Shown here: piece after piece, positions 1 to 64,000 of the stretch
Numbering within the stretch: the first letter of the stretch is position 1
Layout of the letters: each line of letters opens with the position of its first letter
Source of the DNA: an uncultured beta proteobacterium
GTDB lineage: Bacteria > Pseudomonadota > Gammaproteobacteria > Burkholderiales > Burkholderiaceae
Length of the DNA stretch: 64,000 nt
Assembly (NCBI GenBank): GCA_903875135.1
Contig: CAIQUZ010000037.1
Coordinates: 19,606 to 83,605 of the forward strand
Direction of reading: 5' to 3'
Notes under the pieces: model-generated
Told to the model about the DNA's origin: nothing
Database searches by the model: none
Seen by the model: the letters and a program-made list of their open reading frames with translations, nothing else
Made by a program: the position numbers and the translations under genes

Positions 1-821
1 TCTGTATGGAAGGTATGAATCGTTCGATTCTTAAACGCCCCAATTGTAGCTTCCACAAACCCTGACTCATTCAGAGTGTCTGTGTGAATAGCGACTTGAA
101 TATCCATTTCCTCTGCAACCGATAAACAACAATCAATAGCTGCTGGAGTGGTTCCCCAATCCTCATGCAGTTTTAAACCCATTGCTCCAGCTCTAACCTG
201 TTCGCGTAAAGGTTCAGGCAAACTTGCGTTACCTTTACCTAAAAAACCAAGGTTCATCGGAAACGCCTCTGCCGCGCTGAGCATACTGTACATATGCCAT
301 GGCCCTGGAGTGCAGGTCGTGGCAAAAGTTCCAGTAGCAGGTCCGGTACCTCCGCCAATCATGGTTGTGACACCACTCATGAGGGCTTCATCGATTTGTT
401 GAGGACAAATAAAGTGGATATGTGAATCTATCCCTCCCGCAGTAATAATCATTCCTTCAGCAGCGATCACTTCAGTTCCTGGGCCAATCACAATATCAAT
501 CGCTGACTGTATGTCAGGGTTACCGGCTTTACCGATACCAGCAATCATGCCATTTTTAATCCCAATATCCGCCTTGACAATACCCCAGTGATCGATGATG
601 AGTGCATTCGTAATCACGGTATCGACACAATCAATACTTAAGCGTTGACTTTGCCCCATACCATCGCGAATCACTTTACCACCACCAAATTTAACTTCTT
701 CACCATAGGTCGTGAAGTCTTTTTCTACCTGAACCCATAGGTCAGTATCCGCCAATCGAACCTGGTCACCAGTCGTTGGGCCAAACATTTCAGCATAGGC
801 TTTGCGAGAGATAGTTGCCAT
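1..821 (-). CDS. ureC: Urease alpha subunit (5' part; runs off the left edge)
   Basis: Not in the ORF track; my translation from ATG at 821 gives [28 protein letters not shown]...[14 protein letters not shown]...GLKLHEDWG...[11 protein letters not shown], the Ni-ligand motifs of UreC. Confidence 0.98.
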
Positions 822-870
822 TAAAATCCTTGTAAGTATTTATTATTGATTGCTATTGATTCTCTGCGAA

Positions 871-1176
871 TCACAATTTACCCATGACTAAACCATTAAA
901 ACCATAAACAGTTTTATCTCCGGCCACTTCAACAAGTTGTATCGTCTTTTTTTGACCCGGTTCAAACCGAACCGCAGTACCTGAGGCAATATTTAAACGG
1001 AATCCACGGCTGAGTTGCCGATCAAAGCTTAAAGAGGTATTAACCTCAAAAAAATGGTAATGCGATCCCACCTGAATCGGTCGATCACCGATATTTGAGA
1101 CAATGAGTTCTAGCGTCTTACGACCAACATTAATCTCAATATCCGGTCCAGATGTTCTAATTTCTCCAGGAATCAT
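871..1176 (-). CDS. ureB: Urease beta subunit
   Basis: MIPGEI...[17 protein letters not shown]...[14 protein letters not shown]; position in the urease operon. Confidence 0.98.
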
Positions 1177-1185
1177 CTCTGTTCC

Positions 1186-1758
1186 TTAGATCGATTGAGC
1201 AAATACTGTCGCCGCAAAAATACCCGAACAGATCGTCAAAGCCTTTAAGACCCATTCATGTTTTTTACTTACCGACATAGCCGCCAAGAATCCGATAACG
1301 TGAATCAACATAGTACTTAGTATTAATCCTGCAAGAACTGAGGATGAAGAAGCGTCCAGCTCAACACCGTGAGTTACCCCGTGCACAACGCCAATCAAAC
1401 CCATGAATAAAGAAACCATTGGAAATGATAATTTAGTCAATGCAACGTGAACTACAGGTAAAACCATGAGTGCCACTAATATCATTTGATTGAGCCGATG
1501 AAGTTGCTCTTCACCAACACCAAGGCCTGATGACAAAATAGCACTAAGCGTAAATGTACCAACAAAAATGGCCGGCAATATGACTCCTTTTTTAATAGGA
1601 AATTGATGCGCCATTACGCCAATAATGAGCATGGTGAGTAAATGATCCCATCCAGTAAGTGGATGTAACAAGGCACTAAAAATAGAGGTGTCGTGATTGG
1701 GATGAGCAAACACTTGGTTAGAAACCAATAAAGCGAATAAAACAAGCCATTTTTTCAT
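1186..1758 (-). CDS. ureJ: HupE/UreJ family Ni-related membrane protein
   Basis: Signal peptide then AHPNH, HPLTGWDHLLTM, HGVTHGVE motifs; hydrophobic; lies between ureA and ureB. Confidence 0.9.
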   Translation of the reverse strand: MKKWLVLFALLVSNQVFAHPNHDTSIFSALLHPLTGWDHLLTMLIIGVMAHQFPIKKGVILPAIFVGTFTLSAILSSGLGVGEEQLHRLNQMILVALMVLPVVHVALTKLSFPMVSLFMGLIGVVHGVTHGVELDASSSSVLAGLILSTMLIHVIGFLAAMSVSKKHEWVLKALTICSGIFAATVFAQSI

Positions 1759-1767
1759 ATTAAATCC

Positions 1768-2070
1768 TCATTGAATAGGTTGATGGACAGTGACTAATTT
1801 CGTACCATCTGGAAATGTAGCCTCAATTTGTATTTCAGGAATCATCTCAGGTATCCCCTCTAAAACATCAGAGGACTTTAGAATCGTTGTGCCAAAGGTC
1901 ATGAGTTCCGCAACAGTTCGCCCATCGCGGGCACCTTCCATAATCGCCGCAGAAATCAATGCGATCGACTCTGGGTAGTTGAGTTTTAAACCTCTAGCCA
2001 TACGACGCTCTGCAACGAGGGCCGCAGTAAAAATCAGTAACTTATCTTTTTCTCTTGGCGTTAATTCCAT
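1768..2070 (-). CDS. ureA: Urease gamma subunit (true start ATG 2070; the ORF track extends to 2151)
   Basis: [23 protein letters not shown]...LNYPE...[17 protein letters not shown], 100 aa. Confidence 0.98.
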
Positions 2071-2084
2071 AACTGATAACCTTT

Positions 2085-2963
2085 TTATGTCTTCCAAAGT
2101 CGAAGTGGTAAGGGCACAATTCCCGATACTTCTAACCGATGCCGCAACCACAAATTAATAAAACAATCTTTTAAATATTCTACTTCCGAAGATACTGCAC
2201 GTATGATCATTAAACCATTTTTTTGAGGTAAATTAATTCTCGTCGCACCAACTCTGAGAGTATCCGACCATAGCAAGGAATCCCTGACGGATTCAAGCAA
2301 TTCTTCACTCACCCGATAGCCACAAAACCACATCGTGCCCATGACGGAATAAGAACCAAGTTTCGCCATTGAACGAATCGATACATCATCTGAATCTAAA
2401 ACGCTAGACTCAATCCAATATTGTCGATGATTCATAGAAAGTTGCAATTCATTTCTCAGGTGCGCGTCTGACCAAATTTCCCCACTAGCTGTTCTACCTA
2501 ATTGAGCAATATCCCACCCAATCATTGTGGAATCCTCCTCTAACTGAATATGGATGAAATTATAGGCATTGGATGAATTGAAATATATATTTTCTTGTGG
2601 CAAGAAGTCAAGATGACTTCCCGCAGCGATAGACAAGCGAGTTTCTTGAGAAGATAAATGCCCATTGGATTTGTACCATTTCGTAGCCCCAGGAGTCGTA
2701 ATCACCGCTTTAGCATTTGGATACGTTTTGATGTCAATCTTTAGGTGATCACCACCTGCAATACCTGCCGGAGGATGTAAAATAACGGCATGACAAACTT
2801 CATCCCCTTCTGGATAAAGGGATTTCTGAATCAGTAAAGGACCAACATGATCTCTTCTTGATAAAATGGTTTTGGACGACTGATCTGATTTTGTAAACTC
2901 TAAACGCAGACTCGCATCCCAGCGTTTGGGTATTTGAAGTGGCTCTACAGTTGCGGTTTCCAT
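2085..2963 (-). CDS. ureD: Urease accessory protein UreD
   Basis: [48 protein letters not shown] motifs. Confidence 0.95.
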
Positions 2964-2991
2964 CCGTGAATTATGGCAGATGAAAGGGTTT

Positions 2992-3684
2992 TCAGACAGA
3001 AACTAAATGAGCAATGCCATCTTGATCCATCAGATCACCATCACCACTGGCAATAATTTCACCCCGACTCATCACCACATACTTGTCAGCAACCTCTCTA
3101 ATAAAATCAAGGTATTGTTCGACTAAAAGAATCGTCATGCCTTGCTCCCTGACGAGTTGGACCAAGGTTTTACCAATTTGTTGAATGATATTTGGCTGAA
3201 TACCCTCGGTAGGCTCATCCAAAATAATCATCTTGGGTTGACTCATTAAAGCCCTACCAATGGCTAATTGTTGCTGCTGACCACCAGATAAATCCCCTCC
3301 GTTGCGCGAAGACATATCTTTTAATATCGGTAATAAGTCATAGATATATTCAGGAATCTTTTTGGGTGCTTTATGAGAAGCTGCGCCTATCAAAAGATTT
3401 TCTTCTACTGTTAACCTCGGAAAAATCTCTCTGCCTTGAGGAACATAAGCAATCCCACAAGCTACTCTCTCATAGGAAGGTAATTGATTGATTAACTTGC
3501 CATCAAAAAAGATTTCTCCCTCTCGGATGGGTACAACCCCCATCAATGCTTTCACCATCGTAGTTTTACCAACGCCGTTTCTTCCCATCAAAACAGTTAA
3601 GGTTCCTTTCGGAACCTCAAAAGAAACATCTCGAAGGATATGACTACCCGCGTAATATTGATGAACATGTTGGACTTTTAACAT
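2992..3684 (-). CDS. urtE: Urea ABC transporter ATPase UrtE
   Basis: GRNGVGKTT Walker A, YVPQGREIFPRLTVEENL, LSGGQQQQLAIGRAL, LDEPTEGIQP. Confidence 0.95.
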   Translation of the reverse strand: MLKVQHVHQYYAGSHILRDVSFEVPKGTLTVLMGRNGVGKTTMVKALMGVVPIREGEIFFDGKLINQLPSYERVACGIAYVPQGREIFPRLTVEENLLIGAASHKAPKKIPEYIYDLLPILKDMSSRNGGDLSGGQQQQLAIGRALMSQPKMIILDEPTEGIQPNIIQQIGKTLVQLVREQGMTILLVEQYLDFIREVADKYVVMSRGEIIASGDGDLMDQDGIAHLVSV

Positions 3685-3686
3685 GA

Positions 3687-4535
3687 TTACCGACCCAAAT
3701 AAGATTCTATAACGAGGGAGTTACTTTTAATCTGTTCCATCGTACCTTCAGCCAATACAGCTCCCTCAGCGAGCACAGTGACTTTTCCATGTTCGCCAGA
3801 TAAGGCGCTCACAAACTCCATATCATGCTCAACAACCACAATCGAACAAGTACCCCTTAACGCATTTAACAAATCCACCAATTTCATCGTCTCTTCATCC
3901 GTCATACCGGCTACTGGCTCATCGAGCAACAATAGTTCTGGTTTTTGCATCAATAGCATACCAATCTCAAGTCGTTGTTTTTGGCCATGTGACAACAGCC
4001 CGGCTTCATCAAAGGCCTGCGCCTCCAAACCGACTTTTACGAGAGTCTCAGAAATTTGAAATTTTGTTTCAGCATCAATTTTGGCTGATAGTGAGAAACG
4101 CCAAGTTTTATCGGATTTTCTTGCTAACTCGACGTTTTCCCAAACTTTTAAATGTTCAAATACCGTCGGCTTTTGAAATTTTCGACCAATGCCAATTTGG
4201 GCGATTTTTGGCTCATTTAGTTTCAACAAATCAATGGTCTGCCCTAAAAAAACACTACCCGTCACATGCGCATTACGTGGACCTGTTTTCCCAGTTATCA
4301 CATCCATCATCGTCGTTTTACCAGCACCATTAGGGCCAATAATGCAACGTAATTCACCAGTACGAATATACAGATTTAAGCCATTAATCGCTTTAAATCC
4401 ATCAAAGGAAACCTGTAGATTTTCAATGTACAAAATATCGCCATGGGAACTATCTATTTTCCCTTTTTCATAAAAGTTTCCAGAGTCACGCTTTGCTGAA
4501 GCTACTGGTTCGAGAGATAATGTTTCGCTCATCAA
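3687..4535 (-). CDS. urtD: Urea ABC transporter ATPase UrtD
   Basis: VSFDGFKAIN, GPNGAGKTTMMDVITGKT, GIGRKFQKPTVFE, LLDEPVAGMTD. Confidence 0.95.
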   Translation of the reverse strand: MMSETLSLEPVASAKRDSGNFYEKGKIDSSHGDILYIENLQVSFDGFKAINGLNLYIRTGELRCIIGPNGAGKTTMMDVITGKTGPRNAHVTGSVFLGQTIDLLKLNEPKIAQIGIGRKFQKPTVFEHLKVWENVELARKSDKTWRFSLSAKIDAETKFQISETLVKVGLEAQAFDEAGLLSHGQKQRLEIGMLLMQKPELLLLDEPVAGMTDEETMKLVDLLNALRGTCSIVVVEHDMEFVSALSGEHGKVTVLAEGAVLAEGTMEQIKSNSLVIESYLGR

Positions 4536-5662
4536 GATTGATCCGTGATATTCGATGGTTTTTGCATAAAACGATCTTTGATAATGCCAACAATACCTTT
4601 AGGCAGATATAAAGTGACTACAACAAATAATCCACCTAAGATAAACAACCAATATTCTGGTGCTAGGCCGGTAAAGATGGTTTTAGCACCATTCACAACA
4701 AAAGCGCCAACAATAGGGCCAATTAAGGTCGCACGACCACCTACGGCCACCCAAACAGCTAACTCAATAGAGTTGGCAGGAGACATCTCTCCAGGGTTAA
4801 TAATACCAACTTGTGGAACATACAAAGCACCAGCAATACCACATAGAAAAGCAGAAAAAGTCCAAATAAACAATTTGTATCCAAGCGGGTCATAACCAGA
4901 AAACATCACACGATTCTCAGCATCACGAATCGCCATACACACCCTACCCAATTTAGACTGAACAATATATCGACAAACGATAAATGATAAGAGGAGTGCT
5001 GTAAAGCTAGCTAAAAAAAGGACCACACGCGTTGAGGGTTGGGTAATAGAAAAACCTAAAATTCTTTTAAAGTCAGTAAACCCATTATTCCCTCCGAAGC
5101 CTGTTTCGTTTCTAAAGAAAAGTAACATCGCTGCATAGGTAAATGCTTGGGTAATAATCGACAGATAAACGCCTTTAATTCTGGATCTAAAGGCAAAAAA
5201 CCCAAAAACAAATGCAATCAAACCGGGGATCAATAAAATGAATAAGAGCACTAACGGAAAATGATTCGTCCCCTCCCAGAACCAAGGTAATTGTTTCCAA
5301 TCAAGGAAAACCATAAAGTCGGGTAATTCTGAGTGATATACGCCCTCTGTGCCAATCGATCGCATCAAATACATGCCCATGATGTATCCACCAATCGCAA
5401 AAAATAAACTATGACCAAGACTTAAGATCCCACAAAATCCCCAGACAAGATCCAGAGCCAAAGCCGCAATAGCAAAGCACATGATCTTGCCAAAGAGTGT
5501 CAAAGAATAGGCGGACAAATGAAAGAAATTGCCCTCAGGTATAAAGAGAGCACAGAGCGGAACCAAAATATAAAAGGCTATGGCAAGCAAAATTAAACAC
5601 TTCCACCAAGTTTTTGACAGAATCGATTGTTGGGCTGGTAAATCAATATTAAAAGCTGTCAT
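4532..5662 (-). CDS. urtC: Urea ABC transporter permease UrtC (likely start ATG 5662)
   Basis: ALDLVWGFCGILSLGHSLFFAIGGY, ELPDFMVFL, FRNETGFGGNNGFTDF motifs; start lies 1 nt after the urtB stop. Confidence 0.95.
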   Translation of the reverse strand: MTAFNIDLPAQQSILSKTWWKCLILLAIAFYILVPLCALFIPEGNFFHLSAYSLTLFGKIMCFAIAALALDLVWGFCGILSLGHSLFFAIGGYIMGMYLMRSIGTEGVYHSELPDFMVFLDWKQLPWFWEGTNHFPLVLLFILLIPGLIAFVFGFFAFRSRIKGVYLSIITQAFTYAAMLLFFRNETGFGGNNGFTDFKRILGFSITQPSTRVVLFLASFTALLLSFIVCRYIVQSKLGRVCMAIRDAENRVMFSGYDPLGYKLFIWTFSAFLCGIAGALYVPQVGIINPGEMSPANSIELAVWVAVGGRATLIGPIVGAFVVNGAKTIFTGLAPEYWLFILGGLFVVVTLYLPKGIVGIIKDRFMQKPSNITDQS

Positions 5663-5663
5663 A

Positions 5664-7295
5664 TTAATTTTCTGCACTTCTACCCTTGAGGGCAAACATG
5701 CCTTGTGGGCGTTTTTGGATAAATAAAATAATCATGACGAGTAAACCAATCTTCGTCAGTACAGCCCCCATAAATGGCTCACTAAATTTACTCAAAATAC
5801 CCAAACCAAATGAACCAATAATGGTACCCGCTAGTTGTCCAACACCCCCAAGAACAACCGCCATAAATGAGTCAATAATATAGGACTGACCTAGGTCAGG
5901 ACCCACATTACCAATTTGAGATAAGGCACAACCACCTAAGCCAGCAATCCCTGCTCCAAAGGCAAATGCATAACTATCTACTCGGCGGGTTTTTACACCA
6001 ACACAACTTGCCATTGATCGATTTTGCGTGACCGCTCTTACAAAAAGACCCATTCTAGTTTTATTGAGAACTAACCAAGTCATAAAAACAATGGCTATAG
6101 CAAAGAAAAAGATTATTAAGCGGTTATAAGGTATTAGCAGTCCTGGAAAGAAATCTTGCAAAGGCGAAAAAGAACCACTCATCCATGATGGGTTACCGAC
6201 CTCCACATTCTGAGCACCAAAGACAACCCGAACAGCTTGCATCATTAACAAGCTCACCCCAAATGTTGCTAGAAGCGTTTCCAATGGGCGGCCATAGAGA
6301 TGGCGTAAGACTAAAAATTCCAAAATCAGACCAACAACTGCAGCCGATACAAAAGCGGCCGGAATCGCAAAAATTAAATAATAATCCTGATACTGCATGA
6401 AAAACGATCTAAAAATCGTCTGCACGATAAAGGTGGAGTATGCTCCCACCATTAAAAATTCACCATGAGCCATATTAATGACTCCAATTAATCCATAGGT
6501 AATCGCTAACCCAAGTGCGGCTAGCAATAAAATACTACCCAAGCTTAAGCCTGTAAAAATATTAGAAACAACTTCAGCCCGAAAACGGCGAGATTTAAAT
6601 TCATTGAGAGCCAACTCGATGGCTGGGAGAAGACTTTTATCTTTTTCAACGAAATTACCGGAGTCGTCTTTTTTCATTAAGTTCGCCAAAAAATTTTGTG
6701 CGCCCAATAAACTGGAGTTACCCAAAAGTTTTAGTAACTCTCGTTTTTTTGTTGCGTCTGCAGTTGCATAACTGACCATTGCATCTAAAGAAGCTAATTG
6801 CTTTTTAAGATGAGGATCTGTTTCAATCTCATATGCTTTTTTAATCAGCTCAGGCTTAATCTGACTAACATCATCGGATAAAGTATTCATCGCCTGAGTA
6901 CGAATCAGAAGATCTTTGGATAACAATTTATATTGACTAACGGCGGCTTCAATGTCAGATCGAATACTATTGTTTAATGTCGGTGACTCCAGTTTAGCCT
7001 CATCGACTGTTACGGTTATATTAGTAATGGCGTCCACATAAGCGTTTTTTACCTTCAGAACGACTAACTGATCAGTAGTCAAAAATACATTTTCATCTTG
7101 AAGAGCAAAGAAAATATTGGAAGCAATTTCAGGAGGTGCATCGACAACCTTTGCGACGGTCGATTGCTTCAGAGAAAAATCTTCCCCAAACAGATTTTTA
7201 AGATCCGCTTGAGAAAGATTGGATGCTAATACATAACTACTACATATAGTACTAATCAAAAAGCCAGATAATAATTTAAGCACAAGAATATTCAC
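5664..7295 (-). CDS. urtB: Urea ABC transporter permease UrtB with N-terminal periplasmic extension
   Basis: GLSLGSILLLAALGLAITYGLIGVINMAHGE, IIDSFMAVVLGGVGQL, IQKRPQGMF. Confidence 0.95.
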   Translation of the reverse strand: MNILVLKLLSGFLISTICSSYVLASNLSQADLKNLFGEDFSLKQSTVAKVVDAPPEIASNIFFALQDENVFLTTDQLVVLKVKNAYVDAITNITVTVDEAKLESPTLNNSIRSDIEAAVSQYKLLSKDLLIRTQAMNTLSDDVSQIKPELIKKAYEIETDPHLKKQLASLDAMVSYATADATKKRELLKLLGNSSLLGAQNFLANLMKKDDSGNFVEKDKSLLPAIELALNEFKSRRFRAEVVSNIFTGLSLGSILLLAALGLAITYGLIGVINMAHGEFLMVGAYSTFIVQTIFRSFFMQYQDYYLIFAIPAAFVSAAVVGLILEFLVLRHLYGRPLETLLATFGVSLLMMQAVRVVFGAQNVEVGNPSWMSGSFSPLQDFFPGLLIPYNRLIIFFFAIAIVFMTWLVLNKTRMGLFVRAVTQNRSMASCVGVKTRRVDSYAFAFGAGIAGLGGCALSQIGNVGPDLGQSYIIDSFMAVVLGGVGQLAGTIIGSFGLGILSKFSEPFMGAVLTKIGLLVMIILFIQKRPQGMFALKGRSAEN

Positions 7296-7309
7296 TGAAT
7301 AATCAGTGC

Positions 7310-8569
7310 TTATTTCACCTCATCTGGTTTACCTTCATTACCAGCAATGAATGGCGACCAAGGTTTCGCACGAATTGTTGTTGGGGTTTTCCAAACAACA
7401 TTAAACTGACCATCCGCTTTTACTTCACCAATCATGACAGGCTTATACAAGTGATGGTTATTACCCATCTCTAATGTAAACCCACTTGGTGCCGCCACTT
7501 TTTGACCATACATCGCTTTTCTAACCGCATTGACTTCAGTTGTTCCAGCTTTTTCAACTGCAGCCTTCCACATCTTCATACCAACAACAGTAGCTTCCAT
7601 TGGATCATTCGTCAGAGGCTTACTTGCCGTTGGTAAATTTTTAGATTTTGCATAAGCCGCCCACTCAGTCTTAAATGCATCATTGGCTGGATTTTTAACA
7701 GACATAAAATAATTCCATGCAGCAAGGTGTCCTACGAGTGGCTTTGTATCAACACCACGGAGTTCTTCTTCACCCACTGAGAAAGCTACTACTGGAACAT
7801 CTTTAGCCTTTAAGCCTGCATTGCCAAGCTCTTTGTAAAATGGCACGTTAGAGTCACCATTAATGGTGGAAATCACAGCTGTTTTACCACCTTGCGAGAA
7901 TTTTTTGACATCAGCAACGATGGTTTGATAATCAGAATGACCAAATGGTGTGTATTTCTCATCAATATCCTTCTCATCAACACCTTTTGATTTCAGGAAA
8001 GCTCTGAGAATCTTGTTGGTTGTTCTTGGATATACATAATCAGTACCTAATAGTACGAAACGCTTTGCACCACCACCCTCTTTACTCATTAAATACTCTA
8101 CAGCAGGAATCGCCTGTTGATTCGGAGCTGCTCCTGTATAAAACACATTCTTGGACATTTCTTCACCCTCATACTGCACAGGGTAAAACAGTAAACCATT
8201 GAGCTCTTCAAACACAGGAAGAACTGACTTACGTGATACCGATGTCCAGCAACCGAATACTACATCAACCTTATCTTTTGTTAATAATTGACGAGCTTTT
8301 TCTGCAAATAGTGGCCAATTAGACGCGGGATCAACCACCACAGGCTCTAATTTACGCCCCATAATTCCACCAGCCTTATTAATAGCCTCTATCTGCATGA
8401 GAGCTACATCTTTTAAAGCCGTCTCAGAAATCGCCATTGTGCCGGATAAAGAGTGCAAAATACCTACCTTAATCGGCGCCTTTGACTGTGCAATGGTTAG
8501 GTTTGAAAAACCAATCGTAGCTATTGCAGCACTAATGGCGGTTAATTTTAAAATTGATCTACGTTTCAT
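7310..8569 (-). CDS. urtA: Urea ABC transporter substrate-binding protein UrtA
   Basis: VGILHSLSGTMAISE, FGCWTSVSRKSV, FYPVQYEGEE, GTDYVYPRTTN. Confidence 0.96.
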   Translation of the reverse strand: MKRRSILKLTAISAAIATIGFSNLTIAQSKAPIKVGILHSLSGTMAISETALKDVALMQIEAINKAGGIMGRKLEPVVVDPASNWPLFAEKARQLLTKDKVDVVFGCWTSVSRKSVLPVFEELNGLLFYPVQYEGEEMSKNVFYTGAAPNQQAIPAVEYLMSKEGGGAKRFVLLGTDYVYPRTTNKILRAFLKSKGVDEKDIDEKYTPFGHSDYQTIVADVKKFSQGGKTAVISTINGDSNVPFYKELGNAGLKAKDVPVVAFSVGEEELRGVDTKPLVGHLAAWNYFMSVKNPANDAFKTEWAAYAKSKNLPTASKPLTNDPMEATVVGMKMWKAAVEKAGTTEVNAVRKAMYGQKVAAPSGFTLEMGNNHHLYKPVMIGEVKADGQFNVVWKTPTTIRAKPWSPFIAGNEGKPDEVK

Positions 8570-8647
8570 CGAGCATCCTTAAGGGTTAGAGTTAAATGAG
8601 AGTAATGACCCATACTAGAACGCAATAGAATGTTTCGAAACTCATAT

Positions 8648-8684
8648 AACACCTTTATGGTGCTAATTTCACCAAATTGGAGAA
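8648..8684. promoter_or_regulatory. Two tandem NtrC-like binding sites upstream of urtA
   Basis: aacacctttatggtgct (8648-8664) and ttcaccaaattggagaa (8668-8684) versus consensus TGCACCA-N3-TGGTGCA: 4 and 3 mismatches, centres 20 bp apart, upstream of a nitrogen-acquisition operon. Confidence 0.55.
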
Positions 8685-8796
8685 CTCGAAAGAGACTGGA
8701 GTGCCTTGAGTAGTTTTTAAATCCATTAAATGCCGACACAGAGGATAAAGCTGTAAAAAGTTTTTACTTACCTAAGGCTAACTTAATGCTTTGGCT

Positions 8797-9261
8797 CTAT
8801 TTAAGCCGATCATTAGCTAACTGTGTAGCCTTAACAATTCCGGAATATCCTGTGCAACGACAGAGATTTCCAGACAACTCATTACGAATTTGACTCTCTG
8901 AATTACATTTTTCTCGAATTATCATGTCTCTAACGGTGATGAGCATTCCGGGCGTACAAAAACCACATTGCAAGCCATGCGCTTCAGAAAAACATTCACG
9001 AATCACTTTCATCTTATGATCATCTTCAAAACCTTCAATCGTTTGAACCGACATACCAGATACGGAAGCAGCTAAAGTAATACAGGAGCGTATTGGTTCA
9101 TCATTGACCAAAACGGTACAAGAACCACAGACACCTAATTCACAAGCTAAATGAGTACCGGTAAGATGAAAAGTATTGCGAAGAAGATCAGCTAGCGTCA
9201 TTCGATCATCTATCTCTGTTTGAAAATATTGATGATTGACTTGAAGAGAAATTGAACTCAT
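8797..9261 (-). CDS. Molybdenum hydroxylase small subunit (2x[2Fe-2S], CoxS/XdhC-S like)
   Basis: CELGVCGSCTV...SC and QCGFCTPG...NLCRCTGY. Confidence 0.93.
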   Translation of the reverse strand: MSSISLQVNHQYFQTEIDDRMTLADLLRNTFHLTGTHLACELGVCGSCTVLVNDEPIRSCITLAASVSGMSVQTIEGFEDDHKMKVIRECFSEAHGLQCGFCTPGMLITVRDMIIREKCNSESQIRNELSGNLCRCTGYSGIVKATQLANDRLK

Positions 9262-10106
9262 TTTTTTAATGCCTCCATAACCGCTTTTTTTACAATAGAT
9301 CGATGCAAATTAAATTCATAAGATGATGACAGATGAAATGTGTTTTCAAGAAGATCACTGTCCAATAGATCATTCAAGTCTTTATCGAGATCAGCATTTT
9401 TGATGTTTGCTGAGGAGAGATACTTCGATAAGTGGGGTAATAAAACCGGCTTATCTCCTGCCGCACCTAAAATAGCATTAAAAATTCTCAACTCAGGATC
9501 AATAACAATTGCAGCTATGGAGTGTGCAAACTCTCCAACCTTATGACAAAACTTAACATAAGACCACTTAGCTTTTTCTGATAAAAAAGGTACGAAAACT
9601 CCTTTGACCAAATCAGTTTCTTTTAAACTCGTTTGCATGAGCCCGCACTGAAAATCTCCAATGGGCGTTTCTATCTCTTCAGCATGAGTCTTAATCATCA
9701 CACTTGCGCCAAGCGCTAGAAGCGCAGTGGGCCAATCAGCAGCAGGATCCGCATTGACGATACTACCACCTATGGTTCCTTTATTTCTTACCCCACGATA
9801 CGCAATACCTTGTGCGACGTGCTGAAGATATCCATGCGTCGGATCCTCAATCTTGCCATCCTCAATCATCGCATGCGTAACACCAGATCCTATAAAAAAA
9901 CGTTCTTTCGTCGCAAAACATTTTTTCAAATCTGGCAGTTGAGATATATCAATGACCTCTTCACTAAAAATTAAACGAAGACTCATCATCGGCATTAAGG
10001 ATTGACCCCCAGCCATATACTTAGCATTACCTTCATGAGTTTGATTGAGTGAGATAGCCTCATCGATGCCATTCACGATGTGATAATGTACCTTACCTAA
10101 TTTCAT
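9258..10106 (-). CDS. Molybdenum hydroxylase medium subunit (FAD, CoxM-like)
   Basis: AGGQSLMPMMSLR, VRNKGTIGGSIVNADPAADWP. Confidence 0.92.
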   Translation of the reverse strand: MKLGKVHYHIVNGIDEAISLNQTHEGNAKYMAGGQSLMPMMSLRLIFSEEVIDISQLPDLKKCFATKERFFIGSGVTHAMIEDGKIEDPTHGYLQHVAQGIAYRGVRNKGTIGGSIVNADPAADWPTALLALGASVMIKTHAEEIETPIGDFQCGLMQTSLKETDLVKGVFVPFLSEKAKWSYVKFCHKVGEFAHSIAAIVIDPELRIFNAILGAAGDKPVLLPHLSKYLSSANIKNADLDKDLNDLLDSDLLENTFHLSSSYEFNLHRSIVKKAVMEALKK

Positions 10107-12475
10107 GACATCACCTCAGACTTTTTAGTCAATTTTTCTCTAGCCTGCATAATTGCAGCGTAAACCCTCGGTGGAGTCATTGGCGTTTCATTCAATTCTG
10201 CACCTATCGATTTAAGTGCATCACGAATGGCATTGGCTATAGCCGCTGGTGGAGCAATAGCTCCACCTTCTCCCATTCCCTTCATGCCATATTCCGTATG
10301 CTCTGATGGTGTAACCATATGGCCTATTTTTATTGCCGGTATTTCAGTTGCTCCCGGAATTAAATAATCAGCTAAGGTAGTTGCTAAGGGTTGGCCAGTT
10401 GCATTATATGGAATCTCTTCATAGAGAGCAGTACCTATCCCTTGAGCAATACCACCAACAATTTGACCATCGACAATTAAAGGATTTACCACCGTGCCAC
10501 AATCTTCAACAATTGCGTAATCTAATATATCCACTTTTCCAGTATCAACATCAACAGCCACAACTGCGACTTGTGTTGCATAGGTAAATACTCCAGTATC
10601 AATCTTGGGTTCATAAGTCACAAGAACTTCAAGTAAAGGATCTAGACCTTTTGGCAAAGCCTCCTGCCTTAAATGAGCTATTCGAGCCACTTCTTTTAAT
10701 GCAATGGAACTTGTGGGACCATGAATCAAGTCATCTTCAAAACGTAAATCTACTAATGAACAACCGAGTAAATGCGCGGCAATGATGCCAATTTTACTTT
10801 TGAGAAGTCGGCAGGCTTTGGCAACTGCACCACCAGCCATGACCATACTTCTTGAGGCAAAGGTTCCCATCCCAAACGCACTAGTCTGAGTATCTCCATG
10901 TCGAATACTCACATGAATTGGATCAATTCCTAGCTCCTCACAGGCAACCTGAGCGAGAGAAGTTTCCATACCTTGACCATGAGAAACAATCCCTACTGAA
11001 ATAATCAATGAGCCATCTGTCATCATCCGAGCTGATGCCGTCTCATAGCCTGGAATCACAGGAACTCCGCGAGAAACCCATTCGCCACAACCATGCGCCG
11101 TCTGCTCTGTAAAAGAAGCAAACCCGACACCAATCAATCGACCATCAGATTCGCCTTTTTGCTGACGCAATCGAATCTGCTTGAATTCAATCAATTCTGC
11201 AGCGCGACGAACTGATTCTGCATAGTTACCACTATCAAATAATAGATTGGTGATGTTGCGATACGGCATCGCTTCTTCTGGTACCATATTTTCCATACGA
11301 ACTTCGTAAGGTTCACGGCCAACAGCATGAGCAATTTCATCAATAATTCTTTCGATTGTAAAACACGCTGCCGGTCTTGCAACACCGCGATAGGCTCCAA
11401 TTGGTGATTTATTAGTAGCTACTGTAAATGTTTTAACGCGATAGTTTGGAACGACATATGGTCCTGGAATATTCCTAGAAGCCATGCCAGTCTCCATAAA
11501 AGGTCCATTCGGCCAATGCGAATAGGCGCCAGCATCCACATGAATATCGACATCTAGCCCTAGAATTTTTCCTTGAGAATCGGCGTACGCGGTCACTTTA
11601 TGATGATGTTCCCGGCAATGAATCGCCGTCATTAAATGCTCTCGCTTATCATCAATCCACCGTACGGGCTTTTTCAGTTTTAATGCTAATGCAACAACCA
11701 TTAACTCCTCAGGATAGAGCACTCGTTTAGCACCAAAGGCACCACCCATATCCGGTGTAATTAAGTGTAATTGGTTTTCATCAATACCCAAAGCTTGAGC
11801 CATTCCCACTCGAGTTTGGTGTGGGGATTGAGATCCAATGTAAACAACTAACTCATTTAAACGGTGATCCCACATTGCCAAAATAGCACGTCCCTCCAAA
11901 GGGGCAGCTGACTGTCGATTCATTTTAAAACTTCTTTCAATCGTGACAGTTGCCATTTGCTTTGCTGTCTCTATATCTCCATACTGATTGTGTTTAGAAA
12001 CATAAATATTGTCACCCCATTCATCACGAATTAAGGGCGAATCAGTCCGAGTTGCCTCTAATAAATCGACAACCGCTGGTAATTCTTCTATATCTACTAA
12101 AACAGAATCAGCTATATCTTCAGCGATAGATCGATTTTCTCCAATTGCCATTGCAATAGGCTCTCCGGCGAATCTTACCCGGTCAGTAGCTAATGCGGGG
12201 TGCTCAGAGTATTTGAAACCTTCAACCTTTGGAACTGCAATAATTGGCTTTACATTGGGAAAGTCACTTGCCTGAAAAACTTGATCTTTAAACTCCTCAG
12301 GTATTTGTAAACTCTTAATAATGCCGTGAGCATAAGAACTTCTTACAAAAGCAACATCAATAATCCCTGGAATCTGAATATCAGAAACAAATTGACCCTT
12401 GCCATGAAGATGACGAGCATCTTCTTTCCTTAATATTCTTGCCCCAACACCTTTACCTGGTTTATCCAATTTCAC
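10103..12475 (-). CDS. Xanthine-dehydrogenase-family molybdopterin large subunit (CoxL-like, not form I CODH)
   Basis: RKEDARHLHGKGQFVSDI, DMGGAFGAK, AYRGVARP, GQGMETSLAQ, GMGTFASRS, GQIVGGIAQGIG, KGMGEGG; the form I CODH motif AYxCSFR is absent. Confidence 0.93.
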   Translation of the reverse strand: MKLDKPGKGVGARILRKEDARHLHGKGQFVSDIQIPGIIDVAFVRSSYAHGIIKSLQIPEEFKDQVFQASDFPNVKPIIAVPKVEGFKYSEHPALATDRVRFAGEPIAMAIGENRSIAEDIADSVLVDIEELPAVVDLLEATRTDSPLIRDEWGDNIYVSKHNQYGDIETAKQMATVTIERSFKMNRQSAAPLEGRAILAMWDHRLNELVVYIGSQSPHQTRVGMAQALGIDENQLHLITPDMGGAFGAKRVLYPEELMVVALALKLKKPVRWIDDKREHLMTAIHCREHHHKVTAYADSQGKILGLDVDIHVDAGAYSHWPNGPFMETGMASRNIPGPYVVPNYRVKTFTVATNKSPIGAYRGVARPAACFTIERIIDEIAHAVGREPYEVRMENMVPEEAMPYRNITNLLFDSGNYAESVRRAAELIEFKQIRLRQQKGESDGRLIGVGFASFTEQTAHGCGEWVSRGVPVIPGYETASARMMTDGSLIISVGIVSHGQGMETSLAQVACEELGIDPIHVSIRHGDTQTSAFGMGTFASRSMVMAGGAVAKACRLLKSKIGIIAAHLLGCSLVDLRFEDDLIHGPTSSIALKEVARIAHLRQEALPKGLDPLLEVLVTYEPKIDTGVFTYATQVAVVAVDVDTGKVDILDYAIVEDCGTVVNPLIVDGQIVGGIAQGIGTALYEEIPYNATGQPLATTLADYLIPGATEIPAIKIGHMVTPSEHTEYGMKGMGEGGAIAPPAAIANAIRDALKSIGAELNETPMTPPRVYAAIMQAREKLTKKSEVMS

Positions 12476-12562
12476 TATCCTTCAAAAGATTATTCAATGA
12501 CATCTGTTGCACACAGGAATTTTTCTTTACTTTATAACAATCGTAGATATTACATGGGCTCT

Positions 12563-13564
12563 TTACAAAGGCTTTAATCCCATTTCTTTTACTAATTTTC
12601 CATATTTTTCAATATCACTATGACGTAAAGCCTTAAATTCATCGGGTGTTGTCAAATAAACCTCTGCACCAAGAGGTTGAATATGTTGACGCATTTCAGG
12701 GGTATTCATCGCTTCTTTTAAAGCCAAATTCAGCCTGTATACAATTTCTTTGGGCAATTTGGCTGGTGCTTCAATACCCATCCAGAAATTCATAGTTGCT
12801 GAAGGAAATCCAGCTTCCTTTGCTGTTTGCACGCCTGGCAATGAGGGAGATCTCTTCTCAGACATCACGAGTAATGGTCGAACCAGTCCGCCACGAATAA
12901 ATCCAATGGCAGAAGGTAAGGAATCAAATACCATAGATACTTGTCCAGAAATAACATCGGGAAAAGCCTGGCCGGATGACTTATAGGGAACGTGGACCAT
13001 ATTTAGTCCCGTGGCATTCATTAATATTTGGCCAGATAAATGTCCGGTGCTTCCGGGACCTGCAGATGCAAAACTTAAGTTATTTCTTCCAGCTCCTTTA
13101 CCATAAGCTACCAAATCATCAAAAGTCTTAACAGATAAATTATTATTCACGACTAATACATTTGGTGTAACGATGATTGTCCCAATTGGCGTAAAGTCAT
13201 CTTCATTGTGATACGTTAAGTCCTTTAACAATACTGGCGCTACAGAAATCATAGGAGGACTTGTTAACAAGAGGGTGTAACCGTCGGCAGGTGCTTTAGC
13301 AACTGCCGCAGCACCTATAGTTCCTCCCGCACCACCTTTATTTTCAACAACAACAGCTTGTTTCAAAACATTTCCCAAACTTTGAGCAAGTACTCTGCCG
13401 ATCGTATCGGATACCCCACCAGTCGCATAAGGCACCACTAATTTAATGGGCTTTGATGGATATTCGCTTTGTGCAAGCACATTAAAACTCGAGAACAAAA
13501 AGGCACTAAAAATCATACAAAAAGCAATTGCAGGACACTTTATAAACCTCTGTAAATTCAACAT
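12563..13564 (-). CDS. Bug/TctC tripartite tricarboxylate transporter substrate-binding protein
   Basis: Signal peptide; YPSKPIKLVVPYATGGVSD, VENKGGAGGTIG, APADGYTLL, HVPYKS. Confidence 0.93.
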   Translation of the reverse strand: MLNLQRFIKCPAIAFCMIFSAFLFSSFNVLAQSEYPSKPIKLVVPYATGGVSDTIGRVLAQSLGNVLKQAVVVENKGGAGGTIGAAAVAKAPADGYTLLLTSPPMISVAPVLLKDLTYHNEDDFTPIGTIIVTPNVLVVNNNLSVKTFDDLVAYGKGAGRNNLSFASAGPGSTGHLSGQILMNATGLNMVHVPYKSSGQAFPDVISGQVSMVFDSLPSAIGFIRGGLVRPLLVMSEKRSPSLPGVQTAKEAGFPSATMNFWMGIEAPAKLPKEIVYRLNLALKEAMNTPEMRQHIQPLGAEVYLTTPDEFKALRHSDIEKYGKLVKEMGLKPL

Positions 13565-13595
13565 TTATTTCTCCAATTTTTTAATACATGATTAA

Positions 13596-13946
13596 CTAGA
13601 TAGCTGCCATCGCGGTTATTTCAATTAAACATTTAGGATCATTAAGCTCTACCTTGCCACAACACCTTGTTGGAGTTTCATTCGGTATGACCCATGCATC
13701 CCAAACACGATTCATTGCCGCAAAATCATCCATGGACTTTAACCAAATCTGTGCAGAAATTAAACGTGACTTTGTAGTTCCCGCCTGCTCAAGTAAAAGT
13801 TGAATCTTTTCCAAAACTTGGCGGGTTTGATCTTCAATAGTTGTAGTTCTATCATCAGGAACTTGACCAGAAATATAAACAATACCATTGTGAATTAATG
13901 CTCTACTACGCCTTGCATTTTGATCAATACGAATAAAATCACTCAT
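13596..13946 (-). CDS. Rid (YjgF/RidA superfamily, YoaB-like) imine/enamine deaminase
   Basis: HNGIVYISGQV, IEDQTRQVL, DFAAMNRVWDAW, PTRCC (active-site Arg), LIEITAMAA. Confidence 0.88.
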   Translation of the reverse strand: MSDFIRIDQNARRSRALIHNGIVYISGQVPDDRTTTIEDQTRQVLEKIQLLLEQAGTTKSRLISAQIWLKSMDDFAAMNRVWDAWVIPNETPTRCCGKVELNDPKCLIEITAMAAI

Positions 13947-14038
13947 CTTTTAAGTCCCTTAACGTTCAATTATTTAAAAAATTCTCTGTTCAATAACATT
14001 TCTAGTTCATCAATAAAGTAAAACGCATTAAGTAATGC

Positions 14039-15613
14039 TTAAATTCCATACGCTCCACCACCTGCGGTTTCCATTAAAACCACATCTCCAGGTTCGAGAG
14101 CTTTAGGTTCAGTAGGATCCACAGCAACGCCATTAATTAACAACCGCCCCTGTAATCCGCCACCTCCACCAGCAAGTCCCGACGGGACAGATTTGAGCTG
14201 AGTCATTAAAAATGAAGCCGTCACACTTTTCGCCTCTTTTAATAGTTCAAATTCAAAACTAATTCCATCACCACCATTATGTATTCCTCGACCGCCGCTA
14301 TCGCGACGTATTTCGCGCCGCAACACCCTAATTGGTGCAGAACTTTCCATAACCTCTACTGGCGTATTGCCTAAATTGCCAGGAAATGACATAGCAGAAA
14401 AACCAGCTCTGCGAGCAGTTGCTCCTTGCCCAGCATTTAAAAAATTAACGACAGCAAATCTCTTGCCATTCCATTCTCCAGACATAGTCATCGAAGAGTT
14501 TGGCGAACCACCTGCCCAAACCTTTTCTGGTAATACCTCAGCAAGTGCCTTAAAAACAGCGGCTGGGAGTAAATGTCCGATAGCGCTGCGACCGCCAGAT
14601 GCGGCAGGATATGTAGGATTAAATAAAGAGCCTAAAGGCGCAGAAGATGTAAATGGCATAAAGCAACCTTCGTTGTTGGGTATATCTGCACACAACAAAG
14701 CCTTTAATCCATAAACCGTATAGGCAAAGGTATAAATTGGGACAACGTTCACTGCCCGAGCAATCTGAGGACTTGATCCAGTGAAGTCGATATGAATACT
14801 GTCACCTTGAACATTTAATTGGCATTGAATAATGAGGGGCTCTTCAAAACCATCATGTTGAACCGTGGAACGATATATACCATCAGGTATTTTACGAATC
14901 GCATCTCGCATTGCTTTTTCAGAGCGCTTACGTAATTCTGCTCCAAGAATTTTTAAATCAATAACCTGTAGCAAATCTTGTAAACGTTGTGACATCATTT
15001 TACAAGCGGATACTTGTGCCCATATATCCCCCATCCCTTGATCTGGGACACGAATATTTTGAGTAATCATTTCTATCAGCACCTGATTAGGCTCACCCGC
15101 GTCAAGTAACTTCATCATTGGAATCTGAAGCCCCTCTTCATAAATCTCCCGAGAACTATTACTTCTTAGCTTTCCGCCAATATCCGGGAGGTGAGAAACA
15201 ACTGCGGCAAAAGCCACTAACTTATCGTGATAGAAAATAGGCCTAACCGTAGTCACATCGTGAATATGGCCGGAACCCTTCCATGGGTCATTCGTTATAT
15301 ACACGTCGCCAGAAACCATGGTTTCTGGCGGATACTTATTCAAAAAATGTCGGACAGTCGCCGGTAAACAACCAATGAATCCAGGCAAACTCATCGTCGA
15401 TTGGGCCAAAGATCGACCCTCTACATCCGTTAAAACAATCGCAAAATCGTTACCATCTCGAACCAAGGTAGAAAAACAGGTCCGAACGAAAGCTGCTGAG
15501 GCCTCATCAACGACGCTAATGAGTCTCTTCCACAATATTTCAAGTTCTATAGAACTTAAGTTGTTTTCTGGAAGGATTTCTTGATTAAAGTTGGTTTGAG
15601 GTAATCGGTTCAT
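14039..15613 (-). CDS. Hydantoinase B / 5-oxoprolinase family subunit
   Basis: TNDPWKGSGHIHD, SHLPDIGG, EIYEEGLQIP, NTPVEVME, ETAGGGAYG. Confidence 0.92.
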   Translation of the reverse strand: MNRLPQTNFNQEILPENNLSSIELEILWKRLISVVDEASAAFVRTCFSTLVRDGNDFAIVLTDVEGRSLAQSTMSLPGFIGCLPATVRHFLNKYPPETMVSGDVYITNDPWKGSGHIHDVTTVRPIFYHDKLVAFAAVVSHLPDIGGKLRSNSSREIYEEGLQIPMMKLLDAGEPNQVLIEMITQNIRVPDQGMGDIWAQVSACKMMSQRLQDLLQVIDLKILGAELRKRSEKAMRDAIRKIPDGIYRSTVQHDGFEEPLIIQCQLNVQGDSIHIDFTGSSPQIARAVNVVPIYTFAYTVYGLKALLCADIPNNEGCFMPFTSSAPLGSLFNPTYPAASGGRSAIGHLLPAAVFKALAEVLPEKVWAGGSPNSSMTMSGEWNGKRFAVVNFLNAGQGATARRAGFSAMSFPGNLGNTPVEVMESSAPIRVLRREIRRDSGGRGIHNGGDGISFEFELLKEAKSVTASFLMTQLKSVPSGLAGGGGGLQGRLLINGVAVDPTEPKALEPGDVVLMETAGGGAYGI

Positions 15614-17728
15614 TTATTCAAACTCCTTAATAACAATCGAGACTGTTAAGTCCGAAAGAATAGTGACCTCTGATGCAACGGGGACCACAATTGTCGATTC
15701 ACGTTCTTCTAAAATTAACGGACCATTAATGGTTTGCCCTGCTTTTAATGAATAACGATCATAGACTGATGCCAATCCATACGCTTTTTTAAGGGGGAGA
15801 TAAATACTTCTTGTTTTTAACTCTAGATCTGCAGCATGCGTACGATTGTCACCCCACTCAAAATGATGACCTTCAACTTTTTCACTTCCCGTTAATCTCC
15901 AGGTGATGATCTGTGGATTGGCATTTGGAACCAATCGACCATACAATTTTTGATATTGTTCTTCAAATAAATTGAGGATAAGGTTTCCGGTCTCAGGACT
16001 TAAAGCTTGCCAATCAATGGCAATGGATATATCAGCGCCTTGACCGTAATAGCGCATTTCAAGTCTAATTTGCCAATGAATATCTTTAGCATTGGCCATT
16101 TCTAACTCCTTCTCAGCATCAATTTTGAGAATAGTTAAAGATTTTTCTATGGTTTGCCAGTCACAATTGGCGAGTAATTGTGGATTAGACCATGCTCGGT
16201 CAGCGCGAGCTGGTGCAGCTAACATACCTAAACATGATCCAGCACCTGCGGCAATTGGAATCAATACCCTGGGGATCCGAAGATTTCTCGCTACCTCAAC
16301 AGCATGCACGGGACCAGCGCCTCCAGTAGCAACCATCGCAAAATCTCTGGGATCATAACCATTTTCTGCAATATGGATGCGGGCGGCACTGGCCATATTC
16401 TCATTCACCATGTTGTAAATACCCCAAGCAGCATCTGTTTGAGATACTTCTAACTGATCAGCTAAATGCGTCATTTCAACTTTAGCTTGATGAGTATTGA
16501 GTTTCATCTCACCACCTAAAAAATTATCTGCACTGAGATAACCTAAAATTAAATCAGCATCAGTCACTGTTATATTTTTTCCACCTTGGTCATAACATAC
16601 AGGTCCAGGAACTGACCCAGAAGATTCTGGACCTACATTCAGAAGTCCTAATCGATTGATATAAGCAATCGATCCACCCCCAGCACCAATTTCTATCAGT
16701 TCTATACTTGGAATAAGAATCGGCAAACCTGAACCACGTTTAAATCGCTGTACTCGTGCACATTCAAAAAAATGCGCTACAGGTGCTTGCCCATCCACTG
16801 CAACACAGGCTTTTGCGGTTGTTCCACCCATATCAAACGCTAATACATGTTGTACCCCATTTTGACGAGCCGTATTAAGAGCAGAAAGGACTCCAGCAGC
16901 TGGGCCAGATTCTAATAATAAAATAGGTGTCTGAGCTGCAGCTTTCGCTGAAGTAAAACCTCCACTAGAAACCATGACTCTTAAAGGAACATCTTTTTGT
17001 ATTTGCTGAATTCGATCTTCAAGCTCTTCAAGATAAGAAGCTACGATGGGTTTGACATAGGCACTAGCAACAACGGTTGAGGTCCGCTCATATTCTTTGA
17101 TTTCCGATGCCACTTCTGAGGATAAGGAAATAGCAATATTCGGAAGAGCTTTCTGTAGGAATTGTCCCATTCGTTGTTCATGACTATCGTTCATATACGA
17201 ATGCACAAAAGATACTGCGATAGATTCCACATGCATCTTTCTTAACTCTGCCACAACTCTTTCAATTTCTTCTTGGGTTAAAACCTCAATAACTTCTCCC
17301 TGAGAGTTCAATCGCTCTTTTACTTCAATATGACAATTTGAATCAACTAACGCTTGAGGTAACTCAATATCTAAATCGTAAATATCGTAACGCCATTCCC
17401 GTCCAATTTCCAGAATGTCGCCCATACCTGATGTGGTAACTAATGCTGTTTTGGTTCCTTTACGCTCAATTAATGTATTTGTAATTAATGTAGTTCCATG
17501 CACAATTTCGGATAACTGAGGCGGATCAGAATTTAATGAGTGACTTACTTGCTCCAATAAGTTAATGATGAGCTTTGAGACAGCTTCTCCAGGATCAGTA
17601 GGTGTTGTCGGAGTTTTTCCAACCCATATGAGACCATTTGAGGATAAAGTGGCAACTCCATCAGTAAATGTCCCGCCAATATCGACTGCTATACGTAATT
17701 GATGAAGAATACTAGAAGATTTGTTCAT
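15614..17728 (-). CDS. Hydantoinase A / 5-oxoprolinase family ATP-binding subunit
   Basis: AVDIGGTFTD, HGTTLITN, ESGPAAG, DMGGTTAK, IGAGGGS, GGAGPVHA. Confidence 0.93.
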   Translation of the reverse strand: MNKSSSILHQLRIAVDIGGTFTDGVATLSSNGLIWVGKTPTTPTDPGEAVSKLIINLLEQVSHSLNSDPPQLSEIVHGTTLITNTLIERKGTKTALVTTSGMGDILEIGREWRYDIYDLDIELPQALVDSNCHIEVKERLNSQGEVIEVLTQEEIERVVAELRKMHVESIAVSFVHSYMNDSHEQRMGQFLQKALPNIAISLSSEVASEIKEYERTSTVVASAYVKPIVASYLEELEDRIQQIQKDVPLRVMVSSGGFTSAKAAAQTPILLLESGPAAGVLSALNTARQNGVQHVLAFDMGGTTAKACVAVDGQAPVAHFFECARVQRFKRGSGLPILIPSIELIEIGAGGGSIAYINRLGLLNVGPESSGSVPGPVCYDQGGKNITVTDADLILGYLSADNFLGGEMKLNTHQAKVEMTHLADQLEVSQTDAAWGIYNMVNENMASAARIHIAENGYDPRDFAMVATGGAGPVHAVEVARNLRIPRVLIPIAAGAGSCLGMLAAPARADRAWSNPQLLANCDWQTIEKSLTILKIDAEKELEMANAKDIHWQIRLEMRYYGQGADISIAIDWQALSPETGNLILNLFEEQYQKLYGRLVPNANPQIITWRLTGSEKVEGHHFEWGDNRTHAADLELKTRSIYLPLKKAYGLASVYDRYSLKAGQTINGPLILEERESTIVVPVASEVTILSDLTVSIVIKEFE

Positions 17729-17764
17729 AAGATGAATGTTATTTTTTAATGTATGTACTAGATA

Positions 17765-19177
17765 TCAATATGCAATCGTAATTAAACGCTCTTCTGTCAT
17801 TTCACGAGTCGCATAGGCAGGCCCTTCTCGACCAAAACCACTATTTTTTACCCCACCAAATGGCATGACGTCAGCACGTGCACTAGATGCTTCATTAATA
17901 TGAATACCACCAAACCTTAATCTTCTAGCAGTCTGAAAAGCTGTGGAAAGGTTACTTGTAAATAGGCCTACAGCTAAACCAAACGGACTATCATTTGCGC
18001 GCATCACTGCTTCATCAATATGATCAAACTCTAAAATGCTAATCACCGGCGCAAATATCTCCTCACAATAAACACGCATATCATCTTTTACATTGATAAG
18101 AATTGTTGGCTCCATCACATTACCAACACAAGTCCCACCTGACAATAATTGGGCGCCTGATTCAATCGCCTCTTTAACAAAGGACATGGCGCGCATCGCA
18201 TGCGCATGACTGATTATTGGTCCAATGATCGTTGCCCGATCAGACGGATCTCCAGCTTTCGCAGCTTTAGCTGCAGCAATAAGTTTCGGTATCAATGTTG
18301 CTGAAATTCGACGATCAACTAATAATTTTTGTACTGACGTACAAACCTGCCCCGCCTTACGGAATCCAGCATTAATGATTTTAGGAATCGCCATATCGAT
18401 ATCAGCGTCATGACAAACAATCGTACTGGCGATACTTCCAAGCTCTAGTTGGAGACCTCTTAAACCCGCTGCTTTCTGAATCTCAAGCCCGACTCGTGTG
18501 CTTCCAGTGAAGGCATAATAAGCAATTCTTTGATCAAGTAACAACTGTCGACCAATCGTTTCTCCAGATCCATTGACTAAGGCCAATAATGAAGAGGGTA
18601 AACCTGCCTCGATGAGTATTTTAAATAGCTCTACGGAAGTTAATGGTGTAATTTCAGAGGGTTTTAAGATAACGGCATTTCCACCAGCTAACGCGGGACC
18701 TACTTTATGGGCAACGGTATTGAGTGGCGAATTAAAAGGAGTTATTGCACAAATAACACCCCGCGGCATTCTGATGGTGTATCCAATACGGTTTTTCATT
18801 CCAGATGCAACTTCCATTGGAATTAACTCCCCATTCAGGTGCTTTGCTGCCTCTGCAGATAATTCCAAGGTTTGTACACAGCGACGCACTTCATTCTCAG
18901 CGTCTGGCATAGTAAACCCTGCCTCATTTTTCATCAATTCAGACAAAATATGAATGCGTTCTTTTGTTAATCGTGATGCTTGCATGAGGATCTGATAACG
19001 ATCATAAGGACTTAACTGATTGGATTCAAACCCCTTTAACGCTCCATCAACTGCTTCTATGACCTGTTGAACAGATGCAACTGCCATCTGCCCATATTCT
19101 TTTTCATGATATTTATCTTTTAATACTTGTACTGACTCACCATCTACCCAGTGTCCATTGATGAGAAGTTTAGACAT
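17765..19177 (-). CDS. NAD(P)-dependent aldehyde dehydrogenase
   Basis: ITPFNSPL, KPSEITP, FTGST, LELGSIAS, AGQVCTS (catalytic Cys), EEIFAPV, PFGGVKNSGFGREG. Confidence 0.95.
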   Translation of the reverse strand: MSKLLINGHWVDGESVQVLKDKYHEKEYGQMAVASVQQVIEAVDGALKGFESNQLSPYDRYQILMQASRLTKERIHILSELMKNEAGFTMPDAENEVRRCVQTLELSAEAAKHLNGELIPMEVASGMKNRIGYTIRMPRGVICAITPFNSPLNTVAHKVGPALAGGNAVILKPSEITPLTSVELFKILIEAGLPSSLLALVNGSGETIGRQLLLDQRIAYYAFTGSTRVGLEIQKAAGLRGLQLELGSIASTIVCHDADIDMAIPKIINAGFRKAGQVCTSVQKLLVDRRISATLIPKLIAAAKAAKAGDPSDRATIIGPIISHAHAMRAMSFVKEAIESGAQLLSGGTCVGNVMEPTILINVKDDMRVYCEEIFAPVISILEFDHIDEAVMRANDSPFGLAVGLFTSNLSTAFQTARRLRFGGIHINEASSARADVMPFGGVKNSGFGREGPAYATREMTEERLITIAY

Positions 19178-19188
19178 ATATGTGCCTC

Positions 19189-19815
19189 TTATTGTTTTAA
19201 AGATAAGGCTTGCATGAAGCCTAGTCGAATTTTTACAGGATCACGATCGGTCGAAACAGTTGGGGTTTTATCGTCAATTCGTGTTGCAATAAAATGAGGG
19301 CCATCATTCGTCAAAGCTTCATCAATTAATTGTTCGAAGTGTGCCTCATCTCTTGCCCACCAACTTTGAGTGATTCCTGAACTGCGGGCAACACTCACTA
19401 AATCAACACAAGAGTCAGTCAAGGTAGGTTGCTTTCCAGTAATTTGATACATTCCATTATCAAAAACAATCATCGTTAGGTTTTTTAAAGGCGTTCTTGC
19501 GACAGTCCCAAGTGCTCCTAACTGCATTAAAAGAGAACCGTCCCCTTCTAAAGCAAAGACTCTTCGTTTAGGTTGAGCCAAGGCAACACCAAAGGCAATC
19601 GGAATCGTCAAACCCATGCTACCTAGCATGTAAAAATTTTCAGGACGTTGACCGTTCGCCCAAAGATCAAAATTATTATTACCAATACCACCTATCACTG
19701 CTTCTTTGGTATGCAATTTTGATACTAGCCTCTTCGTTAAATCAAATCGATTCATAACCTGTACGTTTTCACGTGTACTAGATGGTTGAGTTAAATTAGT
19801 CATAGTCAATTTCAA
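19189..19815 (-). CDS. Split ThDP decarboxylase beta subunit (sulfopyruvate decarboxylase ComE / phosphonopyruvate decarboxylase-like)
   Basis: NFYMLGSMG, EGDGSLLMQLG...FDNGMYQITGKQPT (ThDP-Mg motif). Confidence 0.85.
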   Translation of the reverse strand: MKLTMTNLTQPSSTRENVQVMNRFDLTKRLVSKLHTKEAVIGGIGNNNFDLWANGQRPENFYMLGSMGLTIPIAFGVALAQPKRRVFALEGDGSLLMQLGALGTVARTPLKNLTMIVFDNGMYQITGKQPTLTDSCVDLVSVARSSGITQSWWARDEAHFEQLIDEALTNDGPHFIATRIDDKTPTVSTDRDPVKIRLGFMQALSLKQ

Positions 19816-20348
19816 GCCGATCGTTTAGTCAATAGAGGCGACAAAATCATTGCCGCTGGTGCTTGTGTTGCAAATGCTTGCTTAATCATATTGTCAATAA
19901 TAAATTCAACATCATTAAGTCTTTCAATCGCATAATTTTCAATTCCTAACGTATTCAAAACAGGACGCATGGTTCTACAAACAATGGCTTGACCAACCTG
20001 AAACTCGCCTAAAGTTCCACGCTCTGAAATCATCATCAACACAGGAATCTGAAATGGCACCGCCAAAGAAGCAAGAACATTAGCTAAAGTAGCAAACCCA
20101 CTAGTTTGCATCAGGGTAATGCCTCGTAAACCAGCCATATAACTCCCAGCGATAATACCAATTGCTTCCTCTTCGCGCGCTGGGGCAATCACCGTAAAGT
20201 ATGGATCAGCATGTAATACTTTTATTAATGGGGCTAATACTTTATCTGGAACATACGTAATCAGAGATACGTCGTTACTCTTCAGAACTCGCAGTACGAT
20301 GTCATACCAGGTTTCTTGTAGAGTATTAGAGGATTTATCAGTAGTCAT
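19812..20348 (-). CDS. Split ThDP decarboxylase alpha subunit (ComD-like)
   Basis: YVPDKVL, REEEAIGIIAGSYMAG, LMQTSG, IPVLMMISERG..GE...Q. Confidence 0.85.
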   Translation of the reverse strand: MTTDKSSNTLQETWYDIVLRVLKSNDVSLITYVPDKVLAPLIKVLHADPYFTVIAPAREEEAIGIIAGSYMAGLRGITLMQTSGFATLANVLASLAVPFQIPVLMMISERGTLGEFQVGQAIVCRTMRPVLNTLGIENYAIERLNDVEFIIDNMIKQAFATQAPAAMILSPLLTKRSA

Positions 20349-20385
20349 GAGTTATTTAAATTATTTCATTTTTTTATAGTGTGGA

Positions 20386-20808
20386 TCAAGAGGACTTAGC
20401 ATTAACTTCAGGGACAGGCATTAAAAAGGTTCCTCGACCACTAGCAATTAGTTTGTCATCTAAATCATAAATATAAGCTTCACAAACGGAGAACTGTTTA
20501 CCCAACTTAATGGCTTTCCCTTTCACAATTAAATCTCCAGGTTTTGCCATACGGTGATAATCAATCCTTAAATCGATTGTAGGAACGGGCTTTCCTATCG
20601 TTTCGAATAACACAAAATCTGCAGCAAAATCAATTAAGGCAGCTAATATCCCACCCTGAGTCTGCATGAATTTCAGATTAGCTACCCATTCTTCACGCCA
20701 GGTAGCACGAACTTGGATCGTCTCTTTATCAATACTCAAGACTTTTAAACCTAACCAACTTAGGTAGGGACCTCGATCAATCACTTCTTGAACTTGCTCA
20801 ATACTCAT
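20386..20808 (-). CDS. PaaI-family hotdog-fold thioesterase
   Basis: QGGILAALIDFAAD, PTIDLRIDYHR, LIASGRGTF; Gln where PaaI usually has His in HGG. Confidence 0.85.
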   Translation of the reverse strand: MSIEQVQEVIDRGPYLSWLGLKVLSIDKETIQVRATWREEWVANLKFMQTQGGILAALIDFAADFVLFETIGKPVPTIDLRIDYHRMAKPGDLIVKGKAIKLGKQFSVCEAYIYDLDDKLIASGRGTFLMPVPEVNAKSS

Positions 20809-20817
20809 CTTTACCTT

Positions 20818-22368
20818 CTATGATTTTTTATTTGATGGTGATTCTGAAGAGTTTTCTTGACCTGCTAGATACATCTCAATCCCTTTTACCTCAAGAGTCT
20901 TGCGATCAATCTTACCAATAGTGTTTAGTGGAAGAGCGTCAACAAAAAATACTCTGCGAGGATATTGATACGGTGGCGCACTTTTCAAGGCATGCGCTTT
21001 AATATCTTCTTCTGTGAGAGAAGAACCTTTATTTAGAACAATAAAAGTAACAGGTAAGCGATATTTAATTTCATCAGGAACTGGCACAACGACCGCTTGA
21101 GCAATTTCAGGATGACGCTCAAGCATTAATTCAACCTCTAATGGATAAATATTGTGTCCACTAGAAACAAACATATCGTCAGAGCGCCCCACGAAAAAAT
21201 ACCAACCAGCATCATCCTTTCGAAGAATATCTCCAGTGTTATACCAACCATCTTGTAATTTTTTTTGAGTTTCCGCTGGATTGTTAACATAACCATTCAT
21301 CATGCCAGGACTTTTTACATATAAAACGCCCTGCATGTCATTCTCCCCTCCCACAAATTTAAATTCATTATCAGCAATTGGCCATCCGATGGAATGGCGA
21401 GGACGAATCAAATTGCTTTTGTGATTAGATCCAAATAAGGCGGAGCTTGCTTCAGTAATGCCATAAATTTTGACAATTTCCGCTTTTGGAAATTTGATTG
21501 CTACCTGATCGATTAGTACATCAGATGCTGGTGCCCCACCTAAAGTTGCAAGTCTTACAAAACTATAATCATTACCTTCCAATAACTCTTGTTGCTGCAT
21601 CATCATGGCAAACATCGTCGGCACACCTGAAACTACGGTTGAACGATATTGTGTAATGTACTCAACATATTTTTTTGCATCAAATTTACGCATTAAAATG
21701 ACCGTTGAACCACCAACGAGAACGCACTTGATTGAATTCATGGCATGCTTATGGTACAAAGGCGCAGCCACAATCATACGATCATCAGGACAAAAGTTGC
21801 GATCACGTGAAATAGTTTCTGCGACAAAAACATGAGCACGATGAGATAGGCTAACTCCTTTAGGGCGACCAGTTGATCCAGATGTGTATGCCTGAAAAGC
21901 TTCTTGGTTATATGTTGGAGTTAAAGCCGTAAATGCACCATAGTCTTTAAATGCTTCATATCCAGTTGGACCGCTATTATCGATTTCAATCAGTTTGATA
22001 TGAGCAGGACATTTATCCCTTGTTACTGATTCGCAAAATATTAGTTGCACATCAGAATTTTTAACCATCCATTCAATATTATCTTGTGTTTGTAGAATAT
22101 TTAAAAGAACAGGCACAATTCCTGCACGCATAGAGCCAAAGAAAATCTCTAAAAATTCTGCACGATTTCCTGACAAAATACCAATCCGAGCCCCCTCTTT
22201 GAGCCCTAATTTCAATAACCCTTTTGCTACTGCATCACAGGAAGCATGGTATTGCTGATATGTAATTTCCCGTTTATTTTCCGGATTGGTTAAATCAATA
22301 ATTACCGGATACGTTTTATCGCGAAACTCTGAAGATATACAGCCTAAATTTTGTATCAACATATTCAT
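20818..22368 (-). CDS. Acyl-CoA synthetase (class I adenylate-forming)
   Basis: YTSGSTGRPKGV, APLYH, YGITEAS, YNTGD, GRSDDM, LPLNTIGKIDR. Confidence 0.93.
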   Translation of the reverse strand: MNMLIQNLGCISSEFRDKTYPVIIDLTNPENKREITYQQYHASCDAVAKGLLKLGLKEGARIGILSGNRAEFLEIFFGSMRAGIVPVLLNILQTQDNIEWMVKNSDVQLIFCESVTRDKCPAHIKLIEIDNSGPTGYEAFKDYGAFTALTPTYNQEAFQAYTSGSTGRPKGVSLSHRAHVFVAETISRDRNFCPDDRMIVAAPLYHKHAMNSIKCVLVGGSTVILMRKFDAKKYVEYITQYRSTVVSGVPTMFAMMMQQQELLEGNDYSFVRLATLGGAPASDVLIDQVAIKFPKAEIVKIYGITEASSALFGSNHKSNLIRPRHSIGWPIADNEFKFVGGENDMQGVLYVKSPGMMNGYVNNPAETQKKLQDGWYNTGDILRKDDAGWYFFVGRSDDMFVSSGHNIYPLEVELMLERHPEIAQAVVVPVPDEIKYRLPVTFIVLNKGSSLTEEDIKAHALKSAPPYQYPRRVFFVDALPLNTIGKIDRKTLEVKGIEMYLAGQENSSESPSNKKS

Positions 22369-23384
22369 ATCTCAATAATCACTTTGCCAAAAACACGTCG
22401 CTCTTCTAATAGACGTAACCCCTCAGCTGCTTGATCTAGGGGAAATACTTGATCAATAACGGGATGTATTTGTTTATCTGCCACAAATTGAAGGCATGCT
22501 CGAATATCATCGGGCACATAAGCCCTAGAACCAATGATTTCCATCTCTCTGAACCATAAAAAACGAACATCAACGGTACACAGATGATCTACAGTCGATC
22601 CACACGTAAGAATTCGACCATTGACGGCCATGCTACGTTGTGTAGGTATCCAAGTATCACCGCCCGTAAAATTGATGGCAACATCGACACCTTTTTTACC
22701 AGTCGCAACCCATACCGCTTTAGAAAAATCAGGCTCATCAGCATAGTTGATAACATGATCAGCGCCAAGAGCTTTTAATTTTTGACTTTTTTCTTCACTA
22801 CTTGTACAAGCGTAAACTTCACACCCCGCCATCTTGGCAAACTGTAAGCAAGACACCCCAACACCGCCACTTGCACCGAGAATAAGAACTTTTTCTCCGG
22901 CCTTTAACCGCCCTCGAGTAAATAACATACGATGCGAAGTACCATAGGCAATCGGTAAAGCCGCCGCTTCAATATCATTGACGCCATCTGGAATTTCAAT
23001 TAATTGACGTTGATCGACACAAATAAATTCACAAAGGCCACCGTTTCCGTTCTCTCCTAGGACACCTCCCTCAGGAAAGCGTGGGAATAAGACGACTCTC
23101 TTTCCAAGCCAATCCTTAGAAACACCTTCACCAACCTCACGCACGATACCAACAACATCCCCACCCGGAATACGCGGCATCTTCGTTGGCATATCTGGCA
23201 TGCCATGAAGGACAAATACATCCATATAGTTCAGTCCGCAGGCTTTGACCTCAACAATGGCAAAGTTTGCTTTAACCTCTGGTTTAGGCCAATGATCGAA
23301 CTTCATCTGCTCTACACCACCATGTTGCTGAATCGCAACCACTCTCATCTGATCTATCATGCTAACCCTTAAATATTGATACAT
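22365..23384 (-). CDS. Medium-chain dehydrogenase/reductase, zinc-independent quinone/enoyl reductase type (start may be ATG 23348)
   Basis: ACGLNYMD and PGGDVVG in place of the Zn-ligand C-H/GHE motifs; GASGGVG NADPH motif; C-terminal GKVII. Confidence 0.85.
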   Translation of the reverse strand: MYQYLRVSMIDQMRVVAIQQHGGVEQMKFDHWPKPEVKANFAIVEVKACGLNYMDVFVLHGMPDMPTKMPRIPGGDVVGIVREVGEGVSKDWLGKRVVLFPRFPEGGVLGENGNGGLCEFICVDQRQLIEIPDGVNDIEAAALPIAYGTSHRMLFTRGRLKAGEKVLILGASGGVGVSCLQFAKMAGCEVYACTSSEEKSQKLKALGADHVINYADEPDFSKAVWVATGKKGVDVAINFTGGDTWIPTQRSMAVNGRILTCGSTVDHLCTVDVRFLWFREMEIIGSRAYVPDDIRACLQFVADKQIHPVIDQVFPLDQAAEGLRLLEERRVFGKVIIEI

Positions 23385-23534
23385 AGAACATTCACTATGA
23401 TCTAGTCTAATATTTTGGTTTAATCAGTGCAAATCAATTAATTACGCTTATTGTTCGTTTTTTTTAATAAATAGAATCTTACTGAAGGCATTGAGCAACA
23501 GATTCAACTTATAAATATCAAATTCGAGAAATGA

Positions 23535-24443
23535 TTAATTCAAATTGCCAATTGTTTCCATCAAAACATCAAGAATTCGCTTAGTGTTTGGTGAAAATGA
23601 TCTCAGATGTCTAGTGATCAGGCAGATTTCACGATGAATCACTGGCTCAGTTAACTCCGCAAATAAAAATTCCTGCATAGGGCCTGCTTTGGCTGCCAAA
23701 GAAGGTAGTACAGAGATCTTGCCACTTAACCTCAGCATGGCATATAAGGAGGTAGTACTTGAAGCATGATCATGAGGATCTGAGTTTTGTCCAAAAGAAA
23801 TTTCAGGGTAAGTTTCCAATAAGGCTCCAATCCCTGTATCTGAAGTAAGCCCTATATATGGATGATTCGCTAAATCAGACCACTTTAAAGGTCGATTCAT
23901 TTTCGACAAGACATGATCATGAGGCATGACAACCCCGAAGACATCATGAAGAACTGGACGATAGTCTAGCTCAGGATAGTTATGCAGACGACTCGTTAAT
24001 CCAAAATCAACTTCTCCATCTAGAACTGCACGCTCAATTTTTGCTGAACCCGCATCTTGGATTGAAATATTAACGTCAGGATACTGTTGACGAAATGTAA
24101 GTAACGCAGGAGAAAGTATATGGACGGCCATAGATGGGGCAGCAGCAATCCGAATTAAGCCTTGCTGACTTTTGGAAATTGCTTGCAAATCATTCAGTGC
24201 ATTATCAAAATCACGAATTATTTTTTCAGCTACAGGCTGGAACTTAATCGCATCCTCAGTCAATTCAACCCTTCGAGTTGATCGCTCAAAGAGTTTCAGT
24301 CCAATCTCTTCCTCAAATTGCTGAATCGTCGCAGTTAATGTCGATTGAGTTTGAAATAATTGGGCAGAGGCTAAAGTAAATGAACCTGTTTTTGCAACAG
24401 CTAAAAATGAACGCAGATGACGTAAGCTAATTTTTCTGATCAT
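23535..24443 (-). CDS. LysR-family transcriptional regulator
   Basis: LRHLRSFLAVAKTGSFTLASAQLFQTQSTLTATIQQFEEEIGLKLFERSTRRVELT. Confidence 0.95.
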   Translation of the reverse strand: MIRKISLRHLRSFLAVAKTGSFTLASAQLFQTQSTLTATIQQFEEEIGLKLFERSTRRVELTEDAIKFQPVAEKIIRDFDNALNDLQAISKSQQGLIRIAAAPSMAVHILSPALLTFRQQYPDVNISIQDAGSAKIERAVLDGEVDFGLTSRLHNYPELDYRPVLHDVFGVVMPHDHVLSKMNRPLKWSDLANHPYIGLTSDTGIGALLETYPEISFGQNSDPHDHASSTTSLYAMLRLSGKISVLPSLAAKAGPMQEFLFAELTEPVIHREICLITRHLRSFSPNTKRILDVLMETIGNLN

Positions 24444-24472
24444 AGTAAAGATGGGTGCTTTGTTTCGAACAT

Positions 24473-24784
24473 TTAACCACCACCTCTTCTTGTATACAAA
24501 TCAAATCGATCCATCACTACATTGATTTTAGATATACCGATCTTATTTTTGGAAAACAAAAGCTGTACTTTTAAAGTTGGTATTGACAATAAAGCGATCT
24601 GACGCGGCTTTTGAGTTGTTGCACAAACTTTGATCATTGCTTCTGTAATTTCTTGAAACTTCTTTTGATCAATCTCGATATCAGTTAGTACGTAGAGATC
24701 ACCTAAGGCATTAGGCAACCATCTCAACAACTCTTGTTTAGTACAACCCATGTTACGGGTAATGGCAATATCGTCAGATAACAC
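24473..24784 (-). CDS. Small conserved-looking hypothetical protein closing the aor operon (AorE-like position); likely GTG start at 24784, ORF track starts at 24814
   Basis: Intact ORF starting 5 nt after the moaD-like stop; RNMGCTKQELLRWLPNALG N-terminus; ends YTRRGGG. Confidence 0.7.
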   Translation of the reverse strand: MLSDDIAITRNMGCTKQELLRWLPNALGDLYVLTDIEIDQKKFQEITEAMIKVCATTQKPRQIALLSIPTLKVQLLFSKNKIGISKINVVMDRFDLYTRRGGG

Positions 24785-24789
24785 GCGAT

Positions 24790-25044
24790 TTATCCGCCTG
24801 CTACCGGGGGACAAATAGCTAAAGCATCATCTTCTTGCAAAATGTACCCCATTCTTAGGGCTGGCTCAATATATTTACCATTCACTAAAACTAAATGCGC
24901 TGACTTCTCAGGAATTTTATAAAGATGGATCACCGTTCCAATATTGGTCCCTTCAGGAACCTCAATTAAAGACTCAACATTACTAATTTTAGAAGCTGGT
25001 AAATATTGATTCAGGCTGGCGAACAGTTTTAAGGTAACTTGCAT
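24790..25044 (-). CDS. MoaD/ThiS-family sulfur carrier (AorD-like)
   Basis: MQVTLKLFASL...LVLVNG...PPVAGG, ubiquitin-like with C-terminal GG. Confidence 0.92.
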   Translation of the reverse strand: MQVTLKLFASLNQYLPASKISNVESLIEVPEGTNIGTVIHLYKIPEKSAHLVLVNGKYIEPALRMGYILQEDDALAICPPVAGG

Positions 25045-25053
25045 TGACCTATT

Positions 25054-26319
25054 TTACGTCTTCCAAGAGGCTTGTTCCTGGCCTTTTTCTAAATAAGCTT
25101 GCATCACCTTGGTTGGATCCCCAAGAAGCTTATCTTTCCAATGACCTAATTTCACTTTAGTTTGTATTAAACCCCGCATTGCACCAATATGATCAGTCAT
25201 GCCAAGGCTTGTGGCTCCAATTAAAATATCATCTGAAAATTCTAAATGAAGATACTTATAATTTAACTCATCAACCAACTCTGCGTGCTCACCACCATCG
25301 ATACCAGCCCAAAGACCAAAAGAAGAGGAAATCAAACCTAAGGTGTCCAACACATTCACTTGGAAACTTCCAGTGCTATTCGATACTCCACCACTCATAT
25401 TCACCGCAGCGATCGTCGCCTGATCCGCAGCATTGGGCTGTATCGCGTTAATCATTCGCTGCCCTGTTGAGAAATCAATACTTTCGGTAACGTCACCTGC
25501 GGCATAGATGTCAGGAATCGAAGTCTGCATATATTCATTGACGAAAATACCTTTTTCGCAATGGATTCCAGAGCCTTTTAAAAATTCAATATTCGCTTTT
25601 ATACCTGTAGCAGAAATAATCGTATCAACAATCAATGTCTCTCCATTGGAAAGACTGACTTTTAAAGCGTCACCCTCTTTAACAATTTTTTCTACTTTGG
25701 TTTGCGTAAAGACTTTGACGCCTTTTGACTCCACCCATTTTTTGATCATTTGACCGGCCGTTTGGGTCATCATGCGAGGCACCATCCGATTTTCCATTTC
25801 GACAACCGTCAGCTGAATATCTTTACTCGCAAGCGCTTCTAAAATAATACAACCAATAAAGCCCGCACCCATTTGTAAAACTCTTGTGCCTGAGTCTGTT
25901 TTTTCATGAATATTTCTTGCATCTTCCAACGTCCAGCAAGAGTAAATACCAGGTAAGTCCATTCCTTGAATCGGTGGACGAATCGGTGTAGAACCCGTCG
26001 CAATCAGCAATTTATCATATGCAAGTTCTTGCGTTTGACCATGAAGGTCAATGGTGATTTTTTTTAACTCGGGCAAAACCGAAATAACTTTAGCCTGAAG
26101 TAACTCAATGTTCAGTTTTTTAAAGTGGTCTTGATCTTTACGTAAATAGGTTCCTGACTCTTGAATGTTGCCAATCAATAAATAAGGAATGGCCATCCTT
26201 GAATAAGGAGGCTCTGACTCTGCTCCAATCAAAATGATTTGATCATGGGGTGAGCGTTTACGAATTGTCTCCGCAGCCACAACACCTGCTGGACCATTAC
26301 CGATAATGACATGTTTCAT
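25054..26319 (-). CDS. aorC: FAD/NAD oxidoreductase subunit of AOR
   Basis: IIGNGPAG, YDKLLIATGS, MGAGFIG, IYAAGD; 421 aa, directly after aorB. Confidence 0.85.
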   Translation of the reverse strand: MKHVIIGNGPAGVVAAETIRKRSPHDQIILIGAESEPPYSRMAIPYLLIGNIQESGTYLRKDQDHFKKLNIELLQAKVISVLPELKKITIDLHGQTQELAYDKLLIATGSTPIRPPIQGMDLPGIYSCWTLEDARNIHEKTDSGTRVLQMGAGFIGCIILEALASKDIQLTVVEMENRMVPRMMTQTAGQMIKKWVESKGVKVFTQTKVEKIVKEGDALKVSLSNGETLIVDTIISATGIKANIEFLKGSGIHCEKGIFVNEYMQTSIPDIYAAGDVTESIDFSTGQRMINAIQPNAADQATIAAVNMSGGVSNSTGSFQVNVLDTLGLISSSFGLWAGIDGGEHAELVDELNYKYLHLEFSDDILIGATSLGMTDHIGAMRGLIQTKVKLGHWKDKLLGDPTKVMQAYLEKGQEQASWKT

Positions 26320-26323
26320 GAAT

Positions 26324-28171
26324 TTACAAACCTAGACGAGTTCGAGTATCCGTCTTCAGCATTCCATCATGATCCCATCCACGTAACTCATAATATTCAG
26401 GCAACATCTTCTCTAAACCACTTACAGATCCTTTGCCAGGACCTGTTTTTGCCGCCTCAGTCATGAGTCGCTTTGGCAACTTATCATCTTTACTCGTGAA
26501 ACCGGCACGATTATTAAAGTCGCGTTCCATATTCCAAATACGCTCGCCAATTGTAGTGAGATTCTCTACCGTAAATTCATCACCACATGCGGCCTGCAGT
26601 TGTGGAGCAACATCAGCTAACGTCCAAGCAAAGCTAGTGAAAATACAAATACCCGCAGAGTCAAACGCGGCAGTTGCATCTTGGAAGGCTTTGACTAAGC
26701 CGGGCTTACCAACAGTATCCGCAGGTTCAGTTTTAACAGGAATACCTAAAACTTCTGAAGCAATCGTATAGCCACGTAAATGGCATGCGCCACGATTTGA
26801 TGTGGCATAAGCTAAGCCAATGCCTTGAATCACTCGACCATCATAAGCTGGGAATTCTTGCCCCTTTACACTCATTGATAAATCTGGCTGCCCATATTTA
26901 GCGGTGAGTCTGGCTGAGCCTAATGCAATTTCTTTACCAAAGCCTTCGCCTTTAGCAGTAATCTCGACAAAATGACAGAGTGCTTGTGCAGAACCAAACT
27001 TTGCATCAATACCAAGCTGTTCTTTAGTGAGAAGGCCCATTTCGTAGAGCTCCATAACAGCGCCAACCGTTGCGCCAAACGTAATTGGATCAAAGCCATC
27101 TTCATTACAAATCATATTAGCGTATTGCAATGCCTCTAAATCATTCACACCATTGGCAGCACCAAGCGCCCAGGCCGCTTCATATTCAAGCCCACCAGAT
27201 GCGCCAAAATACTGAGGTTTATTTTGAATGGAAAAATGCGACTCATCAATTTTAGAAATTCGACCGCAGGCAATAGTACAACCAAAACAAGCCTGATTCG
27301 TTACCAACTGCGCTTTGCCATCACTCGCTCTAGGCGCTGCCATGGCTTCCGCAGAAATATCTTTAGCACCTTCGAATTGAACATCACGATGATTACGAGT
27401 TGGTAATGCGCCAACTTCATTAATCACATTCATCAGTACCTGAGTACCAAAAGTTGGCAATCCTTGACCAGTCACAGCATTGCCTGCAAGCACCGCTTTA
27501 GCGGCTTTTGTTGCAGCCATAAAAGCTTTAGGATTCTTAAAGTTACCTACTCCTTTGGTTCCTCTGACGGCAATGGCTTTAAGATTTTTGCTACCCATTA
27601 CAGCACCTACACCAGATCGACCAGCTGCACGGTGTAAATCATTAACCACAGCAGCAAATAAAACTTGGTTTTCGCCAGCACGACCAATACACGAAACACG
27701 AATTTGTGGATCCTGGTGCTTAGCTTTAATGGCTGGTTCTGTTTCCCAAACAGACTTACCCCATAAATCCGTTGCGTCGATCAAACGAACGTCATCGTCC
27801 TCGATCAATAGATATACCGGCTTTGGTGACTTGCCTTCAAAAATAACCATATCCCAACCAGCCATTTTTAGCTCTGCTCCCCAGTAACCGCCAGAGTTAG
27901 AACAGGCTATTGCGCCAGTGAGCGGTCCCTTTGTTATAACTGTGTAACGACCACCGGTAGAAGCCATCGTTCCTGTTAATGGACCAGTTGCCCAAATCAT
28001 CTTATTTTCTGGTGAAAGAGGATCAACATTAGCATCCATCTCTTCAACTAAATATTTAGTACCTAAGCCCCTTGAACCTAAATAATCTTTTGCCCATTGC
28101 ATATTGGTCGCTTCAGATTGGCAAGTACCTTGAGTAAGGTTAACGCGTAGTAATTTTCCGGCCCATGACAT
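26324..28171 (-). CDS. aorB: Tungsten-cofactor aldehyde oxidoreductase catalytic subunit
   Basis: SNSGGYWGAELKMAGWD, AAGRSGVGAVMGSKNLKAIAV, CFGCTIACGR, LEYEAAWALG, ATSNRGACH, PEYYELRGWD; 615 aa AOR family. Confidence 0.95.
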   Translation of the reverse strand: MSWAGKLLRVNLTQGTCQSEATNMQWAKDYLGSRGLGTKYLVEEMDANVDPLSPENKMIWATGPLTGTMASTGGRYTVITKGPLTGAIACSNSGGYWGAELKMAGWDMVIFEGKSPKPVYLLIEDDDVRLIDATDLWGKSVWETEPAIKAKHQDPQIRVSCIGRAGENQVLFAAVVNDLHRAAGRSGVGAVMGSKNLKAIAVRGTKGVGNFKNPKAFMAATKAAKAVLAGNAVTGQGLPTFGTQVLMNVINEVGALPTRNHRDVQFEGAKDISAEAMAAPRASDGKAQLVTNQACFGCTIACGRISKIDESHFSIQNKPQYFGASGGLEYEAAWALGAANGVNDLEALQYANMICNEDGFDPITFGATVGAVMELYEMGLLTKEQLGIDAKFGSAQALCHFVEITAKGEGFGKEIALGSARLTAKYGQPDLSMSVKGQEFPAYDGRVIQGIGLAYATSNRGACHLRGYTIASEVLGIPVKTEPADTVGKPGLVKAFQDATAAFDSAGICIFTSFAWTLADVAPQLQAACGDEFTVENLTTIGERIWNMERDFNNRAGFTSKDDKLPKRLMTEAAKTGPGKGSVSGLEKMLPEYYELRGWDHDGMLKTDTRTRLGL

Positions 28172-28204
28172 AGTGTGTTTCCTCGATGAATTCGTTAAGT
28201 TATA

Positions 28205-28678
28205 TTAAGCGTTCGTTTGATTACCTAGTTTTGCAGCCCAGGTACGCATTTTGTCTAAACCTGTCCAATCAGCATCCACATAGGTGATGGCGCCAGTTGG
28301 GCATGCATCAGCACAAGCAGGGTCTCCTCCACATAAATCACATTTTTGTACTTTGCCAGTTTCCTGAACATAATTGACTGTACCAAATGGGCAAGAAATA
28401 GTGCAGACTTTACATCCTACACAAACGTCCTCTATAACCACTTTTGCTCCAGTAGCAGCATCAATTCGGATCGCATCAACAGGACAAGCTTTTAAGCACC
28501 AAGCCTCATCACATTGTGTGCACGTATAGGGAACTTTTTTACCTGTTTCATGAAAATCAAATACCTTGATTCTGGATTTGGCAGGATTAAATACTCCGTA
28601 ATTCTCAAAACTACAAGCCATCTCGCACTGTAAACAACCAGTACATTTATCCGCATTAATATGAAGTGATTTCTGCAT
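28205..28678 (-). CDS. aorA: 4x[4Fe-4S] polyferredoxin subunit of AOR
   Basis: CTGCLQCEMAC, CTQCDEAWCLKACP, CVGCKVCTISCP, KCDLCGGDPACADACP; C-terminal helix WTGLDKMRTWAAKL. Confidence 0.9.
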   Translation of the reverse strand: MQKSLHINADKCTGCLQCEMACSFENYGVFNPAKSRIKVFDFHETGKKVPYTCTQCDEAWCLKACPVDAIRIDAATGAKVVIEDVCVGCKVCTISCPFGTVNYVQETGKVQKCDLCGGDPACADACPTGAITYVDADWTGLDKMRTWAAKLGNQTNA

Positions 28679-28741
28679 GTAAAGTCCCTAGCAATAAAAA
28701 GGTTATTGATAAGATTCTACTATTTTCTTATTTCAAGAAGG

Positions 28742-28757
28742 TTAGGGTTTTCCCTAA
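28742..28757. promoter_or_regulatory. Palindromic candidate operator TTAGGG-TTTT-CCCTAA in the aorA/bug divergent promoter
   Basis: Perfect 6-4-6 inverted repeat in an AT-rich intergenic region; regulator unknown. Confidence 0.45.
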
Positions 28758-28943
28758 AACTTAACAATTTCAACTCTCAAGTTAGACTAATTCCTTTAAT
28801 CTAGTAAATTATTTCCATAAAATCTTTTTTATTAAAAACATCATATTTAAATTAAATAAAACGCCCTCAAAAGGGTATTTAAGAGAATCTATCAACAAAA
28901 AGACTAAGTTCTTTGAAATTGAAAATATCTCCAGGAGAAAAAG

Positions 28944-29912
28944 ATGTCTCGCTATCTGTCAATAATCGGAATGTGCTTCGCTCTAGTCTTTGCAATATCT
29001 TCGCAAGCGCAAAATACGTCTTACCCAGCTCGCGCTGTCAAATTTATCGTTCCAATCACGCCTGGGGGGAGTAATGATGTCGTAGCCCGAGTAATCGCTC
29101 AAAAATTGAGTGAGCAATGGGGACAACCCGTGACAGTAGATAACCGCCCTGGTGCTGGTATGAATTTAGGTGCGGATATTGTTGCAAAGAGCCCCGCTGA
29201 TGGATATACCTGGCTACTTGGGGCAAATAATATTTTCGTCACCAACCCTCATATGGGAAAAATGCCTTTTGATGTATTCAAAGACTTTACGCCAATCAGT
29301 CAAGTCGCTTTAGTACCTTTCGTTTTAGTTGTTCATCCTTCAGTCCCAGCCAAAACCGTTACTGAATTAGTAGCTTATGCAAAGGCGAACCCAGATAAAC
29401 TCAATTTTGGTTCATCTGGAAATGGATCCCCTCAGCAACTCGCAACAGAAATGTTAAATCACGCTGCAGGTATTCAAATGCAGCATGTTCCCTATAAGGG
29501 TGCTTTGCCAGTTATTACTGATTTAATCGGCGGTCGACTTCAAGTCTTTATTGGAGCCGTGAATTCTCTACTTCCTCATATTAAAGATGGTAAGCTGCGT
29601 TTAATTGCCAGCGCTGGTGGGAAACGGATCTCATCTTTTCCAGATTTACCAACTATTGCCGAAACAATCCCTGGTGTAGAGTTAGATGTTTGGCTTGGTG
29701 TATTCATGCCAGCTGGAGTACCGAAAGATATCATCAATAAAGTGAATGGTGATATCGTTCGAGTTCTTCAACTGCCCGAGGTGAAATCAAACTTGAATGG
29801 GCAAGGTATTGAAGCAGCGCCAAGCACTCCAGAGGCACTCACCAATACCATCAAAGAGGACTATGCCCGCTGGGGTAAAGTCATTAAAGAAGCCAACATT
29901 AAAGCAGAATAA
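28944..29912 (+). CDS. Bug/TctC substrate-binding protein
   Basis: YPARAVKFIVPITPGGSND, DNRPGAG, SPADGYT, HVPYKG. Confidence 0.93.
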   Translation: MSRYLSIIGMCFALVFAISSQAQNTSYPARAVKFIVPITPGGSNDVVARVIAQKLSEQWGQPVTVDNRPGAGMNLGADIVAKSPADGYTWLLGANNIFVTNPHMGKMPFDVFKDFTPISQVALVPFVLVVHPSVPAKTVTELVAYAKANPDKLNFGSSGNGSPQQLATEMLNHAAGIQMQHVPYKGALPVITDLIGGRLQVFIGAVNSLLPHIKDGKLRLIASAGGKRISSFPDLPTIAETIPGVELDVWLGVFMPAGVPKDIINKVNGDIVRVLQLPEVKSNLNGQGIEAAPSTPEALTNTIKEDYARWGKVIKEANIKAE

Positions 29913-29914
29913 AG

Positions 29915-31693
29915 ATGATTAATCACGATACCCCAACTCCAAACACTCAGCCCTCAACTTATTGGGGTAGCGACTCTATTGCGGATTGCCTGCATGAAAT
30001 GCAGGTACCCTATATCGCCCTCAATCCTGGTGCAAGTTATCGGGGTTTACATGATAGCCTCGTGAACCACTTAGGTAACCAAGCTCCGCAAATGCTATTG
30101 TGCTTACACGAAGAAGTGGCTATCGCCATTGCTCAAGGATTTGCCAAAGCCTCAGGCAAGATGATGGGAGCTTTGGTGCACTCAAACGTTGGTTTGATGC
30201 ATGCAACGATGGCTGTCTTCAATGCTTGGTGTGATCGGATGCCAATCTTAATGTTAGGTGCTACCGGTCCTTGGGATGCTGCACGTCGTCGTCCCTGGAT
30301 AGATTGGATTCATACTTCTAGCGATCAAGGTGCTTTAGTGAGAGACTTCACCAAGTGGGATAACCAGCCAGGTTCAATACCTGCAGCTATAGAAGCACTT
30401 CTGCGAGGGAGTCAAATAGCACAAACCGCGCCTCGTGGTCCGGTATATATCAATCTTGATGCAGCATTGCAAGAAAGCAAAATGGAAGGTTTAATGGCCA
30501 TCCCAGATGCAACTCGCTTTGCAGCGCCAAAATCCTCACCACCCTCTACAAATGATGTTGAGCGAGCAGCTCAATTACTTTCTCATGCAAAAAATCCCGT
30601 TATCTTGATGGGACGAATGTCTCGTAATTTATCGGATTGGGATACGCGAGTACAGTTATCTGAAAAACTTCAAGCCGCGGTAATTACCGACCTTAAAAAT
30701 GCAGCCAGTTTTCCGACAGACCACCCACAACATGTCGGATCACCATCTTACTTTATGTCTGCAGAAGCTTGTGCAGCAGTTCGTGAAGCGGATGTGATTT
30801 TAATGTTGGACTGGGTCGATCCAGGAGGTGCTTTTAAACAGGCTCTTCAAAATAAACCATGCCAAGCTCAAATTATTAATGTCTCTTTGGACATGCATAG
30901 TCATCGTGGATGGAGTATGGATGGTGGTAGTTTGCCTGCGGTTGATATCTACATGCTTTGCGAACCTGATGATGCCATTGGTGCTTTAAATAAAGTGATC
31001 TCAGCTCAATCTCAAAAATCTTGGCCCGTTAAAAATACTCTTCCGATAATGCCCGATGATGATGTTGTTAGCCTTCGCGCACTGTCTGATGTGCTTCAAG
31101 AATGTACTAAAGATCTCGATATTTGTTTAGCTCGACTTCCTCTAGGTTGGAATGGTGCTTATCGGCATTTTCGACATCCAATGGATTATCTAGGCGCAGA
31201 TGGCGGCGGAGGTGTTGGTGCTGGCCCAGGAAATACGGTAGGTGTAGCTCTTGCATTAAGAGATATTCAATCTACCCGAGTTCCAGTAGCACTTCTTGGA
31301 GATGGCGATTTTTTAATGAGCAATACTGCCATATGGACAGCAGTCCACTACGGAATACCCTTATTAATCATTGTCTGTAATAACCATTCATACTTTAATG
31401 ATGAGCTCCATCAAGAACGTGTCGCAAAAGAGCGTCTGCGTCCCACAGAAAATAAATGGATTGGTCAACGTATGAGTGAACCTGAAATTGACATTGCACA
31501 AATGACACGCTCTATGGGAGCCGAAGGTATCGGTCCAGTTCGTCGAGCTCAAGATCTTCAAGCCGCAATAACAGAAGGATTACGACTCGTACAAATGGGA
31601 AAAGTCTGCGTCATTGATGCTTGCGTTGCCCCAGGATACGATGCCAATATGAGTGGAAACGCCAGCAACAACTCAGCAGTCCATAAACGTTAA
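29915..31693 (+). CDS. ThDP-dependent enzyme (benzoylformate decarboxylase / ALS-like family)
   Basis: LNPGASYRGLHDS, CLHEEVA, GDGDFLM...NNHSY ThDP motif. Confidence 0.9.
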   Translation: MINHDTPTPNTQPSTYWGSDSIADCLHEMQVPYIALNPGASYRGLHDSLVNHLGNQAPQMLLCLHEEVAIAIAQGFAKASGKMMGALVHSNVGLMHATMAVFNAWCDRMPILMLGATGPWDAARRRPWIDWIHTSSDQGALVRDFTKWDNQPGSIPAAIEALLRGSQIAQTAPRGPVYINLDAALQESKMEGLMAIPDATRFAAPKSSPPSTNDVERAAQLLSHAKNPVILMGRMSRNLSDWDTRVQLSEKLQAAVITDLKNAASFPTDHPQHVGSPSYFMSAEACAAVREADVILMLDWVDPGGAFKQALQNKPCQAQIINVSLDMHSHRGWSMDGGSLPAVDIYMLCEPDDAIGALNKVISAQSQKSWPVKNTLPIMPDDDVVSLRALSDVLQECTKDLDICLARLPLGWNGAYRHFRHPMDYLGADGGGGVGAGPGNTVGVALALRDIQSTRVPVALLGDGDFLMSNTAIWTAVHYGIPLLIIVCNNHSYFNDELHQERVAKERLRPTENKWIGQRMSEPEIDIAQMTRSMGAEGIGPVRRAQDLQAAITEGLRLVQMGKVCVIDACVAPGYDANMSGNASNNSAVHKR

Positions 31694-31719
31694 TTTTTTC
31701 TATAATTGAGTAACTCCAC

Positions 31720-33183
31720 ATGTCAGATACCAATAACTACTTACAACTTCTTCCTAAACATCGTGACCTTTATTATGGAGGATCTTGGCATCAACCGATG
31801 GGTGGTTATCTAGAAACCATGAACCCAGCGACTGGCGAATCTTTAGGCTTATGCGCTGAAGCAAATGCACAAGATGTAGATGCAGCAGTTCAAGCTGCAC
31901 ACGCAGGTTTTTCTGTATGGAAAAAATTCAAACCCCTAGAACGTGCTGCTCTATTAAAAAAGGTGGCGGTAGTACTTCGTGAAAATGCTTTTGAACTAGC
32001 TATGATCGACGCAGCTAATTGTGGTAACCCGATTAGTGAAATGCAACGAGATGCACTCATCGCTGCAGCTCAAATCGATTTTTATGCTGGCTTAGCCACA
32101 GAAATCAAAGGCGAAACCTTACCAATGGGAGATGATATTCTGAATTATTCGGTACGGGAGCCTTATGGTGTTTGTGCACGTATTGTTGCGTATAACCACC
32201 CGATTATGTTTACAGCCGCAAAAATGGCGCCGCCATTAATTGCGGGCAATACAGTCATTATGAAGCCTCCTTATCAGGCTCCTTTATCAAGCTATCGTAT
32301 GATGGAACTGATTGACGGAATTCTCCCACCAGGTGTTCTTAACATCATTAGCTCAGGTGCTATAGGCGGACAAGCACTCGTCACTCATCCATTAGTCCCG
32401 CGTTTATCGCTGATTGGTAGCGTTCCTACTGGACGCGCTATAGCAAAAGCAGCGGCCGATCAGCTCAAACACGTCACTCTTGAATTGGGTGGTAAAAATG
32501 CCTGCATTATTTATCCTGATGCTGATCTCAGTAAAGCAATTACAGGCGCCATTAATGGGATGAACTTTACATGGTGTGGTCAAAGCTGTGGTTCTACATC
32601 ACGCCTATTTGTTCACTCCTCAATCTATAAACAAGTCATAGACGGTCTTCTTCAAGCTGTAAAACATTACAAACCGGGCATACCGACTGATATGGCCACC
32701 ACAATGGGGTCTATAGTTTCTAAAGCCCAATGGGGGAAAATTATGAACTATATCGAGATCGCAAAACAAGACGGTGCACAACTCATTTATGGTGGAAATG
32801 TACCAAGCACACCCTCACTAGCAAATGGTTGGTTTATTGAACCCACTATTTTTACTGGGGTTACTCAGAATATGCGAATTGCTAATGAAGAAGTTTTCGG
32901 CCCTATATTGTCTGTCATACAGTGGGATGATGAGGACCAAATGTTCGATCAAGTAAATGCTGTTGAATATGGTTTAACAGCCTCTATTTGGACCACAAAT
33001 CTATCAAAAGCACATCGTGCGGCTAGTCGTGTTCAAGCCGGGTATATCTGGGTTAATCACTCTAGTAGTCATTTTATTGGAGCATCTTTTGGAGGCTACA
33101 AACAATCTGGCATCGGTCGTGAAGAAGGCTTTGATGAATTATTTAGCTACTCACAACACAAAAACGTCCATGTAGTTTTGTAA
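31720..33183 (+). CDS. Aldehyde dehydrogenase, PhdK (2-carboxybenzaldehyde dehydrogenase)-like subfamily
   Basis: LELGGKNA, GMNFTWCGQSCGSTSRLFVH, EEVFGP, FGGYKQSGIGRE. Confidence 0.9.
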   Translation: MSDTNNYLQLLPKHRDLYYGGSWHQPMGGYLETMNPATGESLGLCAEANAQDVDAAVQAAHAGFSVWKKFKPLERAALLKKVAVVLRENAFELAMIDAANCGNPISEMQRDALIAAAQIDFYAGLATEIKGETLPMGDDILNYSVREPYGVCARIVAYNHPIMFTAAKMAPPLIAGNTVIMKPPYQAPLSSYRMMELIDGILPPGVLNIISSGAIGGQALVTHPLVPRLSLIGSVPTGRAIAKAAADQLKHVTLELGGKNACIIYPDADLSKAITGAINGMNFTWCGQSCGSTSRLFVHSSIYKQVIDGLLQAVKHYKPGIPTDMATTMGSIVSKAQWGKIMNYIEIAKQDGAQLIYGGNVPSTPSLANGWFIEPTIFTGVTQNMRIANEEVFGPILSVIQWDDEDQMFDQVNAVEYGLTASIWTTNLSKAHRAASRVQAGYIWVNHSSSHFIGASFGGYKQSGIGREEGFDELFSYSQHKNVHVVL

Positions 33184-33194
33184 TTAATGTTGAG

Positions 33195-34595
33195 TTACTC
33201 ATTAAAAAAAGAAAGTATCCACTCGTTCGTTTTTAGCGGTAAGTGTGGATTCTTTTCTAACTGCTCGCCCAAAGACACAACAGATTTTTGTAGGTTGGGT
33301 GCTAAATCTTTAGATAATAAGGAGATCTTTTCTAAGACTGTATGACGTTCTAATGGTCTTGCAGAACTCCCTAGAGCTGCCTCACAAAACTCAGAAATCT
33401 TGTCTCCATTCTTTAATTCAATGGTAACTTTAGCAGGGCGATCATAAGGCCAAGGACGTACATCTTTCATTTCTTGCATCACCACTTTATTTCTGACATT
33501 GGCAATGAGAGAATTCGACATACTTTCATGTAAAAAATTTTCTGTAGCGCTTGCACCGTTAATAATAGTGGCAGCTACAGCATGAGGGATCGAAAACTTC
33601 GCCGCCAGGGTTGTGACAGGATTGACATTATTAAAGTTCATTCCCATTTTAGAAACTTCTATGAGTACAGAGTGAATCGTATCTCCTCCGCGAAGATTGG
33701 GATGTGCTTTAAAGATGGTTTCTATGGCTTCCATGGATGCATGCGCATGATGACAAGAACCATACAATTTATGATAGCCAGCAGTAATCGTCCATTCTGT
33801 ACCCAAGTCCATACAAAGCTGATCTGGCTTCGAAGTTGCTCCAAAACCCATCTGATAAACATCATATGGGCCAGTGGGTGTTCCGTAAATATTAGCTTGA
33901 GCCATCTCGCAAGCAAAGTGTCCTAACCAAGCGCCAGCTGCAGGCCAAGCATTTCGAATTAAGGCCCCTTGAATCGGATGACTATAAGGCCCAGGTGAAA
34001 CCATTGTGCAAGCACCAGTCAATGCATTCATGAAAAGTGTTTTATCAAATTTCATTAGAGCAGCATATCCAGCAGCCGCACAAACTGTATTAAATACCCC
34101 ATGAGGGTGCAACCTTGGTAAAGTCTCAGGCCAAGACCTTGCAAAGCGCGTTCCAATTTCATAAGCAACAACTACTGCCCTTAACATCTCTTGTACAGAT
34201 ATATCATTCGCTTGAGCAGCAGCTAAAATAAGGGGTTGACTGAGCGCCCCTGGATGGACTGCAGTTCTAGTGTATCCATCATCTAACTCGTTCCAAGTAA
34301 TCGCTAATCCATTAGCAAGCGCCGCATTCATTAAAGAAGTCTTTGGCCCACCCTTACGAAAAACTGTTGCTGTCTCATCACTTTTTTGACCCAATAATTG
34401 GCTGTGATAAGTATTTACTTCAGGTTCATTAGATGCAGATAAGGTAGCAGCAATGTTGTCACCCAAAATCAAAACAGCGTGTTGTATCACCTGATTTGGA
34501 ATATCCTCATAGCGAAGACTCGTTGCCCAATCTGATAACTTTAATAAATTTTCTGCAACACTATTTTTAATATCGAGCTGATTAACTACATTCAT
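33195..34595 (-). CDS. MmgE/PrpD-family protein (not clearly canonical PrpD); start ATG 34595 overlaps the upstream TGA
   Basis: ALANGLAITWNELDDG...VHPG, AVVVAYEIG, YHKLYGSCHHAHA, AKFSIPHAVA. Confidence 0.85.
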   Translation of the reverse strand: MNVVNQLDIKNSVAENLLKLSDWATSLRYEDIPNQVIQHAVLILGDNIAATLSASNEPEVNTYHSQLLGQKSDETATVFRKGGPKTSLMNAALANGLAITWNELDDGYTRTAVHPGALSQPLILAAAQANDISVQEMLRAVVVAYEIGTRFARSWPETLPRLHPHGVFNTVCAAAGYAALMKFDKTLFMNALTGACTMVSPGPYSHPIQGALIRNAWPAAGAWLGHFACEMAQANIYGTPTGPYDVYQMGFGATSKPDQLCMDLGTEWTITAGYHKLYGSCHHAHASMEAIETIFKAHPNLRGGDTIHSVLIEVSKMGMNFNNVNPVTTLAAKFSIPHAVAATIINGASATENFLHESMSNSLIANVRNKVVMQEMKDVRPWPYDRPAKVTIELKNGDKISEFCEAALGSSARPLERHTVLEKISLLSKDLAPNLQKSVVSLGEQLEKNPHLPLKTNEWILSFFNE

Positions 34596-36982
34596 ACTGT
34601 AACTTTTCTGAGTGCATGCCAAATTTTATTCGAGGTAAATGGCATTTCTACACCCTTCACACCAATCGAGCCCAGAGCATCGATCATGGCGCTGGTGATT
34701 GCCGCAGGGGCGCCAATAGTTCCCGATTCGCCACAACCCTTAACCCCTAAAGGGTTGTGTGTACATGGCTGAGATTCATCTGCCTCAGAAATAAAATCTG
34801 GCAATATGTCGGCCCTAGGCATCGCATAATCCATAAAAGAACCCGTCATGATTTGACCAGAGTCCGGCTCATAAACGGCACTTTCAAATAGAGCTTGGCC
34901 AATACCCTGAGCTATTGCGCCATGCACTTGCCCTTCAACAATCATTGGATTAATCACTGTTCCTACATCATCGATGGCTATGTAAGATAACAATTTCGTC
35001 ACACCAGTTTGTGGATCAATTTCTATTTCACAAGCTTGTGCTCCATTGGACCATGTTAAATTAGGTGGATCAAAAAAAGCATTTTCGTGGAGAACCGGCT
35101 CCATTCCAATCGGCAAATTATGAGCATAGGTAGCAGCGCGTGAAACCTGATACCAATCTAATTTTTCTTGCGTTGTTTTGCAAACGAAATGACCTAGGTT
35201 ATCAATAATCTGATGTTCCACATCGGCAACATCACAAGCAAGAAGGTGAGCCGCAAGTAATTTTGATTTATTCAAAATTTTCGTGCAAGACATCGTAATC
35301 GCTCCACCAGCAATCACCATTGATCTTGATCCAAAAGTTCCAGTTCCATATGGAACTCTGCCTGTATCCCCTTCAACTAACTCAATCATAGATAAAGGTA
35401 GCCCTATATGTGAAGCAATGACTTGCGGAAATGTCGTCGCATGTGCTTGACCATGACTGTGCGTACCACACATTAAAAGAATACTTCCATCGGCAGATAC
35501 TCGGATATCGGCCGAATCAAAAAAACCTGCCCGAGCGCCAAACATTCCGGCATATTTAGAAGGTGCGACTCCAGAACTTTCTAGAAAATAACAAATACCA
35601 AAACCGCGTATCATGCCATTTACTTTTGAAAGTGCACGACGTTTTTCAAAACCAGCAAAATCAGAAACAACAAGCGCTCTGTCAAATAGCCGTTGAAAAT
35701 CTCCACTATCGTAAATTGGACCTAACGGTGTAGAGTAAGGCATTTCACTCGATTTGATGAAATTTTTACGACGCAGTTCCATGCGGTCCATACCCGTTTG
35801 CACCGCAGCTTCTTCGATTAATCGCTCTAATACAAAACATGCTTCAGGACGCCCTGCGCCACGATACGCATCCGTTGGAACCGTATTGGTGAACATCGCA
35901 TCAACCTCTGCGAAAACTGCAGGAATCTTATAAGGACCAGATAAAACCGCAGTGTAAACCGTTGTTGGAACTGCCGCCCCAACAGTAGATATGTATGCCC
36001 CAACAGCAGCATAGGTCTTCACTCGAACACCTAAAATATAACCCTTGTCATCAAGAGCCATTTCCGCGGTGGTCATATGATCACGAGCTTGATAGTCACT
36101 AATAAATGCTTCACTTCTCGTTGAAGTCCACTTTACGGTGATCTTTAGTTTCTTACAAGCCCAGGCTAAAAGTGTTTCTTCAGGATATAACTTACCCTTC
36201 GTACCAAAACCACCACCAACATCAGGTGCAATTACACGTATTGAGTTTTCCGGTAGATTTAATTGCTCCGATGTGAGCTTGCGAATATGGTGCGGAACTT
36301 GTGTGGCGGACCAAATTGTGAGCTCATGACCATCATCTCCAAGAGAGGGAGATACCTGTGCAACAACAGCTCTTGGTTCGATGGCAGCACAAACAATCCG
36401 ATGATTTTTAATTTCTACACGAATCTGGTGCGCCGCCTTTGCAAAGGCAGCATCAACAGGCTCTTTAGAGCCACGGTGAAATCTTACACAAAGATTATTT
36501 GGCGCTTGTGAATGAAGCTGTGGGGCAGTTGCAAGTGCTGCTTTCTCAACATTGACTACTGCATCTAATACTTCAAAATCTACTTCTATCAATTCAGTAG
36601 CATCAATAGCTTGATGAACAGTCTTGGCGATGACCATCGCCACTATTTCACCAACGTGACGCACGCGATCCACCGTCATGGAATATCGTGGAGGTTCATT
36701 CATTTGCGTGCCATTTGCCCCAGGAATCATCCATAGTGGCGTCATCTTACCGACACCATCATTAAATAAGTCTTCCCCAGTTAACACAGCAATTACGCCT
36801 AGAGACATTTGCGCCGCAGAAACATCAATGCTCTTAATAAGTGCATGCGCGTGAGGCGATCTTAAAAAAGCACAGTAATATGTGTTTTCAGGAAGAATAT
36901 CGGCGACAAATTGACCACGTCCTTTTAATAGACGATTATCTTCTCTTCTTAAAACCGTTTTACCAATTCCTTGTGGATGCAT
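34592..36982 (-). CDS. Xanthine-dehydrogenase-family molybdopterin large subunit (form II CoxL-like)
   Basis: RREDNRLLKGRGQFVAD, DVGGGFGTKG, AYRGAGRPEA, HSHGQAHAT, GTFGSRS, GQVHGAIAQGIGQ, KGCGESG. Confidence 0.93.
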   Translation of the reverse strand: MHPQGIGKTVLRREDNRLLKGRGQFVADILPENTYYCAFLRSPHAHALIKSIDVSAAQMSLGVIAVLTGEDLFNDGVGKMTPLWMIPGANGTQMNEPPRYSMTVDRVRHVGEIVAMVIAKTVHQAIDATELIEVDFEVLDAVVNVEKAALATAPQLHSQAPNNLCVRFHRGSKEPVDAAFAKAAHQIRVEIKNHRIVCAAIEPRAVVAQVSPSLGDDGHELTIWSATQVPHHIRKLTSEQLNLPENSIRVIAPDVGGGFGTKGKLYPEETLLAWACKKLKITVKWTSTRSEAFISDYQARDHMTTAEMALDDKGYILGVRVKTYAAVGAYISTVGAAVPTTVYTAVLSGPYKIPAVFAEVDAMFTNTVPTDAYRGAGRPEACFVLERLIEEAAVQTGMDRMELRRKNFIKSSEMPYSTPLGPIYDSGDFQRLFDRALVVSDFAGFEKRRALSKVNGMIRGFGICYFLESSGVAPSKYAGMFGARAGFFDSADIRVSADGSILLMCGTHSHGQAHATTFPQVIASHIGLPLSMIELVEGDTGRVPYGTGTFGSRSMVIAGGAITMSCTKILNKSKLLAAHLLACDVADVEHQIIDNLGHFVCKTTQEKLDWYQVSRAATYAHNLPIGMEPVLHENAFFDPPNLTWSNGAQACEIEIDPQTGVTKLLSYIAIDDVGTVINPMIVEGQVHGAIAQGIGQALFESAVYEPDSGQIMTGSFMDYAMPRADILPDFISEADESQPCTHNPLGVKGCGESGTIGAPAAITSAMIDALGSIGVKGVEMPFTSNKIWHALRKVTV

Positions 36983-37108
36983 GTAATTCTCTCAATTAAT
37001 AATGGGACCTAAAAATATGTTAGCTTAATAACCTAAAGATTCAAAATAATGTTATCTTAGTTTTTATTTCCTCACAAGGAATTCCAAAATTTATAAATCG
37101 GAGCTTTT

Positions 37109-38077
37109 ATGAACTTCAAGAAAAACTGTTTAATCTCTTTAATCATATTGTTGCTAGCTAGTTTTTCGTCTTTAAGTATGGCCCAACAAAAAATGAAAAT
37201 GGGGCTTTTTATTGCATCTTCAGCTCTCCCATATTTTATTGCTAAAGAAAGAGGTTACTTTGCTGCAGAGGGTCTTGACGTTGAGGGAATACCCTTAGCA
37301 ACACAACCTTTGGTTGTTCAAGGAATTGTTACTGGTGATTTAGATGCTGGCTCTAACCTGCTCTCACTAGAAGGTGCAAATATCAACGCCTTGAGACCAG
37401 ATACATTGAAGTACATCTCTTTAAATTGTCAAAATGTAAAATATCAACTCGAAGCTTACGTCGTTCCAGTCAATAGCACTATTAAAACCTTAGCTGAGTT
37501 GAAGGGCAAACGCATTATGTCTGCCCCAGGCCCGGGTAACCTTTTTGTGGCAAAAGGCGTGCTTAAAGCAGTTGGTCTTGATGAAAAAGATTATCAGATG
37601 CAAGAACAACAAATGAGCGTTCACATTGGTGGTCTTCAGTCTGGTCAATTTGATGCCGCATATACTCTTGAACCGATCGTGAGCATGATGGTTTCTCAAG
37701 GAGTTGGTCGTAAACTCGAAAGTGGTGTAATTGCAAAATACATGCTTGGCAGACCCGATGCCTGTGCGGTACTTGGTGGTGGCGTTCTCAGTTCTAAATT
37801 TATCAAAGAATATCCACAAGCGGCAGAACGATTTGCTAGAGCATGGGCCAAGGCATTAAATGACGGTAATAACGATCCTAAGGCTCGCGATCTCCTAGTG
37901 AAGTATATGAATACATCAGCAAGCATTGCTCAAACTGTACCGCTATCTCACTACAACATGATCCGTGATTTAAAACCTCAAGATCTTGCTGACTTTCAGA
38001 ACTTAATTGATCAGGCAACAGCTTATGGGTTGGTCAAAGAAAAAATTGATGCTAAATCATTTTTAAAAGTCTATTAA
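37109..38077 (+). CDS. NitT/TauT (NMT1/SsuA-like) ABC substrate-binding protein
   Basis: Signal peptide; LPYFIAKERGYFAAEGLDVE, LAELKGKRI, GQFDAAYTLEP. Confidence 0.88.
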   Translation: MNFKKNCLISLIILLLASFSSLSMAQQKMKMGLFIASSALPYFIAKERGYFAAEGLDVEGIPLATQPLVVQGIVTGDLDAGSNLLSLEGANINALRPDTLKYISLNCQNVKYQLEAYVVPVNSTIKTLAELKGKRIMSAPGPGNLFVAKGVLKAVGLDEKDYQMQEQQMSVHIGGLQSGQFDAAYTLEPIVSMMVSQGVGRKLESGVIAKYMLGRPDACAVLGGGVLSSKFIKEYPQAAERFARAWAKALNDGNNDPKARDLLVKYMNTSASIAQTVPLSHYNMIRDLKPQDLADFQNLIDQATAYGLVKEKIDAKSFLKVY

Positions 38078-38083
38078 TATCCG

Positions 38084-38857
38084 ATGAGTTTGATGCCGTA
38101 TAAAAAATATCTGGAGCCTCTAGTTCCCTTAATTGGGGCTCTAGTTTTTGTCTTAATCTGGTGGCTTAGCACCACGTTAAAATTGGTAGATCCTTTCTTA
38201 TTGCCCTCTCCACTCGCCGCAGGAAAAGCAATGTGGACCGGCATAACCAGTGGGACCTTATCTCTCGATATGATCATCACGATCCGTCGAACGATTTATG
38301 CCTTTTTAATTGCTGTGGTGATCTGCGTTCCACTTGGACTTATTTTAGGTAGTTCTGAGCGTCTCTATCGATCCTGCGAATTTGTGATTGATTTCTTTCG
38401 CTCAACGCCTGCTTCAGCTTTATTCCCCCTCTTTTTAGTCATATTAGGTGTTGGAGAAAATACCAAAATTGCAGTAGCCGCTTTTGGCGCCGGACTTTTG
38501 ATTTTGTTCAATACCGCATACGGAGTCATGAACGCCAGAAAAGTACGGCAAGCTGCAGCAAGGGTCATGGGGGCCTCAAGCCTGAAGATTCTATATGGTG
38601 TAACTCTACTTGAATCACTCCCTCAAACATTTGTAGGAATGCGTTCCGGAATTTCCTTTTCACTAGTGATTGTGATTGTTGCAGAGATGTTTATCGGCTC
38701 TACAGATGGCTTAGGCCAACGTGTGATTAATGCTCAAATGATTTTTAATATGCCGGAAATGTACGCTACGATTTTTAGTGCCGGAGCATTAGGTTACGGA
38801 TTAAATCTTCTCTTCATTCTCGCGGAAAGACACTTCGTCCATTGGGGTGGAAAATAA
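38084..38857 (+). CDS. NitT/TauT ABC permease
   Basis: FLLPSP, DFFRSTPASALFPLF, LESLPQTFVGMR, IVIVAEMF. Confidence 0.9.
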   Translation: MSLMPYKKYLEPLVPLIGALVFVLIWWLSTTLKLVDPFLLPSPLAAGKAMWTGITSGTLSLDMIITIRRTIYAFLIAVVICVPLGLILGSSERLYRSCEFVIDFFRSTPASALFPLFLVILGVGENTKIAVAAFGAGLLILFNTAYGVMNARKVRQAAARVMGASSLKILYGVTLLESLPQTFVGMRSGISFSLVIVIVAEMFIGSTDGLGQRVINAQMIFNMPEMYATIFSAGALGYGLNLLFILAERHFVHWGGK

Positions 38858-38881
38858 ACGTGTATTTCCAAATTTAATTAA

Positions 38882-39649
38882 TTGATTATGACAGCACATA
38901 TCCAAATTCGTGGGTTGAGTAAAACTTTTGCTGGGCAAACGCTATATTCAAATTTTAATCTCGATTTTTCTCATGGGAAAATCACATCGATCTTTGGTCC
39001 GAATGGTTGCGGAAAATCGACGTTGATTAATATGATTTCTGGACTAACCCCAATGGATGCTGGAGAAGTTCTGTTTGATGGTAAAACCCTAGCTCAAACG
39101 GTTATCGGCTACGTCTTTCAAAACTACCGAGACGCTCTTTTCCCATGGAAAAAAGCCATCGACAATATCAAATATCCTCTCCAAATTGCAAAACAGTCTA
39201 TCGGTGAGATTGAAGCTAGAACCCAAGAATTAATTCAGTCGTTTGATGTCCGCTTTGATCTCAACCGATATCCCTACGAATTATCAGGTGGACAGCAACA
39301 ATTAATTTCCATTATGAGAGCTCTAGCTCCAAATCCAGAAGTACTTTTTTTGGATGAGCCATTTTCTGCACTCGATTATGAAATGACCCTGTTTATGCGG
39401 GATAAACTACAGGCGATTTTTGAAGCGACTAAAACCACCATGATTCTTGTCTCTCATGATCTCGATGAAGCAGTGTATTTATCAGACCACATTCTGATGT
39501 TGACTCGAAGGCCTACTCAAATCGCGCGTGAAATTGAATTTAATGCGCCAAGACCCCGTCAACCCCTCACTCTCACATCAGAACTATTTAATCAAGTAAA
39601 AGGTCAATGTCTTGAAATCTTCCAAAAAGAAATCAAAATAATCGATTAG
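38882..39649 (+). CDS. NitT/TauT ABC ATPase
   Basis: GPNGCGKST, VFQNYRDALFPW, YPYELSGGQQQ, LDEPFSALD, VSHDLDEA. Confidence 0.93.
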   Translation: MIMTAHIQIRGLSKTFAGQTLYSNFNLDFSHGKITSIFGPNGCGKSTLINMISGLTPMDAGEVLFDGKTLAQTVIGYVFQNYRDALFPWKKAIDNIKYPLQIAKQSIGEIEARTQELIQSFDVRFDLNRYPYELSGGQQQLISIMRALAPNPEVLFLDEPFSALDYEMTLFMRDKLQAIFEATKTTMILVSHDLDEAVYLSDHILMLTRRPTQIAREIEFNAPRPRQPLTLTSELFNQVKGQCLEIFQKEIKIID

Positions 39650-39682
39650 AATTAATTCATATTTTAAAAAAGGAGATGATCT

Positions 39683-40159
39683 ATGAGCATCCAAGTATCG
39701 ATGATCATTAATGGCCAATCTGTTCAACATGAAGTGGAAGAGCGAACACTCTTGGTAAATTTTATCCGCGATTATTGTCGCTTAACAGGCACTCATGTTG
39801 GCTGCGATACAGCACAATGCGGTGCGTGCACAATCCATTTAAATGGTCGAGCCATCAAAAGTTGCAGCATTCTAGCGATGCAAGCAGAAGGTGCAACTAT
39901 TACAACAATTGAAGGAGTTTCATCGGATGATCAATTACATCCAATGCAAGAAGCCTTTAAAACACATCATGGGCTACAGTGTGGCTATTGCACTCCCGGA
40001 ATGATTATGAGTGCGATTGACCTTGTCAATCAATTTCCTAATCCCAGTAAGGAACTCATCCGGGAACAACTCGATGGCAACTTATGCCGTTGCACTGGTT
40101 ATCACAATATCGTAATTGCCATTCAAGAGGCGGCCAAAGTTATGAGCCCTTCTAACTAA
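39683..40159 (+). CDS. Molybdenum hydroxylase small subunit (2x[2Fe-2S], CoxS-like)
   Basis: [15 protein letters not shown]...[19 protein letters not shown]. Confidence 0.94.
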
Positions 40160-40176
40160 ATTTCTCGGAGCGATTT

Positions 40177-40971
40177 ATGTATCCATTTTCATTTCATCAC
40201 ACTCAAAAAATTACTGACACTGTCTCTTTAAAAAAAGAATCTCCAGAGGGAAAATATATCGCTGGTGGTCAAAGTTTAATTGGGGTAATGAAGCTAAGAC
40301 TTGATAAACCGTCCGAATTAATTAACCTAGGATCCATTCCTGAACTTACCGGCATTTGTGTAGATGGGAAGACCTTAACAATCGGAGCAATGGCGAGACA
40401 TGCCGAAGTTGCCGCATCTGCTGATGTGAAAAATTGCATCCCTGGTCTATCCCAACTCGCGGGCCTCATTGCCGATAGAATGGTGCGCAATATGGGGACA
40501 ATCGGCGGCTCTGTCGCTAACAATGATCCTTCTGCGGATTATCCTGCTGGCTTGTTGGGATTAAATGCCACCATCATTACCAATCAACGTGAAATCAAAG
40601 CGGATGATTTTTTTCTCGGGATGTTTGAAACCGCTCTAGAGCCAAGTGAATTGATCCAATCGATTCGTTTTACAGCACCGATTCAATCTGCCTATGCTAA
40701 ATTCAAACACCCCGCCTCTAGATACGCCGTCGTCGGTGTTTTTGTCGCTCAATTTCCGGGCGAAGTCAGAGTGGCTGTCACAGGAGCCGGCGCATCAGTT
40801 TTCCGACTCACAGAAGTTGAAAAAGCTCTTTCTAACAACTTCTCTGCCAGTGCATTAGATCCAATACATATTTCTGCTGATGGGCTTAACTCAGACTTTT
40901 TTGCAGATTCAGAATACCGAGCCCATTTAATCAAATTAATGGCAATACAAGCAGTTAACCAAGCACAATAA
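40177..40971 (+). CDS. Molybdenum hydroxylase medium subunit (FAD, CoxM-like)
   Basis: [48 protein letters not shown]. Confidence 0.93.
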
Positions 40972-40988
40972 CTCTCTTAGGAATTGCT

Positions 40989-42083
40989 ATGTCAATTGAT
41001 GTCGTTAAAGTTGAAATTAAAAGTGTATCGGATGCCTCAGGGCTATTACAACATATAGAATCTGGAAGATTTAAGGCTGATGACGTCATCGCTATTATTG
41101 GAAAAACTGAGGGTAATGGTGGAGTAAATGATTTCACAAGAATCTTATCAGATCATGCTTTTCGAGACGTTTTATTGAAACACGGCACGCGGACTACAGA
41201 GCAGATTCGGGAAATCCCGATGGTTTGGTCAGGTGGTTGTGATGGCGTCATCACACCACATGCCACTATTTTTACTCAAGTTAACGATACTTCAAGTTCA
41301 AAAGAAAGTCGTCTAGTAATTGGTACAGCACTTAGCCCGCGTATTTATCCAGAAGATATTGGTCGTTTGTCAATGGTAGAAAAAGTGCGTCAAGGTGTGC
41401 TGTTAGCAATGAAAAATGCAGGGATTGATGATCCAAAAGATGTGCATTACGTGCAGACAAAAACACCACTGCTGACCATTGAATCTGTCCTTGATGCCAA
41501 ATCACGTGGAAAGACTCTAGCCTGCGAAGTTCACGACTCCATGGGTGTTTCCAATGGCACTACGGCCCTAGGAATTGCGGTTGCACTAGGCGAAATCTCA
41601 ATGCCAACAGAAGAAGATATCTGCGAGAATCACGCCTTGTTTTCTTCAGTAGCATCCTGCTCTTCTGGCGTTGAATTAGATTTCGCACAAATTGTTTTAC
41701 TCGGCAATAAAACTGGCGCAGGAGGAAAATTTAGGATCGGTCACGGCATTATGAGAGATGCTATTGATATCGATGGTATCTATGATGCGATTCGGTCCGC
41801 TGGCTTAACCTTACCTGAGCGCCCCAGAGCAAGCGACTTAAACGGCAAACTAGTTAACTGCTTCATTAAATGTGAGGCGGATCAAACTGGTAAGCTTCGT
41901 GGTCGTCGACAAATTATGTTAGATGACTCCGATGTGCATCATCATCGACACTCTAAAGCTGCCGTTGGTGGAGTAGCTGCTGCCGCGATTGGTGATCCCG
42001 CTGTCTTCGTATCTGTTGATGCTATGCACCAAGGTCCGCACGGTGGCGGTCCCGTTATCGCGATTGTTGATTTGGGGACTTAA
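40989..42083 (+). CDS. bar: Ring-opening amidohydrolase of the AtzD/barbiturase (Toblerone-fold) family, barbiturase-like
   Basis: [40 protein letters not shown] (Asn189 where cyanuric acid hydrolases have Arg), [36 protein letters not shown]; collinear end to end with Rhodococcus barbiturase as I recall it. Confidence 0.88.
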
Positions 42084-42092
42084 ACAGTTTTC

Positions 42093-42572
42093 TTATTGAT
42101 AGATTTTCTGATCAAAGAAACTCATACCTGCAATATAGCGGCTACCATCAGACATGTCCGGGAGTGGTCCCTTCTCGATTTTTCCTTCAAAGGTTAATTC
42201 GAGTTGGACACCGCTTGGATCATAAATAAATAGTTGCCAAATCGTCGTGTTCGGCACTAAAAATTCACGAAAAGGTAATTTCATGTCAATAAATTTTTGA
42301 CGGTACTCATGGTAACCCGAGCAAGAAAATGAGATATGATCAATCGCTGCAGTCCCTAATACTGTCTTACCATCTTCACCAAGCGCTGGTCCACCAGCGT
42401 AACAATGTAATATCGCTTGCCCACCAGGAATCGGAGCAGCAAGCCACGCTCCCGGAAAACCAAAGTCCGGACGATAAATATCAATCAAACCTAATACCTT
42501 AGTATAAAAATCTTTAGTTGCCTCTAAATTATTCGTTTTAACTGCAATATGAAACAAACCATTCGTAATCAT
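42093..42572 (-). CDS. VOC / glyoxalase-family metalloprotein
   Basis: FHIAV...FYTKVLGL, GAWL, LHCY, IDHISF, YDPSGVQLEL (His/His/His/Glu metal set). Confidence 0.88.
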   Translation of the reverse strand: MITNGLFHIAVKTNNLEATKDFYTKVLGLIDIYRPDFGFPGAWLAAPIPGGQAILHCYAGGPALGEDGKTVLGTAAIDHISFSCSGYHEYRQKFIDMKLPFREFLVPNTTIWQLFIYDPSGVQLELTFEGKIEKGPLPDMSDGSRYIAGMSFFDQKIYQ

Positions 42573-42585
42573 GAACTATTCCTGT

Positions 42586-42969
42586 TTAAATTTTATCGAT
42601 CAAACTAACATGGGCTGAAACAATTCTCCAACCTTCAGGTGTCCTTACCCAAGTTTGCGATTGACGCCCCAATTTTCCTGGAACAGTATCTCTTTCAAAT
42701 AAGGTATTCGCTGTTGCCAAGTCATTTCCAAAAGTAGTAATTACTGTTTTACTGATACTTCTTAATAAACCTTTCGACGGTCTTGCGGCTCGAAAAGCTG
42801 CTATTTCGTCAAAACCATATAAGTTTTCATTCATGCCATAACGGATAACTAATGGATTATTCCAAAATGAGTTATCTAAAACATCAATCTTATTGTGAAT
42901 CAAGGCGTCCTCATATTGATCAAAAAGAGCTTGAACTTCTGCGTGGATATTAGGGATGTTAATTTGCAT
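42586..42969 (-). CDS. AtzH/HpxZ-like (DUF3225, NTF2-like) protein
   Basis: FDQYEDALIHN...FW...IRYG..ENLYGFDEIAAFRAAR...GRQSQTWVR.PEGWRIVSAHVS. Confidence 0.9.
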   Translation of the reverse strand: MQINIPNIHAEVQALFDQYEDALIHNKIDVLDNSFWNNPLVIRYGMNENLYGFDEIAAFRAARPSKGLLRSISKTVITTFGNDLATANTLFERDTVPGKLGRQSQTWVRTPEGWRIVSAHVSLIDKI

Positions 42970-43193
42970 GGGATATTCTCAAATTCATTAGGTATTAATA
43001 GTTGATTCTAGTATAAGCCGAATAGAAATACGATAGCTCCCCTACGAATAAACCTCCATTGATTTTCTCCACAAAAGGCACTAAGCTCATCTTGAGTGAG
43101 ATATTCAGATAGAAATGGACAAAGCCTTGATCACCTAGTTCATCTGATCAATCAAATCTCTTCAATGACTTAAATAATGAATGGGGAACATCA

Positions 43194-44228
43194 ATGCAAC
43201 AACAAATAATAAAAATTATTCTTGGCTTGAGTGTAGTCATTATTGGAAACGTGTTAGCCCAAATCAAACCACTTGAGATGAACATCGCTCAAGTTGACTC
43301 CTTCCATATTGGTGGGCGATTAGTTGAAATCTCAGGCAAACCGATTAAAGAAGTTGTCTTTAGCCCAGGCAGTGCCCCAGCAAAGATTGATCCTAACGGA
43401 AAATACCTCGTTGAACAAATGTACGTTCAGTACTTTATTCCAAAAGATGTCAAGCATCAATTACCCATCCTCCTCTGGCATGGTGGTGGCCTCACGGGGG
43501 TCACGTATGAAACAACTCCGGATGGTAGACCTGGTTGGCAACAATACTTTATTAGTCAGGGTTGGAAAACTTACGTTTCAGATGCTGTTGAACGAGGGCG
43601 TTCAGGTTGGGCGTCGCCAGATATTTGGCCTTCAGATCCACAATTCTTAACGATTGATAACCCATGGCAACGATTTAGAATTGGCGCAAATCCATGGAGT
43701 GATGACCCAGTTAAAAGAGCTCAACACCCAGGCAGTCAGTTTCCTGCTGAAGGTTATGTCAATTTTATGCGTCAAGTCGTTCCACGCTGGACAACCACAG
43801 ATGAGGCCAGTATAGCCGCCTATACGGAATTAGTTGACAAAGTCTGCCCCTGCGTTGTTTTAGTTCATAGCCAAGGAGGTCAGTTTGGTCAAAAAGTTGC
43901 CCAAGCCCGTCCTGATAAAGTGAAAGCATTAATTTTGGTTGAACCTGCGGGATTTGGTGACCCAGCAAAGGCGAGTGCAATGAAAAATATACCGATACTT
44001 ACCGTGTATGGCGACAATATTGATCTTGATTCTCGCTGGCCAAAAATCCGACAAACACAACTAGATTTGAATCAAAAATATATTACAGCAGGAGCTAGTG
44101 TCGATGTGATTAACCTACCAGAAATAGGCATTAAAGGTAACTCACACATGATGATGATGGATCGTAACAATCTGCAAATTGCCGGCATCATCGAAGAATG
44201 GCTAAAGAAAAAAGGTTTTAAAGACTGA
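43194..44228 (+). CDS. Putative exported alpha/beta-hydrolase (esterase/lactonase-like)
   Basis: Signal peptide; LWHGGGLTG..YETTPDGRPGW, VHSQGG nucleophile elbow, GD, GNSHMMM catalytic His. Confidence 0.85.
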   Translation: MQQQIIKIILGLSVVIIGNVLAQIKPLEMNIAQVDSFHIGGRLVEISGKPIKEVVFSPGSAPAKIDPNGKYLVEQMYVQYFIPKDVKHQLPILLWHGGGLTGVTYETTPDGRPGWQQYFISQGWKTYVSDAVERGRSGWASPDIWPSDPQFLTIDNPWQRFRIGANPWSDDPVKRAQHPGSQFPAEGYVNFMRQVVPRWTTTDEASIAAYTELVDKVCPCVVLVHSQGGQFGQKVAQARPDKVKALILVEPAGFGDPAKASAMKNIPILTVYGDNIDLDSRWPKIRQTQLDLNQKYITAGASVDVINLPEIGIKGNSHMMMMDRNNLQIAGIIEEWLKKKGFKD

Positions 44229-44259
44229 TGATTCGATCTATCGAATGCACCTTGATGAG

Positions 44260-45135
44260 TTATTTAAATAACTCATCAAGGTGTTTCTCGTAATCGTAAT
44301 AATTGATACTTTCGTATAACTCATTTCTCGTTTGCATTTGCCCAATCAAATTTTTTTGTGTTCCCTCAGACCGAATGGTTTGATAAACATGCTCTGCTGC
44401 TTTATTCATCGCTCTAAAAGCTGATAATGGGTAAAGTGCCATGCTGACTCCAACTGACCTCAATTCATCGATAGTGAACAATGGCGTTGATCCAAACTCA
44501 GTAATATTGGCTAAAACTGGAACTTTGGTCTTTTCGACAAATTGTTGATATTGACCTAGTTCAGTAACTGCTTCTGGAAACAACATATCTGCACCCGCCT
44601 CAACATAAGCAAGCACTCTATCTATGCAAGCATTGATACCTTCTGCTGCTAAAGAGTCGGTTCTTGCCATCACCACAAAATCCTCACTCGACTTAGCATC
44701 AATAGCTGCTTTGATACGATCGACCATTTCTGCACAACTCACAATTTGTTTATTGGGTCGATGACCACAACGTTTAGCACCAACTTGATCTTCAATATGA
44801 ATCGCTGCCACCCCAGCTTTTTCTAATGAACGAACCGTCCTAGCCACATTAAATGCCGATGACCCAAATCCTGTATCCACATCAACTAGCAAAGGTAAAG
44901 TACAAATATCGGTGATTCTTCTGGCATCAATCAGCACATCTTCTAAGTTAGAAATTCCAAGATCAGGCAAGCCTAAAGATCCCGCAGACACTCCCCCGCC
45001 AGATAAATAAATAGCTTTGTAACCAGCTCGCTGAGCCAGTAACGCATGGTTACCATTCACTGCACCAATGACTTGAAGTGGTGATTCATTCAAAATTGCT
45101 TGACGAAACAAACTACCCGGAGATACTCGACTCAT
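44260..45135 (-). CDS. prpB: 2-methylisocitrate lyase
   Basis: [54 protein letters not shown]. Confidence 0.92.
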
Positions 45136-45162
45136 ATTTACACCTTATTTTTGCCTGATCAA

Positions 45163-46125
45163 TTAATCATCTTTCATATTCGACTTTTTGATAATTGGAG
45201 CAAGCCTTCCTTTTTCTTCAGCCAAAAATTTCACAAAATCTGTAATCGACCCTGGGATTGGTTCGATACCTTGAGGTACTAATCGATTCGTTACCGCTTC
45301 CGTTTTAAGACCAGCATTAATTGCTTGATTCATTTTCTCTAAAACATCGTCTGGTGTTCCCTTTGGGGCATATAAACCTGCCCAGTGACCAATAAAAACC
45401 TCTGGATAACCTAATTCTTTTGCTGTTGGGACATTTGGTAGCGCAGAAATTCTTTTGTTCCAAGTCGATGCAATGGCTTTTAGTTTACCGCCCTGAATTT
45501 GTGGAATCACAACCGGACTTGCCTCAGAAGTAGCATCAACTTGACTAGAAATTACGGCAAGCATCCCTTCAGATCCACTCTTATAGGGAATTACTTCATA
45601 TTTACCACCAGTATTTAATTTCAGCATTTCTACCACAAAATGCGGTGTGCTGCCTGTTCCTGCGGTTGAGAAGTTAAGCCCCTTTGACTCTTTTGACAAA
45701 GCCACTAAATCTTTTAACTGATTCATTTTAGAGTTGGCTGCCACCACAATGATGGAAGGGCTAACTGCCAAAAATCCTACTGGAACTAAGTCCCCTTCTT
45801 TATAAGGCATCGAGGATTTGATGAGTGCATTAGTAAGAGTTCCACTTGCCCCAACAAAAAAGGTATATCCATCATTGGCACTTTTAGCAACATAATCAGC
45901 ACCCAAAACAGATCCAGCACCTGGCTTGTTCTCTACAATAATTGTTTGACCTAATTGTTTGGAGGCGGCTTCAGCAGCAACTCTTGCCACTAAATCATTC
46001 GCTCCGCCAGGACCAAAACCAACTACAAATTTAATCGTATGATTTGGCCAAGGCTCAGCGGCAATTACGCCACACATCATCATGGCACTTAAAAGCAGGC
46101 AGGATAAAGATCGTCTTATTTTCAT
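45163..46125 (-). CDS. Bug/TctC substrate-binding protein (likely start ATG 46125)
   Basis: MKIRRSLSCLLL signal; WPNHTIKFVVGFGPGGAND, VENKPGAG, IPYKSG. Confidence 0.92.
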   Translation of the reverse strand: MKIRRSLSCLLLSAMMMCGVIAAEPWPNHTIKFVVGFGPGGANDLVARVAAEAASKQLGQTIIVENKPGAGSVLGADYVAKSANDGYTFFVGASGTLTNALIKSSMPYKEGDLVPVGFLAVSPSIIVVAANSKMNQLKDLVALSKESKGLNFSTAGTGSTPHFVVEMLKLNTGGKYEVIPYKSGSEGMLAVISSQVDATSEASPVVIPQIQGGKLKAIASTWNKRISALPNVPTAKELGYPEVFIGHWAGLYAPKGTPDDVLEKMNQAINAGLKTEAVTNRLVPQGIEPIPGSITDFVKFLAEEKGRLAPIIKKSNMKDD

Positions 46126-46219
46126 AGTTTTCTTTCTGTGGACATTCTGTATCAAATTGTAGTCGTGAATCAGAGTCATTCGCCATTACTTACCATATTA
46201 AATGAATCTTCCTTCATAA

Positions 46220-48541
46220 CTACGCCTTGACTGGACCAAACTGTGGGGGAGGAACTCGTCTTTTAGAAGCTGCTTCATAAGCAGAAGCCACTCTGATTAA
46301 ACGGTCTTCCATTCCCGGCTCCACCCGAAATACCAAAGAAAATGGTAAGCCAGCACCTTCTAATTTTGTCGGGGTTTGGCTCGTTTTTCCGAGATATTTT
46401 TTTCGATCTTCAGATAACTCAAAAACTGCATCGTAGGCTATATCAACAAATCCCGCAGGCACTAAAACTTCCGTAAGTCCAGCATTGGGTCCGTACAGTA
46501 ATTCGTTACGAAGGTCAGTAATTTCACCAGGCTCATCAGGCCATCCAATCTTCGCAGGTGGCAAAGGCGTATGGAGCCTTACCAAAACATCAAGTTTGTT
46601 TTCAAGAATCACCATCATATCGACTCTTCGCAGTAGCTCTCTGAGCATAATGCGCTCATTAATCCCTTGTCTGCCACCTAAAGGATTCCTGGGATCCGTC
46701 GTCTCTTCCCAATTTTTAAAAGCTGATCGCTGATCATCACCCCAAAATTTGGAGCGTTGATTTAATGTCGGCCAATCGATGAGCGACTCTTTAAATCCAA
46801 GAACATTCCAATCCTGCGCTCGGCGACTCAAATATTGCTTGATGTGATAGCGAAAAGAGTTGGCTAATATTTGATGTTGAACTGTAGCAATCGTTAAATT
46901 TTGGGGTGGCTGGATATTGAGATCAGCCAACTCCACACAATAATCAATCGCCGTCATTTTTCCGGAGCCAAAGATTTTTCCTGGGGCAAATTCAGTCGGC
47001 ATAATTTGCTCAGCAAACTCAGGAAATACCGGCTGCCTGGCTTCATTTAATCGAAATAAAATATCTGGCATAAAGACTGGGACTAACCTTGCTAGGGCTT
47101 TCGTAAAATCAATTCCCATTTGTTCTATTGTGTTATCTCTTTGCCAAAGAGTATGCGATGACTCCACTAAAGTCGCACCAAGATGATTACCAAGTATCTC
47201 TTTAATCTCTAGGCTTGCCTTAGTAATGATCGGTTCTACTGATTTAATTCCGGGGTTTATCATGGATTCACGGATCACCCCAATACGGGTTCCTTTTAAA
47301 AGGCCCACGGTATTCCCTTTAATCACATGATCGAGATAGCGTGTTTGTAAGACAGAGGATCGCGGGACAGTTGTGTAGGGGTCTCTAGGATCGTAATACC
47401 CATTGTCATCATCTTTAAGCGCATCCAAAATACGTGTGCAGTCTTCCAAAGTGCGACTTAAGATTCCCGTTCGATCACAATAGATATCCGCACCAATAGC
47501 CCCACCATCAAAACCTAGCATTGCCTTATGGGGCAAAATCAATGCTAATGCATTATGGTTGGCAGGACCTCTTGTCGACATCCGTGTTTCTTCACCTAAA
47601 CTAGCCATCACCAAATTAGCACTAACCGATACGCCTGATCCCGAACTAGAACCTAAGGATGCTGAGCGCGTTGTGTCATAGGGATTCGATGGATTACCAC
47701 CCCAAGTAGAGCGTTGATAACCATGTACGGATGGCAAGATCTGGTGAGGTTGGTTTTTACCTCCTGGATCACCTGCACGACCGTTATATTCTGTCATGAC
47801 CGCTTTGGCGAAAATAATCGCCCCTTTTTGACGAAGCTGGTCGACTAAAAGATGATCTCTGGCCGGAAAGTCGATATCGTAAGCAGCATCACCACCTCCC
47901 GTAGAACGCATGTCTTTCGTATCAAAAGCATCTTTGAAGGAAAATGTCACGCCATATAAAGGTAACTTTTCAAGATCGGGTTGTTGGCCATACTGCGCAT
48001 CTAAAGCCGCTGCTTGCTCAAGAGCGTCCGGATATTGCCGAAATAATTCACACATCGGAGGAGCACCTTTAGGCAAGGGCCCTTTTGAAGGATGCAAATC
48101 ATAATCACCACGACAAGTAACTGATCGTTCTCCACGTAGATTAATCGTTGATAAAGCATTGAGTTGACCAGCATTGGGTTTGCCTACAATCATTCCGAAC
48201 TGTTGGTAAATACTAGGGTCTGAGGCGGTTGACTCCATTCTGCCAAACTCAATGTCTGGACCAATATATCGATCTAAGTTTGGCAATAACTTAGAAGCAT
48301 TTAAGGTCTCTTGATCAAACCGTATCGGCTGACCACCACGTAAAACACCTGTGTGAGCAGGAATTTGGCTACCATCCCTTGTCACCAGCAAGCTTGAGGG
48401 TCCATTAAACTGCCGTATACGAGCCAGATATTGCTGAACTACTGCCACACAACTGGTTCTCCCCTCTTGAATTGCAAGATGCAGATCTGAAATTGTTGCT
48501 TCTTCAACTTGAAAGGGAATATTAGACTGACTTTGCGACAC
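46220..48541 (-). CDS. Amidase-signature family protein, unusually long (773 aa)
   Basis: VEEATISDL, PLYGVTFSFKD (catalytic Lys), NPYD, GSSSGSG (cis-Ser), GEETRMSTRGPA (nucleophile Ser), C-terminal EDRLIRVASAYE.ASKRRVPP. Confidence 0.88.
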   Translation of the reverse strand: MSQSQSNIPFQVEEATISDLHLAIQEGRTSCVAVVQQYLARIRQFNGPSSLLVTRDGSQIPAHTGVLRGGQPIRFDQETLNASKLLPNLDRYIGPDIEFGRMESTASDPSIYQQFGMIVGKPNAGQLNALSTINLRGERSVTCRGDYDLHPSKGPLPKGAPPMCELFRQYPDALEQAAALDAQYGQQPDLEKLPLYGVTFSFKDAFDTKDMRSTGGGDAAYDIDFPARDHLLVDQLRQKGAIIFAKAVMTEYNGRAGDPGGKNQPHQILPSVHGYQRSTWGGNPSNPYDTTRSASLGSSSGSGVSVSANLVMASLGEETRMSTRGPANHNALALILPHKAMLGFDGGAIGADIYCDRTGILSRTLEDCTRILDALKDDDNGYYDPRDPYTTVPRSSVLQTRYLDHVIKGNTVGLLKGTRIGVIRESMINPGIKSVEPIITKASLEIKEILGNHLGATLVESSHTLWQRDNTIEQMGIDFTKALARLVPVFMPDILFRLNEARQPVFPEFAEQIMPTEFAPGKIFGSGKMTAIDYCVELADLNIQPPQNLTIATVQHQILANSFRYHIKQYLSRRAQDWNVLGFKESLIDWPTLNQRSKFWGDDQRSAFKNWEETTDPRNPLGGRQGINERIMLRELLRRVDMMVILENKLDVLVRLHTPLPPAKIGWPDEPGEITDLRNELLYGPNAGLTEVLVPAGFVDIAYDAVFELSEDRKKYLGKTSQTPTKLEGAGLPFSLVFRVEPGMEDRLIRVASAYEAASKRRVPPPQFGPVKA

Positions 48542-48564
48542 GATGTGACTCCTCTATACTAGGT

Positions 48565-48589
48565 CAATTGTTGAAAAATTGAACAATTG
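48565..48589. promoter_or_regulatory. 8-9-8 inverted repeat CAATTGTT-N9-AACAATTG in the amidase/pLGIC divergent intergenic region
   Basis: Perfect 8-bp arms 24 nt upstream of the amidase start; function unknown. Confidence 0.3.
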
Positions 48590-48740
48590 TGGATAACTAT
48601 TCATTAAAATAAAATCATCGATCATCTGAAGTTATTTAGTGAAGAGTATAAAACGAATAGTCTCAATGAATGTTAATTAAAAGAACTGTAATAAGATAGT
48701 ATCAGTGCCGATAACATTACAAAATAAGTTAGGTTACCTC

Positions 48741-49709
48741 ATGCTAAAAAAGTCTCTCATCCTTCTGTTATCTTTCCTTTCAATTTTCCTGCCCCTAGAT
48801 TCCTTTGCTAAAAAACAAGAACCATCAAAGGTCTATGTGGGACTCTATGTCGAAGGCATTCGGTCACTTTCTTACAATCAAGAAAATTTTACCGGTGATT
48901 TAACAGTATGGTTTCGATGGAAAGATAACGATATTCAACCCAGTAAAACATTTAAATTAAAACATGCCAAAATTAATTCTCAAAAAGTGGTTTTTAGTGG
49001 AATGATTAATCAAGGTGAAGATCATTTAGAAATTATTGATATTTCAGCAACCTTCTTTACAAAATGGGATATTACACATTTTCCATTTGATAACCAAATA
49101 CTTAAAATTCAAATCGAAGAAGATGAAGATGACCCTAACATTGAGGTGCTCTATGTTAGTGATGACCAAAACATTCGGCCTAGTACAGATGTAGAAATTG
49201 CGAGTTGGAAAATTCGTGATGAAAAAAGTTATGTCACTTGCAATCAATTTCATTCCAATTACGGCAACCCTGCCACGAATATAGAAGATGCCTGTTCAAC
49301 ACAATTTAATCACTTCATTGAAATTGAAAAGAAATCCGAACTCATTGGATTTAAGCTATTAATCTGCCCAATTGTGGCTATTTTGCTATTAGCGCTTGGG
49401 CTTTTATTACCGCCGTCAGAAGGCGCAAGAATCGGTATACCAACCACCGCTGCTTTTTTATTAATCTCCTCACAATTTATTCTGAATAATCTTTTACCAC
49501 CCTCCATTGGTTATTCCTTCGCTGAAAAATTAATTTCCTTTGGATTACTTCAATGTCTACTGTTGGTCATCTTTACGGTCTTATCCGTCAGATATTATAA
49601 AAATAACCAGCTAGAACTCTCAGCAAAAATTGATAAAAATTTATTAAGATTTGCTATCATATTGGACCTTGCATTTACTATCTACACGGCGTATGTGATT
49701 AGCTTATAA
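48741..49709 (+). CDS. Prokaryotic pentameric ligand-gated ion channel (GLIC/ELIC-like); likely start ATG 48741
   Basis: Signal peptide; VYVGLYV...FTGDLTVWFRWKD, HFPFDNQ (Pro loop), four C-terminal TM helices with ARIG at the start of M2 and LLP after M2. Confidence 0.88.
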   Translation: MLKKSLILLLSFLSIFLPLDSFAKKQEPSKVYVGLYVEGIRSLSYNQENFTGDLTVWFRWKDNDIQPSKTFKLKHAKINSQKVVFSGMINQGEDHLEIIDISATFFTKWDITHFPFDNQILKIQIEEDEDDPNIEVLYVSDDQNIRPSTDVEIASWKIRDEKSYVTCNQFHSNYGNPATNIEDACSTQFNHFIEIEKKSELIGFKLLICPIVAILLLALGLLLPPSEGARIGIPTTAAFLLISSQFILNNLLPPSIGYSFAEKLISFGLLQCLLLVIFTVLSVRYYKNNQLELSAKIDKNLLRFAIILDLAFTIYTAYVISL

Positions 49710-49739
49710 AGCTCAAGTCATTGAAAGACTTTACGTGTT

Positions 49740-52586
49740 TTAGTGACTATATCCAATGTTGGCATAGGGAACCCCACCTTTTTTCACTGAAACAGCACAA
49801 AATTTAAATTCTGGTATCTTGCCAAAAGGATCTAGTGCTGGATTGGTCATCAAATTTGCAGCTGCTTCAAAATAGGCAAATGGAATAAAAATTGACCCAT
49901 TGGGCGTGCCATCATCTACCCGAACATGGATGGCAACTTCTCCTCGCCTTGAAGCAATCGTCACAACATCACCAGCAACTAAGTTCAATTTGTTCATATC
50001 GCAAGAGTTGATTGCGACTGTTGCCATCGGCTCAAGGGCATCGAGGATCGTAGCCCTTCTCGTCATACTTCCTGTGTGCCAATGCTCTAATTGTCGACCA
50101 GTAATCAGGACAAAGGGATACTCTTGATCAGGCATTTCATTGGCGGGAATAATGTCTACTGGAACTAAATGCACCCGACCATCGCTGGTTGGAAAATGAT
50201 CTGTAAAGACGATCGGTTGACCAGGGTCATCGTCACTGAGACAAGGATAGGTGACGCTAGATTCTTTTTCTATACGACCCCAACTAATTCCATGGATGAC
50301 CTCATGCATCGTTTGGCGCATTTCTTCATAAACCTGTGCGACTCCAAATTCTGGCCCTTGATAATCCCACGTCAGCCCCATCCGCTGAGCCAACTGCTGA
50401 ATGATCCATAAATCGCCACGCGCCTCACCCGGCGGAGACAATGCTTTTTTTCCAAGTTGTATCATGCGATCCGTGTTACTCACTGTTCCCATTTTTTCTG
50501 GCCACGCACTTGACGGAAGTACCACGTCAGCTAACCAAGCAGTCTCTGTCATAAAGATATCTTGCACAACTAAATGCTCTAAAGAGGCTAAAGCATGTCG
50601 TGCGTGGTTTAAGTTGGGGTCACTCATGGCTGGGTTTTCACCCATAATATACATTCCACGTATCTTATGAGGATCGGTATCTGGCGCCAATATCTTGCCC
50701 ATAATTTCTACCACCGTATAACCAGGTACTCTATCTAATGGGGTCTGCCAAAAATTTTCAAACCACAGATGGACAGCTTCATTATCTACCCGCTGATAAT
50801 TTGGAAACATCATGGGAATCAAACCCGCATCACTCGCACCTTGGACATTATTTTGTCCTCTAAGAGGATGGAGTCCAGACCCAGGCTTGCCAATTTGTCC
50901 AGTAATCGTCGCCAATGCAATCAAGCATCTTGCATTGTCCGTGCCGTGAATATGCTGACTAATTCCCATGCCCCACAAAATCATAGCAGATTTTGCTTGT
51001 GAATAAGCACGAGCAACTTCACGAATTAATACAGCCTCAACACCACAAATTGGCGCCATGAGTTCAGGACTATATTTTTGAACATTATTTTTCAGAGCCG
51101 TAAAGTTGATTGATCGCAAATCAATAAATTCTTTATCGATCAAGTCCTCCTCAATAATCGTATAAATCATGGCATTCAAAAGAGCCACATCCGTATCTGG
51201 ATGAAACTGCATAGTTCGCCAAGCTTGCTTACTAATCTCTGTCATTCTTGGATCTGCTAGAACAATTTTTGCGCCGTTCTTAGCGGCATTTTTTAACCAT
51301 GTAGCGGCTACCGGATGATTTGAAGTTGGATTGGATCCAATCAAAAAGATCAACTCTGAATGCTCAACATCATTGACCTGATTACTCACCGCTCCTGATC
51401 CAACCCCTTCTAACAAAGCAGCAACACTAGAGGCATGGCACAAACGAGTACAGTGATCCACATTATTACTACCAAAACCCGTTCTAACTAATTTCTGAAA
51501 TAAGTATGCCTCTTCGTTACTGCCTTTGGCAGACCCAAACCCAGCCAATACTTTATGACCATAAGTCTTTTTTAAATGATTCAACTTTCCACCAACCAAA
51601 TCGAGTGCTTCTTCCCAAGAGGCTTCTCTAAAAACATCCGAAATCTGTTGATGAACAGTATCACTATCCAATACCTTTGCTACTCCCTCTTTACGGATTA
51701 ATGGTTTAGTAAGGCGCTGGGAATGATGCACATAATCAAAACCAAATCGACCCTTAACACATAAGCGACTTGAATTAGCTGGGCCATCCCGCCCATCCAC
51801 ACTCAGAATTTTTTCATCCTTAATGTTGTAGGTAATCAAACAACCGACCCCACAAAATGGGCAGACAGAATCAACTTTACGATCGACTACTTGATTCCCA
51901 ATATGTAATTTAGGCATTAATGCACCGGTAGGACAAGCTTGTACACATTCGCCACAAGCCACACAGGAACTGTCTCCCATGGAATCATTCATATCAAAAA
52001 CAATTTGACTATGATGACCACGCATCGCATATCCAATTACATCATTGACCTGTTCTTCACGGCAGGCTCTTACGCAGCGATTGCATTGAATACAAGCATC
52101 CAAGTTAACAGCCATCGCCGGATGAGTATCATCCGACGGAACGGGCTCACGCTTTAACGCTTCAAGAGCCGGTCGAACTTGCACACCGCATTCATTTGCC
52201 CAATAAGAAAGCTCCCCATGTCCTAAATCTTCATTTCCATCAACCCACTTCAAGCCTTCTTTGGGCATATCGGACAGTAATAACTCCAATACCATGTTTT
52301 GATTATTGATTGCTTTTTGACTATTGGAGTGAACCCTCATCCCTTCTTTAACGGTTCGACAACAACTCGGGGCAAGCGTTCTTTCTCCATCAATCTCAAT
52401 CACACACGCCCGACAATTACCATCAGGACGATAGCCCTCTTTAAAACACAAATGAGGTATCTCTACCCCTTCACGTTTTGCAGCTGACAAAATAGTTTCG
52501 CCGACATATGCCTGAATCAATTTGTCGTTTAGTGAAAATTCAAGCGTTTGACGAAGCTCATTTTTTAGATGTTTAGGTGCGTTCAT
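49740..52586 (-). CDS. fdh1A: NAD-linked formate dehydrogenase alpha subunit, Fdh1A-type (probably tungsten)
   Basis: GYRPDGNCRAC, CIQCNRCVRAC, CVACGECVQACP, CPFCGVGC...RLCVKG, DHCTRLCHASS (Cys-His active site), LRGQNNVQG; lacks the His/Cys-ligated cluster motif of FdsA. Confidence 0.88.
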   Translation of the reverse strand: MNAPKHLKNELRQTLEFSLNDKLIQAYVGETILSAAKREGVEIPHLCFKEGYRPDGNCRACVIEIDGERTLAPSCCRTVKEGMRVHSNSQKAINNQNMVLELLLSDMPKEGLKWVDGNEDLGHGELSYWANECGVQVRPALEALKREPVPSDDTHPAMAVNLDACIQCNRCVRACREEQVNDVIGYAMRGHHSQIVFDMNDSMGDSSCVACGECVQACPTGALMPKLHIGNQVVDRKVDSVCPFCGVGCLITYNIKDEKILSVDGRDGPANSSRLCVKGRFGFDYVHHSQRLTKPLIRKEGVAKVLDSDTVHQQISDVFREASWEEALDLVGGKLNHLKKTYGHKVLAGFGSAKGSNEEAYLFQKLVRTGFGSNNVDHCTRLCHASSVAALLEGVGSGAVSNQVNDVEHSELIFLIGSNPTSNHPVAATWLKNAAKNGAKIVLADPRMTEISKQAWRTMQFHPDTDVALLNAMIYTIIEEDLIDKEFIDLRSINFTALKNNVQKYSPELMAPICGVEAVLIREVARAYSQAKSAMILWGMGISQHIHGTDNARCLIALATITGQIGKPGSGLHPLRGQNNVQGASDAGLIPMMFPNYQRVDNEAVHLWFENFWQTPLDRVPGYTVVEIMGKILAPDTDPHKIRGMYIMGENPAMSDPNLNHARHALASLEHLVVQDIFMTETAWLADVVLPSSAWPEKMGTVSNTDRMIQLGKKALSPPGEARGDLWIIQQLAQRMGLTWDYQGPEFGVAQVYEEMRQTMHEVIHGISWGRIEKESSVTYPCLSDDDPGQPIVFTDHFPTSDGRVHLVPVDIIPANEMPDQEYPFVLITGRQLEHWHTGSMTRRATILDALEPMATVAINSCDMNKLNLVAGDVVTIASRRGEVAIHVRVDDGTPNGSIFIPFAYFEAAANLMTNPALDPFGKIPEFKFCAVSVKKGGVPYANIGYSH

Positions 52587-54382
52587 GACATTAACTCATG
52601 GGCAAAATATTTCTGAATACATTCAATCGAATTAGGCGCCGCTTGTCCTAAACCACAAATGGATGAGTCTTTCATGACCATCGATAAATCATTTAATACG
52701 CCATGATCCCAATGACGCTCTTCCATGAGTCGACTTGCTTTTGCAGTTCCTACTCGACAAGGCGTACATTGACCACAACTTTCGTGCTCAAAGAATTTCA
52801 TGACATTCAGAGCCGCATCTTTGGCTTTGTCATGCTGACTGAGGATCATCACAGCTGCTGAACCAATAAAACATCCGTAGGGCTGAAGGGTATCAAAATC
52901 GAGAGGAACTTGATTGAGCGATGCGGGCAATATTCCACCAGAGGCCCCACCCGGCAAATACGCATAGAACTTGTGACCTTCTATCATTCCCCCACAAAAC
53001 TCATCAATGAGTTCTTGTACCGTAATACCCGCAGGGGCAAGTTTGACACCAGGATAGTTGACACGACCACTGACGCTAAAACTCCTCAACCCCTTACGAC
53101 CATTTCGTCCAAAAGAAGAGAACCAATCTGCCCCCTGCTCCAGTACATCTCTGACCCAATACAGTGTTTCGAAATTATGTTCTAAAGTGGGCTTACCAAA
53201 TAAACCCACCTCAGCAATATATGGCGGTCGCATTCTTGGCTCACCGCGCTTGCCTTCAATACTTTCAATCATGGCCGACTCTTCACCACAAATATACGCC
53301 CCTGCTCCACGGCGCAACTCAATGAAAGGCAAAGGTTGGGGATGATGCAATTTTAGAACTTCAAGTTCCTTTTCTAATAACTCACGACAACCATGATATT
53401 CATCACGTAAATAGATATAACACGCATCAATACCAACCACATGTGCCGCAATTAAAACGCCTTCAATAAAACGATGTGGATCTCGCTCTAAATATGTTCG
53501 GTCTTTAAATGTTCCGGGCTCACCCTCATCAATATTGACCGCCATGAGCCTTGGTGCATCAAAACCACGAACAATACGCCATTTTTTCCCTGCTGGAAAA
53601 CCTGCACCGCCCAAACCACGTAAACCTGACTTTTCCATCTCATCTAAAACCGACTCAACAGATTGAGCACCTGATTGAAGTTGACCGAGTAATTGATAAC
53701 CACCATGTTGTTTGTAGGTTTCATAACCACAATAAGATGGGCTGATATTGTTATCATGCTTTGGGGAAATACTCGACTCAATATGTTCCTTGGGATCAAA
53801 ATGACTTTGATGATTAGGTAACGGGTGTTTCATCAACTCTTGATGAACGATAGATTGAACTTGATCTAAATTAGCGAAAGCAATCGGATGTTGATGGATC
53901 ACCACAGATGGTGCCTGCTCACATCGTCCGATACAAGGCACTGCCTCTACATGGATTTCTTTTTGTGGAAAAGCTGCCGACACTTGCTGTAGCAATTTTT
54001 TAGAACCTTCCAATTCACAAGAAACACTATTGCAAACCCGGATCGTGATGGTTGGCGCTAACTGATCGTCCTCAAGGACTTTAAAATGATGGTAAAAAGT
54101 GGCGACTTCATACACCTCTGCCATCGAAATTTTCATTAATTTACCAAGTGCGGCAAGATGTCGCTGGTATAAACACAAATAAACATCATTTAATCGATGC
54201 AGATTTTCAATTAAATACTCTCTAGCTAAGTAATGAGAAGGTATTAAATTTTCAACTTCACCAGATGAAATAACGTCAACTTGTCGACCCTTGAGCTTAC
54301 TTTTTTTCCTCAGCAACTCCTGCATCTGGGTAGATGTTGCGAGTGTCACGGGCGGTATAGTTGATGATGTATTTTTACTCAT
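52583..54382 (-). CDS. fdh1B: Formate dehydrogenase beta subunit, fused NuoE+NuoF diaphorase (start ATG 54382)
   Basis: EVATFYHHF, RVCNSVSC...CIGRC (2Fe-2S); GLRGLGGAGFP, DEGEPGTFKDR, GAGAYICGEES, CGQCTPCR, SICGLG. Confidence 0.88.
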   Translation of the reverse strand: MSKNTSSTIPPVTLATSTQMQELLRKKSKLKGRQVDVISSGEVENLIPSHYLAREYLIENLHRLNDVYLCLYQRHLAALGKLMKISMAEVYEVATFYHHFKVLEDDQLAPTITIRVCNSVSCELEGSKKLLQQVSAAFPQKEIHVEAVPCIGRCEQAPSVVIHQHPIAFANLDQVQSIVHQELMKHPLPNHQSHFDPKEHIESSISPKHDNNISPSYCGYETYKQHGGYQLLGQLQSGAQSVESVLDEMEKSGLRGLGGAGFPAGKKWRIVRGFDAPRLMAVNIDEGEPGTFKDRTYLERDPHRFIEGVLIAAHVVGIDACYIYLRDEYHGCRELLEKELEVLKLHHPQPLPFIELRRGAGAYICGEESAMIESIEGKRGEPRMRPPYIAEVGLFGKPTLEHNFETLYWVRDVLEQGADWFSSFGRNGRKGLRSFSVSGRVNYPGVKLAPAGITVQELIDEFCGGMIEGHKFYAYLPGGASGGILPASLNQVPLDFDTLQPYGCFIGSAAVMILSQHDKAKDAALNVMKFFEHESCGQCTPCRVGTAKASRLMEERHWDHGVLNDLSMVMKDSSICGLGQAAPNSIECIQKYFAHELMS

Positions 54383-54393
54383 AAATACCAAGT

Positions 54394-54418
54394 TTCGACC
54401 TCAAGACATGAGGTCGAA
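54394..54418. other. Intercistronic hairpin (10-bp perfect stem, 5-nt loop) between the MFS gene and fdh1B
   Basis: ttcgacctca-agaca-tgaggtcgaa; no U-tract on the coding (minus) strand. Confidence 0.6.
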
Positions 54419-54433
54419 TATAGAATAATAAAG

Positions 54434-56077
54434 TTAGCTAAACAACTTCAATGCACTCAAGGCGGTTCGATAAACTCCCCAAGCTAACGGTACACCAACA
54501 AATCCCCAAGATAAGTAAACTTGCAGGGCACTTGTATTGGAGCTTTGCGAAGAAGACAAGACATTTACTTCACTTCCTATGGCTTTTTCATGCGCCAGAC
54601 GCTTTTCTTCAGCAAGTTCTGCATCCGTCATAAACCAATGATCAGCAACAGGTTTAATCAACCAATTACAAATCAATCCAATGACTAACATGCCTACCAA
54701 AATATACATAGTCTGGTTATACACTTGACTCTTCGGCAATCCAAGACTTAGTTGATAGTCACGCATATAGTTCACGACCACTGGCCCTAATATTCCGGCA
54801 GTAGACCACGCAGTAAGTAATCGACCATGGATCGCGCCAACCATTTGTGTCCCAAAAAGATCCGCTAAATATGCCGGAACCGTAGCAAAACCACCGCCAT
54901 ACATACTTAAGATAATACAAAACGCCAGGACGAAAAAGATCAAATTACCAGAGTTTGAACTAGATGGAACACTAAAGTATAGGAGACCGCCAAGCACAAA
55001 GAACACTGTGTAGGTTAGCTTACGGCCAAATTTGTCAGATAAGCTTGCCCAAAAGAAACGACCACCAATATTAAATAAACTGAGCAATGCAGTAAACCCA
55101 GCGGCAACTGCCGCAATCGAAGTCAACTGGGCTTTGTCTAATTCATTATATTTAAGATCTAAGCCAATTAAGCTTCCTGCAAAGACTTCTTGTAGCATCG
55201 GTGACGCCATACCAATCACACCAATACCTGCCGATACATTCATCGTTAAAACCATCCACACTAACCAAAATTGTGGAATGCCCCAAATCTTTTTGACATG
55301 TACACTCTTTTTCGTAATCATGGCGTTCGTTTGCAAAGTAGGTGAAGGAGTCCATCCTTCTGGCTTCCAATCACTACTTGGAATGCGATAACTCATTGCA
55401 CCGACCAACATATAAACAATGTAAATCAAACCCATCACGACAAATGTTTGGGCAACGCCAACACTCGTCTCTGTGGCAAAACTTTTCATCAAAGTAGCCG
55501 CTAATGGAGATCCAATCATCGCGCCACCACCAAAACCCATAATAGCCATGCCCGTTGCCATACCACGGCGATCTGGAAACCATTTAATCAATGTCGAAAC
55601 GGGTGAAATATACCCAAGACCTAAGCCTATCCCACCAATGACACCTGAACCTAAAATCATGATCCAAAACTGATGGGTATAAACACCAAAAGCGGATATC
55701 AACATACCGCCACCCCAACAAAAAGCAGCTACAACACCCGCTTTACGAGGACCCGCACGCTCTAACCAACCACCCCAAATTGCAGCAGAAACACCTAAAA
55801 AGACAAAAAATAAGGTGTACATCCAACCGAGAGTAGATATTTTCCAATCACAACTCGTCGTAAATAACTCCTGAAAGAAACCAACATCTGCACTACATTT
55901 AATCGCCTCTGTTAGACCTTGTGACACTGCTAATGATTTCGATAGGGGTATCCAAAAGACAGAAAATCCATAAGCCATACCAATGCAAAGATGGATCGCA
56001 AGCGCTGCTGGCGGTACTAACCAACGATTAAATCCTTTTCCAGCGATCGTGCGTTCTTTACTTAAGAAGTCAAACAT
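54434..56077 (-). CDS. MFS transporter, oxalate/formate antiporter (OFA) family
   Basis: FNRWLVPPAALAIHLCIGMAYGFSVFW, GYISPVSTLIKWFPDRRGMATGMAIMGFGGG, MYGGGFATVPAYLADLFG. Confidence 0.9.
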   Translation of the reverse strand: MFDFLSKERTIAGKGFNRWLVPPAALAIHLCIGMAYGFSVFWIPLSKSLAVSQGLTEAIKCSADVGFFQELFTTSCDWKISTLGWMYTLFFVFLGVSAAIWGGWLERAGPRKAGVVAAFCWGGGMLISAFGVYTHQFWIMILGSGVIGGIGLGLGYISPVSTLIKWFPDRRGMATGMAIMGFGGGAMIGSPLAATLMKSFATETSVGVAQTFVVMGLIYIVYMLVGAMSYRIPSSDWKPEGWTPSPTLQTNAMITKKSVHVKKIWGIPQFWLVWMVLTMNVSAGIGVIGMASPMLQEVFAGSLIGLDLKYNELDKAQLTSIAAVAAGFTALLSLFNIGGRFFWASLSDKFGRKLTYTVFFVLGGLLYFSVPSSSNSGNLIFFVLAFCIILSMYGGGFATVPAYLADLFGTQMVGAIHGRLLTAWSTAGILGPVVVNYMRDYQLSLGLPKSQVYNQTMYILVGMLVIGLICNWLIKPVADHWFMTDAELAEEKRLAHEKAIGSEVNVLSSSQSSNTSALQVYLSWGFVGVPLAWGVYRTALSALKLFS

Positions 56078-56087
56078 GGATTAGCTC

Positions 56088-56310
56088 CTGTAACTGATCA
56101 AGGTTTCAATTTAATGAAATTCACAGATATTGCATATAGACTACAACCCTAATATAAGGTCTCTTCTTGAATTCCATCTAAAAAAAACATTATTAACCCT
56201 ATGATTTTATTTAACTTATGTAAATGAACAAGATATAACTTATGGCACTGTAACTACAGCGGATGTAAGAAACGCGATCCATTTTGATTCCGAACTTATT
56301 CAAGTTACAG
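56088..56310. repeat. Three copies of CTGTAACT in the leader of the OFA-fdh operon (two direct, one inverted)
   Basis: ctgtaact at 56088-56095 and 56248-56255; agttacag at 56303-56310. Confidence 0.6.
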
Positions 56311-56353
56311 AAAACTTAAGCTGATCTTCTTTTTATGACATTGAACCAGACGC

Positions 56354-56734
56354 TCATGACTGATCTTTAAACGGACTGGTAATGACTAAAAAAACCAGAC
56401 TTTCTAGACCCGTATTATGTAATTCGTGAACCACTCCAGGAGGAATATAGGCTACATCATGCTCATGCATGATGTATTTTTGATCATCCACGATGAGTAA
56501 TCCTTCACCACTCAAGAAATGATAAATCTGTTCTTGAACTTGATGAACATGACTTTCTACAAACGCGCCAGGTTGATAAGTAGAGATTCGGTAATCGAAG
56601 ATTTTGCTATCTGTAGTGTTCGGAGAAACAATCTCTTTCGATAGCGCCCGGTCATAATGCCCCGGATATTGAATCCATGGCAACTCTGCAATATTACGGA
56701 TGACAGCTTGACGTTTTTTTTGATTTTTTTTCAT
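56354..56734 (-). CDS. Single-domain cupin with complete metal motif (likely start ATG 56734)
   Basis: PGAFVESHVHQVQEQIY and YIPPGVVHELHN (H-H-E-H). Confidence 0.87.
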   Translation of the reverse strand: MKKNQKKRQAVIRNIAELPWIQYPGHYDRALSKEIVSPNTTDSKIFDYRISTYQPGAFVESHVHQVQEQIYHFLSGEGLLIVDDQKYIMHEHDVAYIPPGVVHELHNTGLESLVFLVITSPFKDQS

Positions 56735-56747
56735 AGAGTTTTTCTGA

Positions 56748-58535
56748 CTAGGGTTGCCAAGGTTGACCAAAGATAGGTTCTTTATAAGGGATTGGTGGCA
56801 GTTGCCAAGTACCTGTTGAAGGCGGTCTAATCTCGGCACTGACGTGAACATCAATCACTGTAGGGCGACGATTCTGAATCGCTTGAGCCAAGACTCCCCG
56901 GAAATCTTCACTACGGGTTACAGTAAAGCCATCAGCTCCACAAGCTTTAGCCCACATTGCAAAATCAGGGTTATAACGTTCACCACCAGGGCCCTGAGTG
57001 CCCTTATAAAATGCAGTGCCAATCTCTCGACCCTCAAACATACCAATTTGAATATCTCGAATTGCTGACCAAGCAAAATTATTCCAAACTACCCAGATAC
57101 AAGGTAAGTTGTATTCAACAGCCGTTGCCACTACATGGGGAGCCATCATAAAACCACCATCACCCACCACCGCAATACAGGTTCTTTCTGGAGCTGCAAG
57201 CTGAGCACCAAGGACCCCACAAACTCCGAATCCCATCGAAGAATATCCCCAACTATTGAGCATGCTTTGCGGTCTCTTTGGCTTCCAAAATTGCATAAAC
57301 CAATTATGATGTACGCCAGAATCTAATAATAGGATCAAATCATCTGGAGCAACATCTTGGATGCCACGAACGATATACTCAGGTCGAATCGGAGTTTCAA
57401 TCTTCGAAAATTGAGGGTTGATAAATTGTCCCCACTCATCTTGCCAAACTTTAATGTCTGTATGCCACTGTTGATACGTTTGTTGTTGAATTTTCTTTTG
57501 CTGTGCTAGACCCTGAAGTAATTGTTGTGCAAAGATTTTTGCATCAGCAATCAAGCCAATGGTGGGTAAATAGTTTCTGCCAAGTTCCGTGGGGTCAATG
57601 TCTACCTGAATTAATTTAGTGATCGGAAAATTCCAAGAGTAACCAGGATACCACGAAGAGGAAGATCGATCATCAAATCGCGTACCAACACAAATTACCA
57701 AATCGGCATGACGACCTGCCTGATTGGCTGGATATGCGCCGTTACGACCAATGAAGCCGAGGGTTAAATCATCATCCGCAGGTACACACCCCATGCCATT
57801 CGGAGAAGTAATTACTGGAATCCCATACTCTTTTGATAACTGAGAAATTTCTGGCCCAGCTTCAGAAAGACTAACCCCTTGGCCAATAAAAAAAACCGGC
57901 CGTTGGGAACTCTGAATAAGTTCAATCACCTTGGCGATATCCTGCTGGTTTGCCCCTGGTCGATATTCTCCTAAGCGATGTGAAAGTTCTGGCACTTCCA
58001 CATCATCCGACTCTTGAAAAACATTATAAGGAATATCTAAATTGACAGGTCCAGGACGTCCTGTCAACATCGTATCAAATGACTGACGCAGTGCTAAAGG
58101 CAACATATCAACCCGTGATGGCTGAAAAGTTCTTTTCACAACAGGTCGTAAGACTTGAGCAAAATCAGCTTGATTATGGGTATATAGTTCTTGAAATGGC
58201 GCACGATTGGCTTGTGACGTGGGGACGTTCGCTGTGATGGCCAAAAACGCAGAAGAATCCGAAAGCGCAGTGGCTAAAGACATCACAATATTTGCCGACC
58301 CGGGGCCGGTTGAGGTTAAGGTTGCGACAGGTTGATGCTTCACTCGGAAATAAGCATCTGCCATGTGTCCTGCCGCTTGTTCATGCCTTGGTGAGATCAA
58401 GGTAATTTTGTCTTTTAGTTGATATAAGGCGTCTAAGATACCAACATTACCGTGTCCACAAATTCCAAAAATAAAGGGGACCTTTTGCTTAACTAAATAC
58501 TCAGCAATGACCTCCCCACCTTTCATCTTAGCCAT
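56748..58535 (-). CDS. ThDP-dependent enzyme, ALS-like/IolD-related
   Basis: FGICGHGNVG, RHEQAAGHMADAY, STGPGSAN, GDGGFMM...WNN. Confidence 0.9.
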   Translation of the reverse strand: MAKMKGGEVIAEYLVKQKVPFIFGICGHGNVGILDALYQLKDKITLISPRHEQAAGHMADAYFRVKHQPVATLTSTGPGSANIVMSLATALSDSSAFLAITANVPTSQANRAPFQELYTHNQADFAQVLRPVVKRTFQPSRVDMLPLALRQSFDTMLTGRPGPVNLDIPYNVFQESDDVEVPELSHRLGEYRPGANQQDIAKVIELIQSSQRPVFFIGQGVSLSEAGPEISQLSKEYGIPVITSPNGMGCVPADDDLTLGFIGRNGAYPANQAGRHADLVICVGTRFDDRSSSSWYPGYSWNFPITKLIQVDIDPTELGRNYLPTIGLIADAKIFAQQLLQGLAQQKKIQQQTYQQWHTDIKVWQDEWGQFINPQFSKIETPIRPEYIVRGIQDVAPDDLILLLDSGVHHNWFMQFWKPKRPQSMLNSWGYSSMGFGVCGVLGAQLAAPERTCIAVVGDGGFMMAPHVVATAVEYNLPCIWVVWNNFAWSAIRDIQIGMFEGREIGTAFYKGTQGPGGERYNPDFAMWAKACGADGFTVTRSEDFRGVLAQAIQNRRPTVIDVHVSAEIRPPSTGTWQLPPIPYKEPIFGQPWQP

Positions 58536-58671
58536 ACCATCTCCATCTATCTATGTTTTCTTTTCAATAGAATAACTGATTCTTCTTGTTGTTAAAGATT
58601 TACCAGGAGAAATATCTACGCTTTTCTTTTTCAAGATGTGCTAATCTGAAAGAAAAAATGAGGAGACATCA

Positions 58672-59643
58672 ATGCAAGGTCATTGGATAAGAAAGTTCGC
58701 TTTTTTGCTATTGTTATTGCTACTTTCATTTTGGGGAAATGCTCAAGAATTTCCCAATAAAACAATTCGTATTATTGTTCCATTTGCTCCAGGTGGTTCT
58801 AATGATGTGGTGATGCGATTACTTGCGCCTTCACTCTCTGAGGAGCTTGGTCAAGCTGTCGTTGTAGAAAATCGTCCTGGTGGAGGTGCGACCATCGGCA
58901 TGGATGTTGTCGCCAAATCAAAACCTGATGGCTATACCTTAGGTGTTGCCAATACCTCATTTGGTGCAAATCCATTTGTAATGGGCAAAATGCCCTTTGA
59001 CACCTTAAAGGACTTTACTCCTGTTTGTCTTGTCGGCAAAGTACCGCTCGTCGTTGTTGTTAACCCAGCGCTACCGGTTAAAAATATCAAAGAATTAATC
59101 GACTTCGCCAAAAAAAATCCTGACGCCATTAATTACGGATCTGCGGGAAATGCCAGTGCGCCACACTTGGCTGGTGCTTTATTTGAATATGTAACTGGCG
59201 CCAAGATGACCCACATCCCTTATAAAAGCGGTGGCGAGGCTACTGCAGCGTTACTCGGCAATGTCACGCAATTACAATTTGCTGCAGTTCCTTCCGCTAT
59301 TCAACAAATCCGGTCTAACCGTTTAATCCCCCTTGCAGTAACCACTCTCGATCGCGATGAAAGCCTACCTGAAGTACCAACCGTAGATCAATCTGGGGTA
59401 AAGGATTTTGATATGGCCGACTGGATTGGTATCGTAGTGCCTAACGGGACCCCAGATCCAATCGTTAAAAGACTCAATGAAGCCTTTACTAAAGCGCTTC
59501 TTAAACCTGAAAATCGTGCCAATTTATCTAAAGCTGGCACACGCCCGATTGGCGGATCTCCTGAGGACTTAAAAGCTTTCATCAACAAGGAATTAAATAC
59601 GTGGCAAAAAGTTGTTAAAGCAGCAAATATTAAAATTAATTAA
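58672..59643 (+). CDS. Bug/TctC substrate-binding protein
   Basis: FPNKTIRIIVPFAPGGSND, VENRPGGG, SKPDGYTL, HIPYKSG. Confidence 0.93.
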   Translation: MQGHWIRKFAFLLLLLLLSFWGNAQEFPNKTIRIIVPFAPGGSNDVVMRLLAPSLSEELGQAVVVENRPGGGATIGMDVVAKSKPDGYTLGVANTSFGANPFVMGKMPFDTLKDFTPVCLVGKVPLVVVVNPALPVKNIKELIDFAKKNPDAINYGSAGNASAPHLAGALFEYVTGAKMTHIPYKSGGEATAALLGNVTQLQFAAVPSAIQQIRSNRLIPLAVTTLDRDESLPEVPTVDQSGVKDFDMADWIGIVVPNGTPDPIVKRLNEAFTKALLKPENRANLSKAGTRPIGGSPEDLKAFINKELNTWQKVVKAANIKIN

Positions 59644-59658
59644 TAAGGATGAGTCAAA

Positions 59659-60372
59659 ATGCATCGAATTGGCATGTTATTACCAGCAACAAACATTGCT
59701 GTTGAAATTGAACTAAATCGTGTTTTACCAAAAAATTATCAACTCTTTATTTCAAGACTCAAAGTCAGTTCAGTCGATGAAAATGGCTGGAAAGAGCACG
59801 ATGCTGACATGGACTACCAAACCGAGTTAATTGCAACCATCAAGCCAGAAGTGATTGTGATGCTTCAAACTGCCGCCAGCTTCTATGGCGATGGTAACTA
59901 CGATGCTGATGTCGTCAAAAGAATTTCTGCAATCGCCAAGATACCTGCCATCACTACCGCTCATGCAATTGGCAGAGCTCTGAATGCTTTAGGTGCCAAA
60001 AAAATCGCCATGCTCTCCCCCTACAACGGAAATCTCGTGAGTCGTGCCCAAGAATACTATCGACGCATCCACCATCTTGACATTGTGAATGCTGAATTTT
60101 TTAATATGACAGATGTCAAAAAAATTATCGAATTAGGGCCTGAACCAGCTGCAATTGCAATCGAAAAATTAGCCCTAACAAAACCTGATGCCATTATTTT
60201 AGCTGGCGGTGCGTATCAAATCATGGACCAGATTGACACTTGGGAAAAGAAATTTGGATGCAACATCGTCTCAACCAACCAAGCCGCTATCTGGGGCTCC
60301 ATACAAGCTTTGGGTGGTACAGAAAAAATTTCAGGTTACGGAAAAATCCTTGAGATGATGCCTCGGGGTTAA
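59659..60372 (+). CDS. Asp/Glu racemase-superfamily protein (maleate isomerase / arylmalonate decarboxylase-like) lacking both catalytic Cys
   Basis: RIGMLLPATN..VEIE, ALNALGAKKIAMLSPY, VSTNQAAIW; Gln70 and Gly183 at the usual Cys positions. Confidence 0.85.
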   Translation: MHRIGMLLPATNIAVEIELNRVLPKNYQLFISRLKVSSVDENGWKEHDADMDYQTELIATIKPEVIVMLQTAASFYGDGNYDADVVKRISAIAKIPAITTAHAIGRALNALGAKKIAMLSPYNGNLVSRAQEYYRRIHHLDIVNAEFFNMTDVKKIIELGPEPAAIAIEKLALTKPDAIILAGGAYQIMDQIDTWEKKFGCNIVSTNQAAIWGSIQALGGTEKISGYGKILEMMPRG

Positions 60373-60394
60373 AAATAATGGGCGAGCTTGTCGA

Positions 60395-61471
60395 CTAAAG
60401 TGGTAAGCGAACAGATTGACCAGTCGCAACTGCTTTTTCGATGGCTAAGGTCGTTTCCAGGTTTTTTCGCGCCTGTATAGGTGTGCAGTGAACAGTCTTT
60501 TTCCCAGTCACCAATTGATCAAGCCAGGACCTTGTCTCATTCCCAAGAGATCCCCAAAAATCACCACATGCCCAGTCACCTGCAGTGTTACTCCCTAAGA
60601 AAGCCATATTGACGGCATGATCAGGCACATAAGCATGAGGTATCCCTCGATCCGAAAACAAAATGTGATCCATATGATCATCATCAATGATCATGGTTCC
60701 TTCAAGCCCTAACAACTCCAGTCGATCCGATTGCCCTAAGGTTGGATATGTCGCAGGTAAGGCATAACTAATACCTAAATTAATCACCGCCCCATCCGAA
60801 AAGGTAATAATGGCCCAAGTGACGTCATCCGCACCAAAGCCTGCGGCTTTAAAAATACCTGATTGACCGCGTGCAACAATCTCAACTGGATAACATTGAT
60901 CCTCGAGTAACCAGCACATTAAATCAACGTAATACGTCAACACATCAACGACTGGGGTAGCATGAGGATCTCTTTTTAAGATCGAAAATGCTTGTGATCG
61001 AGAGTTATAAACTCGTGCAGTTCCACCCACAATCTTTCCCAACCGCTGATGGAGCATTTGTTCTTTAGCACGCAAATAGCACTCTTTAAACCTGCGGCTA
61101 TAGCCAATATGTAAGCTGCCATTAGTTTCTTGCAAAACTTTTAAGATTCGATCTGCGTCTTGTAAATTCATCGCAAGAGGTTTTTCTACGAGCACGGGTT
61201 TACCCAACTCTAAGGCCTTGATAATCGGTGCTACATGATGATTTTCTGGCGTAGAAACAAACACTGCATTCACTTGAGGATGCCCAATAATCTCTTCATT
61301 ATTGGTCGAGTAATAATCGGCTTCAGATAGTTCCGCTAACTTTTTAGCCTGACTGATATCTTGATCAGAAATCGCCAAAAAATCGACGCAAGGATGTTGT
61401 GAGGCTAAGCGAGCCCGTAATGTCCCTATACGACCTGAACCGATCACTCCAATGCCTAATGGCTTACTCAT
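60395..61471 (-). CDS. Gfo/Idh/MocA-family oxidoreductase
   Basis: GIGVIGSGRIG, VFVSTPENHH, VLVEKPLA, IGYSRRF. Confidence 0.92.
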   Translation of the reverse strand: MSKPLGIGVIGSGRIGTLRARLASQHPCVDFLAISDQDISQAKKLAELSEADYYSTNNEEIIGHPQVNAVFVSTPENHHVAPIIKALELGKPVLVEKPLAMNLQDADRILKVLQETNGSLHIGYSRRFKECYLRAKEQMLHQRLGKIVGGTARVYNSRSQAFSILKRDPHATPVVDVLTYYVDLMCWLLEDQCYPVEIVARGQSGIFKAAGFGADDVTWAIITFSDGAVINLGISYALPATYPTLGQSDRLELLGLEGTMIIDDDHMDHILFSDRGIPHAYVPDHAVNMAFLGSNTAGDWACGDFWGSLGNETRSWLDQLVTGKKTVHCTPIQARKNLETTLAIEKAVATGQSVRLPL

Positions 61472-61623
61472 CCCGACCTCCTATCGAATCCTAGAATATT
61501 AACACCTCCCTCAAGGACAATCTTCGCAATAAGATGCTGATTGGATTATTTAATATAATTGTAAAGAATTTAATAATAAATACATATGGAGACATTCAAT
61601 CAACACTTCCTCAAGTGCTGATG

Positions 61624-61641
61624 AGATGTTATATAGCATCT
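61624..61641. promoter_or_regulatory. 18-bp near-perfect palindrome AGATGTTATATAGCATCT (candidate operator, GntR-like shape)
   Basis: One mismatched pair; 20 nt upstream of the bug ATG in a divergent intergenic region. Confidence 0.45.
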
Positions 61642-61661
61642 GACAACCTTAAAGGCCTTTT

Positions 61662-62627
61662 ATGAAATGGATCTTTAGTATTACATTGGCTGTTCAATCA
61701 TTTTTTTTAACTCCGATCTTTGCTGCAGATCCTTTCCCAAATAAGCCTCTTCGAATCATTGTTCCTTTAGCTCCAGGCGCAACCGCAGATTACCTAGCAA
61801 GATCACTCTCCGTTGAATTAAGTAAGTCGCTTGGTCAAACGGTCATTGTCGAAAACAAACCTGGTGGCAATCAAATCATCGGAACCAATGAACTGGCCAA
61901 ATCCAATCCCGATGGTTACACCATGGGACTGGCGATTACATCATTAATGATCAATCCTTACGTGGCAAAAAACATCCCCTACGATGCCATGAAAGACCTC
62001 ATCCCACTAGCGATGTTAGGCGTTATGCCAGGCCTAGTCACTGTGCATCCAAGTATTCCTGTAAAAAACATCACCGAACTCGTTGCTTACGCAAAAGCAC
62101 ACCCAGGAGAGCTTGCTTATGGACAGCCGGGTGGATTATCTTCTGGACATCTTACGATGGAGTTTTTAAAAAAAGAAGCCGGTATCGATCTTTTAAGTGT
62201 TCCCTATAAGGGTGGTGGGCCTGCTTTAACCGATCTTCTTGCCGGACGATTCCAAGTCTTTATCAATAGCCCAACTGCCACCCTTCCGTATGTAAAATCT
62301 GGCAACATTCGAGCGATTGCAACAACAGGATCCATGCGCCCAGTTGCTTTATCAGATATTCCAACGATCGCTGAATCGGGTTACCCCAATGTTGTCACGA
62401 ACGAATGGTACGCTTTGTTTCTTCCAGCAAAAACCCCCACACCAATCGTAAATCAACTGAATGCAGAAATTGTAAAAATTATGAATGGTCCCATCATGCA
62501 AAAACGACTCACTGATATTGGCGCGGAAACATTTACCGACAATCCAGAACAATTTGCTAAATTTATTGCCAAAGAAGATCAATTTTGGGGCAAACTCATC
62601 AAATCCCTAAACATCAAACCTGAATAA
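61662..62627 (+). CDS. Bug/TctC substrate-binding protein
   Basis: FPNKPLRIIVPLAPGATAD, VENKPGG, SNPDGYT, VPYKGGGPA. Confidence 0.93.
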   Translation: MKWIFSITLAVQSFFLTPIFAADPFPNKPLRIIVPLAPGATADYLARSLSVELSKSLGQTVIVENKPGGNQIIGTNELAKSNPDGYTMGLAITSLMINPYVAKNIPYDAMKDLIPLAMLGVMPGLVTVHPSIPVKNITELVAYAKAHPGELAYGQPGGLSSGHLTMEFLKKEAGIDLLSVPYKGGGPALTDLLAGRFQVFINSPTATLPYVKSGNIRAIATTGSMRPVALSDIPTIAESGYPNVVTNEWYALFLPAKTPTPIVNQLNAEIVKIMNGPIMQKRLTDIGAETFTDNPEQFAKFIAKEDQFWGKLIKSLNIKPE

Positions 62628-62636
62628 AATATATCT

Positions 62637-63413
62637 ATGACCCCCATTTACCCTGACTTAAAAAATAAAGTTGTCCTCGTTACCGGTGGTTCTAAGGGAA
62701 TCGGCTTTGCTATTGCCAGTGCATTTGCAGCGCAGGGCTGTGCGCTTCGTTTAGTCGCTAGAGATTCCGTTTCATTAGAGCAAGCACATCAAAAAATAAC
62801 AAAAGAATATGGTGTCGAAGTGAAGTCAATGGCGGTGAATTTATCGAATGACGCAAATATTGATCAATTAGCGCCTTTTTTTCCTGAGATAGATATCTTG
62901 ATCAACTCAGCAGGTGCGATGGGTCGTGGCAACCTTCAAGAAATTAATCCAGAAAAGTTTCGGGATGCTTGGGAAGGTAAGGTGATGTCCACCATCTTCT
63001 TAACGCGAAGAATTTATCCATTGATGAAGCAACGTCCCGATGGTGGCGCTATTGTTAACATTATTGGTATTGCCGCAGATCGCTTGAACTTTAAATCCAT
63101 CGGAACAACAACAGCGAACGCCGCCCTTGTTGCTTTTACTAAAGCAATGGGCTCAGAGAGTACGAATGACAATATACGGATTAATGGTATCAATCCAGGT
63201 TTAATCAGGACACCAAGAACAGAAGTACTAATCAATCCAACCTCGGATGCAGATCGTAAAGCGTATGAAAACCTCATGAAGAACTTACCCTACGGAAGAA
63301 TGGGCGAAGCTTCAGAAATTGCTAGCCTTGCGGTTTTTCTGGCGTCAAAACAAGCCTCTTATATTAGTGGAGATGTCATCACAGTTGATGGCGGCTCACG
63401 CTATCGTTATTGA
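62637..63413 (+). CDS. Short-chain dehydrogenase/reductase with atypical catalytic motif
   Basis: TGGSKGIG, LINSAG, RINGINPG, YISGDVITVDGG; GTTANAAL replaces YxxxK. Confidence 0.9.
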   Translation: MTPIYPDLKNKVVLVTGGSKGIGFAIASAFAAQGCALRLVARDSVSLEQAHQKITKEYGVEVKSMAVNLSNDANIDQLAPFFPEIDILINSAGAMGRGNLQEINPEKFRDAWEGKVMSTIFLTRRIYPLMKQRPDGGAIVNIIGIAADRLNFKSIGTTTANAALVAFTKAMGSESTNDNIRINGINPGLIRTPRTEVLINPTSDADRKAYENLMKNLPYGRMGEASEIASLAVFLASKQASYISGDVITVDGGSRYRY

Positions 63414-63444
63414 ACTATTACCACCTATTTGAAAGAAGATTATT

Positions 63445-64000
63445 ATGAAATATCGCTTACTTGGCCCCACCGGTTTATATGTCTCCGAACTATGTCTAGG
63501 AACAATGACATTTGGTAACCAAGGTCATTGGTCCGTTATGGGCGGCTTGCAACAAAAAGAAGTTAATACACTCGTACATACTGCTTTTGATCAAGGTATT
63601 AATTTTATTGATACTGCCAATGTGTACTCCTTCGGCGAGTCAGAGTCTTATTTAGGACAAGCCTTAAAAGACTGTCAATTGCCAAGAGATCAGATCATTA
63701 TTGCCACTAAGTCGACGGGCATTATGAATGAAACACCGAACGGTCGTGGCCAATCACGCCACCATATTTTTAATGAAGTCGACGCGAGTTTAAAAAGACT
63801 TCAACTCGACTATATCGACCTCTATCAATTTCATGGCTTTGATCCGCTCACCCGATTAGAAGAATCTTTAGCTGCATTAAATGACCTCGTACGCAGCGGT
63901 AAGATCCGATACATAGGACTTTGTAATATGGCAGCTTGGCAAATCATGAAAGCCTTAGGTATTTCACGAGCCAAAAACTACAGCGAATTTATTAGCGTAC
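63445..64000 (+). CDS. Aldo/keto reductase (5' part; runs off the right edge)
   Basis: Not in the ORF track; my translation from ATG 63445 gives MKYRLLGPTGLYVSELCLGTMTFG...GINFIDTANVYSFGESE...IATK...SLKRLQLDYIDLYQFHGFD...GKIRYIG. Confidence 0.95.
   Translation, partial: MKYRLLGPTGLYVSELCLGTMTFGNQGHWSVMGGLQQKEVNTLVHTAFDQGINFIDTANVYSFGESESYLGQALKDCQLPRDQIIIATKSTGIMNETPNGRGQSRHHIFNEVDASLKRLQLDYIDLYQFHGFDPLTRLEESLAALNDLVRSGKIRYIGLCNMAAWQIMKALGISRAKNYSEFISV

Follow-up and report, generated by a model that had tools for sequence, protein, structure and literature searches.

We tentatively propose that a LysR-controlled operon serves to take up a carboxylated N-heteroaromatic acid, of the pyridine-2,4-dicarboxylate type, and to degrade it without oxygenases to tricarballylate and from there to cis-aconitate. 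The operon lies in a window of 64,000 nucleotides (the whole stretch of DNA that was analysed) and comprises the following genes:

23535..24443, minus strand, LysR-type regulator of the cluster (Pfam HTH_1 and LysR_substrate)
22365..23384, minus strand, Zn-independent MDR reductase, putative NAD(P)H enoyl-thioester reductase (Pfam ADH_N/ADH_zinc_N)
20818..22368, minus strand, AMP-forming acyl-CoA ligase (Pfam AMP-binding and AMP-binding_C)
20386..20808, minus strand, hotdog-fold (PaaI/YdiI-type) acyl-CoA thioesterase (Pfam 4HBT; NCBIfam domain model TIGR00369)
19812..20348, minus strand, ThDP-dependent 2-oxo-acid decarboxylase alpha, PYR-domain subunit, ThA (TPP_enzyme_N)
19189..19815, minus strand, ThDP-dependent 2-oxo-acid decarboxylase beta, PP-domain subunit, ThB (TPP_enzyme_C; GDGS...DNG motif)
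17765..19177, minus strand, NAD(P)+ aldehyde dehydrogenase, ALDH (Pfam Aldedh, 455 bits)
15614..17728, minus strand, ATP-dependent lactam hydrolase subunit A, HyuA, hydantoinase A/oxoprolinase family (Pfam Hydant_A_N, Hydantoinase_A, Hydant_A_C)
14039..15613, minus strand, ATP-dependent lactam hydrolase subunit B, HyuB (Pfam Hydantoinase_B, 461 bits)
13596..13946, minus strand, Rid-family imine/enamine deaminase (Pfam Ribonuc_L-PSP)
12563..13564, minus strand, Bug/TctC periplasmic binding protein of a tripartite tricarboxylate transporter (Pfam TctC)
10103..12475, minus strand, Mo hydroxylase large (molybdopterin) subunit MoL, form-II CoxL/Qor-like (Pfam Ald_Xan_dh_C, MoCoBD_1, MoCoBD_2)
9258..10106, minus strand, Mo hydroxylase FAD subunit MoM (Pfam FAD_binding_5)
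8797..9261, minus strand, Mo hydroxylase [2Fe-2S] subunit MoS (Pfam Fer2 and Fer2_2), the final gene of the block common to relatives

The ORF list and the Pfam assignments agreed with the domain content that a preliminary description had claimed for 13 of these genes, which span 8797-23384 and all run in one direction on the minus strand. It had also reported gaps of at most about 90 nt and several ATGA overlaps; from the MDR gene to MoS, we measured gaps of -4, 9, 37, -4, 11, 36, 0, 92, 31, 87, -4 and -4 nt, with true ATGA overlaps at three junctions (MDR/ligase, MoL/MoM and MoM/MoS). The ThA/ThB overlap is TTGA, and the start of ThB at this position is uncertain because ThB of the relatives has 204 aa; the HyuA/HyuB junction reads TAAATG. 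The MDR protein of the relatives has 331 aa, and the true start of the MDR gene is probably located 8-12 codons further downstream. No convincing intergenic terminator was found within the 13-gene block. The block described earlier is real and conserved, but the proposed 13-gene operon omitted a co-directional LysR gene located 150 nt upstream of the MDR gene. More than 25 loci have an orthologue of this regulator (53-96% identity) next to the cluster, and it is part of the conserved unit, which has 14 genes. Homology to three related loci was confined to positions ~8,780-24,470 of the window, where the 14 genes showed 84% DNA identity, and the flanks differ. Since the relatives keep the same block with sharp edges, its arrangement is far beyond chance. 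The urtABC genes are found 227 nt downstream, outside the conserved unit, and the neighbouring urt and AOR operons are unlinked to the cluster.

The preliminary description had made its reading depend on the conservation of the gene set as a unit elsewhere. We found orthologous clusters in about 45 other species from two classes, the beta- and alphaproteobacteria (Burkholderiales, Rhizobiales, Rhodobacterales and Sphingomonadales), among them Pigmentiphaga sp. H8 and Paraburkholderia xenovorans LB400, in which all modules lie inside ~30 kb. Module 1, the core, consists of the ThDP decarboxylase, ALDH, HyuAB and Rid; module 2 is a cassette formed by the MDR reductase, CoA ligase and thioesterase, which always occur together across the loci; and modules 3 and 4 are a transporter and a Mo hydroxylase. 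HyuB is the most conserved protein of the cluster (73-96% identity between loci), and ThAB was present in nearly all loci, with three short forms lacking ThAB and ALDH. In the genus sample, ligase orthologues were restricted to four genomes, the same four that carry a HyuB orthologue. Orthologues of Bug occupy the same position in the Burkholderiales loci; in its place, the alphaproteobacterial loci have MFS transporters, TctCAB, or ABC systems whose binding protein is NMT1-like. The Mo hydroxylase that accompanies the cluster belongs to at least three non-orthologous types: L-M-S orthologues with at least 72% identity, alphaproteobacterial M-S-L or 51-53%-identity forms, and IorA/IorB/cytochrome c in Paraburkholderia. 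Because the enzyme recurs in these different forms, hydroxylation is predicted to be a required function of the cluster. The genome analysed here encodes ~17 Mo hydroxylase large subunits.

The family assignments of the individual proteins were examined against NCBIfam models and solved structures. The best solved relative of MoL is quinoline 2-oxidoreductase (1t3q_B, E 6e-144); the loop sequence of MoL is GAYRGVARP, which lacks the CO dehydrogenase Cys, and its GMGEGG motif contains the catalytic Glu. HyuA is nearest to N-methylhydantoinase and to 6yra, a chain deposited as 5-oxoprolinase. Against the caprolactamase models, HyuA scored 481 (alpha) and HyuB 167 (beta), both far below the cut-off of 1000, and caprolactamase was rejected as their identity. 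The structures closest to Rid are PSPTO_0102 and PA5083, and the alignment retains the Arg of the P-x-R motif, the carboxylate-binding Arg of 2-imino-acid deaminases. ThA and ThB remained below the cut-offs of the sulfopyruvate decarboxylase alpha (116.9 against 147.95) and beta (150.4 against 221.5) models, and ThB exceeded that of PRK06163, an unnamed equivalog (332.7 against 240); ThB was thus assigned to this dedicated family and rejected as a sulfopyruvate decarboxylase. None of the thousands of environmental homologues of ThB bears a functional name. ALDH met no NCBIfam equivalog cut-off and had no solved structure at E < 1e-110. For the MDR protein, in which the GHE zinc motif was not found, the best NCBIfam matches, none of which reached its cut-off, were PIG3 quinone oxidoreductase, crotonyl-CoA carboxylase/reductase and acryloyl-CoA reductase. 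The ligase is nearest to 4-coumarate, malonyl and benzoate CoA ligases, the thioesterase exceeded the TIGR00369 cut-off (71.1 against 36.6), and Bug is nearest to BugD, 2dvz (a putative exported protein) and terephthalate-binding proteins.

A linkage that is new here connects the cluster with the tricarballylate dehydrogenase genes tcuAB, which adjoin it in 15 loci. In one of these, tcuAB separates the thioesterase gene from that of ThA within the operon; in Lacisediminimonas, it directly follows the ligase-thioesterase genes at a second locus, and in two Rhizobiales MAGs, a TcuA paralogue occupies this position. The TcuA and TcuB proteins scored far above the NCBIfam equivalog cut-offs. TcuA orthologues were detected in 34 of 41 cluster-bearing genomes, and also in this genome, on another contig outside the window; the seven bearers in which none was found are mostly MAGs, but one is an Aquamicrobium isolate. 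As TcuA is common in the genus (48 of 151 genomes), its presence here is by itself weak evidence. The invariable company of ligase, MDR reductase and thioesterase can be read as an "activate, reduce, release" cassette, and its position directly beside tcuAB in several lineages suggests that the product is free tricarballylate.

From this linkage and from chemical logic, we infer the substrate, the chemistry and the order of steps. Pyridine-2,4-dicarboxylate is our best guess for the substrate, or else its 6-hydroxy derivative, the latter being the nitrogen analogue of 2-pyrone-4,6-dicarboxylate. The acid would be delivered by the Bug protein, and the Qor-like Mo hydroxylase would oxygenate the carbon adjacent to the ring nitrogen, giving a 6-oxo lactam. 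HyuAB would open the lactam C-N bond with ATP to yield a 2-amino-2-enoate, whose tautomeric 2-imino acid would be hydrolysed by Rid to a 2-oxo tricarboxylate and ammonia; the split ThDP enzyme would then remove C1 as CO2, and ALDH would convert the aldehyde to a C6 tricarboxylate. The cassette would contribute one CoA-dependent C=C reduction followed by release of the free acid. This reduction may precede ring opening, in which case 6-oxo-1,4,5,6-tetrahydropyridine-2,4-dicarboxylate would be opened and ALDH would yield tricarballylate directly; alternatively, the aromatic pyridone would be opened, ALDH would form trans-aconitate, and the cassette would convert it to tricarballylate. We know of no precedent for the ATP-dependent opening of an aromatic 2-pyridone that the latter order involves. 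With either order, TcuAB, encoded on the other contig, would feed the TCA cycle by oxidising tricarballylate to cis-aconitate. By chemical reasoning, the chain from HyuAB through Rid and the ThDP decarboxylase to ALDH would need a 6-oxo-picolinate core, in which the lactam nitrogen is bound to an sp2 carbon that bears a carboxyl group, and by our own reasoning only a 4-carboxyl substituent would convert this skeleton to tricarballylate or aconitate. The literature searched yielded neither a report of bacteria growing on pyridine-2,4-dicarboxylate nor a gene assignment for a route from it to tricarballylate. The preliminary description is supported in part, by the conserved unit, by a Mo enzyme nearest to an N-heteroaromatic hydroxylase, and by the retained Rid Arg; it had proposed no specific substrate, and the end point is probably not an acyl-CoA. 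The linear pathway that it had taken from the gene order is doubtful, because the adjacency of the cassette and tcuAB suggests free tricarballylate.

That earlier scheme is essentially a picolinate route in gene order, in which the Mo enzyme would form 6-hydroxypicolinate, HyuAB 2-aminomuconate, Rid 2-oxohexenedioate, the ThDP enzyme glutaconate semialdehyde, ALDH glutaconate, the ligase glutaconyl-CoA and the MDR reductase glutaryl-CoA. Picolinate is a common natural product, and Rid-type 2-aminomuconate deaminases are known. The scheme finds a use for every one of the 13 gene classes, and the HyuAB-Rid-ThDP logic demands the 6-oxo-picolinate core; a Mo dehydrogenase for the first step is established (bioRxiv 10.1101/530550). 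However, it leaves tcuAB unexplained, both beside the cluster in the 15 loci and where it immediately follows the ligase-thioesterase genes in several lineages, the ever-present thioesterase would destroy the useful glutaryl-CoA, and the neighbourhoods examined showed neither a glutaryl-CoA dehydrogenase nor glutarate genes, so that we give it little credence. A pyridine monocarboxylate such as isonicotinate would account for the tcuAB linkage, and for the Mo enzyme, the cassette, HyuAB, Rid and ALDH as well, through hydroxylation, CoA activation, NADPH ring reduction, release, ATP-dependent lactam opening, the action of Rid on an aldimine and oxidation by ALDH to tricarballylate for TcuAB. 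This would be a relative of the CoA-dependent isonicotinate pathway of Mycobacterium sp. INA1, and the short-form clusters without ThAB fit it; nevertheless, it provides no job for the split ThDP decarboxylase, an enzyme of a dedicated family encoded at nearly every locus, and Arg-conserving Rid proteins normally use 2-imino acids, which makes it distinctly unlikely.

It is also conceivable, although quite improbable, that the cluster is a mosaic of independent co-travelling modules: one for a lactam or oxoproline analogue (HyuAB, Rid, ThAB and ALDH), one from trans-aconitate to tricarballylate (ligase, MDR and thioesterase, TcuAB being encoded elsewhere), and a Mo dehydrogenase whose substrate would be some unrelated aldehyde or heterocycle. 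The modules are separable and have been reshuffled among genomes, a paralogous Bug-MDR-thioesterase-ligase cassette adjoins tcuRAB in a Polynucleobacter genome without the HyuAB core, and the abundance of Mo large subunits in this genome makes one nearby less surprising. Yet the modules stay within 10-30 kb across species of both classes, with one conserved LysR and sharp shared edges, the Mo hydroxylase is swapped for non-orthologous types and not lost, and the ligase and HyuB orthologues of the genus sample are confined to identical genomes. The same logic could instead act on another ring (of the pyrrole-2-carboxylate type, 2,5- or 2,3-pyridinedicarboxylate, a carboxylated 2-piperidone or a pyroglutamate analogue), with the tcuAB neighbours serving only a shared tricarboxylate theme. 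Family-level assignments leave ring size and substituents unfixed, and transporter types differ by lineage; even so, chemical reasoning indicates that these skeletons would give no tricarballylate or aconitate, leaving the tcuAB adjacency a coincidence, and we regard this alternative as unlikely.

The preliminary description knew of no pathway with this combination, and the cluster indeed matched none of the known gene sets for furoate, caprolactam, picolinate (pic) and Eubacterium/Azorhizobium nicotinate. For INA1, Kretzer, Frunzke and Andreesen (1993) reportedly described CoA activation, a reduction of the hydroxylated ring thioester by NADPH, and the formation of propane-1,2,3-tricarboxylate (tricarballylate). 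Mo-dependent hydroxylation is common to that pathway and the pyridine-2,4-dicarboxylate route; INA1, an actinobacterium, differs in using two hydroxylations and imide/amide hydrolysis without 2-oxo-acid decarboxylation, whereas the cluster has no amidase and contains ThAB, Rid and HyuAB. The likeness is one of biochemistry, INA1 having no sequences to compare: we found no assignment of its isonicotinate pathway genes. PMC4548258 cites this pathway together with the Mo hydroxylases involved. Eubacterium barkeri and Azorhizobium caulinodans/Bradyrhizobiaceae degrade nicotinate by a semi-reductive pathway that shares with the proposed route Mo hydroxylation adjacent to the nitrogen, partial ring reduction, hydrolytic C-N opening and ammonia release without an oxygenase. 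It runs from nicotinate through 6-hydroxynicotinate and 1,4,5,6-tetrahydro-6-oxonicotinate to 2-formylglutarate (PMC3511419, PMC9304392). It employs a ferredoxin-type 6-hydroxynicotinate reductase and a bifunctional amidohydrolase-type enamidase, in contrast to the ligase/MDR/thioesterase cassette, ATP-dependent HyuAB, Rid, ThDP decarboxylase and tcuAB link found here. HyuA and HyuB share their two-subunit, ATP-dependent family with CapAB, OplAB (Pseudomonas putida, valerolactam), 5-oxoprolinase and N-methylhydantoinase, but differ from caprolactamase-type systems in gene context and in the lack of an aminotransferase. Like furoate hmfABCDE (furoyl-CoA synthetase, Mo furoyl-CoA dehydrogenase, HmfE), the cluster combines a CoA ligase and a three-subunit Mo hydroxylase for a heterocyclic carboxylate; it lacks an enoyl-CoA-hydratase-type HmfE, has HyuAB, Rid, ThAB and ALDH in addition, and its MoL is nearest to quinoline oxidoreductase, which acts on the free heterocycle. 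The TcuA/TcuB equivalogs of this genome and of the cluster-adjacent loci are shared with Salmonella enterica tcuRABC, but TcuC is absent, replaced by Bug, TTT or ABC systems, and tricarballylate is proposed to be made intracellularly from a heterocycle, not only imported.

The proposed chemistry also resembles protocatechuate 4,5-cleavage. The lactam would be the nitrogen analogue of 2-pyrone-4,6-dicarboxylate, which LigI hydrolyses to 4-oxalomesaconate, and the ring-opened product after deamination would have the 4-oxalomesaconate skeleton; in contrast to that pathway, opening would depend on ATP (HyuAB) and Rid, and the 2-oxo acid would be decarboxylated and oxidised, not hydrated and cleaved by LigJ and LigK. 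Intermediates of protocatechuate 4,5-cleavage cyclise with ammonia to pyridine-2,4-dicarboxylate or a pyridone. Across all bearers, LigA was present in only 8 of 42 genomes, so the link with protocatechuate is not general. The host is a freshwater Polynucleobacter-like bacterium, and its genome has a complete 4,5-cleavage cluster (LigAB, LigC-like, LigI-like and LigK), a context that favours the proposed substrate in this lineage. In the genus sample, LigA occurs in all four cluster-bearing genomes, which are close kin, and in 7 of the 147 others.

We observed that the 13 genes proposed in the preliminary description as an operon at 8797-23384 are real, since every one was recovered as an open reading frame with Pfam support on the minus strand. 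The spacing between neighbours runs from −4 to 92 nt, with three ATGA overlaps and one TAAATG, in which hyuA and hyuB abut. Judging by the relatives, the true starts of the MDR reductase (331 aa in relatives) and of ThB, a subunit of the split ThDP decarboxylase ThAB (204 aa in relatives), probably lie a few codons 3' of the longest-ORF starts.

Genes of the cluster, in transcription order (the 13 genes below LysR were assigned by ORF and Pfam).
23535-24443, minus strand: LysR gene, co-directional, inside the block conserved with L001, L003 and L034
22365-23384, minus strand: MDR reductase, first of the 13 in transcription order
20818-22368, minus strand: AMP-forming CoA ligase
20386-20808, minus strand: hotdog thioesterase, PaaI/YdiI type
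19812-20348 and 19189-19815, minus strand: split ThDP enzyme
17765-19177, minus strand: aldehyde dehydrogenase (ALDH)
15614-17728, minus strand: hydantoinase A (HyuA)
14039-15613, minus strand: hydantoinase B (HyuB)
13596-13946, minus strand: Rid
12563-13564, minus strand: TctC/Bug
10103-12475, minus strand: Mo hydroxylase L
9258-10106, minus strand: Mo hydroxylase M
8797-9261, minus strand: Mo hydroxylase S, last in transcription order

The edges of the block were set with its closest relatives, the homologous loci L001, L003 and L034, whose blastn alignment to the window (~84% DNA identity) is confined to the stretch from 8,765/8,801 to 24,461/24,481. The 13 genes originally listed all fall within it, but so does the LysR gene, which had been omitted; as judged from these alignments, the unit is LysR plus the 13 genes. 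The flanks of the block in L003 correspond to sequence found here at 33,196-36,105 and 1-3,018. Because the L003 block has other flanks, the urt operon (UrtA, UrtB and UrtC exceed their NCBIfam cut-offs) and the AOR operon adjoin the cluster by accident. Compared with L003, the window carries extra DNA at 3019-8765 (the urt urea-transporter operon) and at 24473-33195 (from the tungsten AOR operon), and the surroundings of the cluster resemble a patchwork in which catabolic islands have been inserted.

HyuA and HyuB contain full-length Hydant_A_N, Hydantoinase_A, Hydant_A_C and Hydantoinase_B domains, all well above the Pfam gathering cut-offs, which places them in the two-subunit ATP-dependent lactamase/oxoprolinase family, with lactam hydrolysis as the predicted reaction. 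They are not the caprolactamase CapA/CapB, given their scores of 481.2 and 167.5 bits against equivalog cut-offs of 1000 each. The Mo hydroxylase has MoCo, FAD and two [2Fe-2S] domains (Pfam) and a catalytic Glu735 within GMGEGG, and the best solved relative of its L subunit is quinoline 2-oxidoreductase (E 6e-144). By sequence it is a Qor-like member of the xanthine oxidase family, predicted to act on N-heteroaromatics. The CoxL subunit of form I CO dehydrogenase has the active-site loop VAYRCSFR with a Cu-binding Cys; this assignment was rejected, as the loop reads GAYRGVARP here and the CO_dehy_Mo_lg score is 475 against a cut-off of 991. The source genome (2.70 Mb) holds ~17 MoCo large-subunit genes of the xanthine oxidase family, ~10 CoxL/Qor-like and ~7 IorB-like (for example at 10103-12475 and 34592-36982 in the window and on contigs C34, C56, C79, C89, C109 and C113), an unusually high load for a small genome that suggests a lifestyle of hydroxylating heterocycles or aldehydes.

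The Rid protein has PSPTO_0102 and PA5083 as its nearest matches, and the Arg of its TPTRCCG segment aligns with their P-x-R Arg, so that the substrate-carboxylate-binding Arg of the RidA/Rid1-3 imine deaminases is kept; it is not RidA proper (TIGR00004, 60.8 against a cut-off of 106). ThB matches PRK06163, an unnamed NCBIfam equivalog, with 332.7 bits against 240 over positions 5-199 of the 202-position profile; none of the thousands of environmental members of this family has a functional name. Both ThDP subunits score below sulfopyruvate decarboxylase ComDE (alpha 116.9 against 147.95, TIGR03845; beta 150.4 against 221.5, TIGR03846). This ComDE-like enzyme, and the TauE and NitT/TauT-type ABC genes that some alphaproteobacterial loci contain, had suggested sulfonate metabolism. 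It was rejected because ThAB falls below the ComDE cut-offs and the 580-aa ThDP enzyme of the alphaproteobacterial loci is not Xsc (68.7 against a cut-off of 676); nothing in the cluster neighbourhood reached an NCBIfam cut-off for a sulfonate enzyme. The zinc motif is absent from the MDR protein, which is similar to enoyl-thioester reductases.

Conservation was assessed with a tblastn matrix and gene maps of 44 loci at 64-92% identity (HyuA query, one genome per species). The genes of these relatives, many of which are MAGs, were taken from a GC3-filtered caller with tblastn and from database gene calls; high-GC calls are approximate, and naive longest-ORF calls yielded spurious antisense ORFs in high-GC relatives and were dropped. 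Nearly all loci, from Burkholderiales, Rhizobiales, Rhodobacterales and Sphingomonadales, contain the core, ThA-ThB-ALDH-HyuA-HyuB-Rid. It is accompanied, co-directionally or divergently, by the MDR-ligase-thioesterase cassette in at least 26 loci, and in P. xenovorans LB400 the cassette lies ~20 kb upstream on the same island. Two short-form clusters (L024 and L062) consist of MDR-ligase-thioesterase-HyuAB-Bug-MoLM without ThAB and ALDH. Within the genus (151 genomes sampled), orthologues of HyuB and of the ligase occur in exactly the same four genomes. The gene set is thus conserved as a unit; the preliminary description had named a lack of such conservation as grounds for refutation.

A Mo hydroxylase is nearly always close to the core, yet it comes in non-orthologous kinds: L-M-S orthologues with at least 72% identity in many Burkholderiales and a Bradyrhizobium MAG; M-S-L enzymes (~34% identity for L, 46-50% for S) or L subunits of 51-53% in alphaproteobacteria; and an IorA/IorB/cytochrome c type in Paraburkholderia. 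The transporter is likewise swapped between Bug/TTT, ABC with an NMT1-like binding protein, and MFS. Since the class of function persists through these protein replacements, there is good evidence for a role of both hydroxylase and uptake system in the pathway of the core.

The cluster matches neither the furoate nor the caprolactam pathway, the two that the preliminary description had named as possible matches. Furoate degradation by hmfABCDE requires an HmfE-type 2-oxoglutaroyl-CoA hydrolase of the enoyl-CoA hydratase family, whereas no such domain was found by Pfam in the 13 products or LysR. The pic cluster of Alcaligenes faecalis encodes 6-hydroxypicolinate monooxygenase, 3,6-dihydroxypicolinate decarboxylase, 2,5-dihydroxypyridine dioxygenase and the enzymes of the maleamate branch. 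It shares only a Mo dehydrogenase with the window cluster, and Pfam detected no monooxygenase, amidohydrolase_2, cupin dioxygenase or amidase domain in 8797-24443. The first step of the picolinate pathway is described as 6-hydroxylation by a picolinate dehydrogenase (bioRxiv 10.1101/530550). The nicotinate (THON) gene set of E. barkeri and Azorhizobium includes 6-hydroxynicotinate reductase and an amidohydrolase-type enamidase (PMC3511419), and neither domain was found in the cluster by Pfam. Membership in this pathway was rejected, as the Azorhizobium genes are of the E. barkeri type and, on chemical reasoning, 2-formylglutarate is no ThDP substrate. In its working the cluster resembles the semi-reductive hydrolytic N-heterocycle pathways, but it has none of their specific genes.

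The literature search returned no description of this gene combination. It found no paper combining a hydantoinase/oxoprolinase with sulfopyruvate decarboxylase, none on isonicotinate or citrazinate at gene level, and none on pyridine-2,4-dicarboxylate biodegradation, a search hampered by commas in chemical names. Among the 25 papers listed for pyridine acids, none tied a hydantoinase/oxoprolinase to bacterial catabolism of these compounds; hydantoinase was mentioned in none of them, and oxoprolinase only in an Aspergillus oryzae nicotine transcriptome.

An indication of the end product came from the tricarballylate dehydrogenase system, TcuA/TcuB. In LB400, tcuB, tcuA and a second LysR gene sit between the Mo hydroxylase and the core, and in 15 loci of both classes tcuAB lies inside or just beyond the fetched flanks of the cluster. 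In L076 it is within the operon, with the thioesterase on one side and ThA on the other; in Lacisediminimonas the ligase and thioesterase are at a second locus with tcuA immediately behind; and in two Rhizobiales MAGs without a TcuA orthologue, MDR-ligase-thioesterase is followed by a TcuA paralogue of 37-41% identity. The TcuA and TcuB proteins of LB400 and of the source genome are far above the NCBIfam equivalog cut-offs (721 against 369 and 610 against 524 on contig C123 of the latter; neither gene is in the window). TcuA orthologues (at least 57% identity) occur in 34 of 41 cluster-bearing genomes and in the source genome (C123); since TcuA is common within the genus (48/151 genomes), its presence there says little and its co-occurrence in the genus is uninformative, and the evidence for tricarballylate is the physical linkage of tcuAB in other genomes.

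Two loci apart from the cluster also carry tcuAB. In a Polynucleobacter without the HyuAB core (L118, G182:C20, 3652-11614), genes for Bug, MDR (44% identity), thioesterase (56%), ligase (41%), LysR, TcuA and TcuB stand in a row, a candidate for CoA-dependent conversion of an unsaturated tricarboxylate, e.g., trans-aconitate, to tricarballylate and then cis-aconitate. On C123:5866-13113 of the source genome (L081), FAD_binding_3 monooxygenase-like, DHDPS-family, Bug, HbpS-like and NMT1-like genes precede tcuAB with a LysR gene upstream, a second, putative catabolic unit around tricarballylate dehydrogenase.

The presence of Rid, a 2-oxo-acid decarboxylase and ALDH around HyuAB implies that ring opening gives a 2-amino-2-enoate (2-imino acid). 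Such a product would place the lactam nitrogen on a carboxyl-bearing sp2 carbon, that is, in a 6-oxo-picolinate core, which the Qor-like hydroxylase could form by acting on a ring of the picolinate type. For the route to end in aconitate or in the substrate of TcuA, the ring would need a second carboxyl, at C4. The mechanism therefore points to pyridine-2,4-dicarboxylate as the substrate, whose 6-oxo form would be the nitrogen analogue of 2-pyrone-4,6-dicarboxylate. The ligase, MDR and thioesterase would carry out one CoA-dependent C=C reduction and then release the free acid. This reduction might precede ring opening: the 4-carboxyl would be thioesterified, ring C4=C5 reduced, the acid released and the tetrahydro-lactam opened by HyuAB, after which Rid would give 4-carboxy-2-oxoadipate, and ThAB with ALDH tricarballylate. 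Alternatively, HyuAB would open the aromatic pyridone, Rid would give 4-oxalomesaconate, ThAB and ALDH would give trans-aconitate (the geometry being derived from the ring), and the cassette would reduce this to tricarballylate. In both orders, TcuAB would convert tricarballylate to cis-aconitate.

The short-form clusters, devoid of ThAB and ALDH, favor reduction before opening, as does what is known of lactamase chemistry. CoA-dependent ring reduction reportedly has a precedent in the 1993 biochemistry of Mycobacterium INA1. For the logic of reducing the ring before it is opened, the nicotinate/THON pathway is a precedent (PMC3511419). Opening before reduction is favored because the cassette repeatedly adjoins tcuA and because the paralogous Bug-MDR-thioesterase-ligase-LysR-TcuA-TcuB locus exists in the core-less Polynucleobacter. 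We tentatively propose, as a possibility that is rather doubtful in its entirety, that HyuAB uses ATP to open an aromatic 2-pyridone, a nitrogen counterpart of the LigI lactonase step; that pyridine-2,4-dicarboxylate is converted independently of O2 to 4-oxalomesaconate and trans-aconitate; and that the cassette and TcuAB take trans- to cis-aconitate by reduction and re-oxidation. The cassette would then be a previously undescribed one that also handles free trans-aconitate in bacteria without the ring-opening genes.

Conversion of picolinate to glutaryl-CoA would find a use for every gene of the cluster, but it gives no reason for tcuAB or the thioesterase, and we consider it very unlikely. 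An isonicotinate-type substrate accounts for tcuAB but not for ThAB, which makes it distinctly unlikely. Other ring skeletons offer no route to tricarballylate and seem unlikely. We regard it as highly doubtful that the modules are independent and form a mosaic, given that the clusters share their edges, have one conserved LysR and show non-orthologous replacement of hydroxylase and transporter.

What is known at gene level about the breakdown of pyridine carboxylates comes mostly from oxygenase routes (nic, pic) and the Eubacterium-type nicotinate cluster. The pathway from pyridine-2,4-dicarboxylate, if true, would supply the genes for a different logic that depends on CoA and ATP and dispenses with oxygenases, give first functions to the large unnamed ThDP decarboxylase family PRK06163 and an orphan HyuAB clade, and explain the scatter of tricarballylate dehydrogenase genes beside heterocycle genes. 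The cluster is widespread, and because some strains that carry it can be cultivated and genetically manipulated (P. xenovorans LB400 and Pigmentiphaga sp. H8, for example), the prediction is directly checkable. A bearing on what becomes of N-containing lignin or humic by-products in lakes and soils is also possible.

By general chemistry, cyclisation with ammonia can turn the semialdehyde and pyrone intermediates of protocatechuate 4,5-cleavage into the proposed substrate or its lactam. LigA is rare in the genus (11/151 genomes) and occurs in all four cluster bearers, against 7 of the 147 others; since LigA is found in just 8 of all 42 cluster-bearing genomes, the link is at most a lineage-specific clue. 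The source genome encodes complete protocatechuate 4,5-cleavage at C91:1149-9192 (L108), with PobA, an aldo-keto reductase, LigC-like, LigB, LigA, a LigI-like hydrolase and LigK, followed by two proteins of 342 and 323 aa with no NCBIfam match.

Additional genes accompany the cluster elsewhere. At L078:4482-7045, and in the equivalents at L018, L023 and L035, a 3-hydroxyacid-dehydrogenase-like gene and the 580-aa ThDP enzyme of the alphaproteobacterial versions (best model PRK08327, below cut-off) lie beside TctCAB. A conserved secreted protein of ~430 aa, absent from the window, has a GFSTGG serine-hydrolase-like motif and no match in Pfam or NCBIfam (L015:5904-7274, L019:5903-7252, L013:14032-15435, L037:16190-17716 and L039:16251-17723). 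It is encoded within the operon in Ancylobacter and behind a chemoreceptor gene in Paraburkholderia, and may free the heterocyclic acid from a conjugate. A second HyuAB clade, with ~40% identity to that of the window, was found at loci L040-L072 (Limnohabitans, Alcaligenaceae, Variovorax and Ramlibacter). Bug is its regular companion and an ALDH (~32% identity) a frequent one, never ThAB, Rid or the ligase cassette, and it probably belongs to a separate lactam pathway, a common one among freshwater Burkholderiales.

Follow-up and report, generated by a model that had tools for sequence, protein, structure and literature searches.

The closest described system is the tungsten aldehyde oxidoreductase AOR_Aa of Aromatoleum aromaticum EbN1, a denitrifying degrader of aromatic compounds, which is encoded by aorABC(DE) (PDB 8C0Z; PMC6365974, PMC9295118, PMC10413684). 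The recombinant enzyme is more active when aorDE are co-expressed (PMC9295118), and experiments have shown that AorA subunits join into filaments through their C-terminal helix (PMC10413684); the AOR_Aa subfamily has already been placed in aerobic or denitrifying mesophiles (Arndt et al., 2019). Within clade 87 of the WOR/AOR family, the NAD-reducing, three-subunit N-type WORs account for 26% of 444 enzymes and occur in Bacteria only (PMC12318220). Polyferredoxins that polymerise via a C-terminal helix are also found in the bifurcating WorABCSL complex of Acetomicrobium mobile (PDB 9MQX) and in HDCR nanowires. Finally, a 2025 review knows of a single aerobic species that produces an AOR, Brevibacillus massiliensis (PMC12096430).

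The window analysed here, a stretch of 64,000 nucleotides in full, belongs to a freshwater bacterium within the GTDB genus that holds Polynucleobacter; its positions 24473-28678 contain five co-directional, intact minus-strand ORFs in the order aorA-aorB-aorC-aorD-aorE, which are given here with their surroundings:

23535..24443, minus strand: LysR-family regulator gene (Pfam HTH_1 and LysR_substrate), 29 nt 3' of aorE and on the same strand
24473..24814, minus strand: aorE, conserved small protein with C-terminal RGGG; the longest ORF has 113 aa, from TTG 24814
24790..25044, minus strand: aorD, small MoaD/ThiS-like protein of 84 aa with C-terminal AGG, putative tungsten-cofactor maturation factor
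25054..26319, minus strand: aorC, predicted FAD-containing, NAD+-reducing subunit of 421 aa
26324..28171, minus strand: aorB, predicted tungsten-bis-pyranopterin catalytic subunit of 615 aa with one [4Fe-4S] cluster
28205..28678, minus strand: aorA, polyferredoxin "wire" subunit of 157 aa with four predicted [4Fe-4S] clusters
28679..28943: aorA-tctC intergenic region of 265 nt, presumed home of both divergent promoters
28944..33183, plus strand: divergent unit of a tctC-type solute receptor, a ThDP-dependent enzyme (592 aa) and an NAD aldehyde dehydrogenase (487 aa)

A preliminary description of this DNA had proposed a complete Aromatoleum-type aorABCDE operon, and its coordinates, gene order and sizes hold throughout; the same five genes stand in the same order in A. 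aromaticum EbN1, with near-identical subunit sizes. The ORFs carry the Pfam domains 4Fe-4S dicluster (AorA), AFOR_N and AFOR_C (AorB), Pyr_redox_2 (AorC) and ThiS/MoaD (AorD), and the five-gene order is kept in 71-80 of the 80 closest loci (the best 80 of at least 590 matches). The GC content of the operon (0.40-0.44) is that of the genome (0.42), and the aor genes are under strong purifying selection, with dN/dS values of 0.013-0.097 for aorA to aorD in comparison with a related locus, L002 (0.013 for aorA, 0.022 for aorB). As predicted from these features, the locus is an ordinary, intact operon for an NAD-linked tungsten aldehyde oxidoreductase of the Aromatoleum type.

The A. aromaticum structure 8C0Z was the best solved-structure match for AorA, AorB and AorC, all three of which align to their counterparts, as the preliminary description had suggested examining; identity, estimated by eye from the alignments, is roughly three-quarters for AorB and AorA and about 60% for AorC. 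AorB aligns with chain A without gaps across residues 1-615 (1026 bits; next PDB match 691 bits) and matches AFOR_N and AFOR_C with E-values of 8.6e-81 and 6.3e-132. The cofactor, cluster and active-site residues listed in PMC10413684 are kept: the pterin and Mg contacts R75, N92, G94, R181, A182, D361, D504 and C509, the FS0 cluster ligands C295, C298, C302 and again C509, and E331, H464, Y468, F511 and F514 are all found here, and none of them varies among 81 sequences; Y443, which completes the catalytic set with E331 and H464, is present in the window sequence as read off the 8C0Z alignment, outside the 81-sequence comparison. The residues that bind the tungsten cofactor and the cluster, those of catalysis and those lining the aromatic substrate pocket are all the same as in A. 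aromaticum.

AorA aligns with chain C (E 4e-81), matches Pfam Fer4 families and has, as in A. aromaticum, 16 Cys, in four cluster motifs at positions 12-22, 53-65, 86-96 and 113-126. The C-terminal tail noticed in the preliminary description is indeed present as a helix at residues of about 138-157 (tail DADWTGLDKMRTWAAKLGNQTNA); it agrees with the clade consensus DA.WTG...M..WA.KLGNQ and can be aligned to 8C0Z at the sequence level as far as residue 153. AorC aligns with chain E (E 3e-147) and keeps both FAD contacts of its A. aromaticum counterpart, Arg41 along with the N-terminal dinucleotide-binding motif GNGPAG, and Gln294 within an identical AIQPNAADQ segment. Its extreme C-terminus is unlike that of A. 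aromaticum and variable within the clade; P419, M420 and R424, through which AorC touches AorA' and AorB in the A. aromaticum enzyme, were not conserved in the clade comparison.

Equivalents of WorL and WorS together with an FAD subunit are also encoded here, no difference from the N-type WORs of clade 87 was seen, and the locus appears as one more member of this group. The Acetomicrobium complex 9MQX was the second-best PDB match for both AorB and AorA; unlike this complex, the present operon is without a Bfu-type bifurcating module, and a single FAD protein serves as the NAD-reducing partner. The Brevibacillus massiliensis enzyme, likewise a tungsten AOR from an aerobe, is described as monomeric, of the ferredoxin type and on another branch. 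The system of A. aromaticum itself differs in its denitrifying host and in its gene neighbours, which at the present locus are the LysR gene and the tctC-ThDP-ALDH unit.

Of the two accessory proteins, AorD is readily classified (Pfam ThiS, 2e-09; NCBIfam moaD_arch, 7e-07); it occurs in 76 of the 80 closest loci (best 80 of at least 590), and all 76 versions end in AGG, which includes the terminal GG also seen in A. aromaticum. In 71 of 76 related loci, aorD has a homologue of aorE after it, and aorE is therefore regarded as a real gene. Homologue N-termini and the sequence itself indicate that its true start is more likely GTG 24784 (103 aa, 5 nt past the aorD stop) than TTG 24814. AorE evolves fast (dN/dS 0.46 against L002) but shares the conserved motifs R.MGC, LP.A, IAL.x.P.L.V.F.F and FDLYxxRGGG with its homologues, and GGG is the C-terminus of 70 of 73 sequences. 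This C-terminus is the sole MoaD-like trait of a protein that has been claimed to be MoaD/ThiS-like (PMC6365974). A beta-grasp sulfur carrier of the MoaD/ThiS type was rejected: searches of Pfam and NCBIfam gave no family match, ThiS included, profile-profile comparison with AorD gave a probability of 1.2%, and the AlphaFold2 model (pLDDT 91), with the element order beta-alpha-beta4-alpha, had no significant match in the PDB, and nor did the sequence. AorE is accordingly flagged as a conserved, so far unclassified, putative accessory protein.

A search of the genome for tupABC and moeA, proposed in the preliminary description, recovered a tupABC-like operon on another contig (C78) and two moeA copies; candidate tungstate uptake genes are thus represented. 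The only NCBIfam match of TupA reached 226 bits, below the equivalog cut-off of 400, and TupB (176) and TupC (115) also stayed below cut-off in this search; TupA matches the solved tungstate-binding proteins 3LR1 (2e-71) and 5MY5, and a separate modA scores above its cut-off. With moaA, mobA, the two moeA copies, moaD, moaE and moaC, the pterin pathway is complete. The tupA-like gene is core to the genus (138 of 150 genomes), as is the pair of moeA paralogues (140 of 140 high-quality genomes); since these genes are core with or without aorB, they are no specific mark of AOR use. In 14 of the 80 closest loci (best 80 of at least 590) tupA lies directly upstream of aorA, and in 11 of these 14 tupB lies beside it.

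The host genome is small (2.7 Mb, 42% GC, 93% complete) and has the aerobic look attributed to it in the preliminary description: it contains three heme-copper oxidase subunit I genes, and neither a NarG- or NapA-type enzyme nor a NiFe hydrogenase was recognised in the 93% recovered. The host, an aerobic freshwater Polynucleobacter, is also not one of the known anaerobic AOR carriers. The view taken in the preliminary description, that tungsten biochemistry is not expected in this lineage, finds no support. The aorB gene has a patchy distribution in the genus (37 of 150 sampled species, 25%), reaches 31 of 300 genomes and 19 of 144 genera in a sample of the order, and turned up in at least 590 species genomes in all; since Arndt et al. 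(2019) had placed the subfamily in aerobic or denitrifying mesophiles, and its frequency among aerobic and denitrifying Betaproteobacteria was no longer new, surprise at a tungsten enzyme in Burkholderiales rests on a wrong premise. The closest 80 of the at least 590 carriers belong mostly to Burkholderiales genera known as aerobes, such as Limnohabitans and Hydrogenophaga; Aromatoleum, Thauera and Azoarcus are not among these best 80 matches. In the AorB tree, the window sequence groups with named Polynucleobacter sequences in a clade of 13 rows (support 99), and two carriers in the genus share their coordinates with loci of P. yangtzensis and P. victoriensis; since the tree tracks taxonomy, the operon was probably inherited within the genus.

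Taken together, it is likely, with a probability of roughly 85%, that the aorABCDE operon found here is functional and encodes a three-subunit, NAD+-linked tungsten-bis-pyranopterin AOR of the AOR_Aa subfamily, fed by Tup, inherited within the genus and used for aldehyde oxidation or detoxification. AorB would oxidise the hydrated aldehyde at the tungsten cofactor with the help of Glu331, His464 and Tyr443, and electrons would pass from the AorB cluster through the four AorA clusters to the FAD of AorC and on to NAD+. AorD and AorE may aid cofactor maturation, with pterin supplied by the products of moaA, moaC, moaDE and moeA, and tungstate by TupABC; the neighbouring ThDP enzyme is a possible source of the aldehyde. 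Direct results for this locus cover its gene content, the conservation of residues, the distribution, the selection on the genes and the finding of genes for transport and cofactor synthesis; the bound metal, the coupling to NAD, the formation of filaments and the range of substrates are presumed by analogy to be as in A. aromaticum.

This reading has four alternatives. That molybdenum replaces tungsten in the enzyme of this host lineage, with the Tup-like transporter taking up molybdate, is quite improbable. The TupA score below the equivalog cut-off, the core status of tupA without co-variation with aorB, and the many Mo enzymes of the genome (Mo-hydroxylases in the window, FDH-like genes) would fit such a replacement; yet AOR_Aa contains tungsten and no detectable molybdenum even in recombinant form, an obligate need for tungsten is ascribed to the AOR family (PMC12096430), and all tungsten-cofactor contact residues are unchanged here. 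The genome also has a separate modA, and its tupABC-like genes, like the tup genes beside aor in related loci, lend tungsten indirect support. Similarly, the patchy presence in the genus, flanks unlike those of other Polynucleobacter loci, and a tctC-ThDP-ALDH context found in only 2-4 of the 80 closest loci (best 80 of at least 590) might suggest a recent horizontal gain, with an anaerobic or denitrifying degrader of aromatic compounds as donor, or else an operon in decay. The position of the window sequence inside a well-supported Polynucleobacter clade, the matching GC content, the low dN/dS (0.01-0.1) of intact ORFs and the lack of Aromatoleum, Thauera and Azoarcus among the best 80 matches make this very improbable.

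With regard to physiology, AOR_Aa is a high-affinity H2 oxidiser that also reduces acids and NAD+, and the host genome is without a NiFe hydrogenase of its own, both consistent with a reductive direction from H2 or another low-potential donor to acids or NAD+; this direction is highly improbable in a host that looks aerobic, since traces of oxygen inhibit the H2 activity, and the adjoining NAD aldehyde dehydrogenase and ThDP enzyme fit aldehyde oxidation better. An intact operon whose use is confined to micro-oxic or anoxic conditions (on particles, in sediment, in stationary phase), and which is silent on tungsten enzymology in oxic water, is unlikely but deserves more weight. Sensitivity to oxygen is the general rule among AOR-family enzymes, the half-life of pure AOR_Aa in air is 1 h, its H2 reactivity requires strict anoxia, and one aerobe alone is reported to produce an AOR (PMC12096430). 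In cell extracts, however, AOR_Aa remained 100% active after 24 h in air; the spread of aorB among genera known as aerobes, and a 93%-complete genome in which no anaerobic respiratory Mo enzyme of the NarG/NapA type was recognised, also argue against anoxic use only.

The functional tungsten AOR favoured here is not a new enzyme type; the subfamily, the subunits, the filament helix and the occurrence in aerobic or denitrifying mesophiles have all been published. Its value is modest, ecological and practical: the AOR_Aa type and a Tup-type transporter are common in cultivable, aerobic freshwater bacteria with small genomes, and P. yangtzensis and P. victoriensis are potentially easy hosts for questions on the production and activity of tungsten enzymes in air. 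The locus also draws attention to AorE. Tentatively, and at clearly less than even odds, tungsten may be a routine trace-metal need of abundant oxic freshwater bacterioplankton, with Tup as a core trait and an oxygen-tolerant, filament-forming tungsten AOR active in aerated cells of a quarter of Polynucleobacter species. If so, the reach of tungsten enzymology would go far past anaerobes and the one aerobe for which AOR production has been reported, and AorE would represent a maturation factor not yet described, in which a non-ubiquitin fold bears a Gly-Gly tail.

The gene neighbourhood offers some leads on regulation and partner pathways. The LysR gene adjoins aorE only in the closest relative loci, and its product is a candidate local regulator of the operon. 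In the divergent unit, Pfam recognises TctC and TPP_enzyme_N/M/C, and the 487-aa protein matches the ALDH family; the nearest named families of the ThDP enzyme, PRK08327 and benzoylformate decarboxylase, both remain below cut-off. This unit could possibly represent an aldehyde-forming and aldehyde-oxidising partner pathway for the AOR. For the aorA-tctC intergenic region, a promoter scan with consensus sequences performed no better than on shuffles, and Rfam gave no match. The region contains the palindrome TTAGGGAAAACCCTAA at 28742-28757, the single occurrence of this AGGG-N4-CCCT type in the 2.7 Mb genome; in 17 of 76 related loci the same AGGG-N4-CCCT pattern is found 77-118 nt upstream of aorA, against an expectation of 0.0024 occurrences per 250 nt elsewhere in these loci.

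The locus is, on the protein comparisons below, one more predicted operon of the tungsten aldehyde oxidoreductase type of Aromatoleum aromaticum (AOR_Aa); its identification was correct, and the surprise attached to it is unsupported. All five open reading frames named in the preliminary description were recovered on the minus strand, with the same positions and sizes:

Open reading frames of the aor operon (window coordinates)
28678..28205, minus strand: aorA, 157 aa, 4Fe-4S dicluster domains (Pfam)
28171..26324, minus strand: aorB, 615 aa, AFOR_N and AFOR_C (Pfam)
26319..25054, minus strand: aorC, 421 aa, Pyr_redox_2 (Pfam)
25044..24790, minus strand: aorD, 84 aa, ThiS/MoaD (Pfam)
24814..24473, minus strand: aorE, longest reading frame, 113 aa from a TTG start, no Pfam match

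NCBIfam gave no equivalog-level name for any of the five proteins. In searches of all PDB sequences, AorA, AorB and AorC each had their top match in the A. aromaticum enzyme solved by cryo-EM (8C0Z; AorA, E 4e-81; AorB, 1026 bits, aligned without gaps over residues 1-615; AorC, E 3e-147), and the assignment to an Aromatoleum-type operon holds. This enzyme type corresponds to the N-type of clade 87 in the WOR classification (26% of 444 members; PMC12318220).

For the A. aromaticum AorB, contacts to the pterin and Mg (R75, N92, G94, R181, A182, D361, D504, I508, C509, V510), cluster ligands (C295, C298, C302, C509), proposed catalytic residues (E331, H464, Y443) and an aromatic pocket (Y468, F511, F514) have been published (Winiarska et al., 2023; PMC10413684). 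The window AorB has every one of these key residues, save for isoleucine replacing valine at 510; when the window protein was compared with 80 relatives, all except positions 508 and 510 were invariant, Tyr443 lying outside this comparison and being read, for the window sequence only, from the alignment to 8C0Z. In its section “AorB binds a W cofactor”, the same paper once mentions a “His484” with 79% conservation in the family; this is a misprint for the His464 used elsewhere in that paper. Position 484 is alanine in the window AorB and variable in the clade; His464 is present and invariant. AorA has 16 cysteines in four cluster motifs and, as the preliminary description held, retains its C-terminal helix (DADWTGLDKMRTWAAKLGNQTNA), which matches the clade consensus; the last 20 residues of AorA are reported as highly conserved in the subclade, and filaments no longer formed in A. 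aromaticum once the helix, from residue 138 onward, had been deleted (Winiarska et al., 2023; PMC10413684). AorC retains the dinucleotide-binding motif, Arg41 and the segment with Gln294; in contrast to P419, M420 and R424 of the A. aromaticum AorC, its last residues differ, and they vary across the clade.

The MoaD-like AorD has AGG as its C-terminus in every one of the 76 loci with aorD. Since a homolog of aorE follows directly after aorD in 71 of these 76 loci, aorE is, by this comparison, a genuine gene; its start is more likely at GTG 24784, 5 nt past the aorD stop (24473-24784, 103 aa), a choice favored by the N-termini of homologs and by the DNA sequence. With its conserved motifs R.MGC and FDLYxxRGGG, and RGGG at the C-terminus in 70 of 73 sequences, AorE represents, across the window and the loci of AorB relatives in other genomes (L002-L080), a conserved family for which Pfam and NCBIfam have no model. 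AorD and AorE were both likened to MoaD by Arndt et al. (2019; PMC6365974). For AorE, this likeness was not confirmed, and a relationship to MoaD was rejected, on the basis of Pfam (no match in any of 61 family members), profile-profile comparison with AorD (probability 1.2%) and the fold search: the confident AlphaFold2 model (pLDDT 91, pTM 0.81; element order beta-alpha-beta4-alpha) had no significant counterpart among solved structures, the best being part of E2 acyltransferase cores at E 9e-3. The AorE profile gave chance-level matches only against PDB sequences. The predicted alpha/beta fold thus modeled differs from the MoaD beta-grasp, and the published “resembling MoaD” fits only the tail of AorE. 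Recombinant AOR_Aa rose in activity from 4.5 to 16 U/mg when aorDE was co-expressed (PMC9295118), so the published designation “putative maturation factor” still applies.

The host assembly (2.70 Mb in 129 contigs, 42% GC; estimated completeness 92.8%, contamination 1.2%) belongs to the GTDB genus that holds Polynucleobacter, as judged from two genomes of that genus (G016 and G074) whose AorB matches have the same coordinates as the P. yangtzensis and P. victoriensis loci. Its genome looks aerobic, as had been claimed: it contains three heme-copper oxidase subunit I genes, and at 93% completeness it showed no NiFe hydrogenase and no Mo-bisPGD enzyme of the NarG or NapA type, those present resembling formate dehydrogenases, NuoG and possibly an assimilatory nitrate reductase. 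The further claim, that tungsten biochemistry is unexpected in aerobic Burkholderiales, was wrong, since Arndt et al., Winiarska et al. and the WOR classification already describe the subfamily, which Arndt et al. placed in aerobic or denitrifying mesophiles; three subunits are common to every bacterial AOR of this branch, and air had no effect on the enzyme in extracts (Arndt et al., 2019; PMC6365974). A 2025 review names Brevibacillus massiliensis as the sole aerobe known to produce an AOR (PMC12096430). The part not found in searchable papers is the link of Polynucleobacter to this enzyme: none connected the genus with aldehyde ferredoxin oxidoreductase, and those pairing it with tungsten mention tungsten in passing only.

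When one genome was scanned for each prokaryotic species, AorB relatives were found in at least 590 species genomes. The best 80 of these at least 590 matches were each at least 79% identical to the window AorB and nearly all from Burkholderiales; they include two freshwater MAGs (96-98% identical), Polynucleobacter (85-88%), Limnohabitans, Hydrogenophaga, Tepidimonas, Methylibium, Rubrivivax, Polaromonas and Herminiimonas, many of these genera being known aerobes. AorB occurs in 37 of 150 sampled species of the host’s genus (26 of 103 high-quality genomes, the window’s own genome counted), and in 31 of 300 genomes and 19 of 144 genera in an evenly drawn sample of the order. The AorB tree follows taxonomy, placing the window within a 13-row clade with named Polynucleobacter (support 99), and on this basis horizontal transfer from an anaerobe was rejected. 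The GC content of the operon equals that of the genome, and dN/dS values against the nearest relative are 0.013 (aorA), 0.022 (aorB), 0.058 (aorC), 0.097 (aorD) and 0.46 (aorE). Judged from these sequence comparisons, the operon has been kept vertically and under selection, with no recent import. In another member of the genus with a complete 1.7 Mb genome (G146), aorB (C1:120047-121891) contains two in-frame stops and tupA (C1:543539-544279) eight; the two genes appear to decay together, consistent with an eroding genome, possibly that of an endosymbiotic Polynucleobacter.

Candidate tungstate uptake genes, of the kind that the preliminary description had tied to its tungsten reading, were found: a three-gene unit on another contig of the host genome (C78; L081:64-2313) has TupA, TupB and TupC as sole or best NCBIfam names, although all three scores fall below the equivalog cut-offs. 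The TupA-like binding protein matches the tungstate-binding proteins 3LR1 (2e-71) and 5MY5; a separate ModA scores above its cut-off, and moaA, mobA, moaD, moaE, moaC and two moeA paralogs are present. Whether or not aorB is present, 138 of 150 genomes from the genus have a tupA-like gene, and 100 of 103 high-quality genomes a tupABC-like operon, with AOR in about one quarter of the species; two moeA genes occur in all 140 high-quality genomes, again irrespective of aorB, so that the search for a W-specific moeA does not discriminate. Both tupA and the second moeA are core to the genus and therefore no AOR-specific marker; the tup, cofactor and moeA genes permit tungsten use without marking AOR carriers. 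Better indirect support comes from relatives: tupA lies immediately upstream of aorA in 14 of 80 related loci (with tupB alongside in 11 of the 14), and 6-9 kb from aorB in several Polynucleobacter genomes. The genus-wide tupABC-like operon would reflect either another common W enzyme, for example one of the formate dehydrogenase-like proteins, or a transporter that also carries molybdate. Beside the host’s tup-like unit, the gene for a 439-aa Ser/Thr protein kinase (L081:2273-3592, minus strand) shares about 40 nt with the start of tupA, both genes lying on the same strand, an unusual neighbor for a metal-uptake operon. In the window, the minus-strand region 49740-54391 contains a candidate NAD-linked formate dehydrogenase with Mo or W: its alpha subunit (948 aa) scores above the NCBIfam Fdh-alpha cut-off, has a fused NuoG-like N-terminus and is encoded next to a NuoF-like protein and a lactate- or oxalate/formate-type MFS transporter.

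Divergently upstream of aorA lie genes for a TctC-type solute receptor, a ThDP-dependent enzyme (nearest named families below cut-off, benzoylformate decarboxylase among them) and an NAD aldehyde dehydrogenase, a flanking context shared by no more than two to four loci, the closest ones. These neighbors suggest, by inference only, a route in which a 2-oxo acid would be converted to an aldehyde and then to an acid, with the AOR backing up or paralleling the NAD aldehyde dehydrogenase; phenylalanine catabolism of A. aromaticum (PMC6365974) offers a parallel. A LysR-family regulator gene follows 29 nt downstream of aorE on the same strand. In Comamonadaceae-type loci, the commonest neighbor of the aor operon encodes a regulator of about 400 aa with GAF and HTH_8 (Fis-type) domains and no sigma-54 domain, divergent and about 155 nt upstream of aorA (L013:4139-5350, minus strand, and 18 other loci); the window’s genome has no homolog, which rules this protein out as the local regulator. 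No Rfam match was obtained within 23300-29100 at E <= 1, hence no Moco/Wco riboswitch, and consensus scans for promoters and terminators gave sites no more numerous than in shuffled sequence. A palindrome, AGGG-N4-CCCT, is located at 28742-28757; it recurs 77-118 nt upstream of aorA in 17 of 76 loci of several genera (e.g., L004, L013, L040, and L010 and L012 of P. yangtzensis and P. victoriensis), is about 100-fold enriched relative to the rest of the same loci, occurs a single time in the 2.7 Mb genome, and is a candidate operator.

Follow-up and report, generated by a model that had tools for sequence, protein, structure and literature searches.

Does the gene block at positions 33195–42969 of a 64,000-nucleotide stretch of DNA from a small, uncultured freshwater betaproteobacterium (the whole stretch being hereafter designated the window) encode an oxidative route for pyrimidine breakdown? 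In Rhodococcus erythropolis JCM 3132 and related actinobacteria, the oxidative pathway consists of EC 1.17.99.4 (uracil/thymine dehydrogenase), barbiturase (EC 3.5.2.1; PDB 5HWE), and ureidomalonase (EC 3.5.1.95). The initial annotation had proposed a self-contained proteobacterial version of this pathway, with its own uptake system and a different set of downstream enzymes.

Organization and inheritance of the gene block

The ORFs and domains called over the block agreed with that annotation, all of the genes named there being found in place and packed tightly:

33195–34595, minus strand: MmgE/PrpD-family (PrpD-like) protein, 466 aa from the ATG at 34595 (Pfam PF03972 and PF19305)
34592–36982, minus strand: Mo-hydroxylase L subunit, molybdopterin-binding (Pfam PF01315, PF02738, PF20256)
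36983–37108: divergent intergenic region of 126 bp, AT-rich as read from the sequence
37109–38077, plus strand: NMT1/THI5-like periplasmic binding protein of a NitT/TauT-type ABC importer (Pfam PF09084, PF13379)
38084–38857, plus strand: ABC importer permease (Pfam PF00528)
38882–39649, plus strand: ABC importer ATPase (Pfam PF00005)
39683–40159, plus strand: hydroxylase S subunit with two [2Fe-2S] clusters (Pfam PF01799 and PF00111)
40177–40971, plus strand: hydroxylase M subunit, FAD-binding (Pfam PF00941)
40989–42083, plus strand: barbiturase-type Toblerone-fold ring-opening amidohydrolase (PF09663, 464 bits over residues 5–361)
42093–42572, minus strand: VOC (glyoxalase/dioxygenase-fold) protein (Pfam PF00903)
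42586–42969, minus strand: AtzH/HpxZ-like NTF2-fold protein (PF11533; NCBIfam HpxZ)

Thus, the transporter, the S and M subunits, and the barbiturase-like gene indeed constitute one plus-strand operon with intergenic gaps of 6–33 nt, from which the L subunit gene diverges on the minus strand; the AtzH/HpxZ-like gene reported after the hydrolase is likewise in place, and forms with the VOC gene a minus-strand pair convergent with the operon. The ORF of the PrpD-like protein stays open to a TTG at 34622 (33195–34622), its probable start being the ATG at 34595, which overlaps the stop of the L subunit gene (ATGA); the PrpD-like gene is translationally coupled to the L subunit. The intergenic region presumably holds the promoters of both transcription units; it gave no Rfam match and no consensus promoter beyond the shuffle expectation. 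The PrpD-like and VOC genes, which had gone unmentioned, both belong to the conserved block.

All ten genes stay together, between differing flanks, in 7 of the 241 species of the genus (that of the window and six others); the genomes with the L subunit orthologue are precisely those with the barbiturase (7 of 241). The block is a horizontally mobile, accessory module, in which the Mo-hydroxylase, transporter, and hydrolase proved to be inherited together. Among metagenome loci, the L–PrpD pair was found at 55–96% identity in 32, and an AtzD-family gene, from two different subfamilies, accompanied it in 14. Moreover, in a 400-genome sample of the order, seven genomes carry an L orthologue at 61% identity or more, and six of these also have an AtzD-family gene, five of them within 2–6 kb, against a background of 19/393 (~5%) in the same sample; in other Burkholderiales, the hydroxylase orthologues adjoin Toblerone-fold ring-opening hydrolases of two subfamilies. 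Because the hydroxylase orthologues are repeatedly linked to such hydrolases, the genes can be regarded as co-conserved.

The hydrolase is not present throughout. Two sister modules (L106 and L108) have no barbiturase within 21 kb and keep the transporter, L/M/S, PrpD-like, VOC, and AtzH genes, and several other core loci have no AtzD-family gene on the available sequence. The evolutionary core is the transporter with S and M, divergent from L with the PrpD-like gene, the barbiturase being a lineage-specific addition. Elsewhere, this core adjoins a Toblerone subfamily with an R-Q-R-G-G signature together with an FAD monooxygenase, so that the hydroxylase product is not always passed directly to a barbiturase. 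The accessory genes differ by lineage, comprising two types of FAD monooxygenase, R-Q-R-G-G hydrolases, CoA-transferases, and VOC proteins. The VOC gene lies within the block in all congeners, and in more distant loci a homologue is located just past the M subunit gene on the same strand (L125, L140, and L147) or beside M on the opposite strand (L150); the hydroxylase module is repeatedly accompanied by a VOC protein.

The ring-opening hydrolase and the Mo-hydroxylase

The hydrolase scored 470 bits against TIGR02714 and is much nearer to the Rhodococcus barbiturase (5HWE; 496.6 bits, 64% identity) than to the best solved cyanuric acid hydrolase (6BUM; 301 bits, 44% identity); indeed, it nests inside the barbiturase-type clade of the tree. 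Its residues K39, R51, S81, K158, S223, K294, and S342 align with those of the Rhodococcus barbiturase and the Moorella cyanuric acid hydrolase, and the three Ser-Lys dyads and the invariant first Arg are all present in the alignment. In the AtzD/barbiturase family, where the barbiturases form Group VI of Peat et al. (2013), the barbiturase signature is Asn-His-Lys-Val-Ser/Ala at AtzD positions 195, 321, 325, 345, and 346, and the cyanuric acid hydrolase signature is Arg-Thr-Arg-Gly-Gly (PMC3758960). The window hydrolase has N189-H319-K323-V343-D344, that is, four of the five barbiturase specificity residues, the fifth being Asp and not Ser/Ala; this N-H-K-V-D pattern was found in 82 of the 108 sequences examined, all 82 from uncharacterised proteins. 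Judging from these residues and the 64% identity, which bear out its earlier description as barbiturase-like, the hydrolase is of the barbiturase type, not the cyanuric acid type. The accompanying statement that barbiturases are mainly known from Actinobacteria holds for the older literature only, since close relatives occur in at least 593 species genomes, the best 80 being mostly from Proteobacteria. The Mo-hydroxylases encoded at other barbiturase-type loci represent at least three L-subunit lineages, and 11 loci have a cytosine deaminase beside the barbiturase clade; this ties the clade to pyrimidine catabolism.

The translated L subunit has the active-site loop AYRGAGR, resembling form-II CoxL, and falls under every NCBIfam equivalog cut-off; among solved structures, it is closest to CoxL, quinoline 2-oxidoreductase (1T3Q), and 6-hydroxypseudooxynicotine dehydrogenase (7DQX). 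It shares with the latter two form-II CoxL-type enzymes the L/M/S architecture and the AYRGAGR-type loop, at 403–427 bits, but differs in that its genes lie on both sides of a divergent promoter, the transporter stands ahead of S and M, and every L gene of this type has a PrpD-like gene after it. A form I aerobic CO dehydrogenase was rejected, the loop not being AYXCSFR and the TIGR02416 score being 546 against a cut-off of 991. Collectively, L, M, and S make up a three-subunit hydroxylase of the xanthine dehydrogenase family, a candidate for pyrimidine (uracil/thymine) hydroxylation; no gene assignment for EC 1.17.99.4 was found in the searchable literature. Neither the main proteobacterial nor the actinobacterial barbiturase-linked L subunits are orthologues of the window L subunit. 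In the importer, the binding protein has a signal peptide ending ...SLSMA/QQ and has orthologues of 72–98% identity in the conserved core, and the permease gave TauC/SsuC-like NCBIfam matches under the cut-off.

Proteins that may act after ring opening

The MmgE/PrpD family works via enolate intermediates. The PrpD-like gene follows the L orthologue in the 32 metagenome loci and is its constant partner in relatives, and its product, 466 aa in congeners, contains both family domains. Against the C4-dicarboxylate-binding residues of P. aeruginosa methylsuccinate isomerase, used as a reference (His88, Glu91, His102, His152, Lys202, and Lys266), E103, H114, H163, and K276 aligned with the reference ligands, and Thr100 and His206, both invariant in the orthologue group, replaced the carboxylate ligands His88 and Lys202, in alignments that are distant (E ~1e-8 to 1e-14).

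The AtzH-like protein scored 186.5 bits against NCBIfam HpxZ (cut-off 135) and aligned with AtzH (6BJT) without gaps over residues 1–124 (144.6 bits; ~58% identity, read from the alignment by eye). The predicted 1,3-dicarboxyurea pocket of AtzH consists of Y22, R46, R63, R66, R73, F94, R96, Q106, and Q108 (PMC6219798), and all nine are kept, at positions 19, 43, 60, 63, 70, 91, 93, 103, and 105. Its nearest relatives outside the genus (67–71% identity) lie in AtzF-AtzG-AtzE-AtzH clusters; the block contains no AtzG or AtzE, and no amidase in the genome meets the AtzE cut-offs. The protein is a true AtzH relative separated from its AtzE/AtzG partners. The AtzH-like/VOC pair is also kept where the barbiturase is absent, which weakens its reading as a ureidomalonate step.

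No ureidomalonase-type amidase is present in the block, and neither an orthologue of it nor an AllG/FdrA-type enzyme was found in the host genome (2.7 Mb, 92.8% complete), where the best matches to the amidases flanking barbiturase-type genes elsewhere are 27–36% identical. The downstream set therefore does differ from the usual one, as had been proposed, but the pathway is incomplete as read, and its description as self-contained is unproven because the enzyme following ring opening was not identified. The window does contain urease (alpha subunit at 3–821) and UrtA (7310–8569), but they come no closer than 24.6 kb to the cluster, and the urease falls outside the conserved block; the genome encodes both urease and a urea transporter away from the block.

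Candidate pathway and alternative readings

With moderate confidence, we read the block as encoding the breakdown of an N-heterocycle of the pyrimidine type, most probably uracil and/or thymine. The ABC importer with its NMT1-type binding protein would take up the base, the presumed substrate being uracil or thymine, and the Mo/FAD/[2Fe-2S] heterotrimer, to judge from its linkage, would hydroxylate C6 to give barbiturate or 5-methylbarbiturate, whose ring the Toblerone-fold hydrolase would open to ureidomalonate, as its identity and specificity residues suggest. More speculatively, a non-canonical set in place of the usual amidase would handle the opened chain: the PrpD-like protein may ketonise or decarboxylate a malonyl-type carbon acid, and the AtzH-like protein would probably strip the N-carboxyl group from an N-carboxymalonamate-like intermediate, the nitrogen being finally freed as urea and/or ammonia.

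The predicted flow from base to barbiturate to ureidomalonate is that of the Rhodococcus pathway, which the block also resembles in its barbiturase-type hydrolase (64% identity, Ser-Lys dyads, and Asn/His/Lys/Val residues) and in the three-subunit Mo/FAD/FeS hydroxylase encoded next to it. It differs in its betaproteobacterial host, the NitT/TauT importer for uptake, an L subunit of another lineage than the actinobacterial barbiturase-linked ones, Asp as the fifth specificity residue, and the PrpD-like, VOC, and AtzH-like genes in place of a ureidomalonase amidase. With atzDGEHF of Pseudomonas sp. ADP, it shares a Toblerone-fold hydrolase beside an AtzH homologue with the whole predicted pocket, and the two chemistries correspond, barbiturate and ureidomalonate being the CH2 analogues of cyanurate and 1-carboxybiuret; unlike that system, the block has barbiturase rather than cyanurate residues in its hydrolase, lacks AtzE, AtzG, and AtzF, and contains a Mo-hydroxylase and a transporter. 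A widespread proteobacterial cluster, in which LysR diverges from HyuA-HyuB-barbiturase-type hydrolase-ABC importer-amidase (L096, L097, and many of L001–L065), has a hydrolase of the same N-H-K-V-D clade (74–80% identity) and a paralogous NitT/TauT importer (permease ~64%, binding protein 38–47%), whereas in the block hydantoinase A/B and the amidase are absent and the Mo-hydroxylase/PrpD-like core, VOC, and AtzH-like genes take their place. The HyuAB genes at 14039–17728 in the window are not orthologues of that cluster's HyuA-HyuB (27–35%).

A possible but rather doubtful alternative is that the Mo-hydroxylase/PrpD-like/transporter core evolved for another N-heterocycle (another oxo-pyrimidine, a substituted uracil, or a pyridine or pyridazine dione) and that the barbiturase-type enzyme opens the resulting barbiturate-like trione or a side product. 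The PrpD-like protein that invariably accompanies the L subunit but is not required by the classical uracil pathway, the lineage-variable accessory genes, the Asp344 variant, and the core loci without any AtzD-family gene point this way, but the similarity of the hydrolase to a barbiturate-specific enzyme, in overall identity and in four of five specificity residues, and the cytosine deaminase adjoining its clade in 11 loci argue against it, as does the fact that barbiturate has no documented biological source other than the oxidation of uracil (PMC3758960).

That an independent barbiturate-scavenging gene was merely placed into an unrelated Mo-hydroxylase operon (for aldehyde, CO-like, or other oxidation) seems improbable. 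The sister modules lacking the barbiturase, the database label "carbon-monoxide dehydrogenase" on L orthologues, and the approximately ten CoxL-family paralogues in this 2.7-Mb genome, which raise the chance of incidental adjacency, would be in keeping with it; against it stand the independent recruitment of two Toblerone-fold subfamilies beside orthologues of the same core, the enrichment of AtzD-family genes in six of seven core genomes over background, the position of the barbiturase gene 17 nt past the M subunit gene on the same strand, and the absence of the CO dehydrogenase motif from the L subunit. Very improbable is a cyanuric acid/s-triazine pathway, in which the AtzD-family enzyme would act on cyanuric acid and the AtzH-like protein as in atzDGEHF: although the hydrolase exceeds the NCBIfam cyanuric acid amidohydrolase equivalog cut-off (443 against 360) and neighbors an AtzH homologue with an intact pocket, its specificity residues and closest solved relative are of the barbiturase type, the block has neither AtzE/AtzG nor allophanate hydrolase, and such a pathway has no role for a Mo-hydroxylase.

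Read as a module for uracil and/or thymine, the block would supply candidate genes, amenable to testing, for a step of the pathway that was already known in the 1950s.

Gene organization and assignment of the hydrolase

In this purely computational analysis, ORF and domain searches resolved the region containing the block (33195–42969) into eleven features in three transcription units, which include the following genes.

Genes of the block in the window
ORF open from TTG 34622, with ATG at 34595; minus strand; MmgE/PrpD-family gene (PrpD-like), 466 aa from the ATG
34592–36982; minus strand; Mo-hydroxylase L subunit, upstream of the MmgE/PrpD-family gene
37109–38077; plus strand; NMT1-type binding protein, followed in order by permease, ATPase, [2Fe-2S] subunit (S) and FAD subunit (M)
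40989–42083; plus strand; AtzD/barbiturase-family hydrolase, last gene of the operon
Beyond the hydrolase; minus strand; VOC-fold gene and AtzH/HpxZ-like gene, convergent toward the hydrolase gene

The ATG at 34595 of the PrpD-like gene overlaps the stop codon of the L subunit gene (ATGA), and the resulting 466 residues are the length found in congeners. A 126-bp AT-rich gap separates the L gene from the divergent plus-strand operon, whose six genes are spaced by 6–33 nt and whose binding protein carries a signal peptide. All genes listed in the initial annotation were correct; the PrpD-like and VOC genes had been left out. An Rfam scan of 32500–44500 gave no match to a riboswitch or RNA element, and promoter and terminator scans of the region found nothing above shuffled sequences.

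Among solved structures, barbiturase of Rhodococcus erythropolis matched the hydrolase at 496.6 bits (64% identity), compared with 301 bits (44% identity) for the best cyanuric acid hydrolase. Peat et al. (PMC3758960) described five specificity positions, which read Arg-Thr-Arg-Gly-Gly in cyanuric acid hydrolases and Asn-His-Lys-Val-Ser/Ala in barbiturases. Alignment of the window hydrolase revealed N189, H319, K323, V343 and D344 at these positions, together with all three Ser-Lys dyads. Asp likewise fills the fifth position in 82 of the 108 collected family sequences, and no assay of any member of this clade was found in the searchable literature. Judged from its sequence, the hydrolase is of the barbiturase type. 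The NCBIfam equivalog label 'cyanuric acid amidohydrolase AtzD' was thus rejected on both specificity residues and similarity, the match being over-inclusive.

The hydroxylase and its conserved partners

The translated L subunit has the active-site loop AYRGAGR, which is of the form-II CoxL type, and scores under every curated family cut-off in NCBIfam; among solved structures, it is closest to CoxL proteins, quinoline 2-oxidoreductase and 6-hydroxypseudooxynicotine dehydrogenase. These features indicate that L/M/S is a three-subunit hydroxylase of the N-heterocycle type, and the motif and cut-offs rule out a true CO dehydrogenase. About ten CoxL-type paralogues occur in the 2.7-Mb genome to which the window belongs. 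The closest hydroxylase paralogue there (contig C89, L099:9054-16799) is 45% (M), 58% (S) and 35% (L) identical and likewise has a divergent operon as its neighbour, which holds PrpD-family, Ldh_2, Bug and metallo-beta-lactamase genes; a DUF4440/NTF2-like gene lies nearby, and the architecture parallels that of the block.

A search of metagenomes with the PrpD-like protein yielded 50 loci, in 32 of which an L orthologue (69–96% identical) directly precedes the PrpD-like gene, and only four loci with enough upstream sequence had no L gene at this position. Wherever the pair occurs, the PrpD-like gene is translationally coupled to the L subunit gene. Most of these loci also have the divergent operon for binding protein, permease, ATPase, S and M. 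Thus, the conserved unit comprises the transporter with S and M, and L with the PrpD-like protein (hereafter the core).

The genes found with the core differ between loci. Two close relatives of the block (L103 and L104) carry it with the barbiturase, VOC and AtzH genes, and two sister modules (L106 and L108; L 84% and binding protein 88–90% identical) keep VOC and AtzH, have no barbiturase and are flanked by unrelated genes. At L114, L123 and L141, a barbiturase-type gene lies a few kb from the core. More distant cores, at about ten loci and in one complete genome of 6.9 Mb, have genes for an FAD monooxygenase and for a hydrolase of a different Toblerone-fold subfamily downstream of the PrpD-like gene; this hydrolase has the signature Arg-Gln-Arg-Gly-Gly (R-Q-R-G-G), is 37–40% identical to that of the window, and is accompanied at core loci by an amidase or a CoA-transferase. 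Collectively, an AtzD-family gene was present in 14 of the 32 core loci, many of the contigs being short. That ring-opening hydrolases of one rare fold were recruited twice, independently, to a single hydroxylase core is the strongest evidence that the hydroxylase product, directly or one step later, would be a barbiturate- or cyanurate-like trione ring.

Seven of 400 genomes drawn evenly from the order, all seven from one family, have an L orthologue at 61% identity or more. Six of the seven also had an AtzD-family gene, within 2–6 kb in five, against a background of 19/393; the Fisher p values for this co-occurrence (2e-7 by genome and 1e-4 by genus) overstate the evidence because the genomes are related. 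Below about 62% identity, the neighbourhood of L is entirely different.

The R-Q-R-G-G genes are always preceded by an FAD_binding_3 monooxygenase (L125:12872-15307, L128:12729-15068 and L150:17560-19872), and their signature has no exact match among published specificity groups. Separate L relatives at 47–54% identity occur in 53 of the 400 Burkholderiales genomes. At two further loci (L151 and L152; 56–62%), neither a PrpD-like gene nor linked ABC permease or ATPase genes were present, so that the L relatives there probably serve another function.

An accessory block within a small-genome genus

The window's own genome (2.7 Mb, 129 contigs, 92.8% complete) comes from a small-genome genus of Burkholderiales, probably Polynucleobacter, in which the hydrolase was found in 7 of 241 species genomes and the L orthologue in exactly the same seven. 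An eighth genome (G090) has a decayed L copy (G090:C104:6464-7879; 71% identity, six in-frame stops) and no hydrolase, pointing to loss of the island from this lineage. The other six carriers have the block, from the PrpD-like to the AtzH-like gene, in collinear order at 81–98% amino-acid identity, the genes read in G238, a carrier split across contigs, being those for the AtzH-like protein, VOC protein and hydrolase alone. The flanks vary: only two of the six have the window's flanking genes, aldehyde dehydrogenase/TPP enzyme on one side and prpB/amidase on the other. Collinearity of the block between differing flanks shows that the ten genes form one heritable unit, which is clearly a mobile accessory island. 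No fitness data or relevant reports on the host genus were found in the searchable literature.

Between a 13-gene heterocycle operon and the island lies an AOR-like operon (24473–28678, minus strand) encoding polyferredoxin, a tungsten-type aldehyde:ferredoxin oxidoreductase and an FAD/NAD reductase; it is missing at the matching place in a congener (L090).

Downstream enzymes and the proposed route

The initial annotation regarded barbiturases as known mainly from Actinobacteria, a view contradicted by a scan of one genome per species. Barbiturase-type relatives numbered at least 593, and the best 80 of these (66–79% identity) were mostly from Alpha- and Betaproteobacteria, plus Rokubacteria and Actinobacteria. 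Their neighbours include an amidase-signature amidase (25 loci), hydantoinase B (23) and hydantoinase A (15), cytosine deaminase (11), and a paralogous NitT/TauT importer (about 28), whose permease is about 64% and binding protein 38–47% identical to those of the window. AllG/FdrA-like genes, found in nine loci from Actinobacteria and a few Burkholderiales, suggest phosphorolytic cleavage of ureidomalonate, AllG and FdrA being components of oxamate-carbamoyltransferase-type enzymes. Mo-hydroxylase genes lie within 10 kb of the barbiturase-type gene in about 15 loci, with L subunits from at least three separate lineages; the window L is outside both the main proteobacterial and the actinobacterial barbiturase-linked lineages.

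In the common proteobacterial cluster (L096:5881-15195, L097:5852-15266 and many of L001–L065), a LysR gene is divergent from genes for hydantoinase A, hydantoinase B, barbiturase-type hydrolase, NitT/TauT importer and amidase, in that order, the hydantoinase pair representing an ATP-dependent hydantoinase/oxoprolinase-type enzyme. The AllG-like and FdrA-like genes adjoin barbiturase-type genes at L072–L079 (Actinomycetota) and at L022, L030 and L054 (Burkholderiales).

In the window's own genome, at 92.8% completeness, we found no orthologue of the amidases encoded beside barbiturase-type genes in other organisms, no AllG or FdrA, and no cytosine deaminase of the barbiturase-linked type. Hydantoinase A/B in the window (14039–17728) were rejected as counterparts of the barbiturase-linked proteins of other Proteobacteria, to which they are only 27–35% identical. 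A 773-aa amidase (46220–48541, minus strand), considered as a ureidomalonase, has only a partial amidase-signature domain (residues about 170–460) and is encoded in a flank found in some congeners only; its gene is co-directional with those for a Bug-family receptor and a methylisocitrate-lyase-like protein. Urease, noted earlier as lying in the same window, is indeed represented there by urease alpha along with UrtA, which come no closer than 24.6 kb and are not part of the block conserved among congeners, and was excluded as a member of the system.

The AtzH-like protein shares about 58% identity with AtzH from Pseudomonas sp. ADP, and all nine positions of the predicted 1,3-dicarboxyurea pocket are conserved in it. 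Outside the genus, its closest relatives (67–71%) are encoded in canonical allophanate hydrolase-AtzG-AtzE-AtzH clusters; thus, the window copy is an AtzH separated from its amidase partner. Replacing NH by CH2 relates N-carboxymalonamate to 1,3-dicarboxyurea, as it does ureidomalonate to 1-carboxybiuret, and by this analogy N-carboxymalonamate would be the natural candidate substrate. Since the AtzH/VOC pair is retained in barbiturase-less modules, and an AtzH-like gene directly precedes a PrpD-like gene at a locus without the hydroxylase (L107), AtzH seems to be linked as closely with the PrpD-like protein as with the barbiturase. A structure search gave no informative solved relative of the VOC protein and, as a guide to the ligand of the binding protein, only a distant SsuA match. 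Enzymes of the MmgE/PrpD family act on C4-dicarboxylate substructures via enolate intermediates (PMC12290011). In distant alignments, the PrpD-like protein keeps E103, H114, H163 and K276, and has Thr100 and His206 in place of the carboxylate-binding His and Lys of the family, only a hint of a less anionic substrate.

In the proposed route, the ABC importer would take up a pyrimidine base, L/M/S, by its linkage, would hydroxylate C6 to give barbiturate or 5-methylbarbiturate, and the barbiturase-type enzyme, by homology, would open the ring to ureidomalonate; more speculatively, the PrpD-like, AtzH-like and VOC proteins might process the chain further. Hydroxylation of an N-heterocycle followed by Toblerone-fold ring opening is very probable, and uracil or thymine is somewhat favoured as the substrate. 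A different heterocycle is distinctly less probable. Incidental juxtaposition, to which the barbiturase-less modules might point, is improbable, and a cyanuric acid pathway, as the equivalog label would have it, is very improbable in view of the hydrolase residues.

A tentative and rather doubtful extension of the pyrimidine route is that the PrpD-like protein, through a new family activity, ketonises or decarboxylates a barbiturate- or ureidomalonate-type carbon acid, and that the AtzH homologue removes the N-carboxyl group from an N-carboxymalonamate-like intermediate. With the VOC protein, they would provide an amidase-independent continuation of oxidative pyrimidine breakdown in which nitrogen leaves as ammonia with CO2 and not as urea.

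The enzyme activities of oxidative pyrimidine breakdown have been known since the 1950s. In the searchable literature, barbiturase alone has a gene, and no gene assignment was found for uracil/thymine dehydrogenase or ureidomalonase. Among known systems, the actinobacterial pathway comes nearest. The block differs from it in several ways: no ureidomalonase is recognizable and no amidase is present, the hydroxylase is of a separate lineage and has an obligatory PrpD-like partner, uptake would be through an ABC importer, AtzH is detached, and the whole takes the form of a mobile accessory island. The island offers a compact, conserved set of candidate hydroxylase genes for Proteobacteria that is open to experiment, as well as evidence that barbiturase-type enzymes are common among Proteobacteria of fresh water and soil, and its analysis corrects the database labels 'cyanuric acid amidohydrolase' (hydrolase) and 'carbon-monoxide dehydrogenase' (L subunit). 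Its three unexplained partners, the PrpD-like, AtzH-like and VOC proteins, may define a different fate of the opened ring, and its accessory status (7/241 species) in a streamlined planktonic genus has a bearing on the way strains divide dissolved organic nitrogen among themselves.

Follow-up and report, generated by a model that had tools for sequence, protein, structure and literature searches.

Layout of the locus

The locus lies in the window, the whole 64,000-nucleotide stretch of DNA analysed here, from a host described as a freshwater Polynucleobacter-like bacterium, and all the features listed in the first-pass annotation were found where it had placed them. On the minus strand, L, a molybdopterin-binding large subunit of 796 aa (34592-36982) identified by Pfam, NCBIfam, motifs, trees and an AU test, is followed by an MmgE/PrpD-family gene (33195-34595) that is distantly related to true PrpD according to Pfam, NCBIfam and a solved-structure search. 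The coupling proposed for these two genes was borne out as a stop/start overlap (ATGA), in which the L stop codon, TGA at 34594-34592, shares bases with an ATG at 34595 that is in frame with the MmgE/PrpD-family gene; the TTG listed as its start (34622) lies nine codons further upstream in the same frame. The 4-nt overlap is repeated in the ortholog locus L090.

An AT-rich divergent control region of 126 nt, read from the sequence (36983-37108) and confirmed as the gap between the two transcription units, separates L from an importer operon on the plus strand. Here Pfam and NCBIfam identified an NMT1/SsuA-type periplasmic substrate-binding protein (SBP, 37109-38077), an ABC permease (38084-38857) and an ABC ATPase (38882-39649), and the small subunit S (39683-40159) and the medium subunit M (40177-40971) do stand behind this transporter, as had been noted. 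The last gene encodes a barbiturase-type (AtzD/Bar-family, hereafter Bar) ring-opening amidohydrolase (40989-42083), the predicted consumer of the hydroxylase product, recognized by Pfam, NCBIfam, a structure match and four of five signature residues. Successive gaps in the order SBP-permease-ATPase-S-M-Bar are 6, 24, 33, 17 and 17 nt, and Shine-Dalgarno-like sequences precede S, M and Bar. Two convergent minus-strand genes, one of the VOC/glyoxalase fold (42093-42572) and one AtzH-like (42586-42969), could each provide a downstream step. Because promoter and terminator scans of the locus stayed at chance level, we deduce the operon structure from spacing only. The divergent intergenic regions of the window and the ortholog loci do not align and have no conserved element; a TGTCCGGACAA palindrome occurs in L091 and L015 and is absent from the window.

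The large subunit and its probable electron-transfer partners

L carries the domains Ald_Xan_dh_C, MoCoBD_1 and MoCoBD_2 (PF01315, PF02738 and PF20256), Gln228, a GGGFG motif (G256-G260) and the catalytic Glu E752 in GCGESG; with its a/b-hammerhead, two MoCo-binding domains and these three elements, it has the features of the xanthine dehydrogenase/Mo-hydroxylase family. Its active-site loop, DAYRGAGRPEA, in the stretch TDAYRGAGRPEAC, contains the AYRGAGR motif for which L had been called form II CoxL-like, and to that extent the assignment stands. The motif is not unique to form II, as the loop is also found in the genome's own paralog on C89 and in an Embleya L, and it occurs in other Mo hydroxylases too (PMC13240472). 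The class itself did not hold when the suggested phylogeny was run: in trees whose sampling was seeded by the AYRGAGR motif itself, L fell outside the monophyletic coxS-L-M clade, in a clade of stand-alone L genes (SH-aLRT 100) that is sister to it (95), and an AU test rejected placing L among betaproteobacterial S-L-M large subunits (p-AU 6e-73). The gene order is not coxS-coxL-coxM either, since L is encoded on the minus strand and the adjacent S and M on the plus strand, at a distance of 2.7 kb and with the importer in front of them. By phylogeny and gene order, we classify L as a member of a stand-alone ('orphan') L clade and not as a canonical form II CoxL.

Form II CoxSLM systems, such as those of the Ralstonia solanacearum megaplasmid (CJO93_20720-20730) and the Roseobacter group, have the AYRGAGR loop and the same three-subunit cofactor set, and their L, S and M are 45-50%, 55-76% and 45-60% identical to those of the window. 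However, the locus lacks their S-L-M order, has no coxD/E/G genes following and has its L in a separate clade. The activity and function of the form II enzyme are themselves unresolved in the literature (PMC13240472).

S (158 aa) has all eight Fe-S cysteines in two [2Fe-2S] motifs, and M (264 aa) has an FAD_binding_5 domain (PF00941) with the FAD motifs AGGQSL and TIGG; the C-terminal PF03450 domain of M was undetected by Pfam. The nine other three-subunit sets of this genome are each contiguous, including a second hydroxylase in the window (8797-12475), whose overlapping genes form a complete L-M-S set of their own. What is left unpaired is this L and this S-M pair, and the 92.8%-complete assembly yielded no further L without partners. 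Since the other sets are each contiguous, we infer by elimination that, in this genome, this S/M pair belongs to L.

Both S and M are coxSLM-type by similarity, judged from Pfam, Cys or FAD motifs, trees and an identity regression. The regression put them far closer to coxSLM-type subunits than the divergence of L predicts (z +3.7 to +4.8), and M homologues of the dedicated kind are confined to 76-100% identity, below which the next values are 63% or less. The maximum-likelihood tree nests S+M of the window in the betaproteobacterial S-L-M clade (97), but an AU test did not reject a placement outside that clade (delta lnL 6.05, p 0.129). The incongruence of S+M is not proven by this test, and we base the mosaic claim on the regression and on the gap in M identities: the dedicated S/M pair looks confined to the closest relatives of L and looks recruited from coxSLM-type genes. 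A coxSLM operon is absent from this genome.

Orthologous loci and the barbiturase-type gene

Counting ortholog loci at 68% identity or more among the matches listed in two collection scans, we found at least five (L identity 68-76%) in which the divergent pair of L and ABC importer is the conserved core, with SBPs that are 68-79% identical. S and M are absent in all three ortholog loci whose sequence continues beyond the ATPase gene. Two loci, L001 and L091, show L and the importer with no S, M or Bar nearby, and searches of the L001 and L002 MAGs yielded no Bar; L090 and L002 end at contig ends too close to judge whether S, M or Bar is present. The MmgE/PrpD-like gene follows L in four of six loci (the window, L002, L090 and L091), and in L090 it is itself followed by TctC, IDH-like and acyl-CoA synthetase genes. 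L015 has another arrangement, HyuA-HyuB-Bar | L | SBP-Perm-ATPase-FdrA/AllG, with the L ortholog directly beside Bar. About 100 metagenomic homologues of L have 56-95% identity, and plasmid records contained no L ortholog at or above 60% identity. Across the loci compared, the conserved core is L plus importer, often with the PrpD-like gene, and not L plus Bar. The first-pass annotation had described a transporter inserted into a split operon, a description that does not survive the conservation of the L-importer core, the absence of S and M in three orthologs and the restriction of dedicated M genes to the closest relatives. The PrpD-like gene and the TctC, IDH-like and acyl-CoA synthetase genes of L090 are not explained by a uracil route.

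The gene at 40989-42083 matches the Rhodococcus Bar structure 5HWE (E 3e-148, about 65% identity) better than cyanuric acid hydrolases (1e-88), although an NCBIfam cyanuric-acid-hydrolase equivalog also scores it above its cut-off. The Bar specificity signature is Asn194/His324/Lys328/Val348/Ser-or-Ala349, and cyanuric acid hydrolases carry R/T/R/G at the first four positions (Peat et al. 2013; PMC3758960). Four of the five residues match Bar in the window (N189, H319, K323 and V343) and the fifth is Asp344; this position is Asp in all proteobacterial copies, in contrast to Ser, Ala or Gly in Actinobacteria. With Asp at this position, the enzyme may act on a ring other than plain barbiturate.

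In counts drawn from incomplete, related MAGs, 5 of 15 other genomes with this L clade carry Bar-type genes, compared with 0 of 800 sampled genomes (400 Burkholderiaceae and 400 Burkholderiales; Fisher p 1e-9). The tallies 16/401 and 97/401 each include one unpublished genome (G1067 and G601), and neither contributed a locus to the analysis. Four more proteobacterial loci combine Bar with related NMT1-type importers. Among 17 actinobacterial loci, 5 have a different Mo hydroxylase, with genes in M-S-L order, at 5-9 kb from Bar, so that Bar has been combined with this enzyme family on more than one occasion. The example from Embleya sp. NBC_00888 (L171) is, as in the window, a three-subunit enzyme of the XDH family with a YRGAGR-type loop, but its subunit genes are contiguous. 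The actinobacterial Bar-linked L, which served as a stand-in for the Rhodococcus dehydrogenase in the suggested comparison, is only 35-36% identical to L, outside its clade and not orthologous, which suggests that the first pathway step was recruited independently in Actinobacteria and Betaproteobacteria. The own-genome relative nearest to the actinobacterial L (40-43% identity) belongs to a set on contig C34, which we considered as a rival uracil dehydrogenase and rejected, as its context (MFS-ECH-CoxG-M-S-L-TctC) has no pyrimidine genes.

Predicted enzyme, substrate and alternatives

The activity of uracil/thymine dehydrogenase was already known in the 1950s, and EC 1.17.99.4 is an activity definition, the acceptor-dependent oxidation of uracil or thymine to (5-methyl)barbiturate. 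We found no sequence assigned to the Rhodococcus enzyme in the searchable literature and no gene assigned to this activity, and the locus offers a compact proteobacterial candidate for expression and assay. On computational evidence, we give about even credence to the proposal that L, S and M form a uracil/thymine-type C6 hydroxylase feeding the barbiturase. The three subunits would make up one Mo hydroxylase of the xanthine dehydrogenase family, probably of (LMS)2 composition, and two divergent units with the common 126-nt control region would express it. The NMT1-type ABC system would import a pyrimidine, most likely uracil and/or thymine, and the Mo-molybdopterin centre in L would hydroxylate C6, the carbon beside a ring nitrogen, with oxygen from water. 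Electrons would travel through both [2Fe-2S] clusters in S, reach the FAD in M and leave for an acceptor, and the product, barbiturate or 5-methylbarbiturate, would have its ring opened by the barbiturase, whose gene follows M at a distance of 17 nt.

As cited in PMC3758960, the oxidative pyrimidine pathway of Rhodococcus erythropolis JCM 3132 comprises uracil/thymine dehydrogenase (EC 1.17.99.4), barbiturase and ureidomalonase (Soong et al. 2001, 2002). The predicted chemistry of the locus fits the first two of these steps as summarized there, with the Bar-type gene directly after hydroxylase subunits, but the unit has no amidase and its fifth Bar signature residue is Asp. Full-length L also matches quinoline 2-oxidoreductase (1T3Q, E 2e-126) and 6-hydroxypseudooxynicotine dehydrogenase (7DQX, 5e-119), N-heterocycle hydroxylases of the CoxL branch like L that act on the carbon beside the ring nitrogen; their substrates and gene contexts are other, and the similarity is no higher than to the CO dehydrogenase 8UEM (1e-152). 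Neither the SBP nor the PrpD-like protein yielded a clue to the substrate when searched against solved structures, the SBP having no informative solved relative.

That the locus encodes a carbon monoxide dehydrogenase is extremely improbable, even though automatic pipelines give the name 'carbon-monoxide dehydrogenase large subunit' to homologues of L and CoxL proteins such as 8UEM are its nearest solved structures. The loop has no Cu-ligating Cys as in AYRCSFR, which separates L from form I aerobic CO dehydrogenase, L scores far below the cut-offs of NF040766 (575 against 950) and TIGR02416 (546 against 991), and the unit has no coxD/E/F/G genes. A pyrimidine-type substrate, suggested at the outset in place of CO, is supported by these features and by the barbiturase-type gene after M. 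We also think it improbable that L belongs to a PrpD-like/TctC carboxylate route, or is an aldehyde oxidoreductase, and stands near S-M-Bar by local accident, with S-M-Bar serving it only loosely or S and M being remnants of a coxSLM operon. Such an origin would suit the excess similarity of S and M to coxSLM-type subunits, the arrangement of most orthologs as L-PrpD-like(-TctC) with no Bar, S or M nearby, and the best NCBIfam matches of L, S and M, which are archaeal glyceraldehyde dehydrogenase subunits, all below cut-off. However, S and M need an L, and the assembly offers them no other unpaired one; they are tightly packed between importer and Bar, L015 independently puts an L ortholog next to Bar, and Bar is enriched among carrier genomes of this L clade.

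A different substrate for the same enzyme and pairing deserves more weight, though we still hold it to be rather unlikely: another N-heterocycle whose hydroxylated product suits a Bar-type enzyme, such as a 5-substituted or carboxylated uracil, 4,6-dihydroxypyrimidine or an aza-analogue, with the PrpD-like protein handling the side group or a later acid. The Asp in Bar is consistent with this, as are the position of the PrpD-like gene after L, 13 residues specific to the L subclade of the window, several of them aromatic-to-smaller changes, and an L-linked SBP that is only 40-46% identical to the Bar-linked SBPs. Uracil and thymine, on the other hand, provide the only known natural route to barbiturate (PMC3758960), and the unit is without a deaminase, a decarboxylase of known type or any other enzyme for a side group. 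If the uracil/thymine proposal is true, a definite substrate would be at hand for one branch of the large 'form II CoxL-like' group, which public pipelines label carbon monoxide dehydrogenase and which environmental surveys must exclude.

The stand-alone L clade, with S and M that look borrowed, also raises the question of subunit sharing among Mo hydroxylases. As part of the main proposal, we read L as a member of a lineage that normally stands alone beside this importer and probably borrows S and M from a coxSLM operon; in the shallow lineage of the window, a coxSLM-type S-M pair would have come to lie in cis together with Bar. We tentatively put forward, as a possible extension, that such large subunits are 'plug-in' catalytic units with no S/M genes of their own, which draw on a resident form II coxSLM enzyme for their Fe-S and FAD subunits. 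One electron-transfer module would then serve several large subunits, pyrimidine-type here and a bicupin-linked sister L elsewhere, and in this genome a coxSLM-type S-M pair would have been captured into the importer-barbiturase operon. Among the carrier genomes, coxSLM-type M genes are in excess (12/15, compared with 96/400).

Gene order and probable subunit pairing

The gene anatomy described in the first-pass annotation was confirmed. L, which encodes the large (molybdopterin) subunit, lies on the minus strand (34592-36982; 796 aa, with an a/b-hammerhead and two MoCo-binding domains) and carries DAYRGAGRPEA, the active-site Gln (ATQ), GGGFG, and the catalytic Glu within GCGESG. Its stop codon overlaps, in the 4-nt sequence ATGA, an in-frame ATG at 34595 of an MmgE/PrpD-family ORF on the same strand, listed as 33195-34622, and since the ortholog locus L090 has the identical L/PrpD-like overlap, translation probably begins at 34595. 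On its other side, L faces, across 126 nt (36983-37108), a divergent plus-strand row encoding, in order, an NMT1/SsuA-type binding protein (SBP), a permease, an ATPase, S, M, and an AtzD/Bar (barbiturase)-family protein, with intergenic gaps of 6-33 nt and Shine-Dalgarno-like sequences. S and M, for the Fe-S and FAD subunits, are an adjacent pair (39683-40971, plus strand); S has its full set of Fe-S cysteines (8/8), and M (40177-40971) has a FAD_binding_5 domain with AGGQSL and TIGG motifs. Promoter and terminator scans of the locus gave chance-level results only, so that spacing and orientation are the sole basis for inferring two transcription units. An 11-nt inverted repeat without mismatches (36965-36975, AATTCCTTGTG; 37073-37083, CACAAGGAATT) has one arm within L codons 3-6 and the other 26 nt ahead of the SBP gene, and its meaning is doubtful because the ortholog loci do not share it.

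The Polynucleobacter-like genome (assembly of 2.7 Mb, 92.8% complete) has nine further three-subunit sets, all with L, S, and M contiguous; one of them, in the order L-M-S, occupies 8797-12475 in the window. In this assembly, the window L is the sole L without adjacent S/M, and 39683-40971 is the sole S-M pair without an adjacent L, so that the two are, by elimination, well-supported candidate partners. The closest paralog of the window L in its own genome is 35% identical. Overall, the genome contains ten three-subunit sets and several two-subunit ones (contigs C34, C37, C56, C79, C89, C109, and C113), with a single XdhC-type chaperone gene (C109:263647-263856). The L of one M-S-L set is apparently split by a contig break (C89:42751-44799 and C64:1-366), and its C64 part, the C-terminal 124 aa, is 50% identical to the window L.

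A stand-alone L clade and the origin of S and M

Phylogenies of L built with FastTree (174 sequences) and IQ-TREE (LG+C20 PMSF, 41 sequences) had the same structure. The window L clusters with L090, L091, and L001 (support 100), nested in a clade (support 100) of orphan L genes, whose nearest S or M, if any, is more than 1.5 kb away. This clade is the sister of a monophyletic clade (support 95) of L from S-L-M operons, the classical form II arrangement found in Rhodobacteraceae and Ralstonia. Grouping the window-L subclade with betaproteobacterial S-L-M L proteins was rejected, at a cost of 257.6 lnL units (p-AU 6e-73). L had previously been read as form II CoxL-like; it does possess the AYRGAGR motif, but it falls outside the S-L-M clade. 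As all sampled loci were retrieved with the pattern PTDAYRGAG, the motif is not usable as evidence within this set. A recent survey describes form II activity as unresolved and AYRGAGR as present in other Mo hydroxylases too (PMC13240472).

In a sister group of stand-alone L proteins, 50-56% identical, a co-oriented bicupin (gentisate-dioxygenase-like) gene directly precedes L in 14 loci (L003, L004, L006, L007, L009, L010, L012, L016, L032, and L092-L096), none of which has S or M within 10 kb. These loci represent a distinct hydroxylase-plus-dioxygenase module, and the recurrence of the bicupin beside L suggests that its substrate is probably different.

Orthologs of L at 68-76% identity were found in at least five loci (L001, L002, L015, L090, and L091). 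All five keep the divergent importer (68-79% identity), a PrpD-like gene follows L in L002, L090, and L091, and none has S/M, with the sequence past the ATPase readable in three. Beyond the importer, L091 has an unrelated YHYH gene and L001 a hydrolase gene of opposite orientation; in L090 the L-PrpD-like pair precedes TctC, an isocitrate/isopropylmalate-dehydrogenase-family gene, and an acyl-CoA synthetase. The earlier proposal that a transporter had been inserted into a hydroxylase operon finds no support: the importer stays beside L where S/M are absent, and the S-M pair looks like the later recruit.

Compared with their counterparts in betaproteobacterial S-L-M operons, the window S reaches 72-76% identity and the window M 57-60%, although the L of these operons is only 47-48% identical to the window L. 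Among true S-L-M operon pairs (n = 253), an L identity of 44-50% goes with mean identities of 60% (S) and 37% (M); the window S/M are far more alike than L identity predicts and so lie +3.7 to +4.8 SD off the trend. In a concatenated S+M tree, the window groups within the betaproteobacterial S-L-M operons (support 97); a placement outside them was not rejected by the AU test (p 0.129). Searching 5.8 billion proteins, we found M homologs at 76-100% identity in 12 clusters, all of 264 aa, followed by a drop to 63% or less, whereas L homologs ranged unbroken from 100 to 56%. Together with the S/M-free ortholog loci, the identity trend and the gap in M indicate that a dedicated S-M pair is confined to the shallow lineage of the window, its most probable source being a coxSLM-type operon. 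Pfam gave no match to PF03450 (CO_deh_flav_C, C-terminal) in M or its 12 clusters, whereas coxSLM-type M proteins at or below 63% identity mostly do match it; the missing match may reflect divergence following a change of L partner.

Barbiturase-type genes and the candidate substrate

The gene directly after M (40989-42083, plus strand) encodes a protein matching Rhodococcus barbiturase (PDB 5HWE; E 3e-148, ~65% identity) better than cyanuric acid hydrolases (1e-88 or weaker). Five positions divide Bar (Asn/His/Lys/Val/Ser-or-Ala) from AtzD (Arg/Thr/Arg/Gly/Gly), as described by Peat et al. 2013 (PMC3758960). At these positions the window protein reads N189, H319, K323, V343, and D344, so that with the 5HWE match it is predicted to be barbiturase-type, with Asp deviating at the fifth position. 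Every proteobacterial Bar-type copy retrieved reads NHKVD, actinobacterial copies have NHKV plus S, A, or G, and Burkholderiaceae homologs at 40-44% identity have R-x-R-G-G. The NCBIfam equivalog for cyanuric acid amidohydrolase (NF052395) nevertheless scores 443 on this protein (cut-off 360), so that pipelines will probably misname it.

Bar-type genes are uncommon. The window's own genome aside, none was found in 400 Burkholderiaceae and 400 Burkholderiales genomes, and 5 of 15 other genomes with a member of the orphan-L clade have one (Fisher p 1e-9, which overstates the enrichment because the MAGs are related and incomplete). In four of these five, Bar lies beside a paralogous NMT1-type importer (identity of 57-65% for ATPase and permease and 40-46% for the SBP). 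L015, with the order HyuA-HyuB-Bar / L / SBP-permease-ATPase-FdrA/AllG, is a second, different arrangement setting L beside a Bar gene. Among proteobacterial Bar loci, L199 (G796:C30) reads HyuA-HyuB-Bar-ATPase-permease-FdrA-AllG(DUF1116)-SBP-amidase, and L200, L201, and L245 have the core of Bar and an NMT1-type importer in common with it; none of these four contains a Mo hydroxylase. The position of FdrA/AllG beside Bar may point to carbamoyl transfer acting on the product of ring opening. Genes for coxSLM-type M are present in 12 of the 15 genomes with an orphan L versus 96 of 400 order-sample genomes, an excess that fits S/M use in trans and is confounded by lifestyle and ancestry.

Among 401 sampled Actinomycetota genomes, 16 have Bar, and 5 of 17 actinobacterial Bar loci have an M-S-L hydroxylase, its genes contiguous, at a distance of 5-9 kb from Bar. 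Two of the Bar-linked L proteins share 70% identity; they reach 35-36% against the window L and 40-43% against a paralog on C34 of the window's own genome, so the actinobacterial and window Bar-linked hydroxylases are not orthologous. No pyrimidine genes are present in the context of the C34 paralog, and we found no paper assigning a gene to EC 1.17.99.4.

The pyrimidine-type substrate suggested by the first-pass annotation gains from the barbiturase-type gene after M and from the Bar enrichment, and it is the best available reading, though unproven; judged from sequence, the substrate would be uracil or thymine with about an even chance. Its main weaknesses are that most orthologs have neither Bar nor S/M in cis, that the PrpD-like partner has no explanation, that the fifth Bar position holds Asp where another residue is expected, and that the ortholog contexts rest on five loci. 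Another ring compound as substrate is a lesser but real possibility, an unrelated role for L is unlikely, and oxidation of CO is very improbable. Our analysis contributes the clade of L genes standing alone, the finding that S and M of coxSLM type were probably recruited, and the enrichment of Bar at the genome level.

Two units flank the locus, one encoding TctC, a TPP enzyme, and an aldehyde dehydrogenase (28944-33183) and the other a PrpB-like protein, TctC, and a 773-aa amidase (44260-48541), and they may carry out later pathway steps or unrelated acid catabolism.
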